Assembly (NCBI GenBank): GCA_001600815.1
Contig: BCKZ01000021.1
Coordinates: 1-64,000, forward strand
Direction: 5' to 3'
Source of the DNA: Alloascoidea hylecoeti
Taxonomy: Eukaryota
DNA length: 64,000 bases
Shown: piece by piece, positions 1-64,000 of the stretch
Layout: each line of letters opens with the position of its first letter
How positions within the stretch are numbered: the stretch's first letter is position 1
Position numbers and translations under genes: made by a program
Notes under the pieces: generated by a model
The model's database searches: none
Seen by the model: only the letters and a program-made list of their open reading frames with translations
Told to the model about the DNA's origin: nothing

Positions 1-91
1 CTTATTTTATACTAACTATTTCAAACTTATTTTATTATTTTTATTATTTATTTTTTACTATATTTTGTATAAAATTCTAAAATAGCGAGAA

Positions 92-245
92 TGTTGAAAC
101 TATATTTAGAATTATATAATTATCTTATTTATATAGAATACATAGTAAAAAGAAATATAAAAAGAGAAGAAATCCTCCTCAGGATTTCTTTCTCTACCCT
201 TTATCTTATTCATATTCTTAACTATTAAAAGTTAAAAGTTTTATA
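92..245 (+). repeat. 3' LTR, family A (about 155 bp)
   Basis: Starts TGTTGAAAC after purine run GAGAA; similar copy at 1979-2144; contains TATAAAA and hairpin AAGAAATCCT-cctc-AGGATTTCTT. Confidence 0.8.
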
Positions 246-535
246 GTGAAGGCACGAAAAATGGTTTATTTATCAGAAATTTCTTACAAGAAATGAATCT
301 TAAAATGGAACCGTTGAAAGTAATTAATGATAACATGAGTGCCATATCATCAGCAGATCACTACACTTCAAAGAATAAGCATATAAACATAAAAGTATTC
401 TTTACACGTGAACTGGTAGATAAAAAGGAAATACAATTATTTTATGTACAATCAGAAAATAACTTGGCTGATACTTTAACCAAAAGTTTAGACAAAAATG
501 CCTTCTTTAAACTTACAAATCAAATTATTAACTAA
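246..535 (+). pseudogene. Copia RNase H 3' fragment, 5'-truncated at the LTR junction
   Basis: EGTKNGLFIRNFLQEM...KHINIKVFFTRELV...NLADTLTK; near-identical to 3478-3767. Confidence 0.9.
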
Positions 536-826
536 TTACTCTTTATCTATTAATTTTATTTTATTACTGTTTTTATCTTATCAAAATTATCTTACTGTTA
601 TTACTAATTTTATCTTATTACTATTTATCTTATTAAGAATGAAAAACTATTATCTTATTTTTATTACTACACAAAATTATCTTATTAAGAATTAAAAATT
701 ATTATCTTATTGTTATCTTTATTTTATTATTATTCAAAATTATCTTATTTTATCATTATCTTATTAACGCCCATTTTTCTTTAACTACATTTATATTATT
801 TAATCATTTTTGAATATTAAAAAGAA

Positions 827-994
827 TGTTAAAAAATAATATTCAACAATAAANTAAATATTAAATAAACTATATAGATATATAAGAAAAATGAATATAA
901 AAGAGACTAAATCCTCCTCAGGATTTAGATCTCTATCCTGTTTATCTTATTACCATCTCTTACTACTAAAAGTGAAAAATTTACAAAATTAATA
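827..994 (+). repeat. 3' LTR, family B (about 170 bp)
   Basis: TGTTAAAA...TTAATA after purine tract AAAAAGAA; near-identical copy at 4065-4236; hairpin CTAAATCCT-cctc-AGGATTTAG. Confidence 0.8.
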
Positions 995-1176
995 GCTGAT
1001 CACTACTGTAACCGATCGAAGCATATTGAAATTAAATGGTTCTTTACTAGGGAATTGGTTGAAAGAAAAGAAATTGAATTATTTTATATTCAAACGACCA
1101 AAACATTTCAGATCCTTTAACCAAAAATCTGAACAAAATACAATTCCAAAAACTTATGAATCCCCTTATTAATTAA
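995..1176 (+). pseudogene. Copia RNase H C-terminal fragment of a second family
   Basis: ADHYCNRSKHIEIKWFFTRELVERKEIELFYIQT, frameshift, then DPLTKNLNKIQFQKLMNPLIN*. Confidence 0.85.
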
Positions 1177-1379
1177 AAACTAAAATCATTTATCTTATTT
1201 CTTATATTTTACTCTTTATCTTATACTTATATTAAGCTTATTTTATCATTACTTATTTTTATCTTATACTTATGATATTTATATTTTGTTATTCTTCAAT
1301 CTATCTTATTAAAAGAATCTTATTTTAATTCAAACTTATACTGCTTATTTTATATTCTTATTAAAATTAAACAAAATTG

Positions 1380-1382
<3 letters not shown>

Positions 1383-1477
<95 letters not shown>

Positions 1478-1837
1478 NNNNNNNNNNNNNNNNNNNNNNN
1501 NNNNNNNNNNNNNNNNNNNNNNNNNNNNNNNNNNNNNNNNNNNNNNNNNNNNNNNNNNNNNNNNNNNNNNNNNNNNNNNNNNNNNNNNNNNNNNNNNNNN
1601 NNNNNNNNNNNNNNNNNNNNNNNNNNNNNNNNNNNNNNNNNNNNNNNNNNNNNNNNNNNNNNNNNNNNNNNNNNNNNNNNNNNNNNNNNNNNNNNNNNNN
1701 NNNNNNNNNNNNNNNNNNNNNNNNNNNNNNNNNNNNNNNNNNNNNNNNNNNNNNNNNNNNNNNNNNNNNNNNNNNNNNNNNNNNNNNNNNNNNNNNNNNN
1801 NNNNNNNNNNNNNNNNNNNNNNNNNNNNNNNNNNNNN

Positions 1838-1931
<94 letters not shown>
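1383..1931. repeat. (TTA)n microsatellite spanning an assembly gap (Ns at about 1478-1837)
   Basis: Perfect TTA repeats on both sides of the N run. Confidence 0.97.
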
Positions 1932-1933
<2 letters not shown>

Positions 1934-1978
1934 TTATTGATTACTTTACAATTTGCATATGCCTTAAAATACTGAGAA

Positions 1979-2144
1979 TGTTGAAACTATATTTAACAAC
2001 ATATGCAAATTAATAATATCTTAATTTATATAAGTTAGATAGTTAAAAAGTAATATAAAAAGAGAAGAAATCCACCTCAGGATTTCTTTCTCTATCCTTT
2101 ATCTAATTCATATTCTTAACTATTAAAAGTTAAAAGTTTTTTAA
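1979..2144 (+). repeat. 3' LTR, family A, second copy
   Basis: GAGAA-TGTTGAAACTATATTTA start and 3' part match 92-245. Confidence 0.8.
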
Positions 2145-3767
2145 GCCATGCAAATGGAATTACAATCACTAAGAGATCATGAAGTATATACTGAATCAAA
2201 AGAAAAGGTACCAGAAGAAGACATAATAAGATCAAAATGGGTATTTACATTAAAAAACATAAAAGGTCTACCTGTCTATAAAGCACGTCTGGTATGCAAG
2301 GGCTTTACTCAAATGAAGGGTATCAATTTTAATACCACATATTCACCAGTCTCTTCATATGACAGTTTTCGTACTCTTCTTGCCATTCACACTCAACATC
2401 CAGAACATGTAATGGTCCAAATAGATGTTAAAACAACTTTTCTACACTCTAAATTATCTGAAACTATCTTTGTTAAGCCACCCCCTGGTTCTCGTGCTAC
2501 CCCTGGCTCTCTTTGGAAATTACACAAAAGGGGTTTGAAACAATCTCCAGCCAATTTCTTCAACACATTCTCCAAAGTACTAAAACTTATTGGTCTCAAT
2601 CAATCTACCATTGAACCATGTACATTTTACAATACTCAGGTTAAGATGATCATCTATGTTGACGACGGTATGTTATTCGGTCCAAAAACCGAAATTGATC
2701 AAATTCTAAAAAGACTGAATATATATTTTGAACTGAGTGATTAAGATCTTGCTTAGTATAACTTTTTGATATTCATTCACTTTTTCTTTATCTAGTTTTT
2801 CAGATTTTTCTTCAAAAGGATCATAATCAGTTGGTAGAGGAGTCTTATGTTTAAAATTCAGTTGGATTTGATCATGTTCTTGTTTAACTTTTTCCAAATA
2901 GTCTTTCAAACTGAGTTTGATTGAACCTCCCTTCAATTTGAACAAGAACATGATCAAATCCAACTAAATTTTAAACATAAGACTCCTCTACCAATTGACT
3001 ATGATCCTTTTGAAGAAAAATCTGAAAAATTAAATGAAGAAAAATTGAATGAATATCAAAAAATTATGGATATTATGAATTATACAGTATCAACTGTTAG
3101 AATGGACATTGCTTATGCTAGCTCAATGCTATCTAGAAAACTTAAGAGTCCTACTAAGCAAGATCTTAAAATGAGTTATAGAGTTCTAAATTACTTAATC
3201 AATACAAAAGAATTTGGAATTACATACAAGAATAATCAAGAACTTAATCTACCAATAACACAAGAATTATTCATGAGAGAAAAGAAGCCTCAAAATTTAT
3301 CATTACCTGAAAATAATGAAATTAAAGTTGTGACTGATGCAAGCTGGGCTGATAATAAATCATATCACTCAAATTATGGTTATATGACCTTTATCAACAA
3401 TAATATGATAAGTTTTAAAGCTAAGAAAATAAGGAATATTACTCTCTCTACCAGTGAATCTGAGCTTGTTGGAATCTGTGAAGGTACAAAAAATGGTTTA
3501 TTTATCAGAAATTTCTTACAAGAAATGAATCTTAAAATGGAACCGTTGAAAGTAATTAATGATAACATGAGTGCCATATCATCAGCAGATCACTACACAT
3601 CAAAGAATAAGCATATAAACTTAAAAGTTTTTTTTACATGTGAGTTGGTAGATAAAAAGGAAATACAATTATTTTATGTACAATCAGAAAATAATTTGGC
3701 AGATCCTTTAACCAAGAATCTAGACAAGAATGCTTTTTTTAAACTTACAAATCAAATTATTAATTAA
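2145..3767 (+). pseudogene. Copia RT-RNase H remnant interrupted by an inverted segment (about 2744-2935)
   Basis: SKWVFTLK, YKARLVCKGFTQ, IYVDDG, then RMDIAYA, TDASWAD, LSTSESE, KHINLK. Confidence 0.92.
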
Positions 3768-4064
3768 TGATTCTTTATTTTAAAATCTACTGATCTTATC
3801 TTATCACTTTCCTTATCTTATTAGAATTATTTTATTACAAGAATTTTAAATTATTATCTTATTGCTATTACTCTTATATTTATAAATATTCAAAATTATC
3901 TTATTAAGAATTAAAAATTATTATCTTATTGTTATTACTCTTTTATATTTATTTTATTAATATTCAAAATTATCTTATTATATCATTATTTTATTAATGC
4001 CCATTTTTCTTTAACTACATCTATATTATTTAATTATTTTTTGAATGTCACATATTAAAAAGAA

Positions 4065-4236
4065 TGTTAAAAAATAATATTCAACAACAAAATAAATATT
4101 ATTAAATAAACTATATAGATATATAAGAAAAATGAATATAAAAAGGACTAAATCCTCCTCAGGATTTAGATCTCTATCCTGTTTATCTTATTACCATCTC
4201 TTACTACTAAAAAGTGAAAAATTTACAAAATTAATA
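4065..4236 (+). repeat. 3' LTR, family B, second copy
   Basis: Near-identical to 827-994. Confidence 0.8.
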
Positions 4237-5217
4237 CGGACAGCACTTTGTTGATATTTATGCACCCGTTTGTTCATATGAAACTTTAAGGTTTATTTTG
4301 AATTTCACCGTACAGAATGATTGGCAACTTTGTCAGTTTGATGTTTCAAATACTTTTTTGCATGGTGATATCGATTATGAAGTTTTCATGGAACCTCCTG
4401 ACGTATCTCATATTAACAAAGACAAATTATGGAAAGTCAAGAAAGCTGTTTATGGTCTGCGTCAAAGTCCTAATCTCTGGTTTGAAACTCTTGCTTCTAC
4501 TCTTAAGGAAATGGGGTTTACACAAAGTGATCTAGAACCCTGTCTATTTAGCAAAGTCGATAGTCTTATTCCAGTTTATGTGGATGACTCTTTCATTGCT
4601 GCTCCCAATAGTCAAATATTGAATGATATCAAATCAAGAATCAAGCAGAAGTTTCCTATTAAAGACCTTGGTTTCCCTAGCACCTTTTTAGGTATGTCAA
4701 TACCAGAACCTCTTCCGGTGGAATCAAACTATCTCTTAAGGATTTTCTTACTAAACTTGAAAGTGATTACCAAATTGTTAAAGGTAAACAGTTGCTTACT
4801 CCTTTAGTTAAAGGTTTCAATCCATATGAGTCCTCAAAACCTTTGGAAACTAAAGACATCAAAAAATATCAATCAACTGTTGGAGTTATCAATTTCATTT
4901 CAAATACCGCTAGACCTGATGTTTCTTTTGCTGCTTCACTTTCATCACGGCTTCTTGTTACTCCCAACGTTATTCATCTTAAGGTTGCTTATAGAGTACT
5001 CCAATATCTTGTTCAAAGTAAGGAAAAGGGAATCTGTTATGAAAAGAACTCACCATCTTTACCCTATAAAGACTTTAGATACTTAGACACAACCAAGAAC
5101 GTTTCTATTGTTGACTATCCTAGACTTGGCAAATACACTATCACTGCTGTTTCTGATTCTGATCATGCTGCTGACGTCAATGACCGTCTCAAACTGGTCT
5201 ATATTTTAAGAATTTAA
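4237..5217 (+). pseudogene. Copia RT remnant of a third family, frameshifted
   Basis: YAPVCSYET, QFDVSNTFLHG, YGLRQSP, VYVDDS, frameshift near 4695, then TARPDVSFA and SDSDHAAD. Confidence 0.9.
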
Positions 5218-5301
5218 TGGAAGAACTCAAGTTAGATGTGTCTTATATTGATTTAGTAAGTGATAACAGATCTGCGTTAATCCTGGTCGCACATAAGTAT
5301 A

Positions 5302-5560
5302 ATCATTCAATATTTGATTATTGGGAGCAGCAATGAAAGAGTCATCCACATAAACTGGAATAAGACTATCGACTTTGCTAAATAGACAGGGTTCTAGATC
5401 ACTTTGTGTAAACCCCATTTCCTTAAGAGTAGAAGCAAGATTTTCAAACCAGAGATTAGGACTTTGACGCAGACCATAAACAGCTTTCTTGACTTTCCAT
5501 AATCTGTCTTTGTTAATATGAGATCCGTCAGGAGGTTCCATGAAAACTTCATAATCGATA
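5302..5560 (-). repeat. Inverted duplicate of RT segment 4369-4627
   Basis: Minus-strand translation differs from the plus copy at only four residues. Confidence 0.93.
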
Positions 5561-5569
5561 GATCGTACA

Positions 5570-5840
5570 AGCAATCATGGATACATAACTTTTCTAGAAA
5601 ATAACATAATAAGCTGGAAAAGTCAAAAAATATCTTCAATAAATCTTAGTAGCTAATATATCAGCTAATAAAATAAATGTTATAAATGACAATCAATCTG
5701 CTTTAATTATGAGTGCTCATAGTACAGGTAGAAATAAGCACATTGAATTAAAGTTCTTTTTCACACGACAACTTATAAATAAAGCTTCACTATATCCAAA
5801 CACAACTACTTATATTATGAACAAAATTATGAATTAAAAT
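5570..5840 (+). pseudogene. Degenerate copia RNase H fragment
   Basis: SNHGYITFLENNIISWKSQK and GRNKHIELKFFFTRQLI separated by deletions; followed by a TATCTTA-rich UTR and an LTR-like relic at about 6150-6240. Confidence 0.75.
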
Positions 5841-6244
5841 TATTATTTATTTTTAAGAAATGTTATCTTAATTGGTTTTCTTATCTTATCAATCCTTTGT
5901 TTTATTTTATTTCATACTTATTTTTATCTTATAAAATCATTGTTATTTATTTAAAAATCTCTTAAAACTTATCTCAATATATTTTTGTTCTTTAAATGTT
6001 AATTTTACTCATCTTCTTATTTTAGTTATATTTATCTTAAAATACTTATTTTTCTTATATTATATCTTATCTCAAAATGCTTATCTCAAATATCTCAAAG
6101 TTTATGTTATTTATTCCATAACACTTATTTTATATTTATTAAAAAAAAAATTGTCAGATTTAGTTCTCTACCCTTTTTATCTTTTTCTTAATACAATTTT
6201 TATATTACTATATTTACAACTAATTACAACTTACAAATTTTCTC

Positions 6245-7340
6245 AATCTGTCACAGTTTGATGTCTCCACTGCCTTTCTGAATTCAGATATACATCACAC
6301 GGTTTCTGTTAGACCACCGGGTGTTCCTGTTTCTTCCGGAAAAGTCTGGCTATGTAATCGTACCATTTATGGACTTCGTCAAACGCCAAAAGAATGGTAT
6401 GAGACATTAAAATCTGCACTTGCCAAGTTTAATCTTATTTCAACAATTGTAGATCCGTGTTTCCTTTATAAACCCGGTACAAATATCAGGGTTCTTATCT
6501 ATGTAGACGATGGATTAATCTGTGCTAATTATTTGGATACTATTAAGATTCAGAACTGTCTATCAGAAGTATTCAAGGTTGAATATATAGGTTTTCCAAA
6601 AATGTTCTTAAGTATGGATTTTAGGGATAATACTTCAAATTCATTAAAAATATCTTTAGAATAGCACACCAAAAAGATACAAGAAGAAAAGAAGTTATAG
6701 GACATGAAGGTATATAAAAATCCATTACCTGATAATTATAATCCCAGAACAGAATCAAAACTATTAACAATAGACAAAATTAAGATTTACCAACAATTGA
6801 TTGGTATTCTAAACTATATGGTTAACACTGTTAGAGTAGATCTTTGTTTATACTTGCTCAAAAACTTGCTACTCCTACTGAATCTAATTTAAGAATGGCT
6901 TATAAACTTTTGAGGTATGCAACCTGGGCTGATGACACAGAAAATAGGAAATCACAATATGGATTTCTAATGTTGTTGAACAGAAATTTAATATCATTTA
7001 AATCAAAGAAATTGGATAACATAACTTTAAGCACTTGTGAATCTGAATTTGTGCATTATCAGATGCTCTTAAACATACATTAGGTATAAAGAATCTATTT
7101 ATGGAACTGGAAATGATAAATATAAAAATCAATGGAATTAATGACAATATTTCTGATCCACAAATTGGTTTAAGAAAAATCAAACACATTGATTTAAGAT
7201 ACTTATTTATATTAGAAAAAATAATATTAGGTATAATGACCTTATTTTATATCAACACAAATAATAACTTAAGTGACTTTTTAACTAAGCCATTAGGTCA
7301 TATCAGATTTCAAGAATTAACTTCCAACCTAATATATTAA
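6245..7340 (+). pseudogene. Heavily degenerate copia RT-RNase H (outermost element)
   Basis: QFDVSTAFL, IYGLRQTPKEW, LIYVDDG, TVRVDL, WADD, STCESE, KHIDLRY, NLSDFLTK in several frames. Confidence 0.88.
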
Positions 7341-7783
7341 ATGAATTATTATATTTAACTATGAGATTTAAAAATACTTTTATTTTATTCTACTTTGTTG
7401 TGGTTCCAATTCATTTTAAGCTACTCATTTTTTAAAGAATTATAACAAAATTTTCTAAATAAACTTTTCATTATATTAAAGGCATTTAAAACGAATTCAA
7501 ATTATTTTATTTATAAAAATTTATATCTACTTTTAAGCATTTCATATTATTTATTGTTATCTGCTATTATTTTATTTTACATACTGTTTTTATCTTTTAC
7601 ACTTTATGTTATTATCAAATCTTCAAATTAAAATCTTTCTTTTATTTTTATTAAAACCTTATTTTCATTAAACATATACTTTCAATGATTATTTTGAAGA
7701 AACAAATATTTATATTTAAAAACATATTTTATTTTATTAATTGTTAATTTCATTCATGTTTTATTATCAGAATTATAAGAGGA

Positions 7784-7946
7784 TGTTGAAATATTGTACC
7801 AAACAATGTTTCATAATTCACTAATAATACATAATAAGAGATACCAATTTTATATAGTTAGATAGCTAAATTTCAGTCTAAAAGAAGAGTCGAATCCTGA
7901 TTTGAATTTGTCACTTTACCCTTTTTATTTTTACTTTACTTCCACA
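7784..7946 (+). repeat. 3' LTR, family C, closing the cluster
   Basis: Polypurine tract AAGAGGA followed by TGTTGAAA...TCCACA; 3' part (TACCCTTTTTAT) resembles family A; right end approximate. Confidence 0.6.
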
Positions 7947-8499
7947 GTACTATTGTTAAGATTTGAAAAAGTATATGCGCCAAGCCTTTAAATCAAAAAA
8001 TATTTATATTATATGGAACTCTGAGTCTCTGAATTTTATGGTATAGACTAAAGAAGGCCATGCCTCAGTGTATATATGGGTAGAGTAGTTGGGTGTCCTA
8101 GTGGGTGTTATAAAACCGCCAATATTTTGTTGGGTAAGAAAAACTGCTAAATCCAAGTTTTACCCGACTGTTGTAGTGTACCACATAGTCGAGTGAAATT
8201 ACTATACCTGTACAATCTCCTGAGTCGCAACAATGTTAAAATGTAGAATATTTACTATCGTTTATAAAGATTGAGCTTAATAACAGATCTTACAATTGAA
8301 AGAGCGAATGAAAAAAAACACTTCAACGATATTTAAAACGAATAAACTAATCAATACGTACAAAAATAACTATTAAACTTCTCTTTAAAAAATTTAATAA
8401 AAAATATAACAATAATTGTTCGCATTCTTCTTTGTTTATGAGATCCAAGTAACATCGGCTATACTGTTTTTATACCAGTAATAACTCACTATAGATTAC

Positions 8500-9854
8500 T
8501 TAAGCTCCTTGATATAATGCATAAGATAAGTTAAGTGGCCTATTACCATACTCATATCCAGCAAATTTACCAATAGCAAGTTCCGCAGTAGATTGAGTAT
8601 CGAATTTAACGACACCAGAACCAGCAGACCTCCCATTTGACTCATATTTAATTTGAGCTCTTTCAACTTTACCAACTATTTCAAAAAGATCAATTAAATC
8701 CTGATTTGTAGTTGACCAGGGTAGATTACCAACAAAAATAGTATCACTAGGCTCCCCATTACCTTTAATGCCATCAGTGAATGGATCTGCGGGTACTCTT
8801 TGAGATGAAGGATGAGAAGGAGCGTGGGTATTAGAAGTAAAATTGTGAGAATCTGCAAATCTATCCTCTCTAACTTCAATTGCTCTACCATTTAACTCAT
8901 AACCATTAAATAAAGAAATAGCATTTTGAGCATCAGCTGGGGATTCAAAAATTACAATTCCATTTCCCTTTGAACGACCATCGGGTAAAGTTTTAACATC
9001 AGCACGAGCAATACTTCCTGCTTCACGAAATAAATCTTTTAATTCTTTCCAACCAACACTATATGGAAGATTTCCAACAAACAATTGAGTACCTTTTTCT
9101 TTAGGCTTCTCGGATCTAAATCCGGTATTGGATCTGGTGTTGGAAGATGCAGCATGTCTTGGGACACGATCCTTAAAATTTAAAATACTGTAAGAAATTA
9201 TATAACGGCGATCAAAAAATCAAACAAACAGACTTACTTCACGAATAAAGATTTGACGACCTAACAATTCAGTATTTGAAAGGGTTTCAATGGCATTTTT
9301 TGCTTCTTCAGCTGTAGCATATTCAACAATTCTGTATGATAATTAGATCATTACTCAGATTCCAACTCATATAACTAACACAATGAAATTCGATTTCAGA
9401 TCACTTACCCACAGCCCTAAATAAAAGCATTTTTAATATATATTCGTAACGAAACAAGCAAGACTGTATAAAACACATACCTTTGATCTCCCGTTGAAAG
9501 TTTTCAACACATCAGCAAAAACAACTTCCCCAGCTTGGGCAATATATACATTAGTATTTATGATATTAGAGTAGTTAGGATAAAGCATACCTTGTCTCAT
9601 ATAATCTTTGAGATCCGTCCATCTAACCTCATAAGACAAATTTCCAACATAAACTCTCTTGTCTTGTTCACCTTCAGCACTCTTTTCGACGACCCCGGAA
9701 GGAGACTTAATTCACGGTTAGACATCAGAAGACTCGTTTAAGAGAAACCAACAAAAATTGAACCATACCTCTCCATTAAATTCAGCTACAATAATCAAAA
9801 CGTTAGGATCAATTCAGCAAAGGTAACAAGCAAGAGAACAATTAGCTTACACAT
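8500..9854 (-). CDS. GBP2: Three-RRM poly(A)+ RNA / G-strand binding protein Gbp2/Hrb1, 7 exons
   Basis: Spliced model MSEFNGESPSG...[26 protein letters not shown]...SKGCGIVEY...[18 protein letters not shown]...FVGNLPWST; six GT-AG introns keep the frame. Confidence 0.88.
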
Positions 9855-10277
9855 CGTAAAAACACCTCACACTTCTACCCGTAATAATATTAATGAATTT
9901 ATATTCAATTGAACGTCAAACCGGCGAAGTCATTTTATCCCATCCAGCACGTGCTATAATCGTGGAATAGGGAACTAGAAGGTTTGATCCCTCCAAATTC
10001 CAAACCAGATAATAAGTACTGACGTTTGACCAAGGCCATGGGCGTGCAGCTATGAGTAGATCACCAGGCCAATGGACCAACGGACGATAGGACATGGGCT
10101 GCCGAGACAAGAGTGAACATACCCTTTTCTAATCACAGTTGAACCAACAAAACAGCAACAGGGGACTTTTGGAAGTGTGATGATAAATCGACAATGCAAC
10201 CCCAAATAGCATCTTCTACGCTTATGGCATAAGTGAGGTGGACGTCATACATCACATCACATAATATTATTTATTAC

Positions 10278-11292
10278 CTAATTAGGAGCAGGCAAAACAT
10301 GTCTCCGTTCAACTTCTGTCTCTTTCCCTTCTTCTTCCTCTCCTTCAAATCGTAGGCGACATCGCCCATCTCTCTGTATATATAATTAGTATGTTTACAA
10401 ATCAAACACTACGAATAACAGTAACATACTTTTGTGCCCATCACCTCCGCAGGGTAGAATGTAGTCGTTTCTGGGTATCTGGCCAATACTCGCGAACCGA
10501 ACGAGTAACTAGGAAGGTTAGCAGAGCGACTTGGAATTAGAATAACATCTGCAGCAGTAGCTTTGTAAGACTGTCCAGGATTGTTGTTTTCATCTGGTTC
10601 TGGATCCTGCACTTCAAACCTGCAATCGACAAAAGATTAGAGATAGCACACCATTCAAAATATATTCACCCATAACATACTTCGTACCATCACCATATAT
10701 TCTGGTCACTTCGCACTGAATCCATTCATCGCTTGCGCCTCGTTGACCTTTTAGTTTGAAAGCAACCTCTGACCCCACAAGAATGGGGTCTGAAGGATTG
10801 TATGGGCTACTGTTGAAACTACAACAATTCATAATTGGTTAGTATCATGAGCCTTAAAATTTAAATTCATTACACACCTTCTGCCTCTTTTGGCCGTTTT
10901 AGGTTCCGTATCAATCGCCTTGCGTTTCCGATTCTTTGTGTATTCTGATAATGTCTGGTGGTTATTTGCTTTGCCTTGTCCAGTTTGTCGGTTTGTTAGC
11001 GCAGAAACGCTATCCAAAGCTGATATGAGAAGTCTTGATTTTATTGTTAATACGTTTTTGTTTTTCTGGTCAAATAAACAAAGTAAATAGCATACTTTCT
11101 AGATTCACGAGCCAGTTTCAATTGTCTTATTAGACGTGCCTTTTCTTCTTCGATTGATTTTCTAGAGTCCATTCTCTCGTCGATATGCATCGTATAGTTG
11201 GACGCTATCTCGATGCAGCACAGACTATGAAGGGTTCCAATGACGTGATTCCAAAGATCTGCTTCTGTTTCTGATTCTACGGATTTTGACAT
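10278..11292 (-). CDS. SGF29: SAGA subunit Sgf29 (tandem Tudor), multi-exon
   Basis: GSEVAFK...EWIQCEV, VQDPEPDE, VLARYPETTTFYPAEV, RFEGEEEEGKETEVERRHVL. Confidence 0.92.
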
Positions 11293-11438
11293 TGCGTGTA
11301 GAAGGCCTGTATATTATTATTCTTTATTAGAAGGTATGTATAAACCCTTATTGTTACAAAGAAAGGTCCCCTGTATGTACGGGTGTATGGTATGTTCTAT
11401 TGAAAAATGATTGGATATTCTATATTTCATACATCAAC

Positions 11439-13070
11439 ATGTTATTCTCCTCTTTGGCAAATGGGCTTTCACGGTCTATCTTAGGAACCCCAGTCTCTTC
11501 GCATCATTATTCGATTATTCATCCTAGAGTTCAAACTGTGATGAAACAGCTGGATCGAATTGCCCCTAGATTCTCTCTAAATGAAGGAAAAATAAGAATT
11601 ATTCAAGAACCTGCAGACTTTTATGATAACCTAACAACAAGAATTAGTCAAGCTGAAACCCGTATCTTCTTATCATCCCTATATATTGGAAAAGGTCAGG
11701 ATAACCTGGTAAGCTAGTTCTATTAAGAATTTTTAAGAGAGTTGTATACTAAATAAAGATTTGTAGGTCAATTGTCTTCGAGATGCGCTTAACAAAAAGC
11801 CAAATCTGAAACTTTTCATTTTGACTGATGCTTTACGAGGTACACGAGAAGCCCCGGGAAAATGTTCTGCTTCAGTATTAGCTTCTTTGACCAAAGAATT
11901 TGGAAACAGAGTTGATATTAGGATGTACCATACTCCTAATTTATCAGGCATTGAAAAGGTCATTCTTCCGAAAAGAATAAATGAAGGTTGGGGTTTACAA
12001 CATATGAAACTTTATGGATTTGATAACCGTATCATTCTTTCAGGTGCAAATTTATCAGCGGATTATTTCACCAATAGACAAGATAGGTATTATGAATTTG
12101 ATTCTGAAGAAATTACAAATTATTATTTCAACATACATAGAGCTATTTCTTCTCTTAGTTATAAATTACAGCCATCATCAATGAAACAGAAATTTAGATT
12201 AACCTGGCCTCATACAAATAACGCCTCTGAACCCCATCTCAATCAAGAACGGTTTCTATCCGATTCTTTTAGTACCCTGGAGCCCTTGATTAAACCTCCA
12301 ACATTGACCGAAGAGATTAAAAGTGTTGATGAAGACGACACTACTGCAACATTTGTATACCCCATTTCTCAATTCACCCCCTTACTTAAGCCTGATATTT
12401 CGACTGAGAAGCCAGCAATTCTCCGCATTCTGTCATTGCTTGACTCTAAAGATACGAGATGGTACTTCACTGCTGGATACTTCAATATTTATCCTCAATA
12501 CAAAGAGAAGTTACTTAAATCACAATCATCCGGACATGTGATAGCGGCTGCTCCTGAAGTATGTTATGTAATTTTACTATCTCTTCATATCTTTATATTA
12601 AATTCTAATACTTTTTTCTTTAGGCAAACGGCTTCTATAAATCGCATGGAATCTCGAAATATCTCCCACCAGCATATACGTATTTAGCAAAGGCATTCTT
12701 ACTTGATATACAAAAATACAAACGAACTGAAAACATAGGATTGTACGAATGGCAAAAGGGGATAGTAAATACACTAGGTGGTTGGTCATATCATGCCAAA
12801 GGAATTTGGATATGTAATCCAAATGAAAATAAGCCATGCTTAACAGTAATAGGATCTTCAAACTATACAAGAAGAGCATATTCTTTAGATTTGGAAACGA
12901 ATGCAGTGATCGTTACAAGAGACGAACAATTGAAGAATGCGATGAGATCAGAGGTTGATAATATTTTGAAAAATACCAAACAGATGGCAGTTGAAGATTA
13001 TGAAAAAGAGGATAGAAAGGTTTCATTGGGGGTTCAATTAGCTACTAAGATTGTGGGTGAAAAACTCTAG
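11439..13070 (+). CDS. PGS1: Phosphatidylglycerophosphate synthase (PLD family), 2 introns
   Basis: RIFLSSLYIG, DALRGTRE, GWGLQHMKLYGFD, SGANLSADYFTNRQDRY, WSYHAKGIW, IGSSNYTRRAYSLDLE. Confidence 0.95.
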
Positions 13071-13280
13071 TTATAAATTGTAAATATAAGTGTTTTTCTA
13101 CTACTGTGTTTTTGTTTGAGAGCATGAAGCGGTTATAATTAGTAATAAATATCAAGAGATTTCATAATAATTTTGCTACTTTTAATCGTAACCCGGATTG
13201 AAACAAAGTTTTAAGCCAATTAACAATTAACAATACATTAATGGGAATATATATATTAACGGATTGTATAATAAATTTAA

Positions 13281-14229
13281 ATGTTATATACTTTGTTGAA
13301 AATACCTTATGTTGTTCTGAAGGTATATATAATATTCATTTTTATATCCATTTCCGCTTTGAATAATATATTAATTTAAATACAGACAACGGCCATTCTA
13401 ACCCAAATCCAATTGAATAGAAAGAGACGTTCGGTCTATGGCCTTTCTCTAGATTCTATACTTTGGTCTGTAAGTATTCCATTAGTCTTTAGGTTTGTAT
13501 CACCGGAATGTTTTTAACAACTATAAGATCGTTGGATACTCATCTTCCATCATAGAAACCTCAGCCTATAAGGTACACGCCATAAATATGCAATACAAAA
13601 AAAGATACCCTCTTTACCCTAAACCTCCAACGTTAATATGTGAATTGGTTGTGGATATTTTCATGACGATCTCTTATTCATGCTTAGCATACCAATGCTT
13701 CTACCAGTTTAAAAGAACACACAATATTTTCCAAGGCATATCATGGGTTGCTTTAAGCCTTTTGGGAGGGCTGTGGGTTATAGACTTAATACTGTTCTAT
13801 GGAGGGATATATCATCTTCCGGAAAGTGATCTCGGGTACTACGGAATCAAACTGTTAGATTGTGTCGAATGGGTCGCAACAATAGGATATTTTGGCCAAG
13901 CAGTACGATTATTCCCACAAGTGAGTATTTAGCTATAATCACCTCTTTCATACATGCTAATTATAAGTCTTAGATCTGTTTAAACTGGGGAGGAAAATGC
14001 ACAATTGGAATGAGTGGCAGTTGGCCTTGTTTGGAATTAACGGCGTCTCTGTTCTATATCCCATATTTATACTCAGTGTTCAAGACAAAAGCAGATAATC
14101 AGGTTGGTATTATTTTCTTCGTGACAATGTGACAATGTAACAATGGGTACTAATGACTTTTAGTGGTATATTTCCTATATTTTCATAGTCTTGGTAAGTT
14201 CAATTACAACTATGATATTCACGAGATGA
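13281..14229 (+). CDS. PQ-loop/cystinosin-like membrane protein, YCL002C homologue, about 4 introns
   Basis: Spliced N-terminus AILTQIQLNRKRRSVYGLSLD and QYKKRYPLYP resemble YCL002C; second PQ motif RLFPQ; next to RER1 as in S. cerevisiae; 3' end approximate. Confidence 0.7.
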
Positions 14230-14415
14230 TGAGTTCGTCTAACTATTCCCCCCACAGATTTCCATGGTTTGTAACACGACCCTAATCGTCCAGCATCTTT
14301 ATATTTATCGAGGCCGTAAAGCTCTTTTGTCGAAGAAATACAAATACGACACCATTCACCCAGACACCTGATAATCACAACCCTAGCATCTGTTGTCTCG
14401 ACGTCCCGTTAAACA

Positions 14416-15003
14416 ATGGACACCGTTTCAAATATAACCATGGATCTATCGGCTACACCTCTCAATGGCATAACAATATATGTCAGACAAGCAACGACTC
14501 TTTATCGGTATTATCTAGATAAGGCTACTCCTTATACCTTCTCTAGATGGGGTGGATTTGCCGTTCTTATCACCATCTTTTTTCTGCGCATTATAGTTTC
14601 TCAAAGATGGTTCATTGTTTGTTACACTCTGGCAATTTACTTGCTTAATATGTTTCTCGCATTCCTGCAGCCTAGATTTGACCCATCACTAGAACAAGAC
14701 TTACTTGATCAAAATATTGAAGAGGGTTCTTCTTTGCCAACAGAAAACGATGAGGAATTCAGACCCTTCATACGCAGACTGCCCGAGTTCAAGTTTTGGT
14801 TCAACGCTACTCGCGCCACTTTAATTGCTTTGCTATGTTCTTTTTTCTCAGTATTGGACATTCCCGCTTTTTGGCCAATTCTTTTGGTGTATTTCATTAT
14901 TTTGTTCTCCCTCACAATGAGAAAACAAATTCAGCACATGATAAAATATCGTTATATTCCATTCAATTTGGGTAAAGCGAAATATGGAAAAAGACTTAAT
15001 TAA
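14416..15003 (+). CDS. RER1: ER retrieval receptor Rer1
   Basis: YLLNMFLAFLQPRFDPSLEQD, EEFRPFIRRLPEFKFW, QIQHMIKYRYIPF. Confidence 0.97.
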   Translation: MDTVSNITMDLSATPLNGITIYVRQATTLYRYYLDKATPYTFSRWGGFAVLITIFFLRIIVSQRWFIVCYTLAIYLLNMFLAFLQPRFDPSLEQDLLDQNIEEGSSLPTENDEEFRPFIRRLPEFKFWFNATRATLIALLCSFFSVLDIPAFWPILLVYFIILFSLTMRKQIQHMIKYRYIPFNLGKAKYGKRLN

Positions 15004-15442
15004 TACTCAATCAAAAGTTGTTATGAATGATATCGGAGGTTACATTACTTGTGATAACTAAATATTAAAAGATTATACTATAGCTACAGTTAGATGGAAA
15101 CAGAGGATGTGAAATGGGCTACGTACACAGTTACAATTAATTAGGTTCAATACTAAATATATATATATATTTTTTATTGATTATAGAACTGCTAATTGCA
15201 AGAAATATATGTAGTAATAATAACGAAAAGACGGAAGAACAGGGGAATAATTCACTTAGTTCCAGATGGATAGATTAATCGATTATTTTCGAATTAATAC
15301 AGTCACATCTACCTAATAATAATAATAGCTCACAATCCTTTAAGTGTGGGGATAAGCGAATAAAATGAAGTTAAATAAAAATGCTAATACAAGAATGATA
15401 AATATGCTGTAGCTGTAAATAAAATGATCGAGAATAATCCCT

Positions 15443-15981
15443 TTAATTGAAAAACACAGCTTTGGGATCCAAAGGTCTTCCATCCGGGCCTAGTATATGT
15501 AAGTTAATTTCTAATATAGCTCTTTTATCTACTTTCGGAAATTATACTCACCGATTCCATTTTCTTTCATCTTATTCTTAGTGTAAAAAAGACGAGCATC
15601 GTCAAATGACATTCCTTTGTTTCCAGCCATTATTTTCAAAATATCTGACTTCGCATTTTCATCCAATCCCTTGCGAGTATCATTTTCATCCAGATTATTC
15701 AATACAATGTTGAAATTATCAGAGGTTAGACCATCTTCTATATCATGAGCAAAGCTAGGAACGGGAATAAAGGAGTGTCGTTCTAGATTATATGGCGTTA
15801 GATATATGATATAAATGTAGTTAAATTCTTCTTACTTACTTTTCCCATAATTTATCGCAAATGCAATCAAAGATAAGACCAAGGCAATACCGAAATAAAA
15901 GTAGATGTTGGAGTTATTCCTATCAACATTTTCATCACCGGGAAATTCAACCGGGATTTCTACAGAGTGAATGTCATTCAT
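15443..15981 (-). CDS. UPF0357/DUF2015 small membrane protein, YCL012C homologue, 2 introns (absent from ORF track)
   Basis: SFAHDIEDGLTSDNFNIV...GLDENAKSDILKIM...FDDARLFY...GIGPDGRPLDPKAVFFN*. Confidence 0.85.
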
Positions 15982-16423
15982 TGTTGTGGAGATTCTTCAA
16001 TGAGATTGTACACTAATAAAATGTTACTTATAAATTATAGTAGAGAAATGACCTGCAGCTGCTTATCAAGGCAATACATTGAGATTAGACAGGGTAACAC
16101 TAAAACCTGAGTTCATACGCATTTTCACTACGCCTACCAGCTAATTATTACATAATATGATATGTATAATGTATAAGTTATATAAACTAGTTATAATTAC
16201 TAAATAATGACACTCAAATCAAAACCTAGGTATATGAATATAATGATGTACTAAATGCTTCAAATGTGGATGCCAAACATGATTAAACCCAGTTTAAATT
16301 CAAAACAGGTGAAATAAAATAAACTGCAATTGCAAAATAATTGATAGTCAGAAACTAAAAGTAAAAAATCAAATAAAAATATTAATAAAATACATGTTAA
16401 GATGAACATTTAACACAAATAAC

Positions 16424-19400
16424 CTAAACATATTCTGCTTTATTTTCAGAATCCCCAAACGATAGGGTATTAGTTATAGTATTGATTAGATAGCCATATG
16501 AATCGAGATCGGATTCATAGTCCGAATTTTCTTTTTGTTTGGGCGTTGTTTCTGTGTCTGTGAGATCCTGCTCTGGTTCTTTTTCTAAGACCTCTTCGTC
16601 TGTAGAGTCATCGTACTCAAGAATCTTGCCATATTTCCTTCTGGTACCTTTAGTACCTTGAAATTTGAAAGGTTTTGCTACTTCATCAAGCCTGCTTGGT
16701 GAATACCACTCAAGTAGATTTTTAGAGTCATTATTATTAGAATATTTATCTGGGCTATCTGCTGGTAGAATGCTGGACGAATAGTCTGTAACCCAATCGG
16801 AACTTGCATTTGACGAGCTTTTAACCATACCATAGGTTTCATCATATTCATTATCCGCATCAGTGTATAATGAAGTTCTTTCATAATTATTATTCATAAC
16901 AATTGAATCCATATTATTCGTATTATAACGATTGTTAGACACGGTGGGGAAGGAGGCTTCGTCTAATTGCAACCTCAGTTGAATTCTTGGCGATTCAACA
17001 TCTGCATAATCAACCGATAAAGAAGACAATGAACTAGATATAGAAGCTGAACCACCTTGAATATAGGTGTCATTACCATTTTCAGTTCTAACTACTGTTC
17101 GTTCAACATCGTCATCATCATAAGCTGATACATTTGGTGTTTCGAATACACCGCTCTCTATATCTCGTTCCATTTGGAGTCTGGATTCAAAATCGCTGTC
17201 GCTATCACTAGAGCTTAATATTTCAACATTGCTGCGTACCTCATCATCGTCATAACATATTGCTTTCTGTTGCTCATCCTCTGGTTCCTGCTCAAAATAT
17301 GGCATATCATCACATGATAATCTTGCAGTTAATGGAATATCTGTATCGCCATACGGCCTTGCATTTCTATGGACATCAACTGATAATCGGGTCTCACTTT
17401 TGATCGACATTGTTCTGTCATATGTGTTCGATGGAATAAGCGCATTCGGGTTAAAACCTGTACCCAATGAAGATCTTCTGTATGGCATTGAAGAAGGTTC
17501 AGGTGCCGAAACAAAGCGCCTACCAGTGTTTGGGGCAATTAACATTGAAGCGGTCCTGCTTTCCATTCCGTCGTTGTTCAATCTGCTAACCGAAAACGAG
17601 TCACGAGGGCTAGGATCCCTTGTACCACATATCTCATTTCTTTTTGAAAAATTCAAATCAGGCGTAGTAGCTTCGGTCACAAAGCTTTGTGTAGAAGAAG
17701 CACTGGCGTCACTAAAATGAGAAGACCCGCTCACGGGTATGGTATCAGGCGCAACTAAAGTGTCATCATTATTTTCTGAGGTTAATTTGACACTTGAATT
17801 CTTAGAAGAGAGCTCAGAAGGAGCACTAGTAACCCTTGTTTTCTTCTTCGGTTTCAACCTTAAGGAACTTGAAGAAGAAGCTATCAATTTTCTTTTGTGA
17901 TCTTCGTCCTCCATGTGCTTCTTAGTAAGTGAGAGAGAACGACTAAGAAATGATTTCACTCTGTACAACAAAGGTACAGAAGATTTTCGGTTTTCTCTAG
18001 GTGCAAAAGATTGTGTATGTCGTATAGGAGGTGGCATTGACACCGATGCTTCAATCGGTGAAAGTGAAGATTGAATACTTGATCTCTCCCCCGGAGTAGG
18101 AGACAAGATAGATGAAACTCCCGAGAACCTTATGCTAAGATCCATTGATTCAGATGGATACCTTACAGACATAGTCCTCAAGTTGATCTTTTTTCTGGAT
18201 TCTTGCATTAATTTAGTTTGAAACTGGTGGTCTAACTTCTCAATATAGGTAAGCATTTCTGTTACTAATAGTTGATTTCCTTTTATAATATCACCCACAA
18301 TCTTTGAATTTTCTGGAGATAAAAATAATCCATAAGCCTTTGAAATTTCCTTTACCAAAATCGAAGCAAATTCACTTTTCAAAGCAATTTCACGGAAAAT
18401 AGTGCCTGCTTTTGTTAAGCCTAAAATCTTTACCTTCTCTTCCTCCTCATCTTTATTATTGATTTTATTTGAGACAGTTGAGCGCTTATCAGTAGTAAAT
18501 GAAACTGAATAGCAAGCGAACAATTCATTTTCATCTAAGAAACTCATATCAATATCTACATTAAGGAGTAATGCAAAAGGGCATTTTCTTTCTTCCTTCA
18601 AGTATACATCATACTCATGAGCCGTAGAATATAATTTCACTTCTTCTTCCTCTTCTTCTTTACCATAAGAGTCCTCATCATCTAGTTGCCCAGTCATTTG
18701 AAATAAATGCAAGGGTTCAGTTTTACTTAAAACTTTTGCTTTTGTGATTAACTCTACAAATTTTCTGGTATCATTATATTTATTGACATTTCTAAATTTG
18801 TACAAACGTAGATGCTCTTTACATCCTCCATCTGATTGAATTCCTTGATCTTTAACGAATAATTGTAAGCATGTGCCATTGTTGTACGAAGCCGCAAAAA
18901 CGTCCTTAATTGAGGCCCAAGCATCTACTTGCAAAGACGGTAAATTTTTCAACGGTTTTTCAGACGTTAACGAATGCATTAAAATGTCAGCGATAGATGG
19001 CTTATGAATCGTTGGCGTATAATTATCATCGACTTTTAGGATTAATATGTGATCACTGAATAAAATGAGAACGTCAAGCGTTGGAGAGACTTTTGATGAT
19101 ACTGGCGAGGAGTTGGTAGCAGATAAAAGGGAATATTTCAAGTTAACAGCATCCACTATTGTTACTACACGTCTAGAAACCCACCCATATTGTAATTCTT
19201 CGGGCCAACCAGTTGCCAATTCAGTCAATATTTTTCCCGTGGGTGTGACTACGCGCCTGTGATATGGTTTCAGGGATGCCTGTGCAAAATCGTCTATCGT
19301 ACCCACCGCCGATTTATAATAAGAATTCACTAACTCAATTTCATCTTCTAGCCATTCTTTCTGTTTCATTAGTCTATCGATTACCAACTTTAGCCTTGCT

Positions 19401-20521
19401 AAATTTAATGAGCTATGTATTATTGTTTCAATGTGGGCTGGGCTATAATAAGATACTGTGTTTGAGTCATCTGTTAAGTAAGGCAATAGCATATCGTATA
19501 TTTCATTCAATTTAATGGTGAAATTTTTTGTGGCAGCTTCATGTCTCATATATGCTTTGTAAAAATAAGGAATTGTAGAGCCACATGCTTTTATTACCTC
19601 GAATGCATCACGCTTATTTGCAGATTGTAAGGATTCCAAGAAGATGCAATTAATCCTAGTGACTTCATCAATTGTTGGAGGGAAAACAGAGTTTAGTCTT
19701 GAAAGAGAAATGAACGGTATTTCATTATTCATAGCACGAGCTCTTAATGGGACGACAAAGTCCTGTAAAAAAGCCACTAAACTATGCGTGAAGTTAGTTT
19801 GAATATCTAGCAGTTCATTGCATATGGGCTTAACAACTTCGGTGTCCTCTTCATATCCATTCAAAGAAGATGAATCTGATGAGGTCGATGGAGGGTGGTA
19901 TATTTTTTCAGTTGGTTCTGGAGAGTATTCAGTTAGAGGGTCGAAAAGTTGTTCTAATTGTTGACCCATAAGATACACAAGGGCGTTATTCTGTTTAATC
20001 ACAGCAGGGTCGTTCTTATAGATAACATCCAACAGCAATGAGTTTGCAAACTTCTCTGAGAAGAAGCCAAATTGAGAGCAGATATTGCATACAACCTTTG
20101 AAATATTGGGAACCTGAGATTTTCTGAGAGTAGCGGCGAATTCTCCGGCCCAAGTTTCATCAAATGTAGGAGGGTGACCAGTACTAGTTCGTGTTATGGA
20201 CTGCTCGAGAAGGGAAGATCTAAGGGAAGAGTTCATGGTTGCATAGCATCTCAGGATGGCGATGGCAAGGGCCCGCCGTTCACAGTCCATCTCCATGTCC
20301 GGAGGAAGGTTTCGGACAGCAGGGAAATACCTAGATCTCTCCGTTAAGGTCATGTTGCGAAAATGGGATGCCCCATGGTAGGACACCAGGCACACGCTGG
20401 CTGTGGAGGCCTGGGAATCTGTGTCATATAGCAGCACACATAGGTTTCCAAGAACGGGGTCGGAGCCGGAGTATACAGCACCGTTCTGCTCTAGAGATTC
20501 AGGCACAGTTGGAGAACTCAT
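16424..20521 (-). CDS. BUD3: Bud site selection protein Bud3 (DH/PH Cdc42 GEF with long disordered tail)
   Basis: GQQLEQLFDPLTEYSPEPTEKIY, FPPTIDEVTRINCIF, TPTGKILTELATGWPEELQYGW; divergently transcribed from NFS1. Confidence 0.93.
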   Translation of the reverse strand: MSSPTVPESLEQNGAVYSGSDPVLGNLCVLLYDTDSQASTASVCLVSYHGASHFRNMTLTERSRYFPAVRNLPPDMEMDCERRALAIAILRCYATMNSSLRSSLLEQSITRTSTGHPPTFDETWAGEFAATLRKSQVPNISKVVCNICSQFGFFSEKFANSLLLDVIYKNDPAVIKQNNALVYLMGQQLEQLFDPLTEYSPEPTEKIYHPPSTSSDSSSLNGYEEDTEVVKPICNELLDIQTNFTHSLVAFLQDFVVPLRARAMNNEIPFISLSRLNSVFPPTIDEVTRINCIFLESLQSANKRDAFEVIKACGSTIPYFYKAYMRHEAATKNFTIKLNEIYDMLLPYLTDDSNTVSYYSPAHIETIIHSSLNLARLKLVIDRLMKQKEWLEDEIELVNSYYKSAVGTIDDFAQASLKPYHRRVVTPTGKILTELATGWPEELQYGWVSRRVVTIVDAVNLKYSLLSATNSSPVSSKVSPTLDVLILFSDHILILKVDDNYTPTIHKPSIADILMHSLTSEKPLKNLPSLQVDAWASIKDVFAASYNNGTCLQLFVKDQGIQSDGGCKEHLRLYKFRNVNKYNDTRKFVELITKAKVLSKTEPLHLFQMTGQLDDEDSYGKEEEEEEVKLYSTAHEYDVYLKEERKCPFALLLNVDIDMSFLDENELFACYSVSFTTDKRSTVSNKINNKDEEEEKVKILGLTKAGTIFREIALKSEFASILVKEISKAYGLFLSPENSKIVGDIIKGNQLLVTEMLTYIEKLDHQFQTKLMQESRKKINLRTMSVRYPSESMDLSIRFSGVSSILSPTPGERSSIQSSLSPIEASVSMPPPIRHTQSFAPRENRKSSVPLLYRVKSFLSRSLSLTKKHMEDEDHKRKLIASSSSSLRLKPKKKTRVTSAPSELSSKNSSVKLTSENNDDTLVAPDTIPVSGSSHFSDASASSTQSFVTEATTPDLNFSKRNEICGTRDPSPRDSFSVSRLNNDGMESRTASMLIAPNTGRRFVSAPEPSSMPYRRSSLGTGFNPNALIPSNTYDRTMSIKSETRLSVDVHRNARPYGDTDIPLTARLSCDDMPYFEQEPEDEQQKAICYDDDEVRSNVEILSSSDSDSDFESRLQMERDIESGVFETPNVSAYDDDDVERTVVRTENGNDTYIQGGSASISSSLSSLSVDYADVESPRIQLRLQLDEASFPTVSNNRYNTNNMDSIVMNNNYERTSLYTDADNEYDETYGMVKSSSNASSDWVTDYSSSILPADSPDKYSNNNDSKNLLEWYSPSRLDEVAKPFKFQGTKGTRRKYGKILEYDDSTDEEVLEKEPEQDLTDTETTPKQKENSDYESDLDSYGYLINTITNTLSFGDSENKAEYV

Positions 20522-20721
20522 CACCAACTTTTGGAGGTTTAAAATTGTAGATATTACAACACCAAACGTTTGGAATGTAAACACTCTTCTGCGTACTATA
20601 CAGTCCGGGACACATTATACACACACCCATTCTCCGGCTCAGAAACCATTTAGTAAATCATATTCTACTGAAAGTAGCATTCTTTTACATTTTCCAACCA
20701 ATACTTTTTTCTGTGAAAAGA

Positions 20722-22353
20722 ATGATGAGACAATACATATCACTACAAAGGCTAGCATGCGCAAAGCCCCTTCAATGGTACCTGACCCGTTCATTGTCAA
20801 CGGTTCCTCACAGACAAGTGTTTGCTTCTCATAATCTATCTTCATCTGCTGTCGAACAGACGAAGGCAAAAAGTGAAAAATTGCTTGAAAAATTGTCAAA
20901 GGTTACTCCTCCCCCTGGCTCCTCTGTCTCACTGAACCAAGCGAAGCATCCCGGTCAAGGCTCAAGACCGATTTATTTGGATATGCAAGCTACCACTCCA
21001 ATGGACCCAAGGGTTTTGGACTATATTTTACAGTTTTATACTGGCCTTTACGGAAATCCACATTCAAGAACACATGCCTATGGTTGGGAAACTGATAAAG
21101 CAATAGAGGAAGCAAGAAGTCATGTTGCTTCTCTCATCAATGCTGACCCGAAGGAAATTATTTTTACATCCGGTGCAACTGAATCCAACAATCTATGTAT
21201 TAAAGGTGTTCCCCGTTTCTATAGCAAGACAAAGAAGCATGTTATAACAACACAAACCGAACACAAATGTGTACTGGATTCTGCCCGCCATTTACAGAAT
21301 GAGGGATTTGATGTCACCTATTTGCCGGTGAATAACAAAGGTTTAATTTCATTGGAGGAACTGGAGAAGGCAATTAGACCAGATACAGCCCTTGTCTCCG
21401 TTATGGCCGTTAACAACGAAATTGGCGTAATTCAACCCATTGAAGAAATTGGAAAGATCTGTCGTAAACACAAGATCTTTTTCCATACTGACTGTGCCCA
21501 GGCTTTTGGTAAAATACCTTTAGATGTCAATAAAATGAATATTGATTTGATGAGTATCTCTGGCCATAAAATTTATGGTCCAAAGGGTGTTGGTGCTTGC
21601 TATGTTAGAAGAAGACCGAGAGTCAGACTAGAACCAATCTTAAGTGGTGGTGGTCAGGAAAGAGGTCTAAGAAGTGGAACCGTACCGGCTCCTCTTGTTG
21701 CTGGTCTTGGCGAAGCTTGTAGAATAGCAAAAGAAGAAATGGAGGTGAGTTATTGTTATATTTTTCGATTTTGTGATGATGATTCATCTTGCTATGATTT
21801 AGATGTCATATTGGATCTCTCTAATCTCTTGAGTCCGTCATGATGACTATACTTTTGCAGGGGGCTGAACAATTATTTTTATGAATAACTACTTTTTTAT
21901 AATGTCAGATGAACTAACATTTTTTAATAGTATGACTCAAAACATATCAAGCGCCTATCTGACAAGCTACTGAATGGCCTTTTGTCGATGGAACATACAA
22001 TTAGGAATGGTGATCCAGAGCACTCATACCCAGGTTGTGTTAATGTTTCTTTTGCTTATGTTGAAGGGGAGTCATTAATCATGGCCTTGAATGATATTGC
22101 ATTAAGTTCTGGTTCTGCGTGCACTTCTGCTTCACTAGAACCATCATACGTTCTACATGCTTTAGGATCTGATGATGCTTTGGCGCACTCTAGTATTCGT
22201 TTTGGGATTGGTCGATTTACCACTGAAGAAGAAGTAGATTATGTTTTAGAAGCTATTAAACAGAGGGTTGACTTTTTGAGAGAATTATCACCACTTTGGG
22301 AAATGGTTCAAGAGGGAATCGATTTAAATTCAATTGAATGGTCGGGGCATTAA
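20722..22353 (+). CDS. NFS1: Cysteine desulfurase Nfs1; one intron at 21745-21930
   Basis: [45 protein letters not shown]...CTAAC...TAG intron joins EEME to YDSKH. Confidence 0.98.
21771..21872 (+). ncRNA. Intronic box C/D snoRNA, predicted U6 snRNA 2'-O-methylation guide
   Basis: Box C ATGATGA 21776-21782, C' ATGATGA 21840-21846, box D CTGA 21865-21868, terminal stem TTGT/ACAA, guide CTTTTGCAGGGG 21852-21863. Confidence 0.72.
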
Positions 22354-22814
22354 ATGATATATAATCAAACTATATATTTTATAATTGTTTTATGTCTTCT
22401 TTATTGTAATTATATACTGTTCATATAATATTTTATTAGCATCATTATCCTCTGCGCTCACAATGTCATGTACGTATATAAAGCTGTTTTCTGTAATTGT
22501 GTTCTAGGATATAAATGTGGCAAACAAATCTGCAATATATAACTTATAATTAAGACCAATGTTAAAAGGTAATTTCTGGAAAAATGGGTTGGTGCCTCTA
22601 TCAAATAAGGTGTCGTATAAGATGTATTCCCCATTCATTAGTACTCTCAGGTTTTATTAGAAATCTACCAAATCCTTTCTTAAAAGAAAATAATTGATAC
22701 TGAATCACTATCCAATCTTTATTGAAACACCATCATCCATGCTATTATAATCTAACTAATATTGTTCATTGCTATAGTTAAATAATTATATTCTATACAT
22801 TTATCTATTGGCCA

Positions 22815-23921
22815 TCATAAATCTATTTTTTTTTTAAAAATGTCCTTAACAGCAGAAGCAATAGCATCCCCAACCTCAATGGTTGAGCTCTTGCCACCTA
22901 AATCACCAGTTCTAATACCTTTAGAAATGGCTTGACTAACTGCTTTTTCAACAACGTCTGCTTCATCTTTAAGGTTCAAGGAAAGTCGTAACATCATAGC
23001 GACAGATAAAATAGTAGCAACTGGATTGACCTTATTCTTTTCCAAGTCTGGAGCAGAACCATGGCATGGTTCATATAGACCAAATGCTTCATTTGTATCT
23101 GGTAAAGAAGCCAAAGAAGCAGAAGGTAATAAACCCAATGAACCGGGTATAACACTAGCTTCATCTGAAATGATATCACCAAACATATTTGAAGTAATGA
23201 TGACACCATTTAATTTTGTTGGGTTTTGAACCAAAATCATAGCGGCTGAATCAATCAGTTGATGTTGAACAGTTAATTGTGGGAATTCCTTGTCAATTGT
23301 CTCCTGGACTGTTTTCCTCCATAATCTACTAGAAGCCAACACATTAGCCTTATCAAGACTCCATACTGGTAATGGAGGATTTGATTGTAAAGCAATGAAA
23401 GCAGCCATTCTTGTTATTCGTTGAACTTCAGGAACACTGTATGTTTCGGTATCAGAAGCAATACCGGATCCATCATCTTCTTTTCTCTCACCGAAATAAA
23501 TACCACCAACAAGTTCTCTAACAACAACAAAATTTGTACCTTTGACAACTTGTGGCTTTAAAGGTGACAAATCAAGTAAAGAATCATCGGCAAAATTGCA
23601 AGGTCTTAAGTTGGCATACAAGTTTAATTCCTTTCTGATTTTTAAAAGACCTTGTTCAGGTCGAACAGCACCAGTTCCCCACTTTGGTCCACCTACTGCA
23701 CCAAGTAAAACTGCATCTGATTTTTTACACTTTTCCAAAACATCATCAGGTAATGGAGAACCAGTAGCATCAATGGCAGCACCACCGATGAGACCTTCTA
23801 TTAATTGAAACTTAACATCACGTACTTCCTCGATAGCCTTTAAGACCTTAATAGCTTCAGAGACAATTTCAGTGCCAACATGGTCACCTGGTAGAACAAC
23901 AATTGATTTAGTTACAGTCAT
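22815..23921 (-). CDS. LEU2: 3-isopropylmalate dehydrogenase
   Basis: [61 protein letters not shown]. Confidence 0.98.
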
Positions 23922-23973
23922 GATATTTCAGTTGTGAAGGAAAATCGATGGTTTGCAGGTGGATCATAAGCAA

Positions 23974-24017
23974 TTTATATAATGATTTTCTCTGTGACTC
24001 AGACGGGCCGTAACGGC
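23974..24017 (-). promoter_or_regulatory. LEU2 promoter: TATA, Gcn4 site and CCG/CGG zinc-cluster-like palindrome
   Basis: TATATAA at about 23974-23981, TGACTCA at 23995-24001, GCCGTAACGGC at 24007-24017. Confidence 0.6.
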
Positions 24018-24189
24018 TTTAATTAACCTTGTGTTTACCCGGCCTCAATCCACCATACTTATTACTTATAATTAAGTTTACATAAAGGGAACATTTATAA
24101 ATTTTATAGTATTCCGAAACGTGAAAATATAGATATCGATAATAATAATTGAGAGAAAGAACTAAAAGATATATATCCTAGGTTACAAT

Positions 24190-25893
24190 CTAAAAGCCAT
24201 GCTCGCCAGCTTCGCATACTTTAATAGACCTACCCCATTCGCTATTTAAAACCTGCTTGGCAGTAATTCTTCTAGATGGAACAGGATCCAAAATAGAGTA
24301 AATGACATTCCTACACCTTGATCTCTTCAGTTGCTCTATAGGCTCATAACCGCCCTCGCTTTTCCGGCCCTCAAGATAACGTTTATAAAATTCATCCTCA
24401 TCAGCAATTGCAACATGCCATAATTGACGGCCAGTTCTCATAGCCATGTAAATAACACCACAAGACCAAACGTCAACTGGACGAGGGTCAAATTCATCGT
24501 CTGTGTATTCTTCCGGGGAAATATAAGGTGCAGATCCACAAACCCCAGACGATTTATGAACCTCTTTTTCCCAGGCAATTCTAAAGCACTCACTATTACC
24601 AAAATCAGTGACTTTCAGAGATCCGTTAGCAGATAACAATAGATTTTCAGGCTTCAAATCACGATGAACAACCCCCATTTCATGCATATACATTACAGCT
24701 TTCATTAATTGTTTGAAAAAGCAGTCAGCTTCGACGGCTTCTAATTTACCAGCAGAAACAATTAAACTGTATAAATCTCCACCTGTACAAAACTCCATGA
24801 CTTGACAAAAATCACCCTTTGCATCCTTTAACAAATCAAGGGTTCTGATTATATTCGGATGGTGTAAGCTAGAGCTAATGCAAAATTCACTTGTGAGTCT
24901 TCGATTATATTTTTTCTCATTTTCTTGTGGTTTCTTTCTGAATTCTTTAACTGCAAATAGTTGTTCATCGCCATCGACATGTTTATGAGATACACGAACA
25001 ACACCGAATGCACCTCTACCAATTTCTTCCTGGCAACGACCATACTTTTCAGCAAAAGATCGAGGATCTAGAATGGTTGTTCCCTCTTTTCCATCGGGCA
25101 TATCTTGACCAATAATACCATTAATTTGGGGGGAATTATTTTCTATGTTATTTGAATCCTGGTAAAACCCTGGCAGAGCTGAAACAGCACCATCACGAAG
25201 CTTCTTAGCACCTAAAAAATCTTTTATTATACTACCGAATCTTTCTTGTCTCCTTCTATTTTTAAGGTAATGTTCATGCTTACCATTTTCGAGCAATTGA
25301 AATCTCGGTACACCCTTATCTCTTGCAGAGGCCGTAGAACTACTCTGAGACCGAGATGAAGAAGTAGAAGCAGATGATTCAGATCTTTTAACAGTAGGAG
25401 GACCCAGGAGATTTTTGATTTCTTGATGTGTTGACCCCTTTTCCTCTGGGTGTTTAATGGATTTGACTGATTTTGTACGATTTGAGGCATGGTGTTGCTG
25501 TTGCTGTTGAATTTGAGACACTTCACCTTCTTCTGGGAAAACCGAAAGACTTATAGTGGATTTGACACTTTTATAACTTCTTTCGCTTGAGGTACTATTT
25601 GACCTATTTTTTCGTGAACGATCACGAGAAGGTTGTCGTTGGAACTCCACAGCTTTTGAGGCTGAAACATTTGTGCTTAGAGTGGTTGAGGTAGAACCAC
25701 CAACAAGTATTTTCGTGAGTTTACTTATAGTAGATCTCCTTGGTGCCGTATCTTTATGATCCTTAGACTGAGTGGATTGGGCGGGACGCTCAGTTTTTGG
25801 AATAACACCTTTTACATCCGGGCGAAACGATGCATCTTTAACTGAATTTTTCGCTGACGTTGTGGAAGGGGGAAGAGCCGAGCTTGGACCCAT
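24190..25893 (-). CDS. SAT4: Hal4/Sat4-family Ser/Thr kinase
   Basis: KYGRCQEEIGRGAFGVV, RLTSEFCISSSLHHPNII, DFGNSECFRIAWE, EFDPRPVDVWS, VCEAGEHGF. Confidence 0.9.
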   Translation of the reverse strand: MGPSSALPPSTTSAKNSVKDASFRPDVKGVIPKTERPAQSTQSKDHKDTAPRRSTISKLTKILVGGSTSTTLSTNVSASKAVEFQRQPSRDRSRKNRSNSTSSERSYKSVKSTISLSVFPEEGEVSQIQQQQQHHASNRTKSVKSIKHPEEKGSTHQEIKNLLGPPTVKRSESSASTSSSRSQSSSTASARDKGVPRFQLLENGKHEHYLKNRRRQERFGSIIKDFLGAKKLRDGAVSALPGFYQDSNNIENNSPQINGIIGQDMPDGKEGTTILDPRSFAEKYGRCQEEIGRGAFGVVRVSHKHVDGDEQLFAVKEFRKKPQENEKKYNRRLTSEFCISSSLHHPNIIRTLDLLKDAKGDFCQVMEFCTGGDLYSLIVSAGKLEAVEADCFFKQLMKAVMYMHEMGVVHRDLKPENLLLSANGSLKVTDFGNSECFRIAWEKEVHKSSGVCGSAPYISPEEYTDDEFDPRPVDVWSCGVIYMAMRTGRQLWHVAIADEDEFYKRYLEGRKSEGGYEPIEQLKRSRCRNVIYSILDPVPSRRITAKQVLNSEWGRSIKVCEAGEHGF

Positions 25894-26397
25894 ATATTGT
25901 TATTGGAAGAACAAACGAGCAAAAAGCAATAACTGGAAGACTTCTAGCCTTACTATGTGATAAAACAAAGGTGCGGGAACAATGGACTCTTCGTGGTAAT
26001 ACCCAAGAGAATAAGTAGTAGTAGAAAGGGAGGAATAAAAGCTTTTTAAGCAGAAGTTTCGGGGATCAGGCCGAGAGATGCCAGGCAGCAGTGGCTACAA
26101 AAATTCGGACCCGGGACGGCAGAAACGAGAAATGAGGAGGTTTGGGGGTTGGAAAGGGCCACTTAAAATAGTAAGACAAGAAGCAGAGGAGGAGAAAGGA
26201 GGAAGAGCAGAAATTCGAAGAATATTATATTAATATAATTTTAAGCGGAGGAGGCAATTGGTGATGTCATAAAATGTTTTGTTCCTGTTTTTGGCCTGTA
26301 ATGCAGCTTTGTATTGGTGCACGTGATGCCATATTTATATCTATAGCTATAAGTTTATAAAACATAATATACAAGCAATAAATATATTCTGTAGTAT

Positions 26398-27390
26398 TCA
26401 ACCTGTTTTCAACGTTTTGTGGGCTGGTATCCTGTGACGTAAAAATACAGAACCAGATCCTCTTATTGAAGTAGAATGCCTAGAGTCCTCAGGAATGTCT
26501 TCATTTTCCTCTATAATTGTGCCGATGCTGCCTTCAAATATAGATCCCGAAGAATTAGGCTGTGATCCACGTTGTTCATAATCTTTCTCTAAGTTCGAAG
26601 ACGACTTGTTGTATCCATATCCATCATCATCTTCATAAAAAGTCGTACCATCAATCAAGGAGTTCTGTTGTGGATTGTTAAGCCCGCCAGGTTGGAAAGT
26701 CGATAGTTGTTTTATGGGCGATAAGTCTAGATACTGGTGGCCATATTGACTATAATCCTTTGTAACACCAGCACCTTTAGATTTTAAATATGGTTTAACA
26801 TCATTACTAGAGTTCACATTCCCGGAAGATTGTGAAATACCATTCAATTGCAATGTTATCTTTTGTGCTTGCCCCGTGCCTTTAAACGTCACAAATCTTT
26901 TAATCAGTAATATTAATATCCCTGTAATTACACCGGTACATAATCCCATGATAGTAGCCGATCCCAGATATTCGTAGCCTAGGAGTAGAGTTTCCGATAA
27001 ATCTGTTCGCTTATCATATCCCAATTTTAACGGCAGTAGCAAGGGAAACATCACAGTATAATATAAAACTGTCAGAAAATTGATTAGCGGGAGTAAGAGT
27101 ACATATAACACTGTCCCAATTATATGTATCAACGTTATTGTAATAGTAACTATTGGTGATATAAGTCCTCTACTTATGATACACGATATTAACCATAAGA
27201 GCCATTTACCAGAATAAAGCAAACCCATTAAAGTCTGCCCCACAGCAGCATATAGAAGATAGCCTGTTCGTCTCACACAGGATAGTAACGGATAAAGTAC
27301 ATATGATGACAAATGAGTACCAAATACCTTTAACTTATCAAGTAAATTTATTGTTTTTTCAAAAGATCCAATATCATTAATATTGGCCAT
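26398..27390 (-). CDS. Membrane protein with hydrophobic N-half and Ser/acidic tail; possible Ldb16 homologue
   Basis: Long ORF; FPLLLPLKL...YEYLGSATIMGLCTGVITGIL resembles the Ldb16 transmembrane region as recalled; lies among CEN3-linked genes. Confidence 0.55.
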   Translation of the reverse strand: MANINDIGSFEKTINLLDKLKVFGTHLSSYVLYPLLSCVRRTGYLLYAAVGQTLMGLLYSGKWLLWLISCIISRGLISPIVTITITLIHIIGTVLYVLLLPLINFLTVLYYTVMFPLLLPLKLGYDKRTDLSETLLLGYEYLGSATIMGLCTGVITGILILLIKRFVTFKGTGQAQKITLQLNGISQSSGNVNSSNDVKPYLKSKGAGVTKDYSQYGHQYLDLSPIKQLSTFQPGGLNNPQQNSLIDGTTFYEDDDGYGYNKSSSNLEKDYEQRGSQPNSSGSIFEGSIGTIIEENEDIPEDSRHSTSIRGSGSVFLRHRIPAHKTLKTG

Positions 27391-27473
27391 CTCTAAGTTT
27401 AAATGATAACAACACAAGGATTACATAATCATTTTTTCCAATTTCTTAAGTGATTACCCGGACTATAATAACC

Positions 27474-27484
27474 TGAAAAGTTTT
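27474..27484 (+). promoter_or_regulatory. RRPE-like element upstream of GCD10
   Basis: TGAAAAGTTTT about 40 bp upstream of the ATG of a tRNA-modification gene. Confidence 0.4.
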
Positions 27485-27524
27485 GAAATGAGAAGACTTC
27501 ATTACGAATTGCAATATTTATAAA

Positions 27525-28955
27525 ATGGAGAAAGATTCTCCCATGGATATTGATGTCGAGGCCATATCAGCCCAACTTAAACCAAATTCCTCTTATCTTA
27601 GTTTAGACAATAAACTCAATATTGATACTAATGCATTCAAGACGATTACTGCAAACTCATACTGTCTTATTCGCTTACCATCTGAAGCTTCAAAAATTGT
27701 GCACCTAAAACCTGGATCCCAAATAAATATCGGAAAATTTGGAATTTTTAATGCCGATTGTATAATAGGGCATGCTTATGGTGATACATTTGAAATTATA
27801 GATGAAGATAATCTAATAACTGTCCCTGGTGGAGTCTATTCAAACGCTACTGACAAGGAAGAAAATGAAGAAGATATACCAGAATTTGAGGTTGGAAGTA
27901 GCACAGACAATAAACAAATATTTGATGTTGGATCTCAAATACAAGGGCTATCTATGGAAGAAATTGAGGGCTTGAAGAAAGCCACTGCTGACAGTAAAGA
28001 TGGTGGTAGATCCATTATTGAAAAAGTGATTCAAAGTCATAAAGCTTTTGATAAAAAAACAATCTATTCACAGCAAAAATACTTGAGAAGAAAGCAGCAA
28101 AAGTTTTTAAGAAGATTCAGATGTGATTATCTTGGTTCGACACAACTAGTTGAATATTTTTTATATAAGGATCCCGCCAAAATATTAGAGATAAGTGTGG
28201 AATCATTGGGTTTAATGATGAATTTAGCGAATATACAACCGGGCGGCAGATATTTAGTTCTAGATGATACAACTGGCTTAATAGTGTATTCAATGATGGA
28301 AAGAATGCAAGGAAAAGGTTCAATTGTTCTTGCCCACGAAAATGAGCACCCAAATCTTGCAATTTTAAATTATAGTACTCAATATTCTGAAGTACTGCAA
28401 AAGAAAATGATAAAAACGATAAACTGGCTACAGTTTTTTGAGCCAGAAAACGAAAGGGAGCCAATTGAAGAACTTCCACAAAAGGAGCTTGACGAACTAA
28501 AAGCCAGTAAAAGATCTCGATTTTTCAGAAGACTAAAGAGAGCCCGTGAAATCAATGAAGCCATTGATATGGTTCAGGCAGGTGATTTTGATGCACTAGT
28601 AATTGCTACTACCTTTGATGTCCCTACTTTGGCCCCTAGAATATTAGACAAAGTCGGAGGATCTCGCCCAATTGTCATTTACAATCAATTTAAAGAATCA
28701 CTGATTGAAACATCTCATGCTTTACAAAAAGATTTAAGAGTACTAGCACCAACTATACTAGAAACAAGAGTCAGACCTTACCAAACTATCCCGGGTCGAC
28801 TTCACCCAGTCATGACAATGCGCGGTGGAGGTGGTTATTTGTTATGGGGAACAAGAGTCTATCCAAGAGAAGTCCATGCAGTTGGTCGCGGCGGTGCGAA
28901 GCGAAAAAAGCAAAAAGTCGAGGAGAGAATTAATGGAAAGGAATCTAAAAGCTAG
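27525..28955 (+). CDS. GCD10: tRNA m1A58 methyltransferase non-catalytic subunit Trm6
   Basis: FDKKTIYSQQKYLRRKQQKF, ETRVRPYQTIPGRLHPVMTMRGGGGY. Confidence 0.95.
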   Translation: MEKDSPMDIDVEAISAQLKPNSSYLSLDNKLNIDTNAFKTITANSYCLIRLPSEASKIVHLKPGSQINIGKFGIFNADCIIGHAYGDTFEIIDEDNLITVPGGVYSNATDKEENEEDIPEFEVGSSTDNKQIFDVGSQIQGLSMEEIEGLKKATADSKDGGRSIIEKVIQSHKAFDKKTIYSQQKYLRRKQQKFLRRFRCDYLGSTQLVEYFLYKDPAKILEISVESLGLMMNLANIQPGGRYLVLDDTTGLIVYSMMERMQGKGSIVLAHENEHPNLAILNYSTQYSEVLQKKMIKTINWLQFFEPENEREPIEELPQKELDELKASKRSRFFRRLKRAREINEAIDMVQAGDFDALVIATTFDVPTLAPRILDKVGGSRPIVIYNQFKESLIETSHALQKDLRVLAPTILETRVRPYQTIPGRLHPVMTMRGGGGYLLWGTRVYPREVHAVGRGGAKRKKQKVEERINGKESKS

Positions 28956-29070
28956 ATTATCGTCATGTTTGTATAATTATAGAAAGAACTTGCATTTTAT
29001 GTATCCTATAAATAGTAAATGAAATTAAGTTATATTTTTTTCTCCTTATCTACAGTTATGTTCAGTTATG

Positions 29071-30018
29071 TTAATGATCAAATATATGAGTGCATAAACT
29101 CGAAAGCTTCTTCCAGTTAGAATTAGCTTTCCAATAAGCTACTGCTCTTGGTTTTTCAGCTGAGTCATATATAGCCCCAACTTCCCAGCATGATTTATTA
29201 CTCTTATTGTAGTTAAAGATTATATCTTTTGTTTCTTCAATTTGAGAAATATCCCCAACTTCACAAATGCAAAACCCTGTTCTAGTTGGAAGAACAAAAT
29301 TGAAAAAAATGGATTTGTAAAACTCTATTCCACCAACAAGAGCCATTTTAGGTTCGTATAATCTAACAGATTTCTCCGTCTGAGATGATGTATAGGCTTC
29401 CTCTGGTATGTATGGGGGATTGGCTGTTATTAGGTCAAAGGATCGATGTTCCATATCCAATGTTGGACTCAATATATCGTTTTTTATAAACGAAGCACTT
29501 GCATTTGAACCAAATTTATCACATAATAACTTATTCCGTTGATAATTGGTTTTGGACAGTCGAATAGCGATATTGGATTTATCTATTCCAATCAAATTAA
29601 TCGGTTTATTTATCATTGATTTTAAAAGCAGTCCAATACACCCAGAACCTGAGCAAATATCAAGAACCCTTAAAGAATTCTTCAAATGAAGTTCAGCTTC
29701 CAGACTTGGTAAGCTCGTATTTATTAATTCTCCTAGACTTACACACCACTCTTCAGTTTCCCACCGTGGAATAAGGACTCCCTTCTGGCATTTTATATCT
29801 AGTGTTCCAAACGGCTGGGACCCCAAAATATATTGTAGAGGCATCAACTTTGATCGAGCTCTACAAGCCCAGTTCCATCGCGAAGAGTTCAGTTCTTGTT
29901 TAATCCATCTGAGCTCAATTTGGCTAGATTCTATGGTTCTATTTGCTTTTAGGAGAGGGAGAAGTAACGGATCAATGGTCTTTGCAGCATGGATAAGTTG
30001 TGGTGAGAGACGTGGCAT
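29071..30018 (-). CDS. MTQ1: Mitochondrial release factor N5-glutamine methyltransferase (HemK/PrmC)
   Basis: PLQYILGSQPFG, VLIPRWETEEW, LDICSGSGCI, NPPY; convergent with GCD10 as in S. cerevisiae. Confidence 0.92.
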   Translation of the reverse strand: MPRLSPQLIHAAKTIDPLLLPLLKANRTIESSQIELRWIKQELNSSRWNWACRARSKLMPLQYILGSQPFGTLDIKCQKGVLIPRWETEEWCVSLGELINTSLPSLEAELHLKNSLRVLDICSGSGCIGLLLKSMINKPINLIGIDKSNIAIRLSKTNYQRNKLLCDKFGSNASASFIKNDILSPTLDMEHRSFDLITANPPYIPEEAYTSSQTEKSVRLYEPKMALVGGIEFYKSIFFNFVLPTRTGFCICEVGDISQIEETKDIIFNYNKSNKSCWEVGAIYDSAEKPRAVAYWKANSNWKKLSSLCTHIFDH

Positions 30019-31215
30019 GTTCTATCTAAATCATTCGTTGAACTAATTCTTAACAATAGAAAATTTTGCAAGCCATTGAAAAATTGTTACTTACTACTCA
30101 GTGTACTAGTAAAAATTGGAAATCGATAGATATTTGCGTGTAAATTTCGTTCTTTGCAAAAGATAAATGAAAAATTCTTATAAGGAATTATTCGTCGTAA
30201 AGCAGTTAATAAGAAAGTTTGAAGTCAAATGTTGCATACTGGTAGTGGACTCGACTTGGCTTTTCTTTTTTTTATGTTAGATTTCAACTATAAATCGCAT
30301 GAAATTTATGCCTATAAATTAAATCTATCTCTGTAAATTATTATATATTTCAAATTAGTATTATAAATCGGATGACTATTTAACATTCTGTTATTTAGCA
30401 AAACTCGTTTAAATTTACATATTTCACATATCTTGCTATAGCTATTAACTATCTCACTTACGCATTCATTTCAAGATCAATTGATTAAAGCAGTTAAATC
30501 ACTTCAAACCATTTATATATATTATTAATTCCACTCAAATAATACTTATTAAAATTCATATAACTTATCCTCTCTAAATTACGAAAAATTCTCTACAGAG
30601 CCAAGATCAAATTAGTGTTTAAAACTTGTATACCTAGTTTATACTCTTTCTGGCTAGGATTCTTTTTGGACGATGAAAATCTGTCCAACCTACATGTATA
30701 TAAATTTATAATTTCTGTAGAATATATTTCGTATAGCTCCTCGAAAGTTTAGATATCATTTGACAAATGAAAAACTTTGATTGATGTGCCAAAAGGAAAA
30801 ACAGGTGAGCAAATGCTTATATAATATTTTGTTGGAAATAAATAATTTTGCTAATTTAGATATTTCTTCTTAAACCGATCGCTCCTTTAAAATTTGATAA
30901 TTTTTTGATACGATACTTTGTTAATTTCTCACTGATATTTTTCGAAACTACTGTATCACTACCAATAGCGAAAAAGCGCTACGTACCGTTAATTTATCCA
31001 ACATACTACAATTTCAAATGCTTCAATACCGATATAATACATAGTCACCATATATTTAATTTATTAATATACTAATCTAGTAAAATTGTGAATTATCAAG
31101 GTTTAAGAGTATAAGAACAAAATCACTGTTTTAGCCAAACAAATATATTCATATAGTTTAAAATAGTAATAAAGTTTTAGAGATCAATAAGGATATAAAA
31201 TGAAAAAGATGCGTA

Positions 31216-34185
31216 TTAGTTTTTGAAATCATTCGATTCCCATTTATTAGTTACTTTATTCTTTATTAATTCAGCGGTAGGGAAATAATGATAATTTGTT
31301 TTTAGTGAGCATGCAAATGGCACATTATCAAACGAAACCACTCTAAGTTTAACATAAGTATTTTCAGGAATTGATCTAACTTCTTTTAAAAATGCGTCCA
31401 AGTTTGGTGTAGGTACTTCATTTATATGAGTAATGAAGTTTGTAGTTGAAATTGAATACTGATAAGCTGGTGAGCCATCAGATATATGGGAGACATAAAC
31501 ACCCGAATTTAATTTTTTCATTTGTTGACGAACAGCCTGATGAGGTTTTTGTAAAACAGCACCACACCAAACCACAATATGGTCTGTTTCAATTCCTTCT
31601 ATTGGAACTGTGGGAACTTTTATTTTCATTTGTTTCTTTTGTCGAACAATTGTAAATTCCAATTCCTCGTTATCATACTGACCCCCTAAGTCAGAGACTT
31701 TTGTGACAATTTTATCATTGAGAGCTAAGATTATGTCACCTTCTGTAAGTACATTACAGGGACCAAAAGCAGTCTTATAAACAGAAAGTAACTGAACTCG
31801 ATCTCCAGATACTTGTAATATCTTCTTAATCCATTCCTCTGAAACGCCCCGAATTCTAGCTTGGACTATTTGAATTGCATAAAACTCAGTCTCCAAATAT
31901 CTCATGTTTTCTGGCACTTTCCCATTTATTTGAATATTTTTAATGACATTCTGTAAAGCGGTTATATCAATACCCATCTTATATTCCACATCTCGATATT
32001 CATTCGTTCTTTCACCCATGTATGATAGCCACAAAGCCCTAATGGTTCCATCTCTATCAGCCAAAACACCCGATCCACATTGTGATGCTAAATTAGTATC
32101 TACTGATACAGAATCAACATTTGTACCTCTATATCTTGGAGATGTAGGGTTAACGGGAATAGTGACTGTAGATATATCTGATACTTTTGTCTCTGATGAA
32201 ACAACTCTCAAATTATAGTTGTAACCAATGAACTGAACTTTATTACCTCTTTTCAAAGGAGTAATGCTAAATTTTGGCGTTTCGACAAGAGCTAACACAA
32301 GTGATGGGTCATAAGAAATAATGGTATAATTTTGCGAAGGATGCATAAATATTACTCTACCTGGAACAACGATGGATTCAGCAACAGTGACATGAACATC
32401 ACAAAGATCATGAGGTACGATATTTCGAGAGACTATAACATAGCCCCTTTCAGCATCAAGAACAACACCATAGCCTTTCTTCCTAGATTTTGGGTATCCA
32501 TCAAATTTCATGGGTATAAAGCATGCAACTTGTACAAAACTTCGCGATAAGCGAGCACACTCAGGCTCATCTATTGCAAGGTCGACGAATTTCGCCGATT
32601 GTGGCTCTAAAGGTATCATTGGTTTTGGCTTGCCGAGATCTGTAAAATCCCACAATCCAGTTTTATCATTCCTTTTCGCCAATCTAAAACTCGTATAGAA
32701 ATGACGATCAATATAAGCGATAGAAACATGATTAGTGTGCAAGTCGGTAATATGTCTATAACATATAGTTACTTTTTGAGAATCAGGAATTTGTTGCATC
32801 ACTTTTATTAAAACATCGAGATTGGGTGTTGGTTTATCATCTATGGAATCTAGAATCCACCCAGTTGTATCGGAACCATCAAGGTGGAAGGAACCCGAAG
32901 AAGAATTTATAAACACCCCCTTCACCGCAATAGCATATAGTCTTGCCATTTGATAACTCATATCATTAAAAGAGGCACCACATACTTCCAGATACCTATC
33001 TGGCGTAATTGCATGCAAATCCCCTACAGTACAAGAAACTTCAATGTTTTTACCACCACGTTGAATTAAAAGAGTAATATCTTTTCCAACAGACTCATCA
33101 AGTATTTCATCAACACGAATAAAAGAACCGATATCTTCGCCATCAATGGCCAATAAACAATCACCTTCTACTATTTTAGAAACACTAGGCCCTTCTGGTA
33201 ATACAGTTTCTGCAACGAGTAAACCGATCGCACCCGGGAACTTTTGACGAGCTAAGTGTTCTGCGTCTGGAGTTAAACCCAGTCTCTTACACTCGTCAAA
33301 TGGCCGTAAATACCACTGAACTTGAATAGTACCTCTCGTAATTGGTTTACACTGTTGGACGCACTCCAGAGCTCTTTTACCTCTATATAAGGGCAAAAAG
33401 AAATCGGTAGAAGATTCCGAGCTTCCCCCGGCTTGTAAAGCAATAGCGTTTCCATGAATATCAACAACTGGGGAACCACTAGATCCACCAGAAGCGCTTG
33501 CAGCGGCTTGAATATACTCAGTGTTGAAATCGTTGTAAGTGAGTCCACCGTAATCTGGAGCGTTTCTGTCTAAACGACTGATAAAACCAGATAGAATACT
33601 AAGCTTTTGACCGGCATCATTTCCAACGACACGAATTTCACATCCGACTTTAGCGAGATCGGGACGCAATGGTAGAGCTCTCACTTTCATATATTTAATT
33701 TTTGATGTATCGAATTGCAGCAGACCAAAATCATGAACAGGATCTCTATAAATAGGACGAACAGGACACTCCTCATGATTATCAAAGACTGCATAGCCCC
33801 AAAAAGGACCAGCTCCAACCACATGCCGGTTTGTGAGAATGATACCACGCTTTGAGTCGACCACGAAGCCCGTTGCTTCACTCACTACGGCTGAATCACA
33901 GTCGAAAGTAGCGACTTGGGAAAACTGGATTGCAACAACACTCTGAACGACGTCCTCGATAGTCTGCTGCCATTCGACCACTTCAGTGTCTGCTGAAAAT
34001 CGTCGTATAGAAGGCATGGTGGACTGAATAGGAGAATGTGACAATTCTGGGTCAGCAGTGCCATTGTTAGATTCTGGGATGCGATCTATGGAATTATATG
34101 CGAGCTTTCTTGTTTTCAATAATGGACCTTGAGGTCCTCCTACCAGGGGGGGCGAGCTGGGAAGTTTGCGCTTTATATGATCCAT
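31216..34185 (-). CDS. NMA111: HtrA-like nuclear serine protease Nma111
   Basis: ILTNRHVV, YRDPVHDFG, ASGGSSGSPV, PDZ domains, KTNYHYFPT; likely start MDHIKRK. Confidence 0.96.
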   Translation of the reverse strand: MDHIKRKLPSSPPLVGGPQGPLLKTRKLAYNSIDRIPESNNGTADPELSHSPIQSTMPSIRRFSADTEVVEWQQTIEDVVQSVVAIQFSQVATFDCDSAVVSEATGFVVDSKRGIILTNRHVVGAGPFWGYAVFDNHEECPVRPIYRDPVHDFGLLQFDTSKIKYMKVRALPLRPDLAKVGCEIRVVGNDAGQKLSILSGFISRLDRNAPDYGGLTYNDFNTEYIQAAASASGGSSGSPVVDIHGNAIALQAGGSSESSTDFFLPLYRGKRALECVQQCKPITRGTIQVQWYLRPFDECKRLGLTPDAEHLARQKFPGAIGLLVAETVLPEGPSVSKIVEGDCLLAIDGEDIGSFIRVDEILDESVGKDITLLIQRGGKNIEVSCTVGDLHAITPDRYLEVCGASFNDMSYQMARLYAIAVKGVFINSSSGSFHLDGSDTTGWILDSIDDKPTPNLDVLIKVMQQIPDSQKVTICYRHITDLHTNHVSIAYIDRHFYTSFRLAKRNDKTGLWDFTDLGKPKPMIPLEPQSAKFVDLAIDEPECARLSRSFVQVACFIPMKFDGYPKSRKKGYGVVLDAERGYVIVSRNIVPHDLCDVHVTVAESIVVPGRVIFMHPSQNYTIISYDPSLVLALVETPKFSITPLKRGNKVQFIGYNYNLRVVSSETKVSDISTVTIPVNPTSPRYRGTNVDSVSVDTNLASQCGSGVLADRDGTIRALWLSYMGERTNEYRDVEYKMGIDITALQNVIKNIQINGKVPENMRYLETEFYAIQIVQARIRGVSEEWIKKILQVSGDRVQLLSVYKTAFGPCNVLTEGDIILALNDKIVTKVSDLGGQYDNEELEFTIVRQKKQMKIKVPTVPIEGIETDHIVVWCGAVLQKPHQAVRQQMKKLNSGVYVSHISDGSPAYQYSISTTNFITHINEVPTPNLDAFLKEVRSIPENTYVKLRVVSFDNVPFACSLKTNYHYFPTAELIKNKVTNKWESNDFKN

Positions 34186-34451
34186 GGCAGGACGAGTAGG
34201 AGTAGAAGATATGGAGAAAAGTGACCGCTTATTGAGTGAAAGCAGACAAAATAGTGCTTTTCTCATACAACAAGAAAAAAATTCAGAACACCCAAATGTT
34301 AGCATTCATAAAAGTGAAAGATTACCAAATCAATTACATAATATGCACACAGCGCATGCGTGGTTATGCCATATGGCTCTTTTGTCATGATCTCAGATCC
34401 ACACACTTTTTTTTCCACATTATTTCTTCTGCTTTCTATTTCCCACGAGCA

Positions 34452-36227
34452 ATGCCTGAAAACTCGTTTCTGGACGGAGCCTCACGTTACGTGACTGCCC
34501 ACAAGATCGCAGTCACAGCTACTTCATTAGCTGTTATCGCTGCCGGGGGTGCGACTGCTTATTACGTTTATAATGCTAAGAATAACCAGCCCCCTGTAAG
34601 ACCCCCAGGCTCTAAGAAAGCAAAGAAGTCAAAGAAGAAGAACAAAAAAAAGGCAAATTCTCCATCCCCCGGTACTGAATCTTCTGCATCATCCTCTGCA
34701 TCAGACCCTCTACCAGAGATCTCTGAATCGGCTCTAGCCTCATGGTCTCCGGCTGAGAAGGAGAAAGTCGCAATTAAGTACAAAGAACAAGGCAACATTG
34801 ATTTCAATAGAAAAAACTTCGACAAAGCTATTGAATATTACACACAAGCCTTGAAATGTAAAGAAGATGCAATTTTTTATTCAAATCGTTCTGCTTGCTA
34901 TAATGGCTTACAGAAATACGATAAAGTCATTGAAGATACTACAAAGGCTTTACAATTAAAACCTGATTATGTCAAGTGTCTCATAAGAAGAGCAAATGCT
35001 CATGAAAAACTTGAGCAATATGAAAGTACGTTAAGAGATTTGACTGCTGCTAGTGTATACGGGGGGTTTAATGATCAGACTTTAAATGCTGATATGGACA
35101 GAGTTCTCAAGCAACACTCACAGAAAATTGTTGATGAACTTTATGTCAACCATGAACATCAATTACCTTCTGTCTACGCTATCATTTCATTTTTCAGGGC
35201 ATTCAGAAAGAGACCAATCCCAGAAGTTATCTTGGCCATCGAAGATGAATCTAACGGAGACTTTTATTTAAAGAAAGGTCTTATCGCTTTAGAACAGGAA
35301 ACCTTGGAAGGATACGAGGAAGCAGATGCAGCTTTTGAGAAAGCTGTTGAGCTCAACAACGGCTCATATTTGGCATCTGCATATGAAAATAGAGCAACCA
35401 TGAGATTTCTCAAAGGTGATGTTTCCAATGCCTCGGAGGATTTTGATAAAGCTGTTGCAATAGGCCCAACTGCAAAGACTTATATATTAAGAGCAACTTT
35501 ACATGCTGATAGAAACAATGTTGTAGCTGCTAAGATGGATTTTGAACAGGCCCTGAAGTTGCAGCCTGATAATCCTGATATTTTCTATCATAGAGCTCAA
35601 GTGCTTTACATGACTGGTGATCTTGATGTTGCTACTGAAAATTATGAAAAATCCATTGCACTAGATGATACTTTTATGTTTGATCAGATTCAGAAAGCCT
35701 GCATTGCCTATAGACAAGGCAAAGCTTCTGTTGCAGACGAGCAATTGAGAGAAGTAGCAGCTAAATTTCCTGATTCCCCCGAAGTTCCAAACTACTACGG
35801 TGAAATATTGACAGACCAAAGCAAATTTGACGAAGCTATTGCTCAATTTGATAAGTCTATAGAACTACAGGCCAAATCAAAGAGAAAGGATGGTCTCGGA
35901 ATCGTTGCAACTGTTAATAAAGCAACTCTTATTGCTCATCAAAAACAAGATTTCCAAACTGGTGAAACATTATTAGAAGAATCGTTGGAAAGAGATCCCA
36001 AGTCTGATATTGCGTTATTAACGTTGGCACAAACTAAATTGACTTTAGGTAAAATTAAGGATGCTATAAGTTTATTTGAGAGAGCTGCGAAATTGGCAAG
36101 GACAAAGGATGAGATGATCAATGCTGTTCAATATGCAGAAGCAGCAAAGACCCAAATTAGACTTCAAGAAGATGAGTTTCTACAAGAGAGACTAAGAGCC
36201 ATGTTAACTGCTCCGGGAAGATACTAA
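34452..36227 (+). CDS. TOM70: Mitochondrial import receptor Tom70/Tom71 (TPR)
   Basis: N-terminal anchor followed by a Lys-rich stretch; KEQGN, FYSNRSACY, KPDYVKCLIRRA TPR clamp. Confidence 0.94.
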   Translation: MPENSFLDGASRYVTAHKIAVTATSLAVIAAGGATAYYVYNAKNNQPPVRPPGSKKAKKSKKKNKKKANSPSPGTESSASSSASDPLPEISESALASWSPAEKEKVAIKYKEQGNIDFNRKNFDKAIEYYTQALKCKEDAIFYSNRSACYNGLQKYDKVIEDTTKALQLKPDYVKCLIRRANAHEKLEQYESTLRDLTAASVYGGFNDQTLNADMDRVLKQHSQKIVDELYVNHEHQLPSVYAIISFFRAFRKRPIPEVILAIEDESNGDFYLKKGLIALEQETLEGYEEADAAFEKAVELNNGSYLASAYENRATMRFLKGDVSNASEDFDKAVAIGPTAKTYILRATLHADRNNVVAAKMDFEQALKLQPDNPDIFYHRAQVLYMTGDLDVATENYEKSIALDDTFMFDQIQKACIAYRQGKASVADEQLREVAAKFPDSPEVPNYYGEILTDQSKFDEAIAQFDKSIELQAKSKRKDGLGIVATVNKATLIAHQKQDFQTGETLLEESLERDPKSDIALLTLAQTKLTLGKIKDAISLFERAAKLARTKDEMINAVQYAEAAKTQIRLQEDEFLQERLRAMLTAPGRY

Positions 36228-36992
36228 AAATCTTTAAAGCGCTACAAAAAAGATGAGCGGCATACAATCATGATCAGGAATTAGTATACAGAAATGGAAG
36301 ACACAAGATTTACGCATTATATCCAAATATTTTTCTAACATAATTTTCCCTTTTAATTGGTCTCAATCTTTAAGTTTTCGATGAGTATTGAAAATATACC
36401 CGCATACTTGATATACTTTATTTCTTTTATACGATAGTTTTACTGCTCCTTTTCATTTTTGATCGAATGCCATGATCCTTGATGTTTATATTTTTTTCAA
36501 CTTCATCATTGGATGATTGCATGCATTTATTTCACATTGTGGTGGATATATATGCTGCTAAGCTTGCTTGACATTTTGAGATTGTATATCTGTGCACTTT
36601 TCGTTTTTATTGTATATATTTGGACGAGGTAAATAGATAAAGAAAACAAACTTAGAATTACATATTGCACTGAACTTACTTTAGATTGACCATTCGTTTC
36701 AAATTTGTAGTCAATGAGAGTTATTCCAAGAGTTCTTTTTCGTTTATAGCATTAGACACTGAAGTGTATGCTTTGAATTTCTAATTATAACCACTTGAAT
36801 ATAAAGCTATATCATATAAATTGAAAATACTACGCAGAGATTAATAGATCTAGAGGTAAGATTATATTTGAGTTTAACTCGAGCAGTAAAGTAATGAAAA
36901 TCCTGTAAACCTATTTAGAAGTAATCTATTGAAAACACCGATTATTCATTCAAAACTATTAACAATATGTAACTACAACATAATTGGAATTT

Positions 36993-37460
36993 TCATATTT
37001 TACCAAGGCTTTCCTTCTGCGCGGTTCTTCTTTCTTTCCGTAAGCTAAACCATGAAACATAATTAGGACAGCATACAGGAGATACAAGATGAAAACAACA
37101 ACTTACCCATTCTTTTTTACACTCTCTATAAGCCTTAAAATAATCCCAACACAATGTTCTAGCTTCGGTTCTGTCGAAATTTGCTCTTTCTAGACATCGC
37201 ATAGACATTTTGGCAGTCTCCTGGCAAGGGTCATAGAACTTTGAAGCCTCTTTGCTAAATATTATATTTATTAGTTTAGTTTATTCGAACCATTCAAGAG
37301 TTGATATTGGATTAACTCACACAACAAATTCTTTTTTGACATTTTCAGTAGTTGGGTTATCTGGATAATATCTATACTTTGAAACGTCGTCTGATCCTCC
37401 TGTGAAATCAATTTTCTTAACATCCCTTTCAACTTCAGTTGTATTATTTGCGCCAGCCAT
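36993..37460 (-). CDS. COX23: Cytochrome c oxidase assembly factor Cox23 (twin Cx9C-type), 2 introns
   Basis: [39 protein letters not shown]. Confidence 0.9.
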
Positions 37461-37534
37461 TCTGACAGCTAAATTGAAAGTTTTGGTTTGAATTCAGTTT
37501 ATTTCTGAAATAATTTAGCGATATTTACATATAA

Positions 37535-37542
37535 TCACGTGA
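37535..37542. promoter_or_regulatory. Cbf1-type E-box in the COX23/NCS2 divergent promoter
   Basis: TCACGTGA near the centre of a 135-bp intergenic region. Confidence 0.5.
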
Positions 37543-37595
37543 TGGAACATAAATACTATTTATTTATAAAATTTTTTAAAACGAAACCATTAAAT

Positions 37596-39028
37596 ATGAC
37601 CACTACTGAAAGTCAAAGTATGTTCTTTAAAAGCATTTCATTTAGCTAAAAACAGAATACTAATATATACAGATCATATCTGTCAGAGGTGTAAAAAGGA
37701 AACTTCGGTTGTAATTTCTAGGAAAGAACACTTCTGCAAGTAAGATACATCTTTTCAAAAAATTATTGATAGTTCTAACTATTTTATAAAGAACCTGTTT
37801 CTTAAGATTTCTTCGTTTCAAACAGCATAAACAGTTGGATAATTTCAAGGTCGATTATTCACATAATGCAAAAACGCATCATATATTACTTCCTCTATCT
37901 TTAGGCAAATCGTCTTTAGCATTACTTGATATGGCCGATGATCTCATGGCCGGACAGAGAATGAATCATAGAGGAATGACTGGATTCATACTAACAGTCC
38001 TCGTGATAGACATTTCACAAGTAATTCCTATGAATAGAGATTATAAAGTGGTGCTTCAGTCACTTAAAAAAAGATATCCATTGCACAGCTATGTTCTAGT
38101 TAACTTGAATGAGTTTTACAGTAATCCCCAACGCTTAAAGCAGATATATCTCAATAATGACCTTTCAGTTTATTCTTCAGGTTCTCAAGATGAACTTTCA
38201 CCATCAGTTGAACAGTTATTTTTGCAATCAAGAAATCGGACTACAAAGGAAGATTTATTAGAAATGATAACTTCGGATTTGATCACATCATATGCCAAAG
38301 AAAATAATACTGACACTATCATATGGGGAGATAGTATGACTAAACTAGCCGAAAAGGTCATTTCTCTTGCATCGAAGGGAAGAGGTAATAGTATCCCTTC
38401 GAAACTGATTGATAATCCAACAGTTCCCGATTCCCAAGGACTTTGCAATATTCGACCATCAAGAGAAATACTATTCTCAGAAATCGTGAAATACTCAACG
38501 TTGCAGAGTCTTGATGAATTTATAATCGAGCCTTTACAACCTGCTCCTACCATGTCTAAGGCAATGAGTATAAATGAATTAGCACACCAATATTTTACAT
38601 CTATAGAAGAAGGATTTCCAAGTATAACGTCAACAGTTGTAAGAACAGCTAACAAATTAACCGACCCATCACCGCTATACAAAGGCAAGGTAATTGAAGA
38701 TATTAATATTTGTGAGATTTGTAAAGGTCCTATACACTCGAATCCAGCAGTATGGCTAAATACCATAACCGTTAACGTACATGCTCCAGCAGAATCCGAT
38801 CAAGAACAAACACTAATGAGTCTGTATAAAGAGATGTCAGCAGACAAAGATGTTATAGAAAGGGGTGAATACTCGAAAAGATATACTTGTTACGGCTGTT
38901 TGGTGACGTTAGAGGGGTTGGACAAAAATGGTATCTTGTGGCCAATTGAAGAGAGAGGCGATAAAGATAAAATTTTATCGGAATATATATTGAACGACGA
39001 ATCTGTTGATCAACCCGATGATGATTAG
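37596..39028 (+). CDS. NCS2: Cytoplasmic tRNA 2-thiolation protein Ncs2/Ctu2, 2 introns
   Basis: Spliced CQRCK...SRKEHFCKTCF, LSLGKSSLALLD, WGDSMTKLAEKVISLASKGRG, CYGC. Confidence 0.9.
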
Positions 39029-39055
39029 TTTAAAGGTTTGTATAGAAAAAAAATT

Positions 39056-39775
39056 TTAATTATCCGAGTCTGTATCGATATCACTACTACCACTATAAGA
39101 AATGATGGTAGATACGTTACTATTGGGGTCTGCATTATTAGTATTTTCAGTAAATGGCTTAAATTTCTTGACAAGTTTTTCCTCGCCAATTCCCGGACCT
39201 GTGGTAAGAGATTTCTGTTTGTGTTTTATGACTATCCCATTTATACTTTGCTTTCTTTTTCTTACGAATTTTCGTGGAATCACAGTTGCTATTGAAGTCG
39301 GAGTATGCTTACCCGAGGATTTATGGTCTTGCTTCTGATGTCTAGTATACTAGTAGTTAATATTTTGATCAATCGCATGCGATGAGTGAAAAAGAGCATA
39401 CTCTTTAAATATTTCCAATTTCTTCTCCAATTCTCTTTTATGGGCCTCGTTTTTTTCTTTCTGCTTCAGCGCAAGTTCATCGAGGAACGTGACTTGTTCC
39501 TCGTTTAATAGATATGCTTGATTTTTCGCAGCTATGTCAGCTTCATATTCGGCCTTTTTTTTAGCTGGTAAAAGTTAGAATAATGACTGGTTATTACCAA
39601 GAAAAGAGTCCAGCAACCAACCTTTATTTTCTTGTAAGACGTCATAAAGACTTTTTCTGTCCTGCTCTTCAATTCTCTTCCTGTGCTTCTCGGTTTTTAT
39701 TCTTTCTTTAGCAGCAGCAAACTCGGCCTCATAGAGACTTACTTTTGTATTTTCTGAAACAAAGCCAACGCCCAT
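39056..39775 (-). CDS. FYV6: Fyv6/FAM192A family protein, 2 introns
   Basis: GFVSE...KSLYDVLQENK-AKKKAEYE...NQAYLLNEEQVTFLDEL; C-terminal ISYSGSSD. Confidence 0.8.
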
Positions 39776-39894
39776 AAAGATTATGATTATGAATACCAGT
39801 TCAACTGGTTAACAAATAAGTAACACCTAAAAAACCCATACACTCAAACAAGAGTCTCCATTGACGTACAGTTGACAAATCTGCTAGACTTCCG

Positions 39895-42800
39895 ATGGAT
39901 TATTTCCCAGAAGAATACCTTTCCCATTTATGCCCTTTAGTCCTCGTCCAAGGACTCGGCAAGAGGGCGCTGCAGACTTCCTACAATCCTGAAAATGCCC
40001 AGTTGATCAAACGTGTCTCTCCAGAAATCGATTTGCCAGTTAAAAGCGAACTGATAGATCTACTGAAGAATTACTCTATTAACGATACAGTATTTTTAAC
40101 AGATGCCGTCAGGAGAAATTACAATAATACAAATAATCACAACCTTGGCATCAAAAAATTGAGATTTAAATTTGTTAACGACTCCTTTAAGATCCCAAGC
40201 TTCAAAAAGAGAGAGAATGAGCACTCAGACTTATCCCCACGAAATCCCGATTCACACTTATATCCTGATGGAATAATCTCTTCAAAGTGGATAGCAAAAT
40301 ATAGGGATATAAACTGTTCTGTGGTTATAGGATTTTATCAGTTGGACGTTTCTTCAGACTCTTTAAACAGATCAGAATACGAGGAAAAAGATAAAGATTT
40401 AACAGATGAGATCAACGACTTAAAAACACAATTGGCATTGTCTGGTATTAGACTAATGGTCGTGCTTATCTGTGAGAAATCGACAATCTTGAACCCTGAG
40501 ATCAACGATCGAGTCAATGAATTTAAGAGAAATATAGGATTACCATGGAGAGCTGGTCTTTTTTTTTTACCAAGTGATACACGATCAGAAACGGAACTAC
40601 TTATCAAATCTATCATTAATTCATGCATACCTTCTACACTGGATTATTTTACAGCACTCGAAAAACAAATCAGAAAGAAGAAATCTAGAGCACCAGTAAG
40701 ATTGTCCAATAGTTCATTAACAGTTGCCCCTCTTTCTCAGGCTGGTTGGGAGGTTAGATACAACTTCAAATTGGCATGTATTGCAGAATTTAAGCAAGAA
40801 TTTGATAACGCAATCAAAATTCACGAAGTTACTTACGAATATTTACTTGAGGTTTTCGAAACTTTATCTCCAACAGAAAATACCCAAAGATGGAAAGAAG
40901 CTCGTTTGCTGCTGGATGCTATTGTCTTTAAAATAGCTAAATTATATCTTTATATGGAATTTCCTAATATCTCATACCGGAAGTTCGACATCCATATTCA
41001 GAGTATTATTGAGATTGTTAAAGTGAAAAAGATTAGTCTGAAATCTTACCCTAATTATTCATATTTATCGAAGCAATTTGAGTGGCTTGCTGATTTAGTA
41101 AGAATGACCCCATCGTATATCATCCCAAGACTAGAGCCTTATGTGTTAGATCCGGCAGATTATTATACAGATCTTGTTATGCCCCATCCCGGATATATTT
41201 ATCTTCAGGCATTACATTTATTGCGACGGCGTAAAGCGAGTTTCAGCGAACTTAGCACTTTTACATCCTTAAATGACACATTAGATAAATATTTATCGCT
41301 ACCCCCGGCAGAGGAATATCAATTTGATTATGAAGAAAGCATGCTACAACTACTTAAAAAATCTCGTGCAGCTTTCACAGATATAGGCGGTAAAGAATCC
41401 ATATTTGAAAGAGCTTTGAGTTTTGTAGAATTTCAAATTGGGGAGGCACATTATTGTCGAGAAGAATATGAGCTTGCTGCGATTAGTTTTGAAAGGGCAA
41501 TAGTAATTATCCAAATGGACAGATGGGTATGGCTTGCCTTCTTGACTGGTTTGAGATTATCTCAATGTTACTTGAAAATCAAAAAAATGGATTCAGCAGC
41601 TTTTTATTTTTTGGAGCTTTTATCATTAAACCTAAAAGAAGAAGAGATTCCTAATGATCTCCGGTCAATAATAAAACAAAACATTATAGAGATTAACTCG
41701 TTTTTAGAAAATGAAGAACGATCACCTAAGATTGAATTAAATACCTCTGAAAGCTTCAAGATCACACTTTTTGAATCTTTTTTATTGCATAAAACAAATG
41801 ATAAACAAACCCATAATATTGAAGAGGCAATCGAATCACAATTAGTAATAAGCTCCAATTGCAACAAATTTTCTCCTCCTTTAAATTTAACAAATGTTCA
41901 TGTTCATTTTGATAATGACTGTGTTAAGGATGTAATGATTATTCATGATGAAACTTTACCATCCGAGAAACTAGTGATGCTAGACCTAGAGAATCCAAGA
42001 GCAAATCTATTATTTGCTCCTGGTGAGAAAAAGGTGCTTCACTTTTCTCAATTCGCACAGAAAATAGGTCAGAGTACGTGTCAACAAGTTTCAGCCAAAC
42101 TTGAAACCCCGATATTCGATCTTGAAATGAATATTCCTTTTAGCAAAGCTAATATTAATAATCGATACAAGTGGTTTAAACACAATAAAAACAAAGTACA
42201 CTTTAATATTGTAAAAAATGAAATACCTCGAACAGTATTAATACTTCCAAAACACCCCAATGTGAGTGTTTCCATGCGATCTTTGGGAGCTGTTTTTCTG
42301 GACGAAACGGTCAAAGTATACATTACAGTAGAAAGCAGAGAAGACCGTCCGATTGAAATGGCTTTGCAACTGAAAATCACTAGGGATATGAATATAGTCA
42401 TTAACAGTGTATGGACAGACGCTGGGAATGAATCAAGCATACTGGAATTAAAAGAGTTTCCTTCAAATACAACAAGAAATTATTCTGCCCAATTTAAGGT
42501 CCCTCGAATAAAGTTATCAGAGATTAATATTAACTTGCTGACAACATTTATCACGAACGAAATTAAATCAGATGGATTAGATGATAAATTTTCTTTGAAA
42601 GATGAAATCAAAACCACAGTCTCTGTCTTGGAGCCTTTTCACCCTTCTTTTGGCCTCATGCCGCGAATTACTTGTCTATTCGAGCCGTCTAGTCCCTTTG
42701 TTATTGATTCTAATGCTTCCAAAGTGCCGGCCATACCGTATGTTTCTCGATACTGGGAGCTAATGTGTCAGTTAAATTATGATGGTCCTATAGAACTCGA

Positions 42801-43460
42801 GTTGATCAAGGATAATATTGGCTTTAAGAATGATATTAATGCATCCTTATTTGCCCTCATAGATAAAAAGGTCTACAAAAAGAGTAAGTATAAGAATCTT
42901 GATATTTTAAGAATTCTACTTTCTAATTGTTTTATCTAGTTGGCAAGGACGAACCGAATACTTTCAAATATGTAGTGAAATCGACCGTGGTAGATGGCAT
43001 GACCCATAGATTCATTCCGGTTGAGGTAAATATGAATTTAAAGTATAAGCGGTTAGGGGAAAATCAACCGGAAAATAGTTTTGATATTCCGGCTTGGAAT
43101 ATTTCTCTCCCAATTTCAGATCCTCGAGCTCTCATTCACGTGAAGGAAATTAATGATGATGGTTCGATTGAAATACATTATTTCATAGAAAACCCAACGA
43201 TGAGAATATTTAATTTTTCTGCTACCCTATTTCCCATCGAAAATTTTACTATGATTAGAGGCCTTAAACAACAATCCTTCCCCATTTTACCCTTTTCTCA
43301 CCAGGAGCTTTCATACACTTTCCAACCTCAAGCAACTGGATGGCTCAAGATTCCATTGGTAAAAATATTTGATTTACATTACAATGTAACATTACCAATT
43401 ATTGTTGCTACCGAAGGAATTAAGTCAGATACAAACAAAAATTTATACATTCATATCTAG
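39895..43460 (+). CDS. TRAPPC11/Gryzun/Foie gras TRAPPIII subunit; one intron at about 42884-42939
   Basis: MDYFPEEYLSHLCPLVLVQGL, HSDLSP...LYPDGIISSKW, GWEVRYNFKLACIAEFKQE, RWKEARLLLD, IENPTMRIFNF. Confidence 0.85.
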
Positions 43461-43619
43461 CATTAAATTATGATTAGATGGTCTCTACATATGGGGTATA
43501 GTTACATAATTAAATCACTACAAATAATATAGATGACCCCATAGTTACCCTACGATATTAACTTGATAAATTAAAAGATAACCATTTTAAAACCACTTTA
43601 TTTTATCTCCGAGCTCAAA

Positions 43620-44092
43620 ATGGGAGTTACTATAAATTCAATTTATCCAGGTAAGCATCCAAGCCTATAAAAACAATCAACTTTTATTGATATTCCATGG
43701 TGTATAAGCTAACATAATGGTTACTTAAACAGGCGATAGTCAACATTATCCAAAGGAGGGGGACAAGGTGAAGATTCATTATGTGGGCACGCTTGAAAAT
43801 GGAAAGAAGTTTGATTCCTCACGAGATAGAGGAAAACCCTTTGAAACAATTATAGGAGTGGGAGAAGTTATCAGAGGATGGGACGAAGGTATCCCCAAGC
43901 TTTCCCTCGGAGAGAAGGCCATTCTGACTATAACCGGTGACTATGCCTATGGAGAAAGAGGGTTTCCAGGATCAATTCCTGCAAATGCTACTTTGATTGT
44001 AAGCTAATTAATTTTATAATACATATATTATTTGCTGGTATTAACGTTCTTATCTTGTTTAGTTTGATGTGGAATTACTACAAATTAACTAG
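43620..44092 (+). CDS. FPR1: FKBP12 peptidyl-prolyl isomerase, 2 introns
   Basis: MGVT...PGD...[40 protein letters not shown]. Confidence 0.95.
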
Positions 44093-44188
44093 TACAGGTG
44101 TAGGTATATGAATCACGACAAAGAAATATTACTACAAAGTAGTTTTAGATGATAATTAATTATTAATGCTCATAATATATAAACGAAT

Positions 44189-44899
44189 TCATGTTTGCTT
44201 TTTCCGTGTGCTTCGACGCGTGGCCATATGCCTTGGTCTTGGTGAACCTTTATGAGTAGAAGTATCGAGCCTGGCTTTCTTTGATCGGGTACTACTTGCA
44301 ATCGGGGGGCTATCATCCTTTTCGGATTCTTCGTCTTCATCCTCCTCCACTTTACTAGTTGATCGGGTATGCCTTGTATTTCTAGTAGAAGAACGTGTGG
44401 CCTTTCGCACAGAACCGGTAGCTGCTCTCCGTCGCGTAGATTTGGGAGCAGGGGTTGGAGCAGGAGATTCTACTTCAGTCTCATTTCCAGTGGGCTCGGC
44501 CGAAGGAGAGGTCTCATCTTTATCCTCAAAGTCTGATAAGTGTGAAGGAGAGGTCTCTCTACTGGTATCGCCCGCGTGTTCTAGCATCAAATCTCCGTAG
44601 GTGCCCCATGGTAAATCAAACGCTTTCCAGTCTGACTCATCAGTTGGCTCAGATTGTCGTCTAGAAAGCTTCGGATAACTGTCTTCTATATCATCTAGAC
44701 CTTTTAAATTATACAATGTTTCCAACTTCTGCCATACCTGTTTTGGCGATAGTCTGCCAGTTGAATATGGAGAATTGTTTAGAGCGTTCGTAATACTAAT
44801 GATATGACAATATTTGTGAAGTCCAGCTGGTTTATATCGGCATATTGCTTTAAATAATTGCGTCTCTTGATCTACTGTCCACACCTCATTTGTTTTCAT
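44189..44899 (-). CDS. EAF7: NuA4 subunit Eaf7/MRGBP (CT20)
   Basis: WTVDQETQLFKAICRYKPAGLHK, VWQKLETLYNL, FDLPW. Confidence 0.9.
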   Translation of the reverse strand: MKTNEVWTVDQETQLFKAICRYKPAGLHKYCHIISITNALNNSPYSTGRLSPKQVWQKLETLYNLKGLDDIEDSYPKLSRRQSEPTDESDWKAFDLPWGTYGDLMLEHAGDTSRETSPSHLSDFEDKDETSPSAEPTGNETEVESPAPTPAPKSTRRRAATGSVRKATRSSTRNTRHTRSTSKVEEDEDEESEKDDSPPIASSTRSKKARLDTSTHKGSPRPRHMATRRSTRKKQT

Positions 44900-45078
44900 G
44901 ATTATTGCCAATAAACAAAAGGTGTGGAGGTGGTTTTGTTAGTCAATAGTAATACCTATACTGGCTGTGTAGATCACATACCATTTTATTTCCAATTTTT
45001 CCCACGATTTAACAGATTGAAATTAAAACCTCCACCAAGTGATCACCAGAAAAATACATAAAGCTTTTTCATCTAAAA

Positions 45079-46567
45079 ATGACTAGAAGAGCGTCAAATT
45101 TGAAATCTTTGACGAGAGGTGTATGTTTATTCCAACTAATCACTCAATTTGCTTTTCCTAATATTAACTCAGTGAAAAATATAGCATATTAGAGCATCTT
45201 GGAACAAGTGGAATCTTTTCAATCTCTACAAGAAACATATATATGCTTCGGACTACAGAACGCTTTATCAACAAAAGTGGAAAGGTAAAACAGAGACAAG
45301 GGCCTATCATGGTGAACAACTTACAGAACGTGCTTGGCAGAATATCTTTGAACCAAAATTGGAGAGTTTTGCCCAATTAGATGCTTCAAAACATGCATCC
45401 ATACCGGACACACCACTGACTTTACAGACATATGCCCCTTTAGAAAGACGTTTGGATACTGCTATTTTCAGAGCAATGTTTGCCAGTAGTGTTCGTGAGG
45501 CTCGTCAACAGATCTTACACAGTCCTGTGCTTGTTAACGGTATCAGAATTAAACATCCAGGTTATGTCTTGAAAGCTGGTGATGTTTTTTCTGTTGATCC
45601 GGAAAAGGTCTTGACTTCTCTTGGACGTAAGAAACCAGGTTTAAAGAAAGCATTGAATATTGATAATACTCAAATTGCTAAATTTAATGATTATATTGAA
45701 CGTGCAAAGGCCAACCCGAAGAAGATTTGGGATGAAAAACAACAAGCCAAAAAAGCTGATTTCTTAAACAATGAGACTGATAGAAAAAAAATTCAATCTA
45801 AAAACAATGACATTTTTGATAAGATATCTAAGCAGGTTAAGCAAATTAACAGAGAAACGGTTTTAACTGATATTTTGAGCAACGGAATTAAGGTCAATGG
45901 TTCCAAATCAGCTTCACCACACCTCACATTGAAATGGAATCCAAAAGAAGTGGAAATGGCTAATGATATTTTTAAGATTTGGTTTCAAGAAGTTGCTAAA
46001 CAGGATCTCACTAAGTTTAAACAAATGAAGCAGGTGGATTTAGAAGCACATAGTAAATCAATTGTTAAACCAAACAAAGATAAACTTTTGAAAAAAGATG
46101 CTGACACCTACAGTACAATTAGGAAACAACTTTCAATACTTAACCTTTCAAGAGCTACAACTGTTAGAGAAGAGCTCAGTAGTAAACTGAACTCAGAAAA
46201 TAAGTATACTCCAACCGAGTATAATCCTAGGTGGATCGATGGTTTACAAAGACATCAATCGATCAATGTTAATGAAGCATTGGAAAATGAAAAGAAATAC
46301 CGAAGTCGTATGAATCTGCCATGGCAGAAGAATCATTTCTATGGTAGAAAAGATCTTTCGAAACCATATTTCACACCATGGGAACCACGGCCTTTCATTG
46401 GTCCTTTTTCTATTTATCCTCATCATATTGAAGTTTCATTCAAGACGTGCCATGCAGTTTATCTGAGAGATCCAGTTGCTAGACCCGGAACTTCAGAGGT
46501 AATTTCGCCGGTTCCTGTTTCGTTACACAATTTAGCATATATGTTCTATCAAAGAAAACGATTATAG
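45079..46567 (+). CDS. NAM9: Mitochondrial ribosomal protein uS4m, 1 intron
   Basis: SLTRG-HIRASWNKWNLFNL, LERRLDTAIFRAMFASSVREARQ, FTPWEPRPF, VYLRDPVARPG. Confidence 0.95.
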
Positions 46568-46855
46568 TCACCTTTACATGTTTCTTACATCTGTAAATAG
46601 TATCAAATTTGAATATATAATTTTTGAGGAAATATCATTGATAAAACATATTGTTATGTAACCGACACACTAGTAAATTGTAATCTGTTTAACCAAAAGG
46701 AAATGAAATTGCAAGTCTGTATCAAATATATATATATTTCCCTAAACAATTTTCATTTTCATAAATATTTATATAATAATATGATTCAGTAACGTCTTAT
46801 CTATATATTTTCATCAACTTTTAAAATATAAAGCATCTCATAATGAATAATATCT

Positions 46856-48409
46856 TTAGCCTGAATGTTCCACAACACTGGTGACAAGTTTCCCATTAAC
46901 AATTTCATGTTTCAATTGTTCAGGAAGAGGGGTCTCCTCGAAATCACCATCACTTCCAGGAATATCGACATTCAAAGCAGTTGAGTTAGAAGTGAAAATT
47001 TCAGTGTCAATCGATTCTGGATTTAGATAAATTTCACCACCATCACTCCCATCAACTGTAATTAATGGCAATTTACCAGTTGCCTGAATTCCGAATTTCT
47101 TACATTTGATGATATCAATACCAGAAACAAGTGATTCTACCAATAAGCCCACTTTTGTACAGTTGCTAACAGAGATGGCATTTACTTTTCCTTTAATAAT
47201 AACAGTACAACCCGAACAATTTTCAATGAACACACCATGCGACATTTCACCTTCGATGGTGACTTCTTCATTTTCAAAATTTTCAACGAACCATTTTGTA
47301 TCCAATAGTTCTTTTCTTGCAGGCTTCTTTTTCTTAGATAAACTGTTTGGCTTTTTGGGAGGTACTGGATGTTGCTTAGCAGATGATCCCGAAACTGAAC
47401 CATGACCACGTAATGAAGGATTTTTATGTGTCATTTGTGATTTCTCGACTTTCTTAAGACTAGAGGTGATAGCCTCACCTTTATTCAATTCTGCAAAAAC
47501 TGCGCCAATACCTGCAGAAGTAGAGCTTGTGTCTTTACTAACATTAAACGTGGAAGAAGGAGGCATTGGAGGAGGGGGGGGAGGAGGACCACTAGCACCA
47601 CCAGCAGGAGGGGGGGCAGCAGCAGGAGCAGCAGTAGAAGTTGATAGGAATGTTTCTAATGTTTCACCTTTAGGGTTCCAAGATGGACCAGTAGTATGAT
47701 ATTGTTTCACATAAGCAGCCAATCCATTAAAGATTTGTAAGAAAGCTTGAGTCCATTTGACCTGTTGTTGATCAGTTGTTCTATATTCTTTGATTACTCT
47801 ATTTGCATAAAACTGGGATGCATCTTTATAATCGTTGATAAAAGGGACAGGTTTTTCGGTGCAGACCCAACCTAGGGCGGGAATACCTTCAGCAATAGTT
47901 GACAAATGATTGAAATATTTACTAGTTCTATTTTTGTCTTTGGCTGCAATGATAACTTCAATGAATTTGTTAATTGGGGTTAAGGAAGTGGCAAATGCAG
48001 TTGAGGTTGGGGAAGGCTTTGAAGCTTTTGAGACAAGGACGAGGAAAGATCTAAGCTGTGTGAAAGCACCATCAACTGCGGCAGCTGTTTCTTTAATTTC
48101 AGGGACCAATTGTTGAGAAGCCTCGGTGAAAGGAGCCACGTACTCGTCAAGAAATCTGTCGTATTCCTTTACGAACGGAGCATCTTCCTCGACGTTTGGC
48201 TTCGTCTCAGTTGGGGGTGGTGGAGCCACAGTGGATGAGGACACTTCCCCAGATTCAGTAGTGATATCCTTGGTAGTGGTTGAGGAGGATGTGACGGCTT
48301 GTTCTTGGAAGATGGTGACGTCCTCGAGACGGGAGGTCGCAGCCTCCAACCGTTTCAAAAGTGTGAGTAGGTTGTAGCCCTGGATGGACAAATTGCTTTT
48401 ATCAGCCAT
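46856..48409 (-). CDS. SRV2: Adenylyl cyclase-associated protein
   Basis: LLKRLEAATSRLED, polyproline, LKKVEKSQMTHKNPSLR, CARP domain. Confidence 0.97.
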   Translation of the reverse strand: MADKSNLSIQGYNLLTLLKRLEAATSRLEDVTIFQEQAVTSSSTTTKDITTESGEVSSSTVAPPPPTETKPNVEEDAPFVKEYDRFLDEYVAPFTEASQQLVPEIKETAAAVDGAFTQLRSFLVLVSKASKPSPTSTAFATSLTPINKFIEVIIAAKDKNRTSKYFNHLSTIAEGIPALGWVCTEKPVPFINDYKDASQFYANRVIKEYRTTDQQQVKWTQAFLQIFNGLAAYVKQYHTTGPSWNPKGETLETFLSTSTAAPAAAPPPAGGASGPPPPPPPMPPSSTFNVSKDTSSTSAGIGAVFAELNKGEAITSSLKKVEKSQMTHKNPSLRGHGSVSGSSAKQHPVPPKKPNSLSKKKKPARKELLDTKWFVENFENEEVTIEGEMSHGVFIENCSGCTVIIKGKVNAISVSNCTKVGLLVESLVSGIDIIKCKKFGIQATGKLPLITVDGSDGGEIYLNPESIDTEIFTSNSTALNVDIPGSDGDFEETPLPEQLKHEIVNGKLVTSVVEHSG

Positions 48410-48544
48410 TTTTTAATTGGTGGCAATTAATTGGATATAGGGAGATGTTTAGGGAAGAAAACACTTATATTGATTACGATTAGAGATGGAGGACTGGAAA
48501 CTACCACTAGTTCTGGGATTTACCCACCCACTATAATAATTAAA

Positions 48545-51361
48545 CTAATTGAGATATCCTTTACAATGTACGGAACCACACAGACACGGAATCCTTTCAG
48601 ACTTGTCCGCTTCCTTATCAAATTTGTAGTCATATGAGAGTTCCTCGTTGACTCCGATATCACGAATGGCGTAGATGACAATCTTTTTCTGCCCTTCAAC
48701 CTTTATAATTTTTGTTTTACAGTTTGGAGTACAACAATGATTGATGAACCTAGCAATACCACCCGTTTTAGTGGCATCAATTGTAACCTGGTCATCAATT
48801 CTGAATAAATAACTCGACCCAAGTCCAGATCTATCATATTTATTTTCTCGTAGGGCCGCAATTTGTGGACGAATAACTTCGCCAACGTATTCAATTACCA
48901 TTTCACCTTTATAGATCGGTTCTTGGGCGTATAACCCCCAATTATGAATGGCAGATCTTGCAAATCTGACTGCTTTTTTCCTCTTTTGTAATAAGTTACC
49001 CGTAAATAATTCAGCTTCGCCGCCATTTGTCTGTTGTTTTTGAGCATTTAAATCAACTGCAATACGTCTTGCATTCTTACGACGCCCTTGAGTTGTAGTA
49101 ACCCCTGCCCCTACACTTGATTCATCCTCGTGTTCTTGTAATGTATCCAAAGGATTATGAATATTTTTTCTATGTGGAAGATATCTTGCCTTTTCTGACT
49201 CAGGAACTGTCATGTATCCATTAGCTCTATTAAATGGTGCCATTTCCAATAACTCTAAGCTGTCTGGAATATCAATAGGCCCAATTGGTTCATTAAGTCC
49301 AGATTCAAATATTTTTTTCTCCTTTTCTTTAAATGCCCAATATGCTACATTATTAATTTTTGTATTTGGAGACGTTTCTTTTAAAGCTTCTTTTAAGAAT
49401 TCAAAATCTTCTTGGTCTTTAACCAATTCTTGAACACCATCAAAATCTAAAAGACGGTTTGGAGGATCGTAGCATGTTGGTAAAGACCTGCCACTTGCTG
49501 TTGGAGACCAGCTGATTTTATTAGGATCATTAAATTCGTAGGTTGGCAATGAAAAATCATAGATTATCCTTTCAGGTTCCTTTTTAGATTTGGATTTAGG
49601 TTCTTGTTGTTCTTCCTTGGATGTTTTGTTACCATCTGGAATTGAATCTTCTTCTTCCTCATCTTCAAGTATGATTTCACTAGCTTTTATAACATTATCA
49701 TCATGATAAGAACGTTTCTTTAACTTTGGTTTTGTAATTACAGTTATCTTTTGATCATCCAAATCTTCTGGTGAGACTAATTTTCTTTTCTTTGTTGTTT
49801 TAATTTCACCAACCGATTTTAATGTTGATTTTGATTTTGTCTTATTGCCAATTGTATGTTGGTCTTCACTATTTGATCGAGAAGCTTCTGAATCATTTCT
49901 TCGAGGTCTACCTCTTTTACGTTTTTTATCAGTAGCAATTATTGTAGGAGAATCCTCATTGAATATTGCTGGATCTTTAAGGGGCTTGAAGTATCCAGAT
50001 ATTGGTTCCTTCGAAGGAGTATTATTACCATTCTCGGTCTCAGTATTATCAGTATCATCTCCATTATTATCAACACCCAATCTTCTTAAACGTCTTCTAT
50101 TGCTTTTATTTTTTGATAAATCGGGTAAAATAACTTTATTTTTAACCTCTTCACATGATATTAAAACTGTATTCTTTGGATTATTTGATGTATTTAATAA
50201 GTTTGAAGATGTTGATTTCAATTGTAATTTACGTCTAATTTTTTGAGTAGGTGTTAAAATGGATTTTGAATTCAAAGATTTTCCGTTTTTAGAAACTTTT
50301 CTTAAGTGAGAGCTAGTTTCTGATTGAATCATATTAGCAACTTCTTGGTTAAGTAACGTTTGGAAATGCATTAAAATATACTGTGCTACTAATTCTGTAG
50401 CTTCTTCATTTATACTCTCATTAACATGATCCTTTAATAATAATTGCTTTTCGCTCTGTTTCTGTTGCTGGTTATTATTATTATTTGGTTTAATAATAGT
50501 AATTTCATTATTTGGACTGTTATTAGTTTCATTATATAATTTTCTCATTGGCATTTGCCTATCAATTAAGGTTTGTTTCATTTGATCGAAGCATAAATCA
50601 GCCTCTTGTTTATGTGTGAATTTAAAGATCCAGGCAAGAGTTTTTGCCCGTTCGATCCAAGGTGCATTAATACCGGGACAAAACTCTTGTACTAAAGATT
50701 TAAGTCTAAGCATACCGATTCTATTACCCTTTTCTATATCAATACGAATCCAGAAACAAGAATTTGGGCTATTGACGGCTGTTTGTGATTGTTGAAGTGG
50801 AAGGGTATTCGGGGTTAAAGCTGGAGAAAGGGACATTAAATGGGACCGAGGAGGTTGATTATGATATATATCAGTATTAGAGAATGGTGTAAGTTGCTGC
50901 TGTATAGATTGAGTATAAGAATCGGGTTGAGTAACATCCATGAAATTAAATTTTCCATAAGTTTTAAACGATTTCATTTGTGAATGCAGTTCATGACCAG
51001 AAGGATCAGATACCACCTTGAATTTATAGTTATTTGGGACCAGAGAATTTACAGCTCGAAAAGAAGTTGAACAAACATCCGGGTCAGAGAGGACCACGTG
51101 GAGTACAAAAGCGGTGAGATTTTTGGCATCGTTAGTGACTTTGTACAATTTAGATTCTATGAGCCCAAATGGACGGAATAATTTATTAACCTCGCGTCCT
51201 GAGTAACCAGAAGGGAACGGGAACACGAGAGCTCTGCTTGGGATGGTGTGCCGCTTCCCCCAGCTTGAGTCCAGGCTCTGAGACGGAAGATGAGTAACTC
51301 GAGGAGACAACGTTGGGAGTAGTTGCCTGTCGAGAGGATGTCTTCCCATTTGATAAGACAT
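48545..51361 (-). CDS. SET1: H3K4 methyltransferase Set1
   Basis: n-SET, RFARSAIHNWGLYA, SSYLFRID, ARFINHCCTPNC, post-SET CLCGSVHCKGYLN. Confidence 0.95.
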   Translation of the reverse strand: MSYQMGRHPLDRQLLPTLSPRVTHLPSQSLDSSWGKRHTIPSRALVFPFPSGYSGREVNKLFRPFGLIESKLYKVTNDAKNLTAFVLHVVLSDPDVCSTSFRAVNSLVPNNYKFKVVSDPSGHELHSQMKSFKTYGKFNFMDVTQPDSYTQSIQQQLTPFSNTDIYHNQPPRSHLMSLSPALTPNTLPLQQSQTAVNSPNSCFWIRIDIEKGNRIGMLRLKSLVQEFCPGINAPWIERAKTLAWIFKFTHKQEADLCFDQMKQTLIDRQMPMRKLYNETNNSPNNEITIIKPNNNNNQQQKQSEKQLLLKDHVNESINEEATELVAQYILMHFQTLLNQEVANMIQSETSSHLRKVSKNGKSLNSKSILTPTQKIRRKLQLKSTSSNLLNTSNNPKNTVLISCEEVKNKVILPDLSKNKSNRRRLRRLGVDNNGDDTDNTETENGNNTPSKEPISGYFKPLKDPAIFNEDSPTIIATDKKRKRGRPRRNDSEASRSNSEDQHTIGNKTKSKSTLKSVGEIKTTKKRKLVSPEDLDDQKITVITKPKLKKRSYHDDNVIKASEIILEDEEEEDSIPDGNKTSKEEQQEPKSKSKKEPERIIYDFSLPTYEFNDPNKISWSPTASGRSLPTCYDPPNRLLDFDGVQELVKDQEDFEFLKEALKETSPNTKINNVAYWAFKEKEKKIFESGLNEPIGPIDIPDSLELLEMAPFNRANGYMTVPESEKARYLPHRKNIHNPLDTLQEHEDESSVGAGVTTTQGRRKNARRIAVDLNAQKQQTNGGEAELFTGNLLQKRKKAVRFARSAIHNWGLYAQEPIYKGEMVIEYVGEVIRPQIAALRENKYDRSGLGSSYLFRIDDQVTIDATKTGGIARFINHCCTPNCKTKIIKVEGQKKIVIYAIRDIGVNEELSYDYKFDKEADKSERIPCLCGSVHCKGYLN

Positions 51362-51619
51362 TTCTGTAAAGGAGCGGTTTTTGGCCAGAGGATGCTATGT
51401 GTTGAAACTTATAGTGGTGTGGATCACGTGTGGTGTTACGTAAGACACAGCTCAACTCATTTAGTATTATTATACGACTTATCATTTCAATATATTAATT
51501 CCTGATACTTCTTAAACTTTGCTGATATATATATACATGTATATATATGCCTACTGCAAATGGATTTTGCTATCCGGCTTTAATAATATTATTGTTTATA
51601 TTTATATTATAATTTAGAT

Positions 51620-52111
51620 CTATTTCGTTCTTATGTTCTTCAACGGGCCTTTGGAGTGAATAAAGTTCTCCGCATACTGTTTGGGAGTAAAAGATCGGGC
51701 CTTAGGTTCCTGAACGTAGTAGTCATATCCTTGGCCCTGGGCAAATCGAATGGCATCTTCCTTTGTGTGGAACTTCAGCTCCAAAGCCTGTAAGTAATCA
51801 CCGCTTCCCTGATAACCGATCAAGTCGTTTTCCCATCTGTTGGCCTTCCCCAACACATCAAAGTCGATTTTCCAATCACGAGAGCCCCAACTTCCACTTT
51901 GGGTGGCTGACTTGGCTGGCTTGTAGATTCTAGCTGTTCTCTCAACAACAATTTCTTTGGGCGCACCACTGATCAATTCCTTTGCCAGTTCATTGTGAAG
52001 TCTTTCCTGGGGTTGTTGGGCCGGAGTGACCTGGGATTGATAACGGGCAGCCGCTGAACAGAACTGCCTTGCCTGTGTTGTCGCGATCTTGGAGGAGTAT
52101 CTAAGCATCAT
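51620..52111 (-). CDS. Complex I accessory subunit NDUFS4 (NUYM)
   Basis: RIYKPAKSATQSG, RWENDLIGYQGSGD, FHTKEDAIRFA, YAENF. Confidence 0.93.
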   Translation of the reverse strand: MMLRYSSKIATTQARQFCSAAARYQSQVTPAQQPQERLHNELAKELISGAPKEIVVERTARIYKPAKSATQSGSWGSRDWKIDFDVLGKANRWENDLIGYQGSGDYLQALELKFHTKEDAIRFAQGQGYDYYVQEPKARSFTPKQYAENFIHSKGPLKNIRTK

Positions 52112-52254
52112 AAATCTTTAAATTTTTGGAGATGTCTTCTTGACTCGTAATATGAAGAATCTGGTTGGACAGACGTATGCAAACGTGTGCGGGACGTTTA
52201 TGCACACACTAACATTATAACCGTATATATAGTTATACCAGTACTAGAGCTACT

Positions 52255-53127
52255 ATGCTGGAACAAGAGGCGAATCTACGTGGTCTGCTGAACCACTCCA
52301 AGTACATTGATAACGAGCTTCTGACAACTGCCGACTCATTCTTCATCAGATCCAAATCCCTCATTCCTTTGTCTCCCATCGATAGCATTGCCCGTTCTTT
52401 ACTAGCATGTCACGCTGCAATAACTTATCTACAGAGACGGTTGAATTTACCGGAACCCATCGTTTCCAAACCTCCCATCCGACCAACCAGATATAAAGAA
52501 CTACTGAAGTTATTTGAACGTGAACTGCTTCCAAAGGATTTTTTGAAATCACCCTCAAAACCCAAAATTAAAACTAGTCCTCTTGCACTTGCAACAACAA
52601 CAAAGACAATAACCCTTTCTCCATCAAAAAAACAGAAATTGGATAAGAGCCTTCACTCTGCTGATGTTGCAATGTTTCTTACCAAGTCGGGAATTCAAAA
52701 GAAAGCCATTCCATTTATAAAACTAGGCTTCGAACAACACGAAAAGGAAGTACGACATCGTTGGGCTTTACTATGCTCTTTGGTAGTTATGACGTATATC
52801 CGCATCGATCAAACTGAAAATAAAAGCAAACGAAATCTGTTTATTAAAAATTTACTAAATCTACAGCGAGGCAGTTTAGAACTAGAGGATGTACAGTATT
52901 GGGTGCCCTTGGTTAAACAGATGGCAAAGGGGAAAGCCTGGCTACGCGATCTTGACCGGTGCTTCCATGTTGCAGAACACGAAACAGGCATCAGCGGAGT
53001 AGGCCGTATGATCAGACCATCTCAGCAGTACACCTCACAGCGCAAAATAAAGAACTATCGCTCGTGGAGGAGGCGGATCCTAAACGAAGCAAAGCGGTTG
53101 CAATTGCAACAGTATAGTGAGAGATAG
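52255..53127 (+). CDS. ORC6: Origin recognition complex subunit 6
   Basis: PPIRPTRYKELL N-domain, C-terminal GVGRM...Y..WRRRIL motif; linked to SET1 as YHR118C/YHR119W are. Confidence 0.78.
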   Translation: MLEQEANLRGLLNHSKYIDNELLTTADSFFIRSKSLIPLSPIDSIARSLLACHAAITYLQRRLNLPEPIVSKPPIRPTRYKELLKLFERELLPKDFLKSPSKPKIKTSPLALATTTKTITLSPSKKQKLDKSLHSADVAMFLTKSGIQKKAIPFIKLGFEQHEKEVRHRWALLCSLVVMTYIRIDQTENKSKRNLFIKNLLNLQRGSLELEDVQYWVPLVKQMAKGKAWLRDLDRCFHVAEHETGISGVGRMIRPSQQYTSQRKIKNYRSWRRRILNEAKRLQLQQYSER

Positions 53128-53175
53128 ACTAGCTGGTGTATATCCAATCATACTAGCGTAAATCGAGTACTGCGT

Positions 53176-53190
53176 AGAAGGTTCGCGAAG
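53176..53190. promoter_or_regulatory. Perfect heat-shock element upstream of SIS1
   Basis: aGAAggTTCgcGAAg about 115 bp upstream of the ATG. Confidence 0.75.
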
Positions 53191-53301
53191 CATATAGGAA
53201 AAAGACTACAAAGTATAAGAACAAATTGATTTGCGTTTTACCCTTTTCTTTTCCGCAATAATAGATTTTGTCAAGCTTACAATTATAAAACTATTTTCAC
53301 A

Positions 53302-54309
53302 ATGGTTAAAGATACAAAATTATATGATCTGCTGGGTGTTTCATCTACTGCAAATGATAGTGAAATCAAGAAAGCATATAGAAAGCAAGCCCTTAAGTAT
53401 CATCCTGATAAACCCACCGGTGATACTGAAAAATTCAAAGAAATATCCGAAGCTTTTGATATTCTAAGTAATTCTGATAAACGGCAGGTTTATGATACCT
53501 ATGGTATAGAAGCTGCAAGACATGGTGGCCCCGTTCCAGGTGAGGGTGGCTTTGGGGGTGCTGGTGCTGGTGCTGGTAATCCCTTTGGTGGATTCGGAGG
53601 CCCAGGTGGTTCTAGCTTTCGTTTTTCAAATGGTGGAGGCCATCCGTTTTCAACCGATGATGCTTTCAATATTTTTCAACAATTCAGCCAAAGTGGGGGC
53701 TTTGGTGGAGATGATCCATTCACTTCTTTCGGAGGTTTAGGAGGTATGGGTGGTATGCCTGGTGGTATGCAACAAAGACGACGAAGAAATGATGTCTTCA
53801 CGATTAACTTACCTGTATCTCTAGAAGATTTAGCCAAGGGAGCTTCTAAGAAACTAAAAATTTCTCGAAAAGGTGCAGGTGGTTCTCCGGAACAAATAAT
53901 TAAACAAATTGATATTAAACCAGGTTGGAAAGCGGGTACAAAAATAACTTTTCCAAACGATGGTGATTTATTAAGTGATGGCTCAAGGCAAGATATTCAA
54001 TTTGTTATTGATGAAAAACCGCATCCTACTTTCACTAGAGATGGGAATGATTTAAAAATGAATTTAAAATTATCTTTTAAAGAATCTTTATTAGGTTTTA
54101 GTAAAATTGTTGAAACGATAAATGGGAAAAGAATCAAGATTGAAAATTCAAGTCCTATTCAACCAAATCAGAGCCATACTTATCCTGGTCAAGGAATGCC
54201 TGTTAGTAAACAACCAGGTACAAGAGGTGATTTAATCATTACTTGTAAAGTTGATTATCCAACCCGTCTAACTCCTCAACAACGGCAGGCAATTGAAGAT
54301 AACTTTTAA
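53302..54309 (+). CDS. SIS1: Type II Hsp40 Sis1
   Basis: [18 protein letters not shown] and G/M regions, [13 protein letters not shown]; no zinc finger. Confidence 0.95.
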
Positions 54310-54709
54310 ATAAACTGCAGATGCTAATACAAATCTTCTACGTCCTCCCATTTGTCATAATCTTATACTGTATATTTATTTAGTTACCGAATGACTTGCA
54401 ATTTCACTAGGAGACAATTTTGTGTTACAGTAGTTTCTTTTTTTGTCGTTAATATTGTTTGAATTTATTTTACTTACAATTGAACTTTTCGTTAATTTTG
54501 TGTATATTTATAATATATTTTTTGACCTATGAATTCATGATCAAATTTTTACTAGAGTCTAAGATCCAAGTTATAATATCGTAATATATAAAATAAAGAT
54601 GAAACTAATTACATTCATTGTAGTGGATATACTTGTGTATGTATTAAAATACAAATGTATATTGTGATTAATTAAAATTAATAGATTAAAAATGAGCAAC
54701 AATATCAAT

Positions 54710-56140
54710 TCAATGCTTCTTCTTCTTCTTCTTTTCAGATTTAGCATCTTCATCATCATCTGCTTTTCTCTTCTTCTCCTTCTTATCTTTCTTTTCCTTT
54801 TTGTCTTTCTTTTCTTTCTTTTCCTTTTTATCCTTCTTCTCTTTTTTTGATGGTGTTTCGGCAACAACGGGTGAATCAACAAAAGTATCCTTCATTTCAA
54901 CATCCTCTACTAAAGGTTTGGCAGGTGTAGTGGCAATAGCAGCTTCAGGAGCAGCTGTAGTATCACCACTATGATCAACATAAGCTTGTTTCCAAGCAGC
55001 AGGAGTGTTTTCATTAGCACGGCCATATTTATCTAATTTTCCCTCTGATTTCATTTGTTTCTTCTTTTGTGCAACGGGTCCCAATCCCCATCGTCTTGGA
55101 TATGAATCTCTTTCCATAATACATCTCTTTACTTTTGCAACAACTCCATGATCACATGTTGATAGATCAACTGTAGACATTTGACAGATACCAATTGCTA
55201 TGGCTTCACCTTTAGTGGTCATTAAAACAACTTCGTCTTCTAATTCAATCCCTTCTTCATATCTTAAAAGACCAGGAATCATCAATTTTGCACCATAACA
55301 AATTGAATTAACAGCAGAATCTCTGACGACAATTCTCTTATAACCAAGCAACAAAGTTTCCAATGGTTTAATGACTCTTCTTAAATAAGATTCATCTCTA
55401 GTATTATCGTAAACCCATTGGGCATCCAATATATCGTGTAAAGTAACCATACGATCATTTTCTGATAAAGCACCAGATCTTACACGTCTTAACTCTTGCA
55501 TATGTCCACCAACGCCTAATAACATACCTAAATGAACACACAAAGTTCTCATATAAGTACCAGCTTCACAACTAGCCCAGAAAACACCCAATTGCTTTTT
55601 ATTATCAAATTCAATCAAGTTAGAGTCATAAATTGTACGAACACGCAATTGCCTTTTAACAGCAGAAATTAAAGGTGGTCTTTGAAATAAAGCACCAGTC
55701 AAGTTTTCTAAACCTCGAGCTAATTCTTTTTCATCCTTTAAAGCATCATGTAAACGAACAATACAAACATATTCTTTACCAGCACCTTGTTGAGATTTAA
55801 CTAGTCTTGTAGCACGATCAATACAAACAATAAGACATCCAGTAACTTTAGGATCCAATGTTCCACTATGACCTGTTTTCTCTACTCTTAAAATTCTTTT
55901 AACCCAAGCAACAACTTCATGTGAACTTGGATTACTAGGCTTGTCCAAATTAATAACACCGGAAGAAATATATGACTTAAGATCTCTTTTTAATGGAGAA
56001 CAACCAGTTGGAATAGGTGTATAATGACCCGATCTAACTAATAGTCTATCATAATTTTTCAGTAATAATGGCCAAGTACTTGTATCACTTGAAGGTGATA
56101 CATTCTCTGGTTTTATAACATAATCTGCCTCAGAAGCCAT
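54710..56140 (-). CDS. CBF5: H/ACA snoRNP pseudouridine synthase
   Basis: [30 protein letters not shown] domain, KKE/D tail. Confidence 0.98.
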
Positions 56141-56247
56141 TTCTTATTTAGATCTCTTTTTTTTGTCTCGCTTTATAGCACGATGACACAGAAAAAAACA
56201 AGATAATTTGAATGGTTGTTGAGATGAAATTTCAATTTTTTTTTCTC

Positions 56248-56255
56248 GCGATGAG
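56248..56255. promoter_or_regulatory. PAC element (ribosome biogenesis regulon) upstream of CBF5
   Basis: GCGATGAG flanked by RRPE-like A/T tracts about 110 bp upstream. Confidence 0.6.
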
Positions 56256-56513
56256 AAGAAAAAATTGCAGTAGTAAGGTTATACTGAAATATTCGCCAGA
56301 CTGATAAATACATCTACAACGTTGTGATCCTCTACAATGCCAATATAAACTTTATATGGATTAGTATATGACTTATCATTTATATGATCAATCTCTAGGA
56401 TCTACATTTATACGTCTTTCTCACTGATGTTTACCTAGTCTTATTGTAGAAAGCTAAAGGAATACAACACACATAAAGTATTAATATTTCTATAACATCA
56501 TGATCATATAGAA

Positions 56514-58253
56514 CTAGTTTAATTCTAACTTTTCTGCAATTTTAAGAGTCAATGCTCTTTTCATGAATTGTTCTCTTGCGAGACTCCGGGATTTCTATCA
56601 ATGTTATTGATTAGTAAAGTGTATCTAGTGTAAATATAGTTATAATGTATTCTTACCTTCATGAATATATCAAGATTAATTTCTCCATGTTCATATGCTT
56701 TACCAAGAATATATATTGTATCTTCAATAGCATGATCTTCAGCAACAAGATCATATAGTCTAAAACGTTTGGATTGTTAGTGTTGGTAAGGGGGCATTAG
56801 TAAGTTTATACTTACTGACTAAAAACAGCAGTTTCTGCGCATAATATATCATCCAGCTTAGGTTCAGAGGTCTCTTTTGCTTCTTTGATGACGTCCTTTG
56901 CCAGATCAATTCTTTCAGTAAACATTGAGATATTTGATTCGGCTTTAGAGCCTAGTTGTTGTAAATCTGAAGATTCGCGTTCCAAGACCTTTCCAATAGT
57001 TGAAACTGCATTCTCTACAGCAGATATACTTTGATTTTGAGACTGAATTTCTGAGTGATGTTCACGAGAAATACTGACTAAGGCATGGGATATTGATTCT
57101 AATAAACGCATTCGCTCGGGATTTGGTGGGATTGGTGGGGCTGTTGTGCCCTGTTGATCTAGTAAATCGGGTTGAACTACTATTGGAGGTTGATTCACAA
57201 CAGATTGATTCATTGTAGATGTCTGCATTTGCCAAGGTGTTTGAACTGATTGTTGTTGTGAAAGTGGTTTTTGAGCACCCCTCTGATATGAAGCAGACTC
57301 ATAAATGTCTCGTGGCTGTTCAGGATGTGCTTGGTAAGGTGGGGCAGCATAATTATGTTGAACGATATGTGGAGGAGAAACGGGTTTTTGTGATCTAGGA
57401 GACAAAGGTGTGATATCACTGTCTTGTCGTGCCACCAGTTGAAGCGGCAAAGGAGGTCTTAGGGGTGGAGATTGGGTATATTGTAGGGATTGAGCAGAAG
57501 TACTTTTTGGTCTATTAAGAACAACAGAAGGTCTTGTTGGATGGGGTGGAAGTGGAGGAGCAGAATCAGCTACATTTGCAGGATTGGTAGCATTTGAGCT
57601 TGTATTTGGAGGTTTTGCAATAACAGGTGGTTCTTTGCTAAAAGCTTCTTTAAGGTAGGAAAACAGCACAAAAATATTGCAGGACTTTATAGATATTAGT
57701 AAAAATAATGTAAATGTGTGGAAACAGAATAACACTTACGGTATTATTCGATACATTTTGAGCCCAATTAGAGATATAAGGGTGATAAACTTTTCCATTG
57801 GGATCAACATAATTGCTGGGACGTATAACCATATCATTAGTAGGAGTGATATATACAAAAGGTGAGAGTTCTGGATATTCTTTAGGAATCCATATTTCTA
57901 AAGGAAAATGGTAAGTTTGTCCTTGAATTTGTGATGGCAATGTACCATACAGCTTTAACAGCAGTTGTGATCTACCTGCCTCATCAGCTGTTGGAAGTTA
58001 GATATATTTTCATGTTAAGCAGATGATAGATGTAGACATACTGTATACATTTGTCCTGGGCCGTAAAGATTGAGTCGCCAGTAGTAATTGAACTACATCA
58101 CTATAAGTCTTTTGGACATGCTTGTATTCCTAGAAATTCCGGGTTAGTGGCAATTGTCTCTCTATGGTAGTCTCAGAGAATACACACCGGTCCCAAGACG
58201 TTATAGAGCCAGTTGAGGACTGGTTGGGGCAGTTGAGAAGGAGCCCGAGACAT
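56514..58253 (-). CDS. STP22: ESCRT-I subunit Vps23/Tsg101, about 5 introns
   Basis: UEV (LRPRTNVY, LYGTLP, FPLEIWIPKEYP, VDPNGKVYHPY), Pro-rich linker, steadiness box LYDLVAEDHAIEDTIYIL...LAREQFMKRAL. Confidence 0.92.
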
Positions 58254-58362
58254 TGTTGGCTATTTAATGATTAAAGGATGGGAGTTTAGGAGGGAGTTAC
58301 AGGGTGGGTCAACAGTTCCATTGTTCACACCTCCATCTTACTTTGTTACACACATTATTATC

Positions 58363-58849
58363 ATGAGTGGGTCAGTTTTGTTTGCAAACACTATATAATA
58401 ACCACCATGTACTTCATACTAACGTTCTTTGTCGCTATACAGTTATACAGTAATAGGATGGCTATTTGCTGTCGTCGTCGCCTCAGTTATATTTTGGTTC
58501 TTTGCTCCAAAGGAAAACAGAACGTAAGATTCATTCGCAGTGAACTATAAATAATCAACAAAGAACAAATGAAGGACTAATATTTGCTGGTAGTGTTTGG
58601 AGAAGTAGTGTTATTCTCACGCTGGCTATGTGTTATTTAATGTAAGTCTTTGATTAATATTGAGACTATTTGTTGATGACACTAACACACATCTCTAGGT
58701 GGGCTATTACTTATCTCTGTATGTCTTTTCCATACCTACATGTTTAGCTGTTTTATTGTGTATTTACTAACCCCGAGAAAGGCCAACTACATCCACTGGT
58801 GGTACCAAGAAGAAGCGATTTAAGGCCTGAATATGCCGAACCAGAGTGA
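58363..58849 (+). CDS. VMA9: V-ATPase V0 subunit e, 4 introns (absent from ORF track)
   Basis: Spliced MSGYTVIG...FAPKENRTVWRSSVILTLAMCYLMWAITYLCQLHPLVVPRRSDLRPE. Confidence 0.93.
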
Positions 58850-58969
58850 AATACTTATATAAAAAAAAATATTTAACATTAATATAATTATTGAAATACC
58901 AATTCATATATTTTGTGTTTGTGCGTAAACCTTCTACTGATTCTGTAAACAAAGGCACATACACTAATT

Positions 58970-60898
58970 ATGAAAATTAGCCCCCAAACCCCAATGAAAA
59001 CTGCAGCATTATGGACGGTTGAGCTAGCTTACTCTAGATCGTTGAGCAGAGTAAACCGACAGCTTTTCAGTACCGGGAATGTCATCAAACGCACACTAAT
59101 ACATTTCACTAACCAAAATCACTTAGAAAATGATGAAAATTTAGATTTTGAAACTCCAAGTTCTGGAAGCCGATCTGTTTGGTCGGCTTTGGATCATGCT
59201 CTACCTCCCTCTTCACCACCGGTTATAACTCGCTACACAGCTATTGGTAACACTAATTTGAGAGCATCGGACCATTCGATCGTCGAAAGTACCAGTTATA
59301 AACTTAAGAAATTGAAGTCGATATTAGATCATCTGAATAGAACTCCATCAGATTTAATGACAACCGAAAAAGCTTGGACCGATTTAATATCTGCTTGCAA
59401 CACATATGAAGACTTAGCAGAGACAGAGACTAAAGTTAGGAAATCAGATACCACTTGTCTTATTCTACAAATATCAAAGTATTTACAATCAGCTAGCTCA
59501 AAAAATATCCCCGGTTTTGACCAACAAAAGATACAACTACTAAGGACTATTGGAAAAATTACAATGTACTTGGTCGCAAATACACAGCATACTGATATAT
59601 ATGGTGCTGCTAATTTATTAAAATGTTATATAAACTGTGATCAACTTTATTACGCCACAAGAGTTTGGAAAGAGATATTAAAAGAAAGTCCAAATAATGT
59701 CAATCTTAAGCCTTTTCAAACCTTTGAATCTGCTATAGTGTTGGTTAATGTTCTTATACAACAAGGGACAGATTGCGAGTCCTTAAAAGAGATCCATGAG
59801 CTTTCTTCAAAGTTAAGCATTGATACTAAATTGGATATTGAATTTCTTAATGGTTATTTACGTCTCAATGAGCCCAAAGAAGCTCTTAAATTATACAAAG
59901 ATATGAAAATCAAATCAAAATCAAAAGATCTTAAGTCTAAAACTAAACCAATTTTTGGGGCACATGTTTGTATGATTGAGAATTCTTCTGATTTGAATAT
60001 TTCTACTAGAATTTTAAATGAAGTTATGGATGAAGATGAGATTCCATTTTATTATCTTAATCCTAGAGTCATCATCAACTATATTTATAACTTAGAGATA
60101 TCCAATTCTGATGAACAAGTCTTAGAAGTAGTGAACGCTGTTACCCGATATATTTCAAATCCATCCTACGCACATTCTTTACTTCCTTCATTAATAAACA
60201 GTATAAATGAAGTGCTTGTAAAAAGATATATTGCTTGCAAGCCAAAATTATCAGACCACACCGTAAATGGTATACTAAATATAATCGAAATATACAAATC
60301 AAAATGCAATGACAACGTAACTTCAGATATTATTTCTTTGTTTATGTTCCATTCTAGTGATCTTGATGATAGGATAATTGGTATACTTCAAAGAAAATTA
60401 TTTGAATATAATTTGAAACCAACTGCTTTATTTTCAGCAGGTATATTAAGACATTACAGAACTATGGATATATCTGAGGATGATTTATTAAAAGAATGGC
60501 TATCAATTGTTACAAAACTTGATGAGAATAATCATAAATCAATCCCAGAAGAGTTTATAACTGTTCTTTCCGAATGTTGTTTACGAAATAATGATACCGA
60601 ATTTGAGGGTCCCAATTCTTTTAGAAAAATCTTTTTTTTAAAAGTATGGAAGAACTATTTTCGTTTTATGAATATGCCTCCTGATATCCTTGAGTGCATT
60701 ACAATTTATGATAAAAAGATTGCTGATTTAATCATTCAAAGTCCTGATCTAACTAATTCTAAAAATTTATCTCTAAATCTAGATCCAATGGTAGCTCCTA
60801 ATTTTAAGAATATTACAGCAAAAAATGCTGAAAATTTAAGGATTATGAAGAAATATGCAAATAACTTTAAAAACGTAGGTAAATATAAGAAATTGTAA
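58970..60898 (+). CDS. Mitochondrial PPR-like protein, Rmd9/YBR238C-like (divergent)
   Basis: Helical repeats; YGAANLL, ALKLY, HVCMIENSSDL, LLKEWLSIVTKLDE align by eye with Rmd9. Confidence 0.65.
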   Translation: MKISPQTPMKTAALWTVELAYSRSLSRVNRQLFSTGNVIKRTLIHFTNQNHLENDENLDFETPSSGSRSVWSALDHALPPSSPPVITRYTAIGNTNLRASDHSIVESTSYKLKKLKSILDHLNRTPSDLMTTEKAWTDLISACNTYEDLAETETKVRKSDTTCLILQISKYLQSASSKNIPGFDQQKIQLLRTIGKITMYLVANTQHTDIYGAANLLKCYINCDQLYYATRVWKEILKESPNNVNLKPFQTFESAIVLVNVLIQQGTDCESLKEIHELSSKLSIDTKLDIEFLNGYLRLNEPKEALKLYKDMKIKSKSKDLKSKTKPIFGAHVCMIENSSDLNISTRILNEVMDEDEIPFYYLNPRVIINYIYNLEISNSDEQVLEVVNAVTRYISNPSYAHSLLPSLINSINEVLVKRYIACKPKLSDHTVNGILNIIEIYKSKCNDNVTSDIISLFMFHSSDLDDRIIGILQRKLFEYNLKPTALFSAGILRHYRTMDISEDDLLKEWLSIVTKLDENNHKSIPEEFITVLSECCLRNNDTEFEGPNSFRKIFFLKVWKNYFRFMNMPPDILECITIYDKKIADLIIQSPDLTNSKNLSLNLDPMVAPNFKNITAKNAENLRIMKKYANNFKNVGKYKKL

Positions 60899-62989
60899 AT
60901 AGAAATGTTTTGTTTTAAACAGCTGTAATTAGTGAATAGACGCGTATCATATATTATTATAACTACTTCGAATCGATTACGATCGATTTTAGGATTGATA
61001 GTGTTATGTAGGTTACAAGTATCAATGTATGAAAACCTGCACAATCATATACAAATATAATTAGTATATAAGGAATTCTGGGGACGCAGGCTCCCAAAAT
61101 TCAGTTCACACAAATCATAAAACTAATACCGATACTATATGAGACTCCAAATGTTTGATTTCATCATTCTTGATTGTTCCATACATGGTCATCGAGTTTT
61201 TCTGGCACTGGGTTAATGAATATAATTGAGAACTGTATCTTAATATTATTTGTAATTATAATGATAAGCTTGAATAAAAAAAATAACAATTGTATTATTG
61301 CAATAATACTTATGATGTGGTCACAATGGAAAGAATCACACAATTAATTATAGGCAATAGATTAAAAAATCATACACAGAAATTCACAAATATTGATTGC
61401 GGTTATCTAGTTAAAGGAGGCTAACTTTCCCGTAGAATTAAGATTCTCAATAATCGATAAATTATGCCTCTTGAACTGCTATCGAACGATTCCCAATATA
61501 TTTAACACAGATATCTACACTAACAAAACTACAACATTTTAGTGACTGAGTGAGGCCTAGTCTACGCAATATATATGTATCTTTGATAGTAGCTTAAACA
61601 CAACATAATGATTTTGAGATGAAATTTTGGTGTTTTTAGGAACTTGAACAGAAATGCTTTCGCCGGGATCTGCTCCAAGTTTTGCCCGTTTATTTGAGAA
61701 ATTACTTGTTGCTCTCCACCTTCGATATTATGTTTGTGTAAAAAATCAATGAACAGCTACTCGCCACTTATCCAATTGTCAGACAAGACAACCGCAGGTA
61801 TATTGTTTGTTATTTTCTCCCTAATTACATCTCCCAGCTCTGTATCCATAACATTCAGATTGCATTGCTTGAGTAATACTCATATAGATCCAAGAAGTCT
61901 ATTTCCCCAACTTGAAGTTTTAAGTAACAGTTATCATTCAAATGCAACAACTTTATTATGCCAATCCTTCTGTAGACATACTGTGATTTATCAAAAGTAA
62001 ACTCTAAGCATGCTTTCATATTCGAGAATGCAAGCATATAAAATTATACCAAACTTACCACATTGGTCAATTCGGACAATTACGTTTCTTTAATCACCGG
62101 CAGTAAGATCACAGGAAGCTTTCCCAAGTGATCATCCACAATGATAAGGAATAAATCTGGTTAAAAACTCGGCAATTACTCCTCATCAATCTCTTGGACG
62201 TATAATATTGGCAGCTATTCAGATTCTACAACTGCATTGATTTGTATTATGCATAAGTCTTATAGCTATAGTATGACAAGCATCAGATATGAAAAACGTT
62301 CCTTTATATTCCCAATCTGTTACACCGACTCATTGAACATCTTTTTCATTTATATAATATTACTATATGAGTCTGAGATGCTGTTTGGAATTTTTATAAG
62401 AGTGAGGATTGGCCGTTTGGCCAAAGAACTAACTAGAGGTTGTTAAGACTTCTCTTACCATATTAGGAGAAACCCTTTGTTCGTTAAAAACAAAAAGGAT
62501 ACTTAATTTCTTCAATGGGTAGTCAACTCGTGCCGTATAGAAATATTATTGTATATATATATATATGTGGATGTTATCTATAATGAAACTATATAAAGTT
62601 AAAGCTTGAAATTGCAGTTATAAGTTAAAAGAATAATATAATTTATTACCTATTCATTCATAATATTGTCAATCTCCGTTGAAATAATGAAGTACCTAAG
62701 GTTTATACTATGAGTATAACTTATTATAAGGTTTTATAACATGTTTTTCATATTATCATCACGCAATGTTCAATTTCAACTTAAAGTTCTAATTCCAGTA
62801 ATCATAAAGAATCTCGGAGTTCCATATTGGCAAAAATTTTTAAGATTGAACAAGAAAATCGATACCGTTAAAACACATACATGTACTATTAAAGGTTTTC
62901 TCTACTGTATCAATTGAAATTGCATAATTAACATATATCAGTGGATTATAACTCCTGTAATTACATACTTTTCCTCCTCTATTTTAGTT

Positions 62990-64000
62990 TCAGCCAATCC
63001 ATCCCTCAAACTCTTGGGGAAATAATTCATTTTCCCGCTTCTTATATCCAAGATCTTCCATTTCTTTAGTATATCGTCTACAATTATAAAATTGAACCAA
63101 TGCTCTTAGTGCAACTTCTTGTGGATAAGCATCTTCCAACTCCCCATTGATATCGCATCCCACTAGCCAATCATCCCGTAGTCCCAGTTTGCAATGAAGA
63201 TATACAGCCGATATCAGATCCATATTATTGCATTTCCATTTTCTGCCACTAAACGGGACAAGTTCTTTTACAATTGGTAAAACTGATGTCCAGAGATCAA
63301 CTTGATAAACACTTAATAATTTTCGAAAAGTATCTGAAGGTTTTAACTCCGCCAAAAAAATAATTCTCTGTGTCTTATTGTGCAAGCAGCTGTATAATGT
63401 TTTTAATAAATTAATTGAACTAAACATATATCTCCATGAAAAATTATCAATTTGATCAAATTTTGATTGATCAAAATCTAAAACACTATGATTATCCATT
63501 TGAGGATCTAATGCTATATCACTAGAAGAATTTGCCGATAATTCTCGACATACCATGAAAAAATCAAACTTTGGAACATCTAATATAGTCAGTGCCTTAT
63601 TCGAAACTGTCTGATTTGCAAAATATCTTAAAACAAGTAAAAAATATCTACAGTCGAATAACAACGAAGAAAAGTATTCAAACTTCAGAACGTGTGACAG
63701 TTTTAGCCATCTTGATAATTGATACAATACAGCAGATACTGTCTTTAAAGTGATTTCTTTGGCCCTTAGAATGTCAACTTTGTTTAAATCAAAATGAGGA
63801 CTAGTTGGCCTATTGGATATATACTCTGCAGATTTATCATTTTTAGGATCAACAGTAGTAGCATTCATTGTGCCAGAAACACTGGCTATAATTACTTTTA
63901 GCAAAACAACAACAAATGAGTTCATACAAGGTAAAGTAAGCCGATAGAACTTGTCTACTCGATTTAGAGCTTTTCTCTCTTTGTTATATTTAACAGTCGT
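62990..64000 (-). CDS. FAR11: Far11/STRIP C-terminal region; gene continues beyond the window
   Basis: RAKEITLKTVS, WLKLSHVLKFEY, GRKWKCNNMDLISAVYLHC, LRDDWL, QEVALRALVQFYN. Confidence 0.92.
   Translation of the reverse strand, partial: TTVKYNKERKALNRVDKFYRLTLPCMNSFVVVLLKVIIASVSGTMNATTVDPKNDKSAEYISNRPTSPHFDLNKVDILRAKEITLKTVSAVLYQLSRWLKLSHVLKFEYFSSLLFDCRYFLLVLRYFANQTVSNKALTILDVPKFDFFMVCRELSANSSSDIALDPQMDNHSVLDFDQSKFDQIDNFSWRYMFSSINLLKTLYSCLHNKTQRIIFLAELKPSDTFRKLLSVYQVDLWTSVLPIVKELVPFSGRKWKCNNMDLISAVYLHCKLGLRDDWLVGCDINGELEDAYPQEVALRALVQFYNCRRYTKEMEDLGYKKRENELFPQEFEGWIG

Follow-up and report, generated by a model that had tools for sequence, protein, structure and literature searches.

The closest described systems are yeast centromeres treated in two papers. 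Hession, Byrne, Wolfe and Butler (2025; PMC12711049) place CEN1 of three Phaffomycetales between RER1 and SSL1, and Anc_CEN1 between DOM34 and MRPL32; centromere location is conserved while structure changes, and most of the rearrangements close to centromeres are small inversions. In Haase et al. (2026; PMC13017519), Ty5-cluster centromeres are described from seven orders across Pichiomycetes and Saccharomycetes, Saccharomycodes ludwigii included, at conserved positions and tied to the same ancestral genes; their survey spans 77 species in seven of 12 orders. They infer that retrotransposon-cluster centromeres are the ancestral state and point centromeres the derived one, with a common ancestor dated to 247-311 Myr. 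The main text of that paper contains no mention of Alloascoidea or Sporopachydermia. The idea of retrotransposon-cluster centromeres at conserved positions is thus already published (PMC12711049, PMC13017519), and the novelty that a sequence-only reading of the present locus had seen in such a centromere with shared gene linkage is largely pre-empted.

In Cyberlindnera sargentensis, the Ty5-like cluster centromeres consist of non-functional copia-type elements heaped up together with LTRs in a single large intergenic region (PMC12711049). The same arrangement is found at the start of the window analysed here, a 64,000-nt stretch of DNA. Positions 1-7975 are gene-free (the longest ORF in 1-8000 has 240 aa) and AT-rich, with GC of 0.20-0.31 in 1-kb bins across 1-8000 and 0.28-0.45 in the 56 bins to the right; one nest bin, at 0.096, contains a 360-N assembly gap (1478-1837). 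The Pfam family RVT_2 (copia-type reverse transcriptase) matches four of ten translated fragments of this interval (E 4e-43 to 1e-20), and LTR alignment identifies six related copies, so that the gene-free, AT-rich copia cluster proposed from sequence alone is borne out. Among the gaps that separate annotated features in the window, the second largest measures ∼2.1 kb, and the nest exceeds it at least fourfold. Since it continues off the left edge of the window, 8 kb is a lower bound on its size. Debris of retroelements and LTRs, spread over a gene-free, AT-rich interval of unusual length, is a feature of retrotransposon-cluster centromeres and is present here. Neither tRNA genes nor Rfam families were found in the window.

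The nest is built from at least six copia-type units, every one on the + strand. Units were placed by tblastn of a reference polyprotein, P0001, and all six map to its aa 994-1500; Gag, protease and integrase are absent from all of them.

1..245, + strand: unit X, the end of a 3′ UTR (1-91) and LTR-A1 (92-245) of an element that extends left of the window; 27-245 matches 1910-2143 at 82%
246..994, + strand: unit U1, the RNase H end of pol (245-532; P0001 aa 1405-1500, 99%), 3′ UTR and LTR-B1 (827-994); 246-994 matches 3478-4236 at 86%
995..2143, + strand: unit U2, a frameshifted RNase H end (995-1170; ∼aa 1441-1500, 68%), a 3′ UTR with (TTA)n tracts (1383-1477 and 1838-1943) on either side of the assembly gap, and LTR-A2 (1979-2143)
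2144..4236, + strand: unit U3, RT (2145-2735; aa 994-1192, 88%), an inverted arm (2757-2957; aa 1268 back to 1202), a forward part (2934-3764; aa 1224-1500, 93%), 3′ UTR and LTR-B2 (4065-4236); RVT_2 match, E 3.2e-34
4237..6240, + strand: unit U4, RT-RH (4238-5049; aa 1052-1324, 36-40%), an inverted copy (5311-5547), an RNase H end (5570-5792), 3′ UTR and a partial LTR-D (∼6137-6240); RVT_2 matches, E 4e-43 and 1.2e-20
6241..7975, + strand: unit U5, RT-RH (6254-7334; aa 1085-1499, 33%, several stops and frameshifts), 3′ UTR and LTR-C (7784 to ∼7975)

Identity to P0001 drops toward the gene side, from 99% in U1 through 88-93% in U3 and 36-40% in U4, which belongs to a different, older copia family, to 33% in U5. 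This most decayed element forms the right edge of the nest; the outermost unit, beside the first gene, is the oldest. At least four kinds of element (two LTR subtypes of one active family and two old families) entered one gene-free spot over a long time.

The pile may have grown in another way, a question independent of its role. Incomplete DNA copies, each with a 3′ LTR and a variable length of pol, could have been added serially by LTR-guided recombination or break repair, giving a head-to-tail array in place of a Russian-doll nest. All five units with a visible start begin within aa 994-1441 of the 1500-aa pol and all six share one orientation, both of which are unlikely for random nested insertions (∼1e-4, an estimate); U3 and U4 each contain a forward-reverse-forward fold-back, as well. 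However, the two LTR-A copies share a single end point, and the same holds for the two LTR-B copies, yet all four abut different sequences; such precise ends with differing neighbours are the mark of integrase-made junctions. Decay that grows outward is what a nest predicts, and a nest sliced through its middle would look identical to what is seen. We regard serial addition as a real possibility, although a rather unlikely one.

The fold-backs contain inverted repeats: I2 in U3 (133 nt, 92% identity) and I1 in U4 (259 nt, 98% identity, 674-nt spacer). Komagataella phaffii and Barnettozyma have inverted-repeat centromeres, which are likewise gene-free regions with inverted repeats, but the arms reported there measure 0.5-4.3 kb (PMC12711049), whereas those of I1 have only 259 nt and lie inside one dead element. 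No inverted repeat spanning the whole locus is visible in its right-hand half, the part within the window.

P0001 itself is an intact copia polyprotein of 1500 aa, with Gag and Pol in a single unbroken ORF, an integrase core at 476-640 and RVT_2 at 1017-1233, and it is 93-99% identical to U3 and U1. A single Gag-Pol ORF distinguishes Ty5 from Ty1, Ty2 and Ty4. Ty5 uses an initiator-tRNA primer site, whereas other copies of the present family carry, after both LTR types, the 13-base site ATTTCCAATCTTT, which we take to fit the anticodon arm of tRNA-Ser(IGA); this site does not match the initiator-tRNA site. The initiator-tRNA primer motif has no match in the nest and two in the window, both in genes and at chance level; no unit in the window keeps the 5′ internal region. 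Strict Ty5 identity was rejected, as the Ty5-diagnostic primer site fails. What the family has in common with Ty5 and Ty5-like elements (Saccharomyces Ty5; Ty5.1 and Ty5.2 of W. anomalus, PMC12711049) is the copia order PR-IN-RT-RH, the single Gag-Pol ORF and a primer site that directly follows the LTR and fits the anticodon arm of a tRNA, not its 3′ end. Haase et al. called Ty5 by tblastx to S. paradoxus Ty5 or SaCEN-Ty5 (PMC13017519); the elements here were judged by other criteria. No named Ty1, Ty2, Ty4 or Ty5 protein is among the best 120 matches listed; the closest among the matches listed are unnamed proteins at 33-37% identity, followed by plant-type copia and one Metschnikowia protein.

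The locus is real. In contigs from four runs and three samples, one of them a wood-decay metagenome, the U3 fold-back (2379-3208) lies on single-copy-depth contigs with 0-3 differences in all four runs. The U4/U5 junction lies on single-copy-depth contigs of 561-655 nt with 0-1 differences in four runs (contigs from three samples carry 5944-6576), and the nest-to-gene boundary is likewise on single-copy-depth contigs with 0-3 differences, a unique contig beginning at 7881 in X1, X3 and X4. Units within 1-2000 are high-copy sequence flanking the assembly gap; no contig was seen to span junctions 245/246 and 994/995, so the unit order in 1-2000 lacks independent confirmation. That the window begins within high-copy repeats and contains this gap would suit a subtelomeric nest or an assembly artefact at a scaffold end, as would the observation that one contig per run passes an end; as this is taken to be the long unique contig at 12000, nothing extends past position 1. 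Yet no telomere-like tandem repeat was found (none of 14 TRF rows is telomeric), the conserved housekeeping genes that adjoin the nest keep the ancestral order, and 2379-3208, 5944-6576 and the sequence from 7881 onward are on contigs from three samples. We consider a subtelomere or an artefact very improbable.

To the right of the nest the following genes were identified.

8503..9850, − strand: GBP2/HRB1-like gene, three RRMs, several short introns (Pfam RRM_1, PDB matches, intron scan)
10290..11292, − strand: SGF29, tudor domain, introns (Pfam SGF29_Tudor, E 4.5e-20)
11449..13070, + strand: PGS1-like, putative PLD-type phosphatidyltransferase, two introns (two sub-threshold PLD motif matches and sequence reading)
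13390..14313, + strand: multi-exon membrane protein, YCL002C candidate (sub-threshold PQ-loop match, E 0.0039)
14416..15003, + strand: RER1 (Pfam Rer1, E 6e-75)
15440..15985, − strand: DUF2015 protein of the YCL012C type, one intron (Pfam DUF2015, E 6.7e-22)
16424..20521, − strand: BUD3 (Pfam Bud3_N and PH_BUD3_C)
20722..22353, + strand: NFS1, two exons (mitochondrial cysteine desulfurase match, E 2.6e-131)
22815..23921, − strand: LEU2 (3-isopropylmalate dehydrogenase match, E 9e-107)
24190..25893, − strand: protein kinase, SAT4 candidate (C-terminal kinase domain)
53302..54309, + strand: SIS1-type DnaJ (Pfam DnaJ and DnaJ_C)
56564..57997, − strand: STP22/VPS23 (Pfam UEV, E 2e-27; Vps23_core, E 2e-12)

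We take these genes to correspond to S. cerevisiae YCL001W-YCL018W plus YNL007C; a literature search on the link between gene names and systematic names found nothing. Domain or homology matches bear out nine of the genes named in the sequence-only reading (GBP2/HRB1, SGF29, RER1, the YCL012C type, BUD3, NFS1, LEU2, STP22 and SIS1). The PGS1 identity is weakly supported; a membrane protein gene is present where YCL002C had been named, and a kinase without a specific match to SAT4 where SAT4 had been. VMA9, also named, was not found among window ORFs of at least 50 aa. The first gene beside the nest is the GBP2/HRB1-like gene, whose two C-terminal RRMs match, in order, HRB1 RRM2, HRB1 RRM3 and GBP2 RRM3 (PDB). 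STP22 and SIS1 lie 45-50 kb to the right of the nest, within 58 kb.

Thus, the nest adjoins genes that flank CEN3/CEN14 in S. cerevisiae, on the CEN3 left-arm side, and for this reason it probably marks the centromere of its chromosome. The synteny with the ancestral centromere is present on one flank, the right side only (RER1, BUD3, NFS1, LEU2, SGF29 and the GBP2/HRB1-, PGS1- and YCL012C-like genes); SSL1, DOM34 and MRPL32 would be expected on the other flank, to the left of the window. Linkage to point-centromere-flanking genes is shared with the clusters of Haase et al. (PMC13017519), and a place beside the RER1-side genes of ancestral CEN1, with small inversions nearby (proposed ones in the present case), with CEN1 of the Phaffomycetales. 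CEN1 of those species adjoins RER1, whereas four genes (∼6.4 kb) separate RER1 from the nest here, which speaks against a centromere. Their centromeres and those of C. sargentensis were mapped by Hi-C, with one cluster per chromosome (PMC12711049); the present nest is known from sequence alone, and its family is common.

The abundance of that family bears on the main competing explanation, an ordinary retrotransposon sink in which insertions survive only in the dead DNA of a compact genome, CEN3-type genes are nearby by coincidence, and the centromere is elsewhere (past the nest, past the 64-kb window or in some small AT-rich spacer within the gene block). The 3′ part of the main family has ∼40-fold single-copy depth (340.7 vs 8.49, 2275.4 vs 58.7 and 374.3 vs 9.1), a ratio that should not be read as a copy number in the strict sense. 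The family is clearly common in the genome, so clusters alone prove little. By a rough estimate, one in ten S. cerevisiae genes is no more than 18 genes away from a centromere; among many nests, it would not be rare for one to match a centromere neighbourhood by chance. The sequence-only reading had proposed to check for a GC3 trough; GC3 of 25 ORFs or exons ranges from 0.14 to 0.53 with no trend toward the nest, which favours a sink and counts against a centromere. Furthermore, a small centromere carried along by inversion of the RER1-GBP2 block would now occupy the 437-bp spacer between RER1 and the DUF2015 gene (15004-15440), not the nest.

Against a sink, there are at least six insertions in 8 kb and none in the following 56 kb: nest sequence does not recur in 8001-64000 (two low-complexity matches only), and none of 58 intergenic ORFs there has a retroelement domain. 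Compared with the active element, the insertions are anywhere from 99% to 33% identical, which means that the spot has stayed accessible over a very long period. In addition, published maps put the centromere at the end of the conserved block (PMC12711049), and this is precisely where the nest lies. We regard a sink as a real possibility, although a rather unlikely one.

Weighing the copia nest and its CEN3/CEN14-type neighbours against the flat GC3, the ∼40-fold depth and the distance to RER1, we give a somewhat better than even chance that a long-lived copia LTR-retrotransposon nest, with 1-7975 as its right-hand part, lies at or directly beside the centromere of the chromosome, in a position homologous to that of the ancestral yeast centromere from which CEN3 and CEN14 of S. 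cerevisiae derive. The AT-rich retroelement debris would carry Cse4/CENP-A chromatin, kept epigenetically, and new elements would target this chromatin or would merely be tolerated there. Small inversions would have reshuffled the flank; GBP2 rather than RER1 may now touch the nest because one of them broke at the nest.

The host seems to lie outside the Phaffomycetales of PMC12711049, and it appears, from a single-gene tree, to belong to neither of the two yeast classes surveyed to date. Its apparent place beyond the classes shown to have kept their centromere positions is a point against a centromere here, and it is also the new angle of the present locus. Tentatively, the nest may be the host's centromere at the ancestral CEN1 position, built of copia elements primed by a serine-tRNA half and not of true Ty5. 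If this is true, budding yeasts would have had both retrotransposon-cluster centromeres and fixed centromere locations before the common ancestor, dated to 247-311 Myr, to which Haase et al. assign them (PMC13017519).

We lean towards reading the nest, a copia-type retroelement cluster at 1–7975 that runs past the window's left edge, as a candidate centromere at the conserved CEN1 position, on the basis of its long-lived, localised insertions and of the gene neighbourhood read on its right flank. GC content per 1-kb bin is 0.20–0.31 across the first 8 kb vs 0.28–0.45 in the 56 bins to the right; an exceptional nest bin of 0.096 contains a 360-N assembly gap (1478–1837). The largest ORF within 1–8000 has 240 aa, and four of ten translated nest pieces matched Pfam RVT_2, the copia-type reverse transcriptase (E 4e-43 to 1e-20). 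Six LTR copies of ~150–175 bp could be aligned; they begin alike, with TGTT(G/A)AAA, and have in common a TATATAG box and a short palindrome. The GC bins, the ORF scan, the RVT_2 matches and the six LTRs bear out the gene-free, AT-rich copia cluster of ~8 kb described in the sequence-only reading. A BLAST search of the nest against 8001–64000 gave two low-complexity matches and nothing else, and retroelement domains were found in none of 58 intergenic ORFs. Scans of the whole window for tRNAs and Rfam families returned 0 genes and 0 families.

A search with the longest nest fragment retrieved P0001, an intact copia polyprotein of 1500 aa that is 93% identical to the query and is encoded on a separate 5.2-kb contig. 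The following features were recognized in P0001:
zinc knuckle, seen by reading the sequence
beta-barrel domain of the protease region, by domain/structure search
aa 476–640, integrase core
aa 1017–1233, RVT_2
This domain set makes P0001 a single-ORF Gag-PR-IN-RT-RH copia element; a PDB search with it returned distant integrases only. P0001 was mapped back onto the window, giving this layout of successive copia pieces (percentages are identities to P0001):
1–245, + strand, X, a sixth unit cut by the window edge
245–532, + strand, U1, aa 1405–1500, 99%
995–1170, + strand, U2, aa ~1441–1500, 68%, frameshifted
2145–2735 and 2934–3764, + strand, U3, aa 994–1192 and 1224–1500, 88–93%, with an inverted arm in between
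4238–5049 and 5570–5792, + strand, U4, aa 1052–1324 and 1369–1467, with an inverted copy in between; 36–40% for RT-RH (4238–5049), 46–61% for short RH-end matches
6254–7334, + strand, U5, aa 1085–1499, 33%, several stops
For aa 1–993 of P0001 no match was found anywhere in the whole window.

All units have one plan, a truncated pol followed by a 3′ UTR and an LTR, and all lie on the + strand. The junctions are exact, the following unit beginning right at the last base of the preceding LTR; the two copies of LTR subtype LTR-A share one end base, as do the two copies of subtype LTR-B, next to four differing adjoining sequences. We read this layout as the right-hand half of a Russian-doll arrangement, in which the innermost element is the youngest and the oldest one adjoins the genes. 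An array of incomplete DNA copies instead of nested insertions, which we think rather unlikely, is still a live alternative, because all visible unit starts are confined to the last third of pol and every unit has a single orientation.

Fold-backs (forward-reverse-forward, made of the unit's own pol sequence) are present in both U3 (2757–3067) and U4 (4369–5560), with arms of 133 nt at 92% identity and 259 nt at 98%, respectively. That the arms are more alike in the older U4 suggests either gene conversion between the two arms or an event at the DNA level that came later. Pure (TTA)n tracts (~32 and ~35 units as assembled, 1383–1477 and 1838–1943) lie either side of the 360-N gap in the 3′ UTR of U2; this is the AT-richest spot of the nest, and every assembly leaves it unresolved.

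Four runs, drawn from three samples, contain the locus, and one of these samples is a wood-decay metagenome. Contigs of single-copy depth with 0–3 differences span the U3 fold-back (2379–3208, backed by contigs from all three samples), the U4/U5 junction (5944–6576) and the nest–gene boundary; the unique contig starts at 7881 in three runs. The left 2 kb of the nest is high-copy sequence surrounding the gap, and no contigs bridging the 245/246 or 994/995 junctions were seen in the runs examined. The contig comparison passed over the initial 57 bases and both (TTA)n tracts as repeats, and the assembled order in this part is therefore provisional. A TRF-type check of the window detected no telomere-like tandem repeats, and we regard a subtelomere or an assembly artefact as a very improbable explanation of the locus.

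Run by run, the 3′ part of the U1/U3 family reached ~40× the depth of the unique contig (340.7 vs 8.49, 2275.4 vs 58.7 and 374.3 vs 9.1), a ratio that is no strict copy number; the family is clearly common in the genome. U4 and U5 have a depth of ~1–2.5× single-copy. A 283-nt contig seen in all four runs at about single-copy depth matches the U5 3′ UTR (7253–7613) with 17 differences and has 130 bases of this UTR exchanged for 47 others; it therefore represents a second, diverged copy of the old U5 relic elsewhere in the genome. The wood-decay metagenome (runs X4 and X5) contains 90% of sampled words, and one of its contigs (8.5 kb) has 1 difference across 4.1 kb aligned to the window; decaying wood therefore harbours this strain or one very close to it.

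To the right of the nest we identified these genes:
first, GBP2/HRB1-like, its two C-terminal RRMs matching HRB1 RRM2, HRB1 RRM3 and GBP2 RRM3
second, SGF29 (Pfam)
third, PGS1-like PLD enzyme (weak motif matches)
fourth, putative membrane protein, between the PGS1-like gene and RER1
fifth, RER1 (Pfam)
sixth, DUF2015 protein (Pfam)
seventh, BUD3 (Pfam)
eighth, NFS1 (domain and homologue matches)
ninth, LEU2 (domain and homologue matches)
tenth, protein kinase (domain match)
53.3 kb, SIS1-type DnaJ (Pfam)
56.6–58.0 kb, STP22 (Pfam)
The neighbours named in the sequence-only reading thus stand for GBP2 (as a GBP2/HRB1-like gene), SGF29, RER1, YCL012C (as the DUF2015 protein), BUD3, NFS1, LEU2, SIS1 and STP22 and, weakly, for PGS1; VMA9 was not found among ORFs of 50 aa or more, and SAT4 is a putative name for the kinase, for which a PDB search matched generic CAMK, Chk1 and MARK kinases only. 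Its remark that the lineage is intron-rich agrees with our intron scan, in which many neighbours have several introns of 50–65 nt per gene.

We take the neighbour genes to be YCL001W to YCL018W by their S. cerevisiae names; our literature search found no support for the gene/systematic-name pairs. Systematic numbers in S. cerevisiae count outward from CEN3, which together with CEN14 derives from one ancestral yeast centromere. Relative to the S. cerevisiae order, the block from RER1 to GBP2 lies in inverted orientation, one of its breakpoints falling at the nest, and a single inversion leaves two small genes unexplained. Between 27525 and 48409, genes that neighbour one another on the left arm of S. 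cerevisiae chromosome XIV have stayed together in long runs. The kept groups are GCD10 and a methyltransferase; NMA111, TOM70-like and NCS2; and FYV6, FPR1, EAF7, NAM9-like and SRV2. In a host that looks so distant, local gene order kept to this degree is remarkable.

In Hi-C maps of nine species, Hession et al. 2025 (PMC12711049) found that centromeres change in structure but stay in place across three orders. In their text, three Phaffomycetales have CEN1 between RER1 and SSL1, and Anc_CEN1 lies between DOM34 and MRPL32; every centromere of C. sargentensis has a Ty5-like cluster of dead elements, and near-centromere rearrangements are mainly small inversions. Haase et al. 2026 (PMC13017519) described Ty5-cluster centromeres, inferred to be ancestral, from two sister classes, seven orders in all, with the clusters linked to the same ancestral genes. 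Both papers argue that point centromeres arose from Ty5-type clusters, the place being kept and the structure turned over. The idea of the sequence-only reading is therefore sound but already published. The survey of Haase et al. covers 7 of 12 orders, and its main text does not include Alloascoidea or Sporopachydermia; we found nothing relevant in the literature on Alloascoidea centromeres.

Counting for a centromere, the nest is a very long-lived, sharply localised transposon sink and lies where the conserved CEN1 block ends. Counting against it, the GC3 trough anticipated at a candidate centromere was looked for in the window's genes and none was seen near the nest, and the element family is abundant in the genome. 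A plain transposon sink with no centromere is a possible, less probable reading of the same locus.

The nest elements and Ty5 have the copia domain order and a single ORF in common. No unit keeps the 5′ internal part, and the primer site is therefore unreadable within the window itself; the initiator-tRNA primer motif has two window matches, at chance level, and none in the nest. In other genomic copies, identical 13 bases follow both LTR-A and LTR-B (contigs, positions 246 and 995), with no TGG start. We take this site to be the complement of a serine tRNA anticodon arm, the edited wobble base (inosine) being read as G. The priming style here is Ty5/copia-like, but with a putative serine tRNA instead of the diagnostic initiator tRNA. 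We also weighed self-priming, as 10 of the 13 bases would pair, on visual inspection, with a stretch of the LTR, and rejected it as a chance match in AT-rich DNA. The strict Ty5 label was not adopted, the initiator-tRNA motif being absent from the nest and the 13-base site being different; among the 120 homologues listed, none was a named Ty element.

Among the matches listed, the window's NMA111 protein has its best named match in Nadsonia (65% identity; Ascoidea, 58%). In a single-gene, quick-search tree of 29 rows picked from 120 listed for taxonomic spread, the 16 Pichiomycetes and Saccharomycetes rows form a clade (SH-aLRT 100) without the window's protein, which groups with Dipodascales, Lipomycetales and outgroup rows. 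This one-gene tree is weak evidence; if it holds, the host would lie outside the lineages surveyed to date. The window also has an intron-containing gene for TRAPPC11 (Foie-gras/Gryzun; 39895–43460) and one for the complex-I subunit NDUFS4 (51620–52111), neither of which is known in Saccharomyces; their presence is consistent with a lineage far from Saccharomycetaceae.

Should Hi-C or Cse4 mapping not confirm the centromere, the locus would be no more than a neat case of a transposon sink that has persisted for long. If it does, a lineage from beyond the classes surveyed could show how old the position conservation and the Ty5-cluster ancestry are, and also whether the link is specific to Ty5 or extends to copia elements of any kind that home to centromeric chromatin.

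What the first reader, a model, noticed from the sequence alone, without database searches (positions are those of the whole stretch)
92..7946. Russian-doll architecture: only 3' halves, same orientation, most decayed outermost
Seen: LTRs ending at 245, 994, 2144 and 4236 are each followed, with no primer-binding site, by a 5'-truncated RT or RNase H that starts mid-domain at a different codon each time. Each unit then has a UTR and the next LTR. No gag, protease or integrase is visible. The unit nearest the genes (6245-7946) is among the most decayed. Inference: this is the right half of a serial nest in which several copia families inserted into pre-existing elements in one polarity. That implies a narrow, persistent and oriented integration target lying left of base 1.
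Basis: partly seen in the sequence, partly recalled or inferred. Interest (0 to 1): 0.7.

Follow-up and report, generated by a model that had tools for sequence, protein, structure and literature searches.

The report
Nested retrotransposon stack, possible yeast centromere
Several copia-type jumping genes have landed one inside another at the broken end of a yeast scaffold, next to genes whose baker's-yeast counterparts flank a centromere, so this is probably the edge of a large transposon cluster that may mark a centromere, while the shared orientation of the pieces looks like chance.

Summary
The stack is real. Five LTR ends each run, with no primer site, into a 5'-truncated RT/RNase H of another Ty1/copia family, and decay increases outward. 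Corrections: two internal inversions break the single polarity, unit 4237-6243 is a two-family chimera, LTR ends are 2143 and 6243, and 7947 is not a TSD (that LTR is truncated at 7954).

Base 1 is the scaffold start. The mirror halves are not in the assembly, but read depth suggests about 40 unassembled copies of the main family. Nearly all LTR copies sit at about 22 scaffold ends. Other edges show 5' halves and mixed orientation (28 parallel : 18 antiparallel, p=0.18), so an oriented target is unsupported.

The flank carries the GBP2-RER1-BUD3-LEU2 block (CEN3-linked in S. cerevisiae, recalled); four other edges carry centromere-adjacent genes. A blind 14-gene test was weak, and a duplicate of the block has no cluster.

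Best reading: the edge of a nested, Ty5-like cluster (TG..TA ends, tRNA-Ser half primer), centromeric at about even odds, in a yeast apparently outside the lineages where such centromeres are reported. The scan had already noted the Ser primer on other DNA of this genome.

The parts
1..245 (+). 3' UTR and polypurine tract (1-91) plus 3' LTR of family A1 (92-245, TG..TA); innermost visible element, at the scaffold start
   Evidence: 99% identical to a PBS-bearing 5' LTR at C27 end
246..994 (+). Family-B RNase H end (P0241 aa 1405-1500), UTR, 3' LTR B (827-994); starts at candidate TSD GTGAA
   Evidence: 100% over 95 aa, no stop; 93% to 3478-3777
995..2143 (+). Family-A RNase H tail (frameshifted), UTR with (TTA)n and assembly gap 1478-1837, 3' LTR A2 (1979-2143); candidate TSD GCTGA
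   Evidence: 96% to L008, which is ungapped
2144..4236 (+). Family-B RT-RNase H (P0241 aa 994-1500) with internal inverted segment 2757-2957, UTR, 3' LTR B (4065-4236); candidate TSD AGCCA
   Evidence: (RVT_2 E 3e-34); inversion joints bridged by contigs of runs X1, X2, X4
4237..5301 (+). Family-C RT-RNase H with a frameshift and a deletion, no own LTR; candidate TSD CGGAC
   Evidence: RVT_2 E 4e-43; 93% nt to L019 and L021
5302..5560 (-). Inverted duplicate of family-C RT 4369-4627 (98%)
5561..6243 (+). Family-D RNase H fragment, UTR and 3' part of an LTR (about 6131-6243)
   Evidence: 76-79% nt to nearest long copies
6244..7954 (+). Family-E RT-RNase H (2 stops, frameshifts, deletion), UTR, LTR 7784-7954 lacking its last ~65 nt; outermost unit
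   Evidence: (RVT_2 E 1e-20); joint at 6243 bridged in 3 runs, joint to unique DNA in 2 runs
8500..9711 (-). GBP2/HRB1-like RRM gene, first host gene beside the stack
   Evidence: Hrb1 and Gbp2 among PDB hits, not the top hit; name partly recalled
10409..11313 (-). SGF29 (intron-containing; limits approximate)
   Evidence: SGF29_Tudor
11331..13067 (+). PGS1-like phospholipase-D-family gene (limits approximate)
   Evidence: weak PLDc hits; name recalled
14413..15000 (+). RER1 (the gene next to CEN3 in S. cerevisiae, recalled)
15532..15831 (-). DUF2015 gene (YCL012C-like, name recalled)
16424..23927 (.). BUD3 (-), NFS1 (+), LEU2 (-): rest of the YCL001W-YCL018W-like block

Best explanation
WHAT IT IS: the assembled outer edge of a large cluster of one yeast Ty1/copia lineage with at least seven LTR families.

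HOW IT FORMED: elements integrate by ordinary integrase action with a 5-bp TSD (shown for two solo LTRs). They are steered again and again into a few gene-free regions rather than to a sequence or a strand (clustering shown, tethering inferred). Each new copy usually lands inside an older one and pushes the older 3' remnant outward, so reading outward gives [3' LTR][truncated pol-UTR-3' LTR] repeatedly, young high-copy families inside and old low-copy ones outside (pattern shown, order of events inferred). The matching 5' halves lie in the unassembled core left of base 1 (inferred from depth). Fold-back inversions and deletions then scarred the outer units.

THE ELEMENTS: they prime on the anticodon arm of tRNA-Ser(AGA/IGA) (complementarity shown, priming inferred) and mostly end TG..TA.

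THE TARGET: most likely the centromere region, as for Ty5-like clusters of other yeasts. I put this step at about 0.5; the nested-cluster part at about 0.85.
For: JUNCTIONS: LTR 3' ends are fixed by 17 PBS-adjacent sites and by solo LTRs with TSD GAATG (L043) and GATTC (L013). The four inner window junctions fall on these ends.

CLUSTERING: 23 of 23 LTR-B matches and 42 of 43 LTR-A matches lie within 12 kb of a scaffold end. Contig depth relative to single-copy DNA is 39-46x for family-B pol and 58-66x for LTR B, against about 1x for the outer unit. The tool warns that depth is not a strict copy number. Only nine near-full LTR-B matches at 89% or more are assembled.

OTHER EDGES: C6 start and C34 start repeat the 3'-half pattern; C27, C14 and C11 ends show 5' halves with PBS. 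E is outermost at C21, C16, C14 and C7.

NOT AN ASSEMBLY ARTEFACT (outer part): joints at 6243, about 2750, 2890-2935 and 7954 are bridged by contigs of other runs, one a metagenome.

CENTROMERE STEP: the window flank holds GBP2, SGF29, PGS1, RER1, DUF2015, BUD3, NFS1, LEU2. One inversion of GBP2..RER1 would give the S. cerevisiae order read outward from CEN3 (order recalled). C34 start has an H2A-H2B pair 2.7 kb from the last LTR plus DNM1, and PMC13017519 names the H2A-H2B cluster as conserved beside Ty5-cluster centromeres. C5 start has SWC4-CUL3, C13 end VPS1, C4 start RCR/TRP1.
Against: - No mirror half with a matching TSD was found (0 of 24 LTR 5' flanks).
- Joints at 245 and 994 were outside the stretch laid; those at 2143, 4236 and 5560 were not among the listed bridging pieces (471 pieces not shown).
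- A duplicate of the same gene block on C10 (BUD3, RER1, GBP2, plus DCC1, PET8-like, MRP7) has GBP2 directly beside PAN2, with no cluster within about 85 kb.
- The SPB4-DEG1-SNF8-HAT1 block (CEN6/16-adjacent, recalled) lies at C21:317-325 kb with no cluster.
- Blind test with 11 Pfam families (14 gene copies): 1 of 14 within 30 kb of a cluster (expected 0.37, p=0.31); 5 of 14 within 135 kb (p=0.02, threshold chosen afterwards); 1 more is 2.6 kb from a scaffold end with no LTR seen.
- Only 5 of the 21 edges whose flanks I scanned carry a gene I recognise as centromere-adjacent.
- C3 and C10 carry lineage elements at more than one place.
- Earlier unchecked notes propose inverted-repeat centromeres elsewhere in this genome.
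Confidence: 0.7

Rival explanations
1. The same nested cluster, but at non-centromeric safe havens (subtelomeres, or gene-poor silent islands that grow because insertions into dead elements are harmless). The true centromeres are the inverted repeats noted elsewhere in this genome.
For: The duplicate gene block on C10 lacks a cluster. The blind test is not significant at 30 kb. 16 of 21 edges show no recognised centromere-adjacent gene. C6 start and C14 end carry tandem mannosyltransferase and MFS genes. About 22 edges fits two telomeres per chromosome as well as two sides per centromere. S. cerevisiae Ty5 targets telomeric silent chromatin (PMC13017519).
Against: Most edges are flanked by conserved housekeeping genes, not subtelomeric families. 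The window flank and four other edges match centromere-adjacent genes, including H2A-H2B. The inverted-repeat candidates are unchecked notes.
Confidence: 0.35
2. One reading: a narrow target that also fixes the strand, so several families always insert in one polarity.
For: 5 of 5 LTR junctions in the window are parallel. C6 start and C27 end are also all-parallel. The pooled split is 33:18, p=0.049.
Against: Outside the window the split is 28:18, p=0.18. Antiparallel insertions are common, including a solo LTR with TSD (L013). Insertion points are scattered over gag, IN, RT, RNase H, UTR and LTR.
Confidence: 0.1
3. Tandem cDNA capture or LTR-LTR recombination built or trimmed the array, so the 5' halves never existed here or were deleted.
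For: No mirror halves are found. 3'-end junctions are mostly parallel (20:6) and 5'-end junctions mostly antiparallel (8:14), Fisher p=0.008, meaning retained hosts are mostly 3' halves; recombinational trimming could contribute. Fold-back structures are frequent.
Against: LTR-mediated tandems should have a PBS and a full internal region after each LTR (recalled for Ty5 cDNA recombination); there is none. Each LTR joins a different family at an arbitrary codon, with no shared sequence at the joint.
Confidence: 0.08
4. Misassembly of short-read repeat fragments at a scaffold end.
For: The stack is at a scaffold start, contains a 360-N gap, and includes very high-depth repeats.
Against: Four joints are bridged in contigs of other runs, including a metagenome. 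Junctions respect exact LTR termini. The two B copies differ by 7-14%, so they are not one collapsed copy.
Confidence: 0.04

Closest known systems
Ty5-cluster centromeres of Pichiomycetes and Saccharomycetes yeasts (PMC13017519, passages and Supplementary Data 3 and 7 read; PMC12711049, abstract, introduction, section 11 and passages read)
   Same: Clusters of mostly dead copia elements and LTRs in gene-free regions; several LTR families sharing one half-tRNA primer site; inverted repeats made from element parts; neighbours such as H2A-H2B. The hidden size inferred here, tens of kb per site, is in the range listed for Saccharomycopsis (35-103 kb).
   Different: The primer is tRNA-Ser, not tRNA-iMet. 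LTRs mostly end in TA, not CAACA. On one gene tree the host falls outside the two classes; the preprint (10.1101/2025.04.25.647736, passages read) reports no such linkage in its Dipodascales outgroup. Centromere function is untested here.
Ty5, Tca5 and Ty5-like elements (Ty1/copia, Pseudoviridae)
   Same: Single gag-pol ORF in copia order (P0241); 5' TGTTG/TGTTA; 5-bp TSD; PBS directly after the LTR, complementary to a tRNA anticodon stem-loop in the same register as Ty5 (register recalled). The RT groups with an element of Pichia inconspicua apart from plant and animal copia.
   Different: Different primer tRNA and 3' terminus. No named Ty5 sequence was available for the tree.
Nested LTR-retrotransposon stacks of plant genomes (PMC6911290, listing and two passages read)
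   Same: Elements inserted in elements, in both orientations.
   Different: Here the stack is in a compact, gene-dense yeast genome and confined to about 22 scaffold ends.

Membership tests
Ty1/copia LTR retrotransposon | RVT_2-type RT; order gag-PR-IN-RT-RH | tested here: met
   RVT_2 in three units; P0241 and L021 give the order
Ty1/copia LTR retrotransposon | LTRs, PPT, PBS, 5-bp TSD | tested here: met
   TSDs shown on solo LTRs L013 and L043, not on the window's own units
Ty5 family | [quoted passage not shown] | tested here: not met
   17 of 17 sites found with the GAWTTCCAAYCTTT-type pattern match the tRNA-Ser(AGA) arm; 7 genomic matches to that arm, 2 of 2 scanned are tRNA-Ser(AGA). I did not search for an iMet-type PBS.
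Ty5 family | Priming on an internal (half) tRNA, PBS abutting the LTR | tested here: met
   Complementarity ends two bases into the 3' side of the anticodon stem and starts directly at the LTR end; priming itself is inferred
Ty5 family | Termini TGTTG...CAACA | tested here: not met
   5' TGTTG/TGTTA; 3' end TA in 13 of 17, NA 1, CA 1, AA 1, CT 1
Ty5 family | Phylogenetic affinity to Ty5 | tested here: inconclusive
   Own and yeast-like RTs, including Pichia inconspicua, are split from 19 plant, animal and other copia (SH-aLRT 99); no named Ty5 row; two long branches
Ty5-cluster centromere | Elements confined to few gene-free clusters | tested here: met
   65 of 66 LTR matches within 12 kb of scaffold ends; high hidden depth
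Ty5-cluster centromere | One cluster per chromosome | not testable with these tools
   136 scaffolds; C3 and C10 carry lineage elements at more than one place
Ty5-cluster centromere | Linkage to ancestral centromere-adjacent genes | tested here: inconclusive
   5 of 21 edges positive; blind test 1 of 14 at 30 kb; duplicate block without cluster
Ty5-cluster centromere | Cse4 binding or Hi-C centromere peak | not testable with these tools
   no such data

The most novel reading that the evidence does not exclude
The stack marks a centromere at the ancestral CEN3/14 position in a yeast outside Pichiomycetes and Saccharomycetes, occupied by a Ty5-related lineage that switched to a tRNA-Ser half primer and TG..TA ends. 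Retrotransposon-cluster centromeres and their positions would then be older than the 247-311 Myr limit given in PMC13017519, or would have arisen twice at the same places.
Probability: 0.3. Interest if true: 0.7.

Novelty: new variant of a known kind. Interest (0 to 1): 0.45.

Why it matters
Nesting and a run of parallel 3' halves are ordinary geometry at the edge of a transposon cluster. What could matter is where the cluster sits and in which organism. The current model dates Ty5-cluster centromeres to the ancestor of two yeast classes and rests on one Dipodascales outgroup without linkage. A deeper-branching yeast with clusters beside CEN3-block genes and H2A-H2B would test that date directly, with about 22 named scaffold ends as Hi-C or Cse4 targets. 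The Ser half-tRNA primer and the TA ends also show that the usual Ty5 diagnostics would miss such elements.

Tried and rejected
- Upstream window: none exists; base 1 is the start of scaffold C21.
- TSD partners: none among 24 valid LTR 5' flanks. One GTGAA at L002 belongs to the wrong LTR family and host.
- C27 end as the mirror partner: family order and flanking 5-mers do not match.
- A degenerate LTR-start pattern was badly built and gave chance hits; ignored.
- A metagenome scan for relatives, meant to read their primer sites, returned only generic copia at 26-41% identity; loci L058-L137 were not used.
- The protein atlas gave generic RVT_2 clusters only.
- CUG-codon test of the host: no CTG in SRV2, so uninformative.
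- The C12-end eRF1-family gene is SUP45-like, not DOM34; the C17 bZIP is HAC1-like, not YAP1 (by recall). Both were dropped as centromere markers.
- LTR-pair dating is impossible without the 5' LTRs.
- Run X5 holds only a small share of the stretch and was not used as evidence.
- Orientation tally: 70 junction sides examined, 5 in the window. Of the other 65, 48 were classified (45 by BLAST, 3 from the map) and 17 left out (no element in the flank, own PPT, or PBS remnant). Two solo LTRs were counted once. Some junctions may be later inversion breakpoints rather than insertions.


Full report
OBSERVATION. The window is G000:C21:1-64000, so base 1 is a scaffold start in a 24.8-Mb, 136-scaffold genome. 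Positions 1-7954 are AT-rich and made of Ty1/copia pieces: RVT_2 is hit at 2145, 4235 and 6224. Mapped on a natural full-length polyprotein of the same family (P0241, 1500 aa), all hits lie at residue 994 or later; no gag, protease or integrase and no primer site occur. From inside out the units are: LTR A1 (92-245); family-B RNase H, UTR, LTR B (246-994); family-A RNase H tail, UTR, gap, LTR A2 (995-2143); family-B RT-RNase H, UTR, LTR B (2144-4236); family-C RT-RNase H (4237-5301) with an inverted duplicate (5302-5560); family-D RNase H, UTR, part LTR (5561-6243); family-E RT-RNase H, UTR, truncated LTR (6244-7954). Lesions rise outward.

ARE THE JOINTS REAL? Contigs of other runs bridge 6243 (X1, X2, X4), the inversion joints near 2750 and 2890-2935, and the step into unique DNA at 7954 (X1, X4). 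X1 or X2 may be the source of the assembly; X4 is a metagenome of another study. LTR ends were fixed independently: 17 LTRs elsewhere are followed directly by one shared primer site, and two solo LTRs have perfect 5-bp duplications, GAATG and GATTC. The four inner window junctions fall exactly on those ends and join a different family at an arbitrary codon. This is what integrase-made nested insertions leave. LTR-mediated tandems should keep a primer site and a whole internal region (recalled).

THE ELEMENT LINEAGE. The shared site GATTTCCAATCTTT is complementary to the anticodon arm of the genome's tRNA-Ser(AGA), with C opposite the wobble A, as expected if it is read as inosine (inference). 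I found this before seeing that the scan had noted it elsewhere in this genome (e1-7784332). The register matches Ty5 half-tRNA priming (recalled), but Ty5 uses tRNA-iMet, which PMC12711049 calls diagnostic. LTRs start TGTTG or TGTTA and end in TA in 13 of 17 cases, not CAACA (PMC13017519). In an RT tree the genome's families fall with unnamed relatives and one Pichia inconspicua element, apart from 19 plant, animal and other copia (SH-aLRT 99; no named Ty5 row). So the elements work like Ty5 but fail two membership features.

CLUSTERING. 23 of 23 LTR-B matches and 42 of 43 LTR-A matches lie within 12 kb of a scaffold end; the exception is a solo LTR 17 kb from an end. Contig depth over family-B pol is 39-46 times single-copy and over LTR B 58-66 times, while the outer E unit is about 1x (the tool cautions that depth is no strict copy number). 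Only nine near-full LTR-B matches at 89% or more are assembled. I infer that most copies sit in unassembled cores behind about 22 scaffold ends (my count, including some family-C-only and partial-LTR ends). That explains why the mirror halves are missing: none of 24 LTR 5' flanks carries the expected TSD and host. Other edges show 3'-half stacks (C6, C34), 5'-half stacks with primer sites (C27, C14, C11) and mixtures (C3, C5, C13, C19, C23, C32). The young A1/B/F families lie at the breaks, and E, D, C outside.

ORIENTATION. Outside the window 48 of 65 junction sides could be classified: 28 parallel and 18 antiparallel after merging two solo LTRs (p=0.18); with the window 33:18 (p=0.049). Five parallel in a row has probability 0.03-0.08 per edge and 0.22-0.50 over about eight comparable edges. 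3'-end junctions are mostly parallel and 5'-end junctions mostly antiparallel (20:6 versus 8:14, p=0.008), which means retained hosts are mostly 3' halves. I have no tested explanation; detection bias or recombinational trimming are possible. An oriented target is therefore not supported, though a mild bias is not excluded.

WHAT IS THE TARGET? The genes next to the stack are GBP2, SGF29, PGS1, RER1, a DUF2015 gene, BUD3, NFS1 and LEU2. In S. cerevisiae these are YCL001W-YCL018W, the left flank of CEN3, and one inversion of GBP2..RER1 would give that order from the centromere outward (names and order recalled). Among the 20 other edges whose flanking ORFs I scanned (173 ORFs, a few from internal sites), four carry genes I recall as centromere-adjacent: H2A-H2B and DNM1 (C34), SWC4-CUL3 (C5), VPS1 (C13), RCR and TRP1 (C4, partial LTR only). 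PMC13017519 names H2A-H2B as conserved beside Ty5-cluster centromeres.

Against this: a duplicate of the block on C10 has GBP2 directly beside PAN2 with no cluster; the SPB4-DEG1-SNF8-HAT1 block lies mid-scaffold without one; and a blind test of 11 families (14 copies) gave 1 within 30 kb (p=0.31) and 5 within 135 kb (p=0.02, post hoc threshold), with MET14 2.6 kb from an end that shows no LTR. Earlier unchecked notes propose inverted-repeat centromeres elsewhere in this genome. I put the centromere reading at about even odds.

HOST. On a 31-row SRV2 tree the host lies outside the clade of Pichiales, Alaninales, Serinales and Saccharomycetales rows (99/96) and outside Lipomycetales (100/99), unresolved among early branches. 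The best named hits are only 50-53% identical. This is one gene, with no Ascoideales, Phaffomycetales or Dipodascaceae rows and with order labels assigned by me from memory; the 89 other hits were left out. I did not identify the species.

COMPARISON AND NOVELTY. Ty5-cluster centromeres are reported for Pichiomycetes and Saccharomycetes and dated to 247-311 Myr, from about 80 chromosome-level assemblies (PMC13017519: passages, Supplementary Data 3 and 7, term search of 8 supplements). The preprint cites lack of linkage in Blastobotrys aristatus for that limit (passages). The Supplementary Information Figures with the synteny maps were too large to read, figures are not held, and bioRxiv supplements are closed; these may already cover the CEN3 block in outgroups. 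Searches for 'centromere, Ty5, Dipodascales' and for a guessed early-branching genus with 'centromere' returned no paper describing such clusters in this kind of yeast, but the library lacks most subscription papers. PMC12711049 (abstract, introduction, section 11, passages) notes that Ty5-like elements may be centromere-associated rather than centromere-making, and that most orders are unstudied. Nesting in both orientations is known from plants (PMC6911290, two passages).

VERDICT. A real but geometrically ordinary edge of a nested retrotransposon cluster. The oriented-target claim is unsupported. The value lies in a possible centromeric position in a deep-branching yeast and in the variant primer and termini. 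New variant of a known kind; interest 0.45.

Noticed in passing
window 8500-20614 versus L176-L177 (G000:C10:694-709 kb): Collinear duplicate block (BUD3, DUF2015, RER1, GBP2 at about 45-70% aa identity) with reciprocal gene loss (SGF29, PGS1 here; DCC1, PET8-like, MRP7 there). NTH1, RPC34, SEC7 and SSO also occur twice. This looks like an ancient whole-genome duplication or hybridisation. PMC12424943 (passages) reports WGDs in Dipodascales; whether this host belongs there is unresolved.
   Followed up: partly
L157-L158 (C23 start) and L162 (C32 start): Both cluster-bearing ends carry a SEC7 copy within 30 kb, with SUP35/ARG82-like genes on one and STB3 on the other: either duplicated regions that both kept a cluster, or two sides of one.
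   Followed up: no
L145-L146 (C11 end) and L142 (C7 end) versus window 44-56 kb: THO2/RPC31 at C11 end and RFX1 at C7 end are neighbours in S. cerevisiae (recalled) of SRV2-NAM9-EAF7 and CBF5 in this window; either end could be the partner of C21 start.
   Followed up: no
window 165-210, 907-950, 2066-2105, 4147-4190, 7890-7930: The window's LTR families keep a short palindrome (AATCC..GGATT) followed by a TCTCTAYCCT-like motif and TTTATCTT despite otherwise low identity; a candidate transcription or 3'-end signal.
   Followed up: no
L002:664-3357 (C5 start); also L003, L012, L014, L018, L021: Fold-back inverted duplications made of element parts are frequent; L002 is a 2.7-kb palindrome with LTR B at both ends, and its junction appears in run X2.
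   Followed up: partly
window 1380-1940: A (TTA)n tract in the family-A 3' UTR, about 30 nt in the L008 copy, has expanded here to more than 200 nt and causes the gap.
   Followed up: partly
L182:1-2861 (C48 end): MET14 and ALG14 lie within 3 kb of a scaffold end with PAN1 beside them; no LTR in the assembled part. A candidate partner for the VPS1-bearing C13 end.
   Followed up: partly
L021:2560-7609 (C3:1.29 Mb): Nearly complete family-C element with both LTRs, inside a scaffold between two F-box genes, away from any A/B cluster.
   Followed up: partly
L043:1516-6342: Chitin synthase with myosin-motor and cytochrome-b5 domains, a gene type I recall from Yarrowia-grade yeasts and moulds; fits an early-branching host.
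   Followed up: no

What the first reader, a model, noticed from the sequence alone, without database searches (positions are those of the whole stretch)
21771..21872. Hidden box C/D snoRNA in the NFS1 intron that appears to guide U6 snRNA 2'-O-methylation
Seen: this 186-nt intron is two to three times longer than the other introns in the window. It has a C/D layout: stem TTGT, one spacer nt, box C ATGATGA, internal C' ATGATGA, box D CTGA, stem ACAA, ending about 45 nt before the CTAAC branch point. No clear D' box was found. The 12-nt element before box D, CTTTTGCAGGGG, is the reverse complement of CCCCUGCAAAAG. Established (from recall): the U6 internal stem-loop reads CCCCUGCAUAAG in S. cerevisiae, CCCCUGCACAAG in S. 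pombe and CCCCUGCGCAAG in human, so the only mismatch to the two yeast sequences is at the variable loop base. The D+5 rule (G21860) selects the last C of CCCC, equivalent to human U6 C63, a known 2'-O-methylated site; S. cerevisiae U6 is not known to carry 2'-O-methyls. A second segment, TTCATCTT (21783-21790), can pair with the adjacent AGGAUGAA of yeast-type U6. Inference: this budding yeast retains a U6-methylation system, perhaps with a LARP7-type cofactor, hosted in an Fe-S gene rather than a ribosome-biogenesis gene.
Basis: partly seen in the sequence, partly recalled or inferred. Interest (0 to 1): 0.9.

Follow-up and report, generated by a model that had tools for sequence, protein, structure and literature searches.

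The report
Intron snoRNA aimed at U6 stem-loop
An intron of this budding yeast's NFS1 gene carries a textbook small guide RNA whose guide sequence matches the catalytic stem-loop of the spliceosome's U6 RNA, so this yeast probably still methylates U6 at a site for which no fungal guide has been described, although neither the RNA nor this yeast's own U6 could be examined.

Summary
The window's only canonical box C/D layout lies at 21771-21872, inside a verified phase-0 NFS1 intron (21745-21930). It has perfect C, C' and D boxes and a 4-bp terminal stem. About 0.045 such layouts are expected per 64 kb. The intron is about three times longer than eight other short introns of 55-66 nt.

The 13 nt before box D pair with the U6 internal stem-loop as printed for S. 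cerevisiae. There is one U-U mismatch at a loop base that differs between the U6 sequences I saw. D+5 falls on the last C of CCCC. That position is Cm57 in S. pombe, whose guide is unknown, and Cm63 in human.

A new point emerged. NFS1 exon-1 ORFs of many other fungi read through into an intron at the same codon. Several of those tails encode a box C followed by the D' guide of Neurospora snoRNA CD4, which targets 18S-Cm49. So this is an old snoRNA host intron. Here the 18S guide looks decayed and the D guide points at U6.

Not shown: a stable RNA, this yeast's own U6, its rRNA as a rival target, guide conservation, or any LARP7-type cofactor. Verdict: probably a real snoRNA (about 0.85) and probably a U6 guide (about 0.7). 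It is a new member of a known kind. This scan has noted other fungal snRNA guides, including a U5 guide in this same genome.

The parts
20722..21744 (+). NFS1 exon 1 (341 codons, from the ATG)
   Evidence: Residues 74-341 align to human NFS1 chain 5usr_A residues 18-285, E 2e-130.
21745..21930 (+). Phase-0 spliceosomal intron, 186 nt, GTGAGT...ACTAAC...TAG
   Evidence: The exon translations abut at 5usr_A residues 285/286. The sequence was read.
21771..21872 (+). Predicted box C/D snoRNA, about 102 nt
   Evidence: It is the only strict C/D layout in the window, with 0.045 expected. No Rfam family matches it.
21771..21774 (+). 5' half of the terminal stem (TTGT), followed by one unpaired G (21775)
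   Evidence: It is complementary to ACAA 21869-72. One unpaired base before box C is the K-turn register as I recall it.
21776..21782 (+). Box C, ATGATGA
   Evidence: a perfect RUGAUGA.
21783..21790 (+). Post-C segment TTCATCTT; possible accessory pairing to U6 GAUGAA / AGGAUGAA
   Evidence: Complementarity was worked out by eye against the S. cerevisiae U6 oligo. The role is inferred.
21798..21828 (+). D' guide region, apparently a decayed relative of the 18S-Cm49 guide of N. crassa CD4; no target found
   Evidence: A by-eye comparison with Nc CD4. Only short blocks are shared (UUAGA, CAU, UGG).
21829..21832 (+). Candidate box D' (TTGA), 7 nt before C'
   Evidence: The box and the bases after it (UGA-GUCC-GU) resemble CUGA-AGUCCCGU of Nc CD4, judged by eye.
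21840..21846 (+). Box C', ATGATGA
21852..21864 (+). D guide CTTTTGCAGGGGG, antisense to U6 stem-loop UCCCCUGCA(N)AAG; G21860 is the D+5 base
21865..21868 (+). Box D, CTGA
21869..21872 (+). 3' half of the terminal stem (ACAA)
21913..21918 (+). Branch site ACTAAC (branch A 21917), 45 nt after the snoRNA
21931..22353 (+). NFS1 exon 2 (140 codons plus stop)
   Evidence: Residues 1-140 align to 5usr_A residues 286-426.

Best explanation
The NFS1 intron encodes a canonical box C/D snoRNA of about 102 nt (21771-21872). It would be released from the spliced, debranched intron by exonucleolytic trimming up to the snoRNP. This is inferred from how intronic snoRNAs are made in general.

Its D guide (21852-21864) pairs with the 5' strand and loop of the U6 internal stem-loop, U65-G77 in S. 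cerevisiae numbering. Fibrillarin (Nop1) would then 2'-O-methylate the last C of the CCCC run. That base is C69 in S. cerevisiae numbering, C57 in S. pombe and C63 in human.

The snoRNA probably descends from the CD4-type snoRNA that other Ascomycota carry in the same intron. In this lineage its old D' guide for 18S-C49 has decayed. The box-C-proximal TTCATC may add accessory pairing to the 3' strand of the stem-loop.

Shown: the motifs, their rarity, the intron, the complementarity, and the shared host intron. Inferred: expression, processing, the methylation itself, descent from CD4, and accessory pairing.
For: - The C/D layout with K-turn register occurs once in the window against 0.045 expected. 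With an internal C' required, 0 of 200 simulations had a hit.
- It lies on the sense strand of a verified intron, 26 nt after the 5' splice site and 45 nt before the branch A.
- The intron is 186 nt, against 55-66 nt for 8 other short introns.
- The D guide pairs with the S. cerevisiae U6 stem-loop (oligo printed in PMC3177201) at 12 of 13 positions, counting one G-U pair. The duplex is -20.1 kcal/mol, against -7.4 +/- 2.6 for shuffles, and 0 of 2000 shuffles reached it. Against a U6 with a GCAAA loop (L022) it is -23.3 kcal/mol, again 0 of 2000.
- D+5 lands on a position methylated in S. pombe (C57, guide not found; passages of PMC10484740) and in human (C63).
- 28 of 106 NFS1-like proteins with the junction motif read through into an intron at this codon. 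Of the 27 non-self tails, 12 are compatible with TGATGA and 5 with the 14-nt Nc CD4 D' guide plus box.
- Nc CD4 was cloned and seen on northern blots (Table 1 of PMC2780460).
- The closest relative's exon-1 ORF, P0241 (68% identity over 99% of exon 1), ends ...GDDDLIY. That is compatible with the same TGATGATGA at a similar offset (by eye).
Against: - No RNA data exist for this organism, so no stable 100-nt RNA is shown.
- Its own U6 was not seen. If the loop base is U, as in S. cerevisiae, there is a U-U mismatch 5 bp from the target.
- Its rRNAs, tRNAs and other snRNAs were not available, so a better target cannot be excluded.
- The guide could not be checked in any relative. Read-through ORFs stop before it.
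- The D guide of Nc CD4 is not antisense to U6.
- No Rfam U6-guide family matches, even at E up to 10.
- S. cerevisiae U6 carries no 2'-O-methyl groups.
- Close relatives P0232, P0215 and P0195 have no intron here.
- The terminal stem is only 4 bp, and D' is degenerate.
Confidence: 0.68

Rival explanations
1. It is a real box C/D snoRNA, but its working target is something other than U6, such as rRNA, a tRNA or another RNA, or it is an orphan. On this reading the U6 match is a coincidence.
For: - The same intron hosts an rRNA guide (18S-Cm49) in other fungi.
- This yeast's rRNA was never screened.
- Against general-type U6 genes the D guide is less exceptional: 21 and 17 of 2000 shuffles reach its energy.
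- Across a scan of very many windows, a few chance matches to U6 are expected.
Against: - A 12-mer match with up to 1 mismatch to a roughly 110-nt RNA has a chance of about 2e-4 per guide (my arithmetic). Here it also puts D+5 on one of the few known U6 Nm sites.
- None of the 64 N. crassa rRNA guide duplexes listed resembles this guide.
- A partial rDNA of an unrelated eukaryote (L026) gave no good duplex. This is a weak test.
Confidence: 0.17
2. It is a decaying relic of the ancestral CD4-type snoRNA. It may still be processed, but it no longer guides any modification.
For: - The D' guide no longer matches the 18S-C49 site. Only 8 bp remain, and they sit far from D' (by eye).
- Several close relatives have lost the intron altogether.
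- S. cerevisiae has neither the intron nor U6 Nm.
Against: - Boxes C, C' and D are all perfect, and the terminal stem is intact.
- A relic would not be expected to hold a 13-nt complement of a conserved RNA exactly at the D-guide position.
Confidence: 0.08
3. It is not a snoRNA at all. The motifs are a chance arrangement in a long AT-rich intron, or serve as an intron structure or splicing-regulatory element.
For: - There is no expression data and no Rfam match.
- The minimum-free-energy fold pairs box C with TTCATC.
Against: - 0.045 layouts are expected per window, and none of 200 simulations had a layout with C'.
- A snoRNA is conserved in the same intron of other fungi.
Confidence: 0.05

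Closest known systems
Vertebrate SNORD94 (U94, U6 C62) and SNORD67 (MBII/HBII-166, U6 C60)
   Same: They are intron-encoded box C/D guides antisense to the 5' strand of the U6 internal stem-loop. They are listed among the LARP7-associated U6 guides (passage of PMC11863803; PMC5855946).
   Different: They target the neighbouring cytidines, not the C63-equivalent. No sequence homology was detectable: no Rfam hit at E up to 10. The host gene differs.
S. pombe snoZ30 (mgU6-47, U6 A41) and sno530 (U6 A64)
   Same: They are fungal snoRNAs that guide U6 2'-O-methylation, shown by knockouts (passages of PMC10484740).
   Different: They target other positions, and sno530 is non-canonical. The guide for S. 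pombe C55-C57 was sought and not found. The present RNA is canonical and addresses the C57-equivalent.
Neurospora crassa snoRNA CD4 (EU780928)
   Same: It is a box C/D snoRNA with box C AUGAUGA. A CD4-type D' guide is encoded in the read-through tails of NFS1 exon-1 ORFs of other fungi at the same intron position. The bases after D' are similar, judged by eye.
   Different: CD4 guides 18S-Cm49 through its D' guide, and its D guide has no assigned target and is not antisense to U6. Here the 18S guide is not recognisable as functional and the D guide matches U6. I did not show that N. crassa's own CD4 lies in its NFS1 gene.
snR53 family (CD_11), D' guide predicted for U6-45 outside Saccharomycetaceae
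   Same: It is a computational prediction that fungi other than Saccharomycetaceae methylate U6 through a C/D snoRNA (passage of PMC5824354).
   Different: It is a different snoRNA and a different U6 position (the ACAGAGA / AGC region, not the stem-loop).

Membership tests
Box C/D methylation-guide snoRNA | Box C (RUGAUGA) near the 5' end and box D (CUGA) near the 3' end | tested here: met
   ATGATGA 21776-82 and CTGA 21865-68.
Box C/D methylation-guide snoRNA | A terminal stem that brings C and D together in K-turn register | tested here: met
   TTGT and ACAA pair, with one unpaired base before C and none after D. The layout occurs once in the window against 0.045 expected. The register rule is recalled.
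Box C/D methylation-guide snoRNA | An internal C'/D' pair | tested here: inconclusive
   C' is perfect (21840-46). D' is only the degenerate TTGA at 21829-32, supported by a by-eye likeness to Nc CD4.
Box C/D methylation-guide snoRNA | A guide of 10 nt or more directly upstream of D or D', complementary to a stable RNA, with the target at +5 | tested here: met
   13 nt pair with the S. cerevisiae U6 stem-loop, with one mismatch and one G-U pair. This yeast's own U6 was not seen.
Box C/D methylation-guide snoRNA | A stable RNA of about 70-120 nt bound by Snu13, Nop56, Nop58 and Nop1 | not testable with these tools
   No RNA data were available for this organism.
Box C/D methylation-guide snoRNA | Conservation of the boxes in relatives | tested here: inconclusive
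   This was testable only at peptide level. Box-C-compatible codons occur in 12 of 27 read-through tails and, by eye, in P0241 and P0340. D and the D guide are not visible in these tails.
U6-specific methylation guides (SNORD7/8/9/10/67/94, snoZ30, sno530) | Sequence homology to a described family | tested here: not met
   There is no Rfam match at gathering score or at E up to 10 over 21600-22100.
U6-specific methylation guides (SNORD7/8/9/10/67/94, snoZ30, sno530) | An antisense element that places a known U6 Nm site at +5 | tested here: met
   D+5 falls on the last C of CCCC, which is S. pombe C57 and human C63. The numbering was derived from the oligo and the site lists.
U6-specific methylation guides (SNORD7/8/9/10/67/94, snoZ30, sno530) | U6 is in fact methylated at that site, and the methylation depends on the snoRNA | not testable with these tools
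   This needs RiboMeth-seq or primer extension in this species.
U6-specific methylation guides (SNORD7/8/9/10/67/94, snoZ30, sno530) | Dependence on a LARP7/Pof8 (and Bmc1) cofactor | not testable with these tools
   No whole genome is held for this window.
Nc CD4 snoRNA family | A D' guide complementary to 18S around C49 | tested here: not met
   Only UUAGAUGU (21799-21806) can pair with AUGUCUAA of the N. crassa target, and it lies 23 nt from D' (by eye).
Nc CD4 snoRNA family | Location in the phase-0 NFS1 intron after ...EEME | tested here: met
   The position is the same as in the fungi whose read-through tails encode the CD4 guide: P0154, P0184, P0207, P0211 and P0212.

The most novel reading that the evidence does not exclude
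This RNA is the long-missing type of guide for the cytidine cluster of the U6 internal stem-loop in fungi (S. pombe Cm55-57, human Cm63). It arose by guide turnover inside an ancient NFS1-intron snoRNA that once served 18S-Cm49. On this reading, U6 stem-loop methylation persisted within the budding yeasts and was lost only on the way to Saccharomyces. Its layout (C', a spacer of 5-8 nt, antisense stem-loop, one base, CUGA) would give a template for finding the unidentified guides in S. pombe and other fungi.
Probability: 0.5. Interest if true: 0.72.

Novelty: new member of a known kind. Interest (0 to 1): 0.6.

Why it matters
U6 forms the catalytic centre of the spliceosome. Its stem-loop methylations are conserved from S. 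pombe to humans. In human cells, Cm62 and Cm63 are needed for installing m2G72 (passages of PMC13109388).

Budding yeast, the main splicing model, lacks these marks, and in fission yeast the guide for the stem-loop cytidines has not been found. A canonical guide for exactly that position in a budding yeast would do three things:
- show that the loss is recent within Saccharomycotina;
- offer a yeast in which the mark can be removed simply by replacing one intron;
- give a search template for the missing guides elsewhere.

The shared host intron, with different guides in different lineages, is also a clean example of snoRNA target turnover.

Tried and rejected
- **Whole genome:** none is held for this window.
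- **Sequencing runs:** no RNA holder is listed. Four DNA holders from three studies, all possible sources of this DNA, hold the intron.
- **This yeast's own U6:** It is not in the window.
- **U6 stem-loop pattern scans:**
  - Viral contigs gave 0 hits.
  - Prokaryote genome contigs gave 18 loci. By eye, 16 are eukaryotic U6 genes sitting in bacterial MAGs, all with GCGCA, GCGUA or GCACA loops.
  - The metagenome scan for a GCAAA loop gave 4 loci. Three are Rfam U6 (72-77 bits), but they are flanked by GA repeats and have no T-run, so they may be pseudogenes.
- **snoRNA guide pattern:** viral contigs gave 0 hits.
- **Eukaryotic LSU rRNA in contaminated MAGs:** the search gave no answer twice. 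A 5.8S search gave one partial rDNA of an unrelated eukaryote, and the guide had no good duplex on it. This is too weak to count either way.
- **Literature:**
  - No paper links NFS1 with an intronic snoRNA: the listing of 8 papers held nothing relevant.
  - The searches found no report of U6 Nm or a U6 stem-loop guide in Saccharomycotina.
  - A search for printed stem-loop sequences found only the S. cerevisiae form.
  - Supplements of PMC5824354 are not held. Those of PMC10484740 and PMC10581693 held no U6 sequences, so species U6 alignments there could not be seen.
  - Three older papers were not held.
- **Earlier notes of this scan:** none near this place, and no look-alike stretches.
- **Ideas considered and rejected:**
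  - TTCATCTTGCT plus ATGA as a true D' guide for the A70-equivalent. Its +5 base falls on a G-U pair, one base off.
  - A 9-bp pairing with one bulge between 21814-22 and U6 A49-C58. About 0.1-0.2 such matches are expected by chance, and it is not at +5.
  - The tRNA-Cys anticodon loop (UGCAAA) as target. The flanks cannot form an anticodon stem (from recall).
- **Missing control:** a script control for the motif-compatibility test was lost when the script machine failed. My estimate is that the peptide AWLS[DE] is expected about 2e-4 times in roughly 800 tail residues.

Full report
**What is there.** The window is from a budding yeast. NFS1 lies next to LEU2. The Leu2 protein is 77-82% identical to many proteins, and all of the named ones are from Saccharomycotina species; none is closer than 82%. 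No whole genome is held.

NFS1 is split by one intron, 21745-21930. It runs GTGAGT ... ACTAAC (branch A at 21917) ... TAG. The exon-1 translation aligns to human NFS1 chain 5usr_A up to residue 285, and the exon-2 translation starts at residue 286. The intron borders are therefore exact, and the intron is in phase 0.

**The C/D layout.**
- TTGT 21771-74, then one unpaired G.
- Box C ATGATGA 21776-82.
- Box C' ATGATGA 21840-46.
- Box D CTGA 21865-68.
- ACAA 21869-72.

One free base before box C and none after box D is the register of a K-turn as I recall it.

A strict scan for this layout found exactly this one site on both strands of the 64-kb window. The mean in 200 Markov-1 simulations was 0.045, and with an internal TGATGA also required no simulation had a hit.

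Eight other candidate introns that join open frames of at least 50 codons are 55-66 nt long. The 186-nt intron is thus about three times the norm, and it would be near the norm without the 102-nt insert. The element ends 45 nt before the branch A. Rfam has no match at gathering score in the whole window or at E up to 10 around the intron.

**The guide.** The 13 nt before box D (21852-64) are unique in the window. I compared them with the S. cerevisiae U6 segment printed in PMC3177201 (passage seen).
- They pair with U65-G77: one G-U pair, eleven Watson-Crick pairs, and one U-U mismatch at loop base 74.
- After a single A-G mismatch, three more pairs are possible.
- The duplex energy is -20.1 kcal/mol, against -7.4 +/- 2.6 for shuffled guides. 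None of 2000 shuffles reached it.
- Against a U6-like sequence with a GCAAA loop (L022) it is -23.3 kcal/mol, again with 0 of 2000 shuffles.
- Against two general-type U6 genes the signal is weaker: 21 and 17 of 2000 shuffles reach the observed energy.

The fifth base before D, G21860, pairs with the last C of CCCC. I numbered from the ACAGAGA box in the oligo and from the site lists. On that numbering the target is C69 in S. cerevisiae, C57 in S. pombe and C63 in human.

What is known about that site:
- Human U6 is methylated at A47, A53, G54, C60, C62, C63, A70 and C77 (passages of PMC8599867 and PMC5855946).
- S. pombe shows evidence for Cm57, and its authors could not find any guide for C55-C57 (passages of PMC10484740).
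- S. cerevisiae U6 has no 2'-O-methyl groups.

**A shared host intron.** The protein collection holds ORFs called on raw contigs, so an exon-1 ORF runs on into the intron until the first stop codon.
- Among 120 NFS1 hits, 106 carried the junction motif. Of these, 28 (the window's own included) continue with V[S/R/G/W/C]..., which is GT... read in frame.
- Of the 27 non-self tails, 12 are compatible with TGATGA.
- Five tails (P0154, P0184, P0207, P0211, P0212) are compatible with the 14-nt D' guide plus box of Neurospora snoRNA CD4, lying 20-25 nt after that box C. Two of them fit the 17-nt form.
- By eye, P0145, P0281, P0285 (a variant) and P0332 carry the same guide in other frames or with one change.

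CD4 was cloned and seen on northern blots. It is assigned to 18S-Cm49 (Table 1 and Additional files 1 and 4 of PMC2780460).

A second search, ranked on the whole of exon 1, listed 120 hits, of which I fetched 21. Twenty have read-through tails. The closest relative, P0241 (68% identity over 99% of exon 1), ends ...ETGDDDLIY. That is compatible with the same TGATGATGA as here, at a similar offset. P0340, a Saccharomyces-like sequence, has ...VYDED. Most of the other tails stop too early to tell.

Three close relatives (P0232, P0215, P0195) have no intron at this place.

The script control for chance compatibility was lost when the script machine failed. My estimate is about 2e-4 expected matches to AWLS[DE] in the roughly 800 tail residues.

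**Relation to CD4.** By eye, this RNA and Nc CD4 share:
- box C AUGAUGA;
- short collinear blocks in the D' guide region;
- a box (TTGA here, CUGA there) followed by GUCC-GU.

That is why I place D' at 21829-32. The 18S-C49 guide itself is not intact here. Only 21799-21806 can pair with the N. crassa target, and that stretch is far from D'. Conversely, the D guide of Nc CD4 is not antisense to U6.

The simplest reading is one old intronic snoRNA whose guides have turned over. This descent is inferred, not shown.

**Mechanism and odds.** I take it to be a canonical intron-derived snoRNP that opens the U6 stem-loop by pairing with its 5' strand and loop, and methylates the C69-equivalent.
- TTCATC (21783-88) is complementary to GAUGAA, directly next to the main duplex. 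It may give accessory pairing of the kind mentioned in PMC10484740. It could equally be chance, or pair with box C itself.
- I put about 0.85 on a real snoRNA and about 0.7 on U6 as its target.

**What is missing.**
- This yeast's own U6, so the loop base is unknown.
- Its rRNA and tRNAs, which are needed to exclude a better target.
- Any RNA evidence.
- The guide sequence in relatives.
- Any test for Pof8/LARP7 or Bmc1.

**Comparison with what is known, and novelty.** U6 guides are known in vertebrates (SNORD7, 8, 9, 10, 67, 94) and in S. pombe (snoZ30, sno530). A U6-45 guide has been predicted for fungi outside Saccharomycetaceae.

My searches found no report of a fungal guide for the stem-loop cytidines, or of an NFS1-intron snoRNA.

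Earlier notes of this scan describe a U5-loop guide in this same genome (e1-7784099) and a two-guide U6 snoRNA in another fungus (e1-7567703). Both are untested here, but both fit a picture in which snRNA methylation guides survive in non-Saccharomyces fungi.

I file this as a new member of a known kind.

Noticed in passing
window 1-8000: GC content is only 21-28%, against 31-40% in the rest of the window. This could be a centromere-like or otherwise gene-poor AT-rich region.
   Followed up: no
window, e.g. 12559-12623, 42884-42939, 57739-57685 (-), 56815-56760 (-), 37320-37255 (-), 15839-15783 (-), 10877-10819 (-), 10680-10620 (-): Eight candidate introns of 55-66 nt join long open frames. 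This yeast seems rich in very short introns for a member of Saccharomycotina.
   Followed up: partly
window 21814-21822: GAUCUCUCU can pair with U6 A49-C58 (the ACAGAGA box to just before the AGC triad) if U54 bulges out. It is not at +5 of any box, and about 0.1-0.2 such matches are expected by chance.
   Followed up: partly
L001-L018 (genome contigs): By eye, sixteen of 18 pattern hits in bacterial MAG records are complete eukaryotic U6 genes (Rfam confirmed the two tested, L001 and L006). One Woeseiaceae MAG contig carries three identical copies. These MAGs hold eukaryotic contamination.
   Followed up: partly
L020-L022 (about 352-456) and L019: Metagenome contigs hold U6-like sequences with a GCAAA stem-loop loop. 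They are embedded in long GA repeats and lack a T-run terminator. L019 has only the 3' half of U6 after an unrelated stretch. These may be pseudogenes or an intron-split U6.
   Followed up: partly
proteins P0161, P0171, P0176, P0198 (JGI): Four NFS1 exon-1 ORFs are identical up to a run of P and K codons in the intron, and then differ in frame. They look like length variants of an A-run in one intron. Between them they read the same box C region in two frames (RRDDD and AVMMI).
   Followed up: no
window 16424-20614 (-) and 24190-25899 (-): A 1396-codon open frame with no obvious name lies upstream of NFS1, and a protein-kinase-like open frame lies beyond LEU2. Neither was examined.
   Followed up: no
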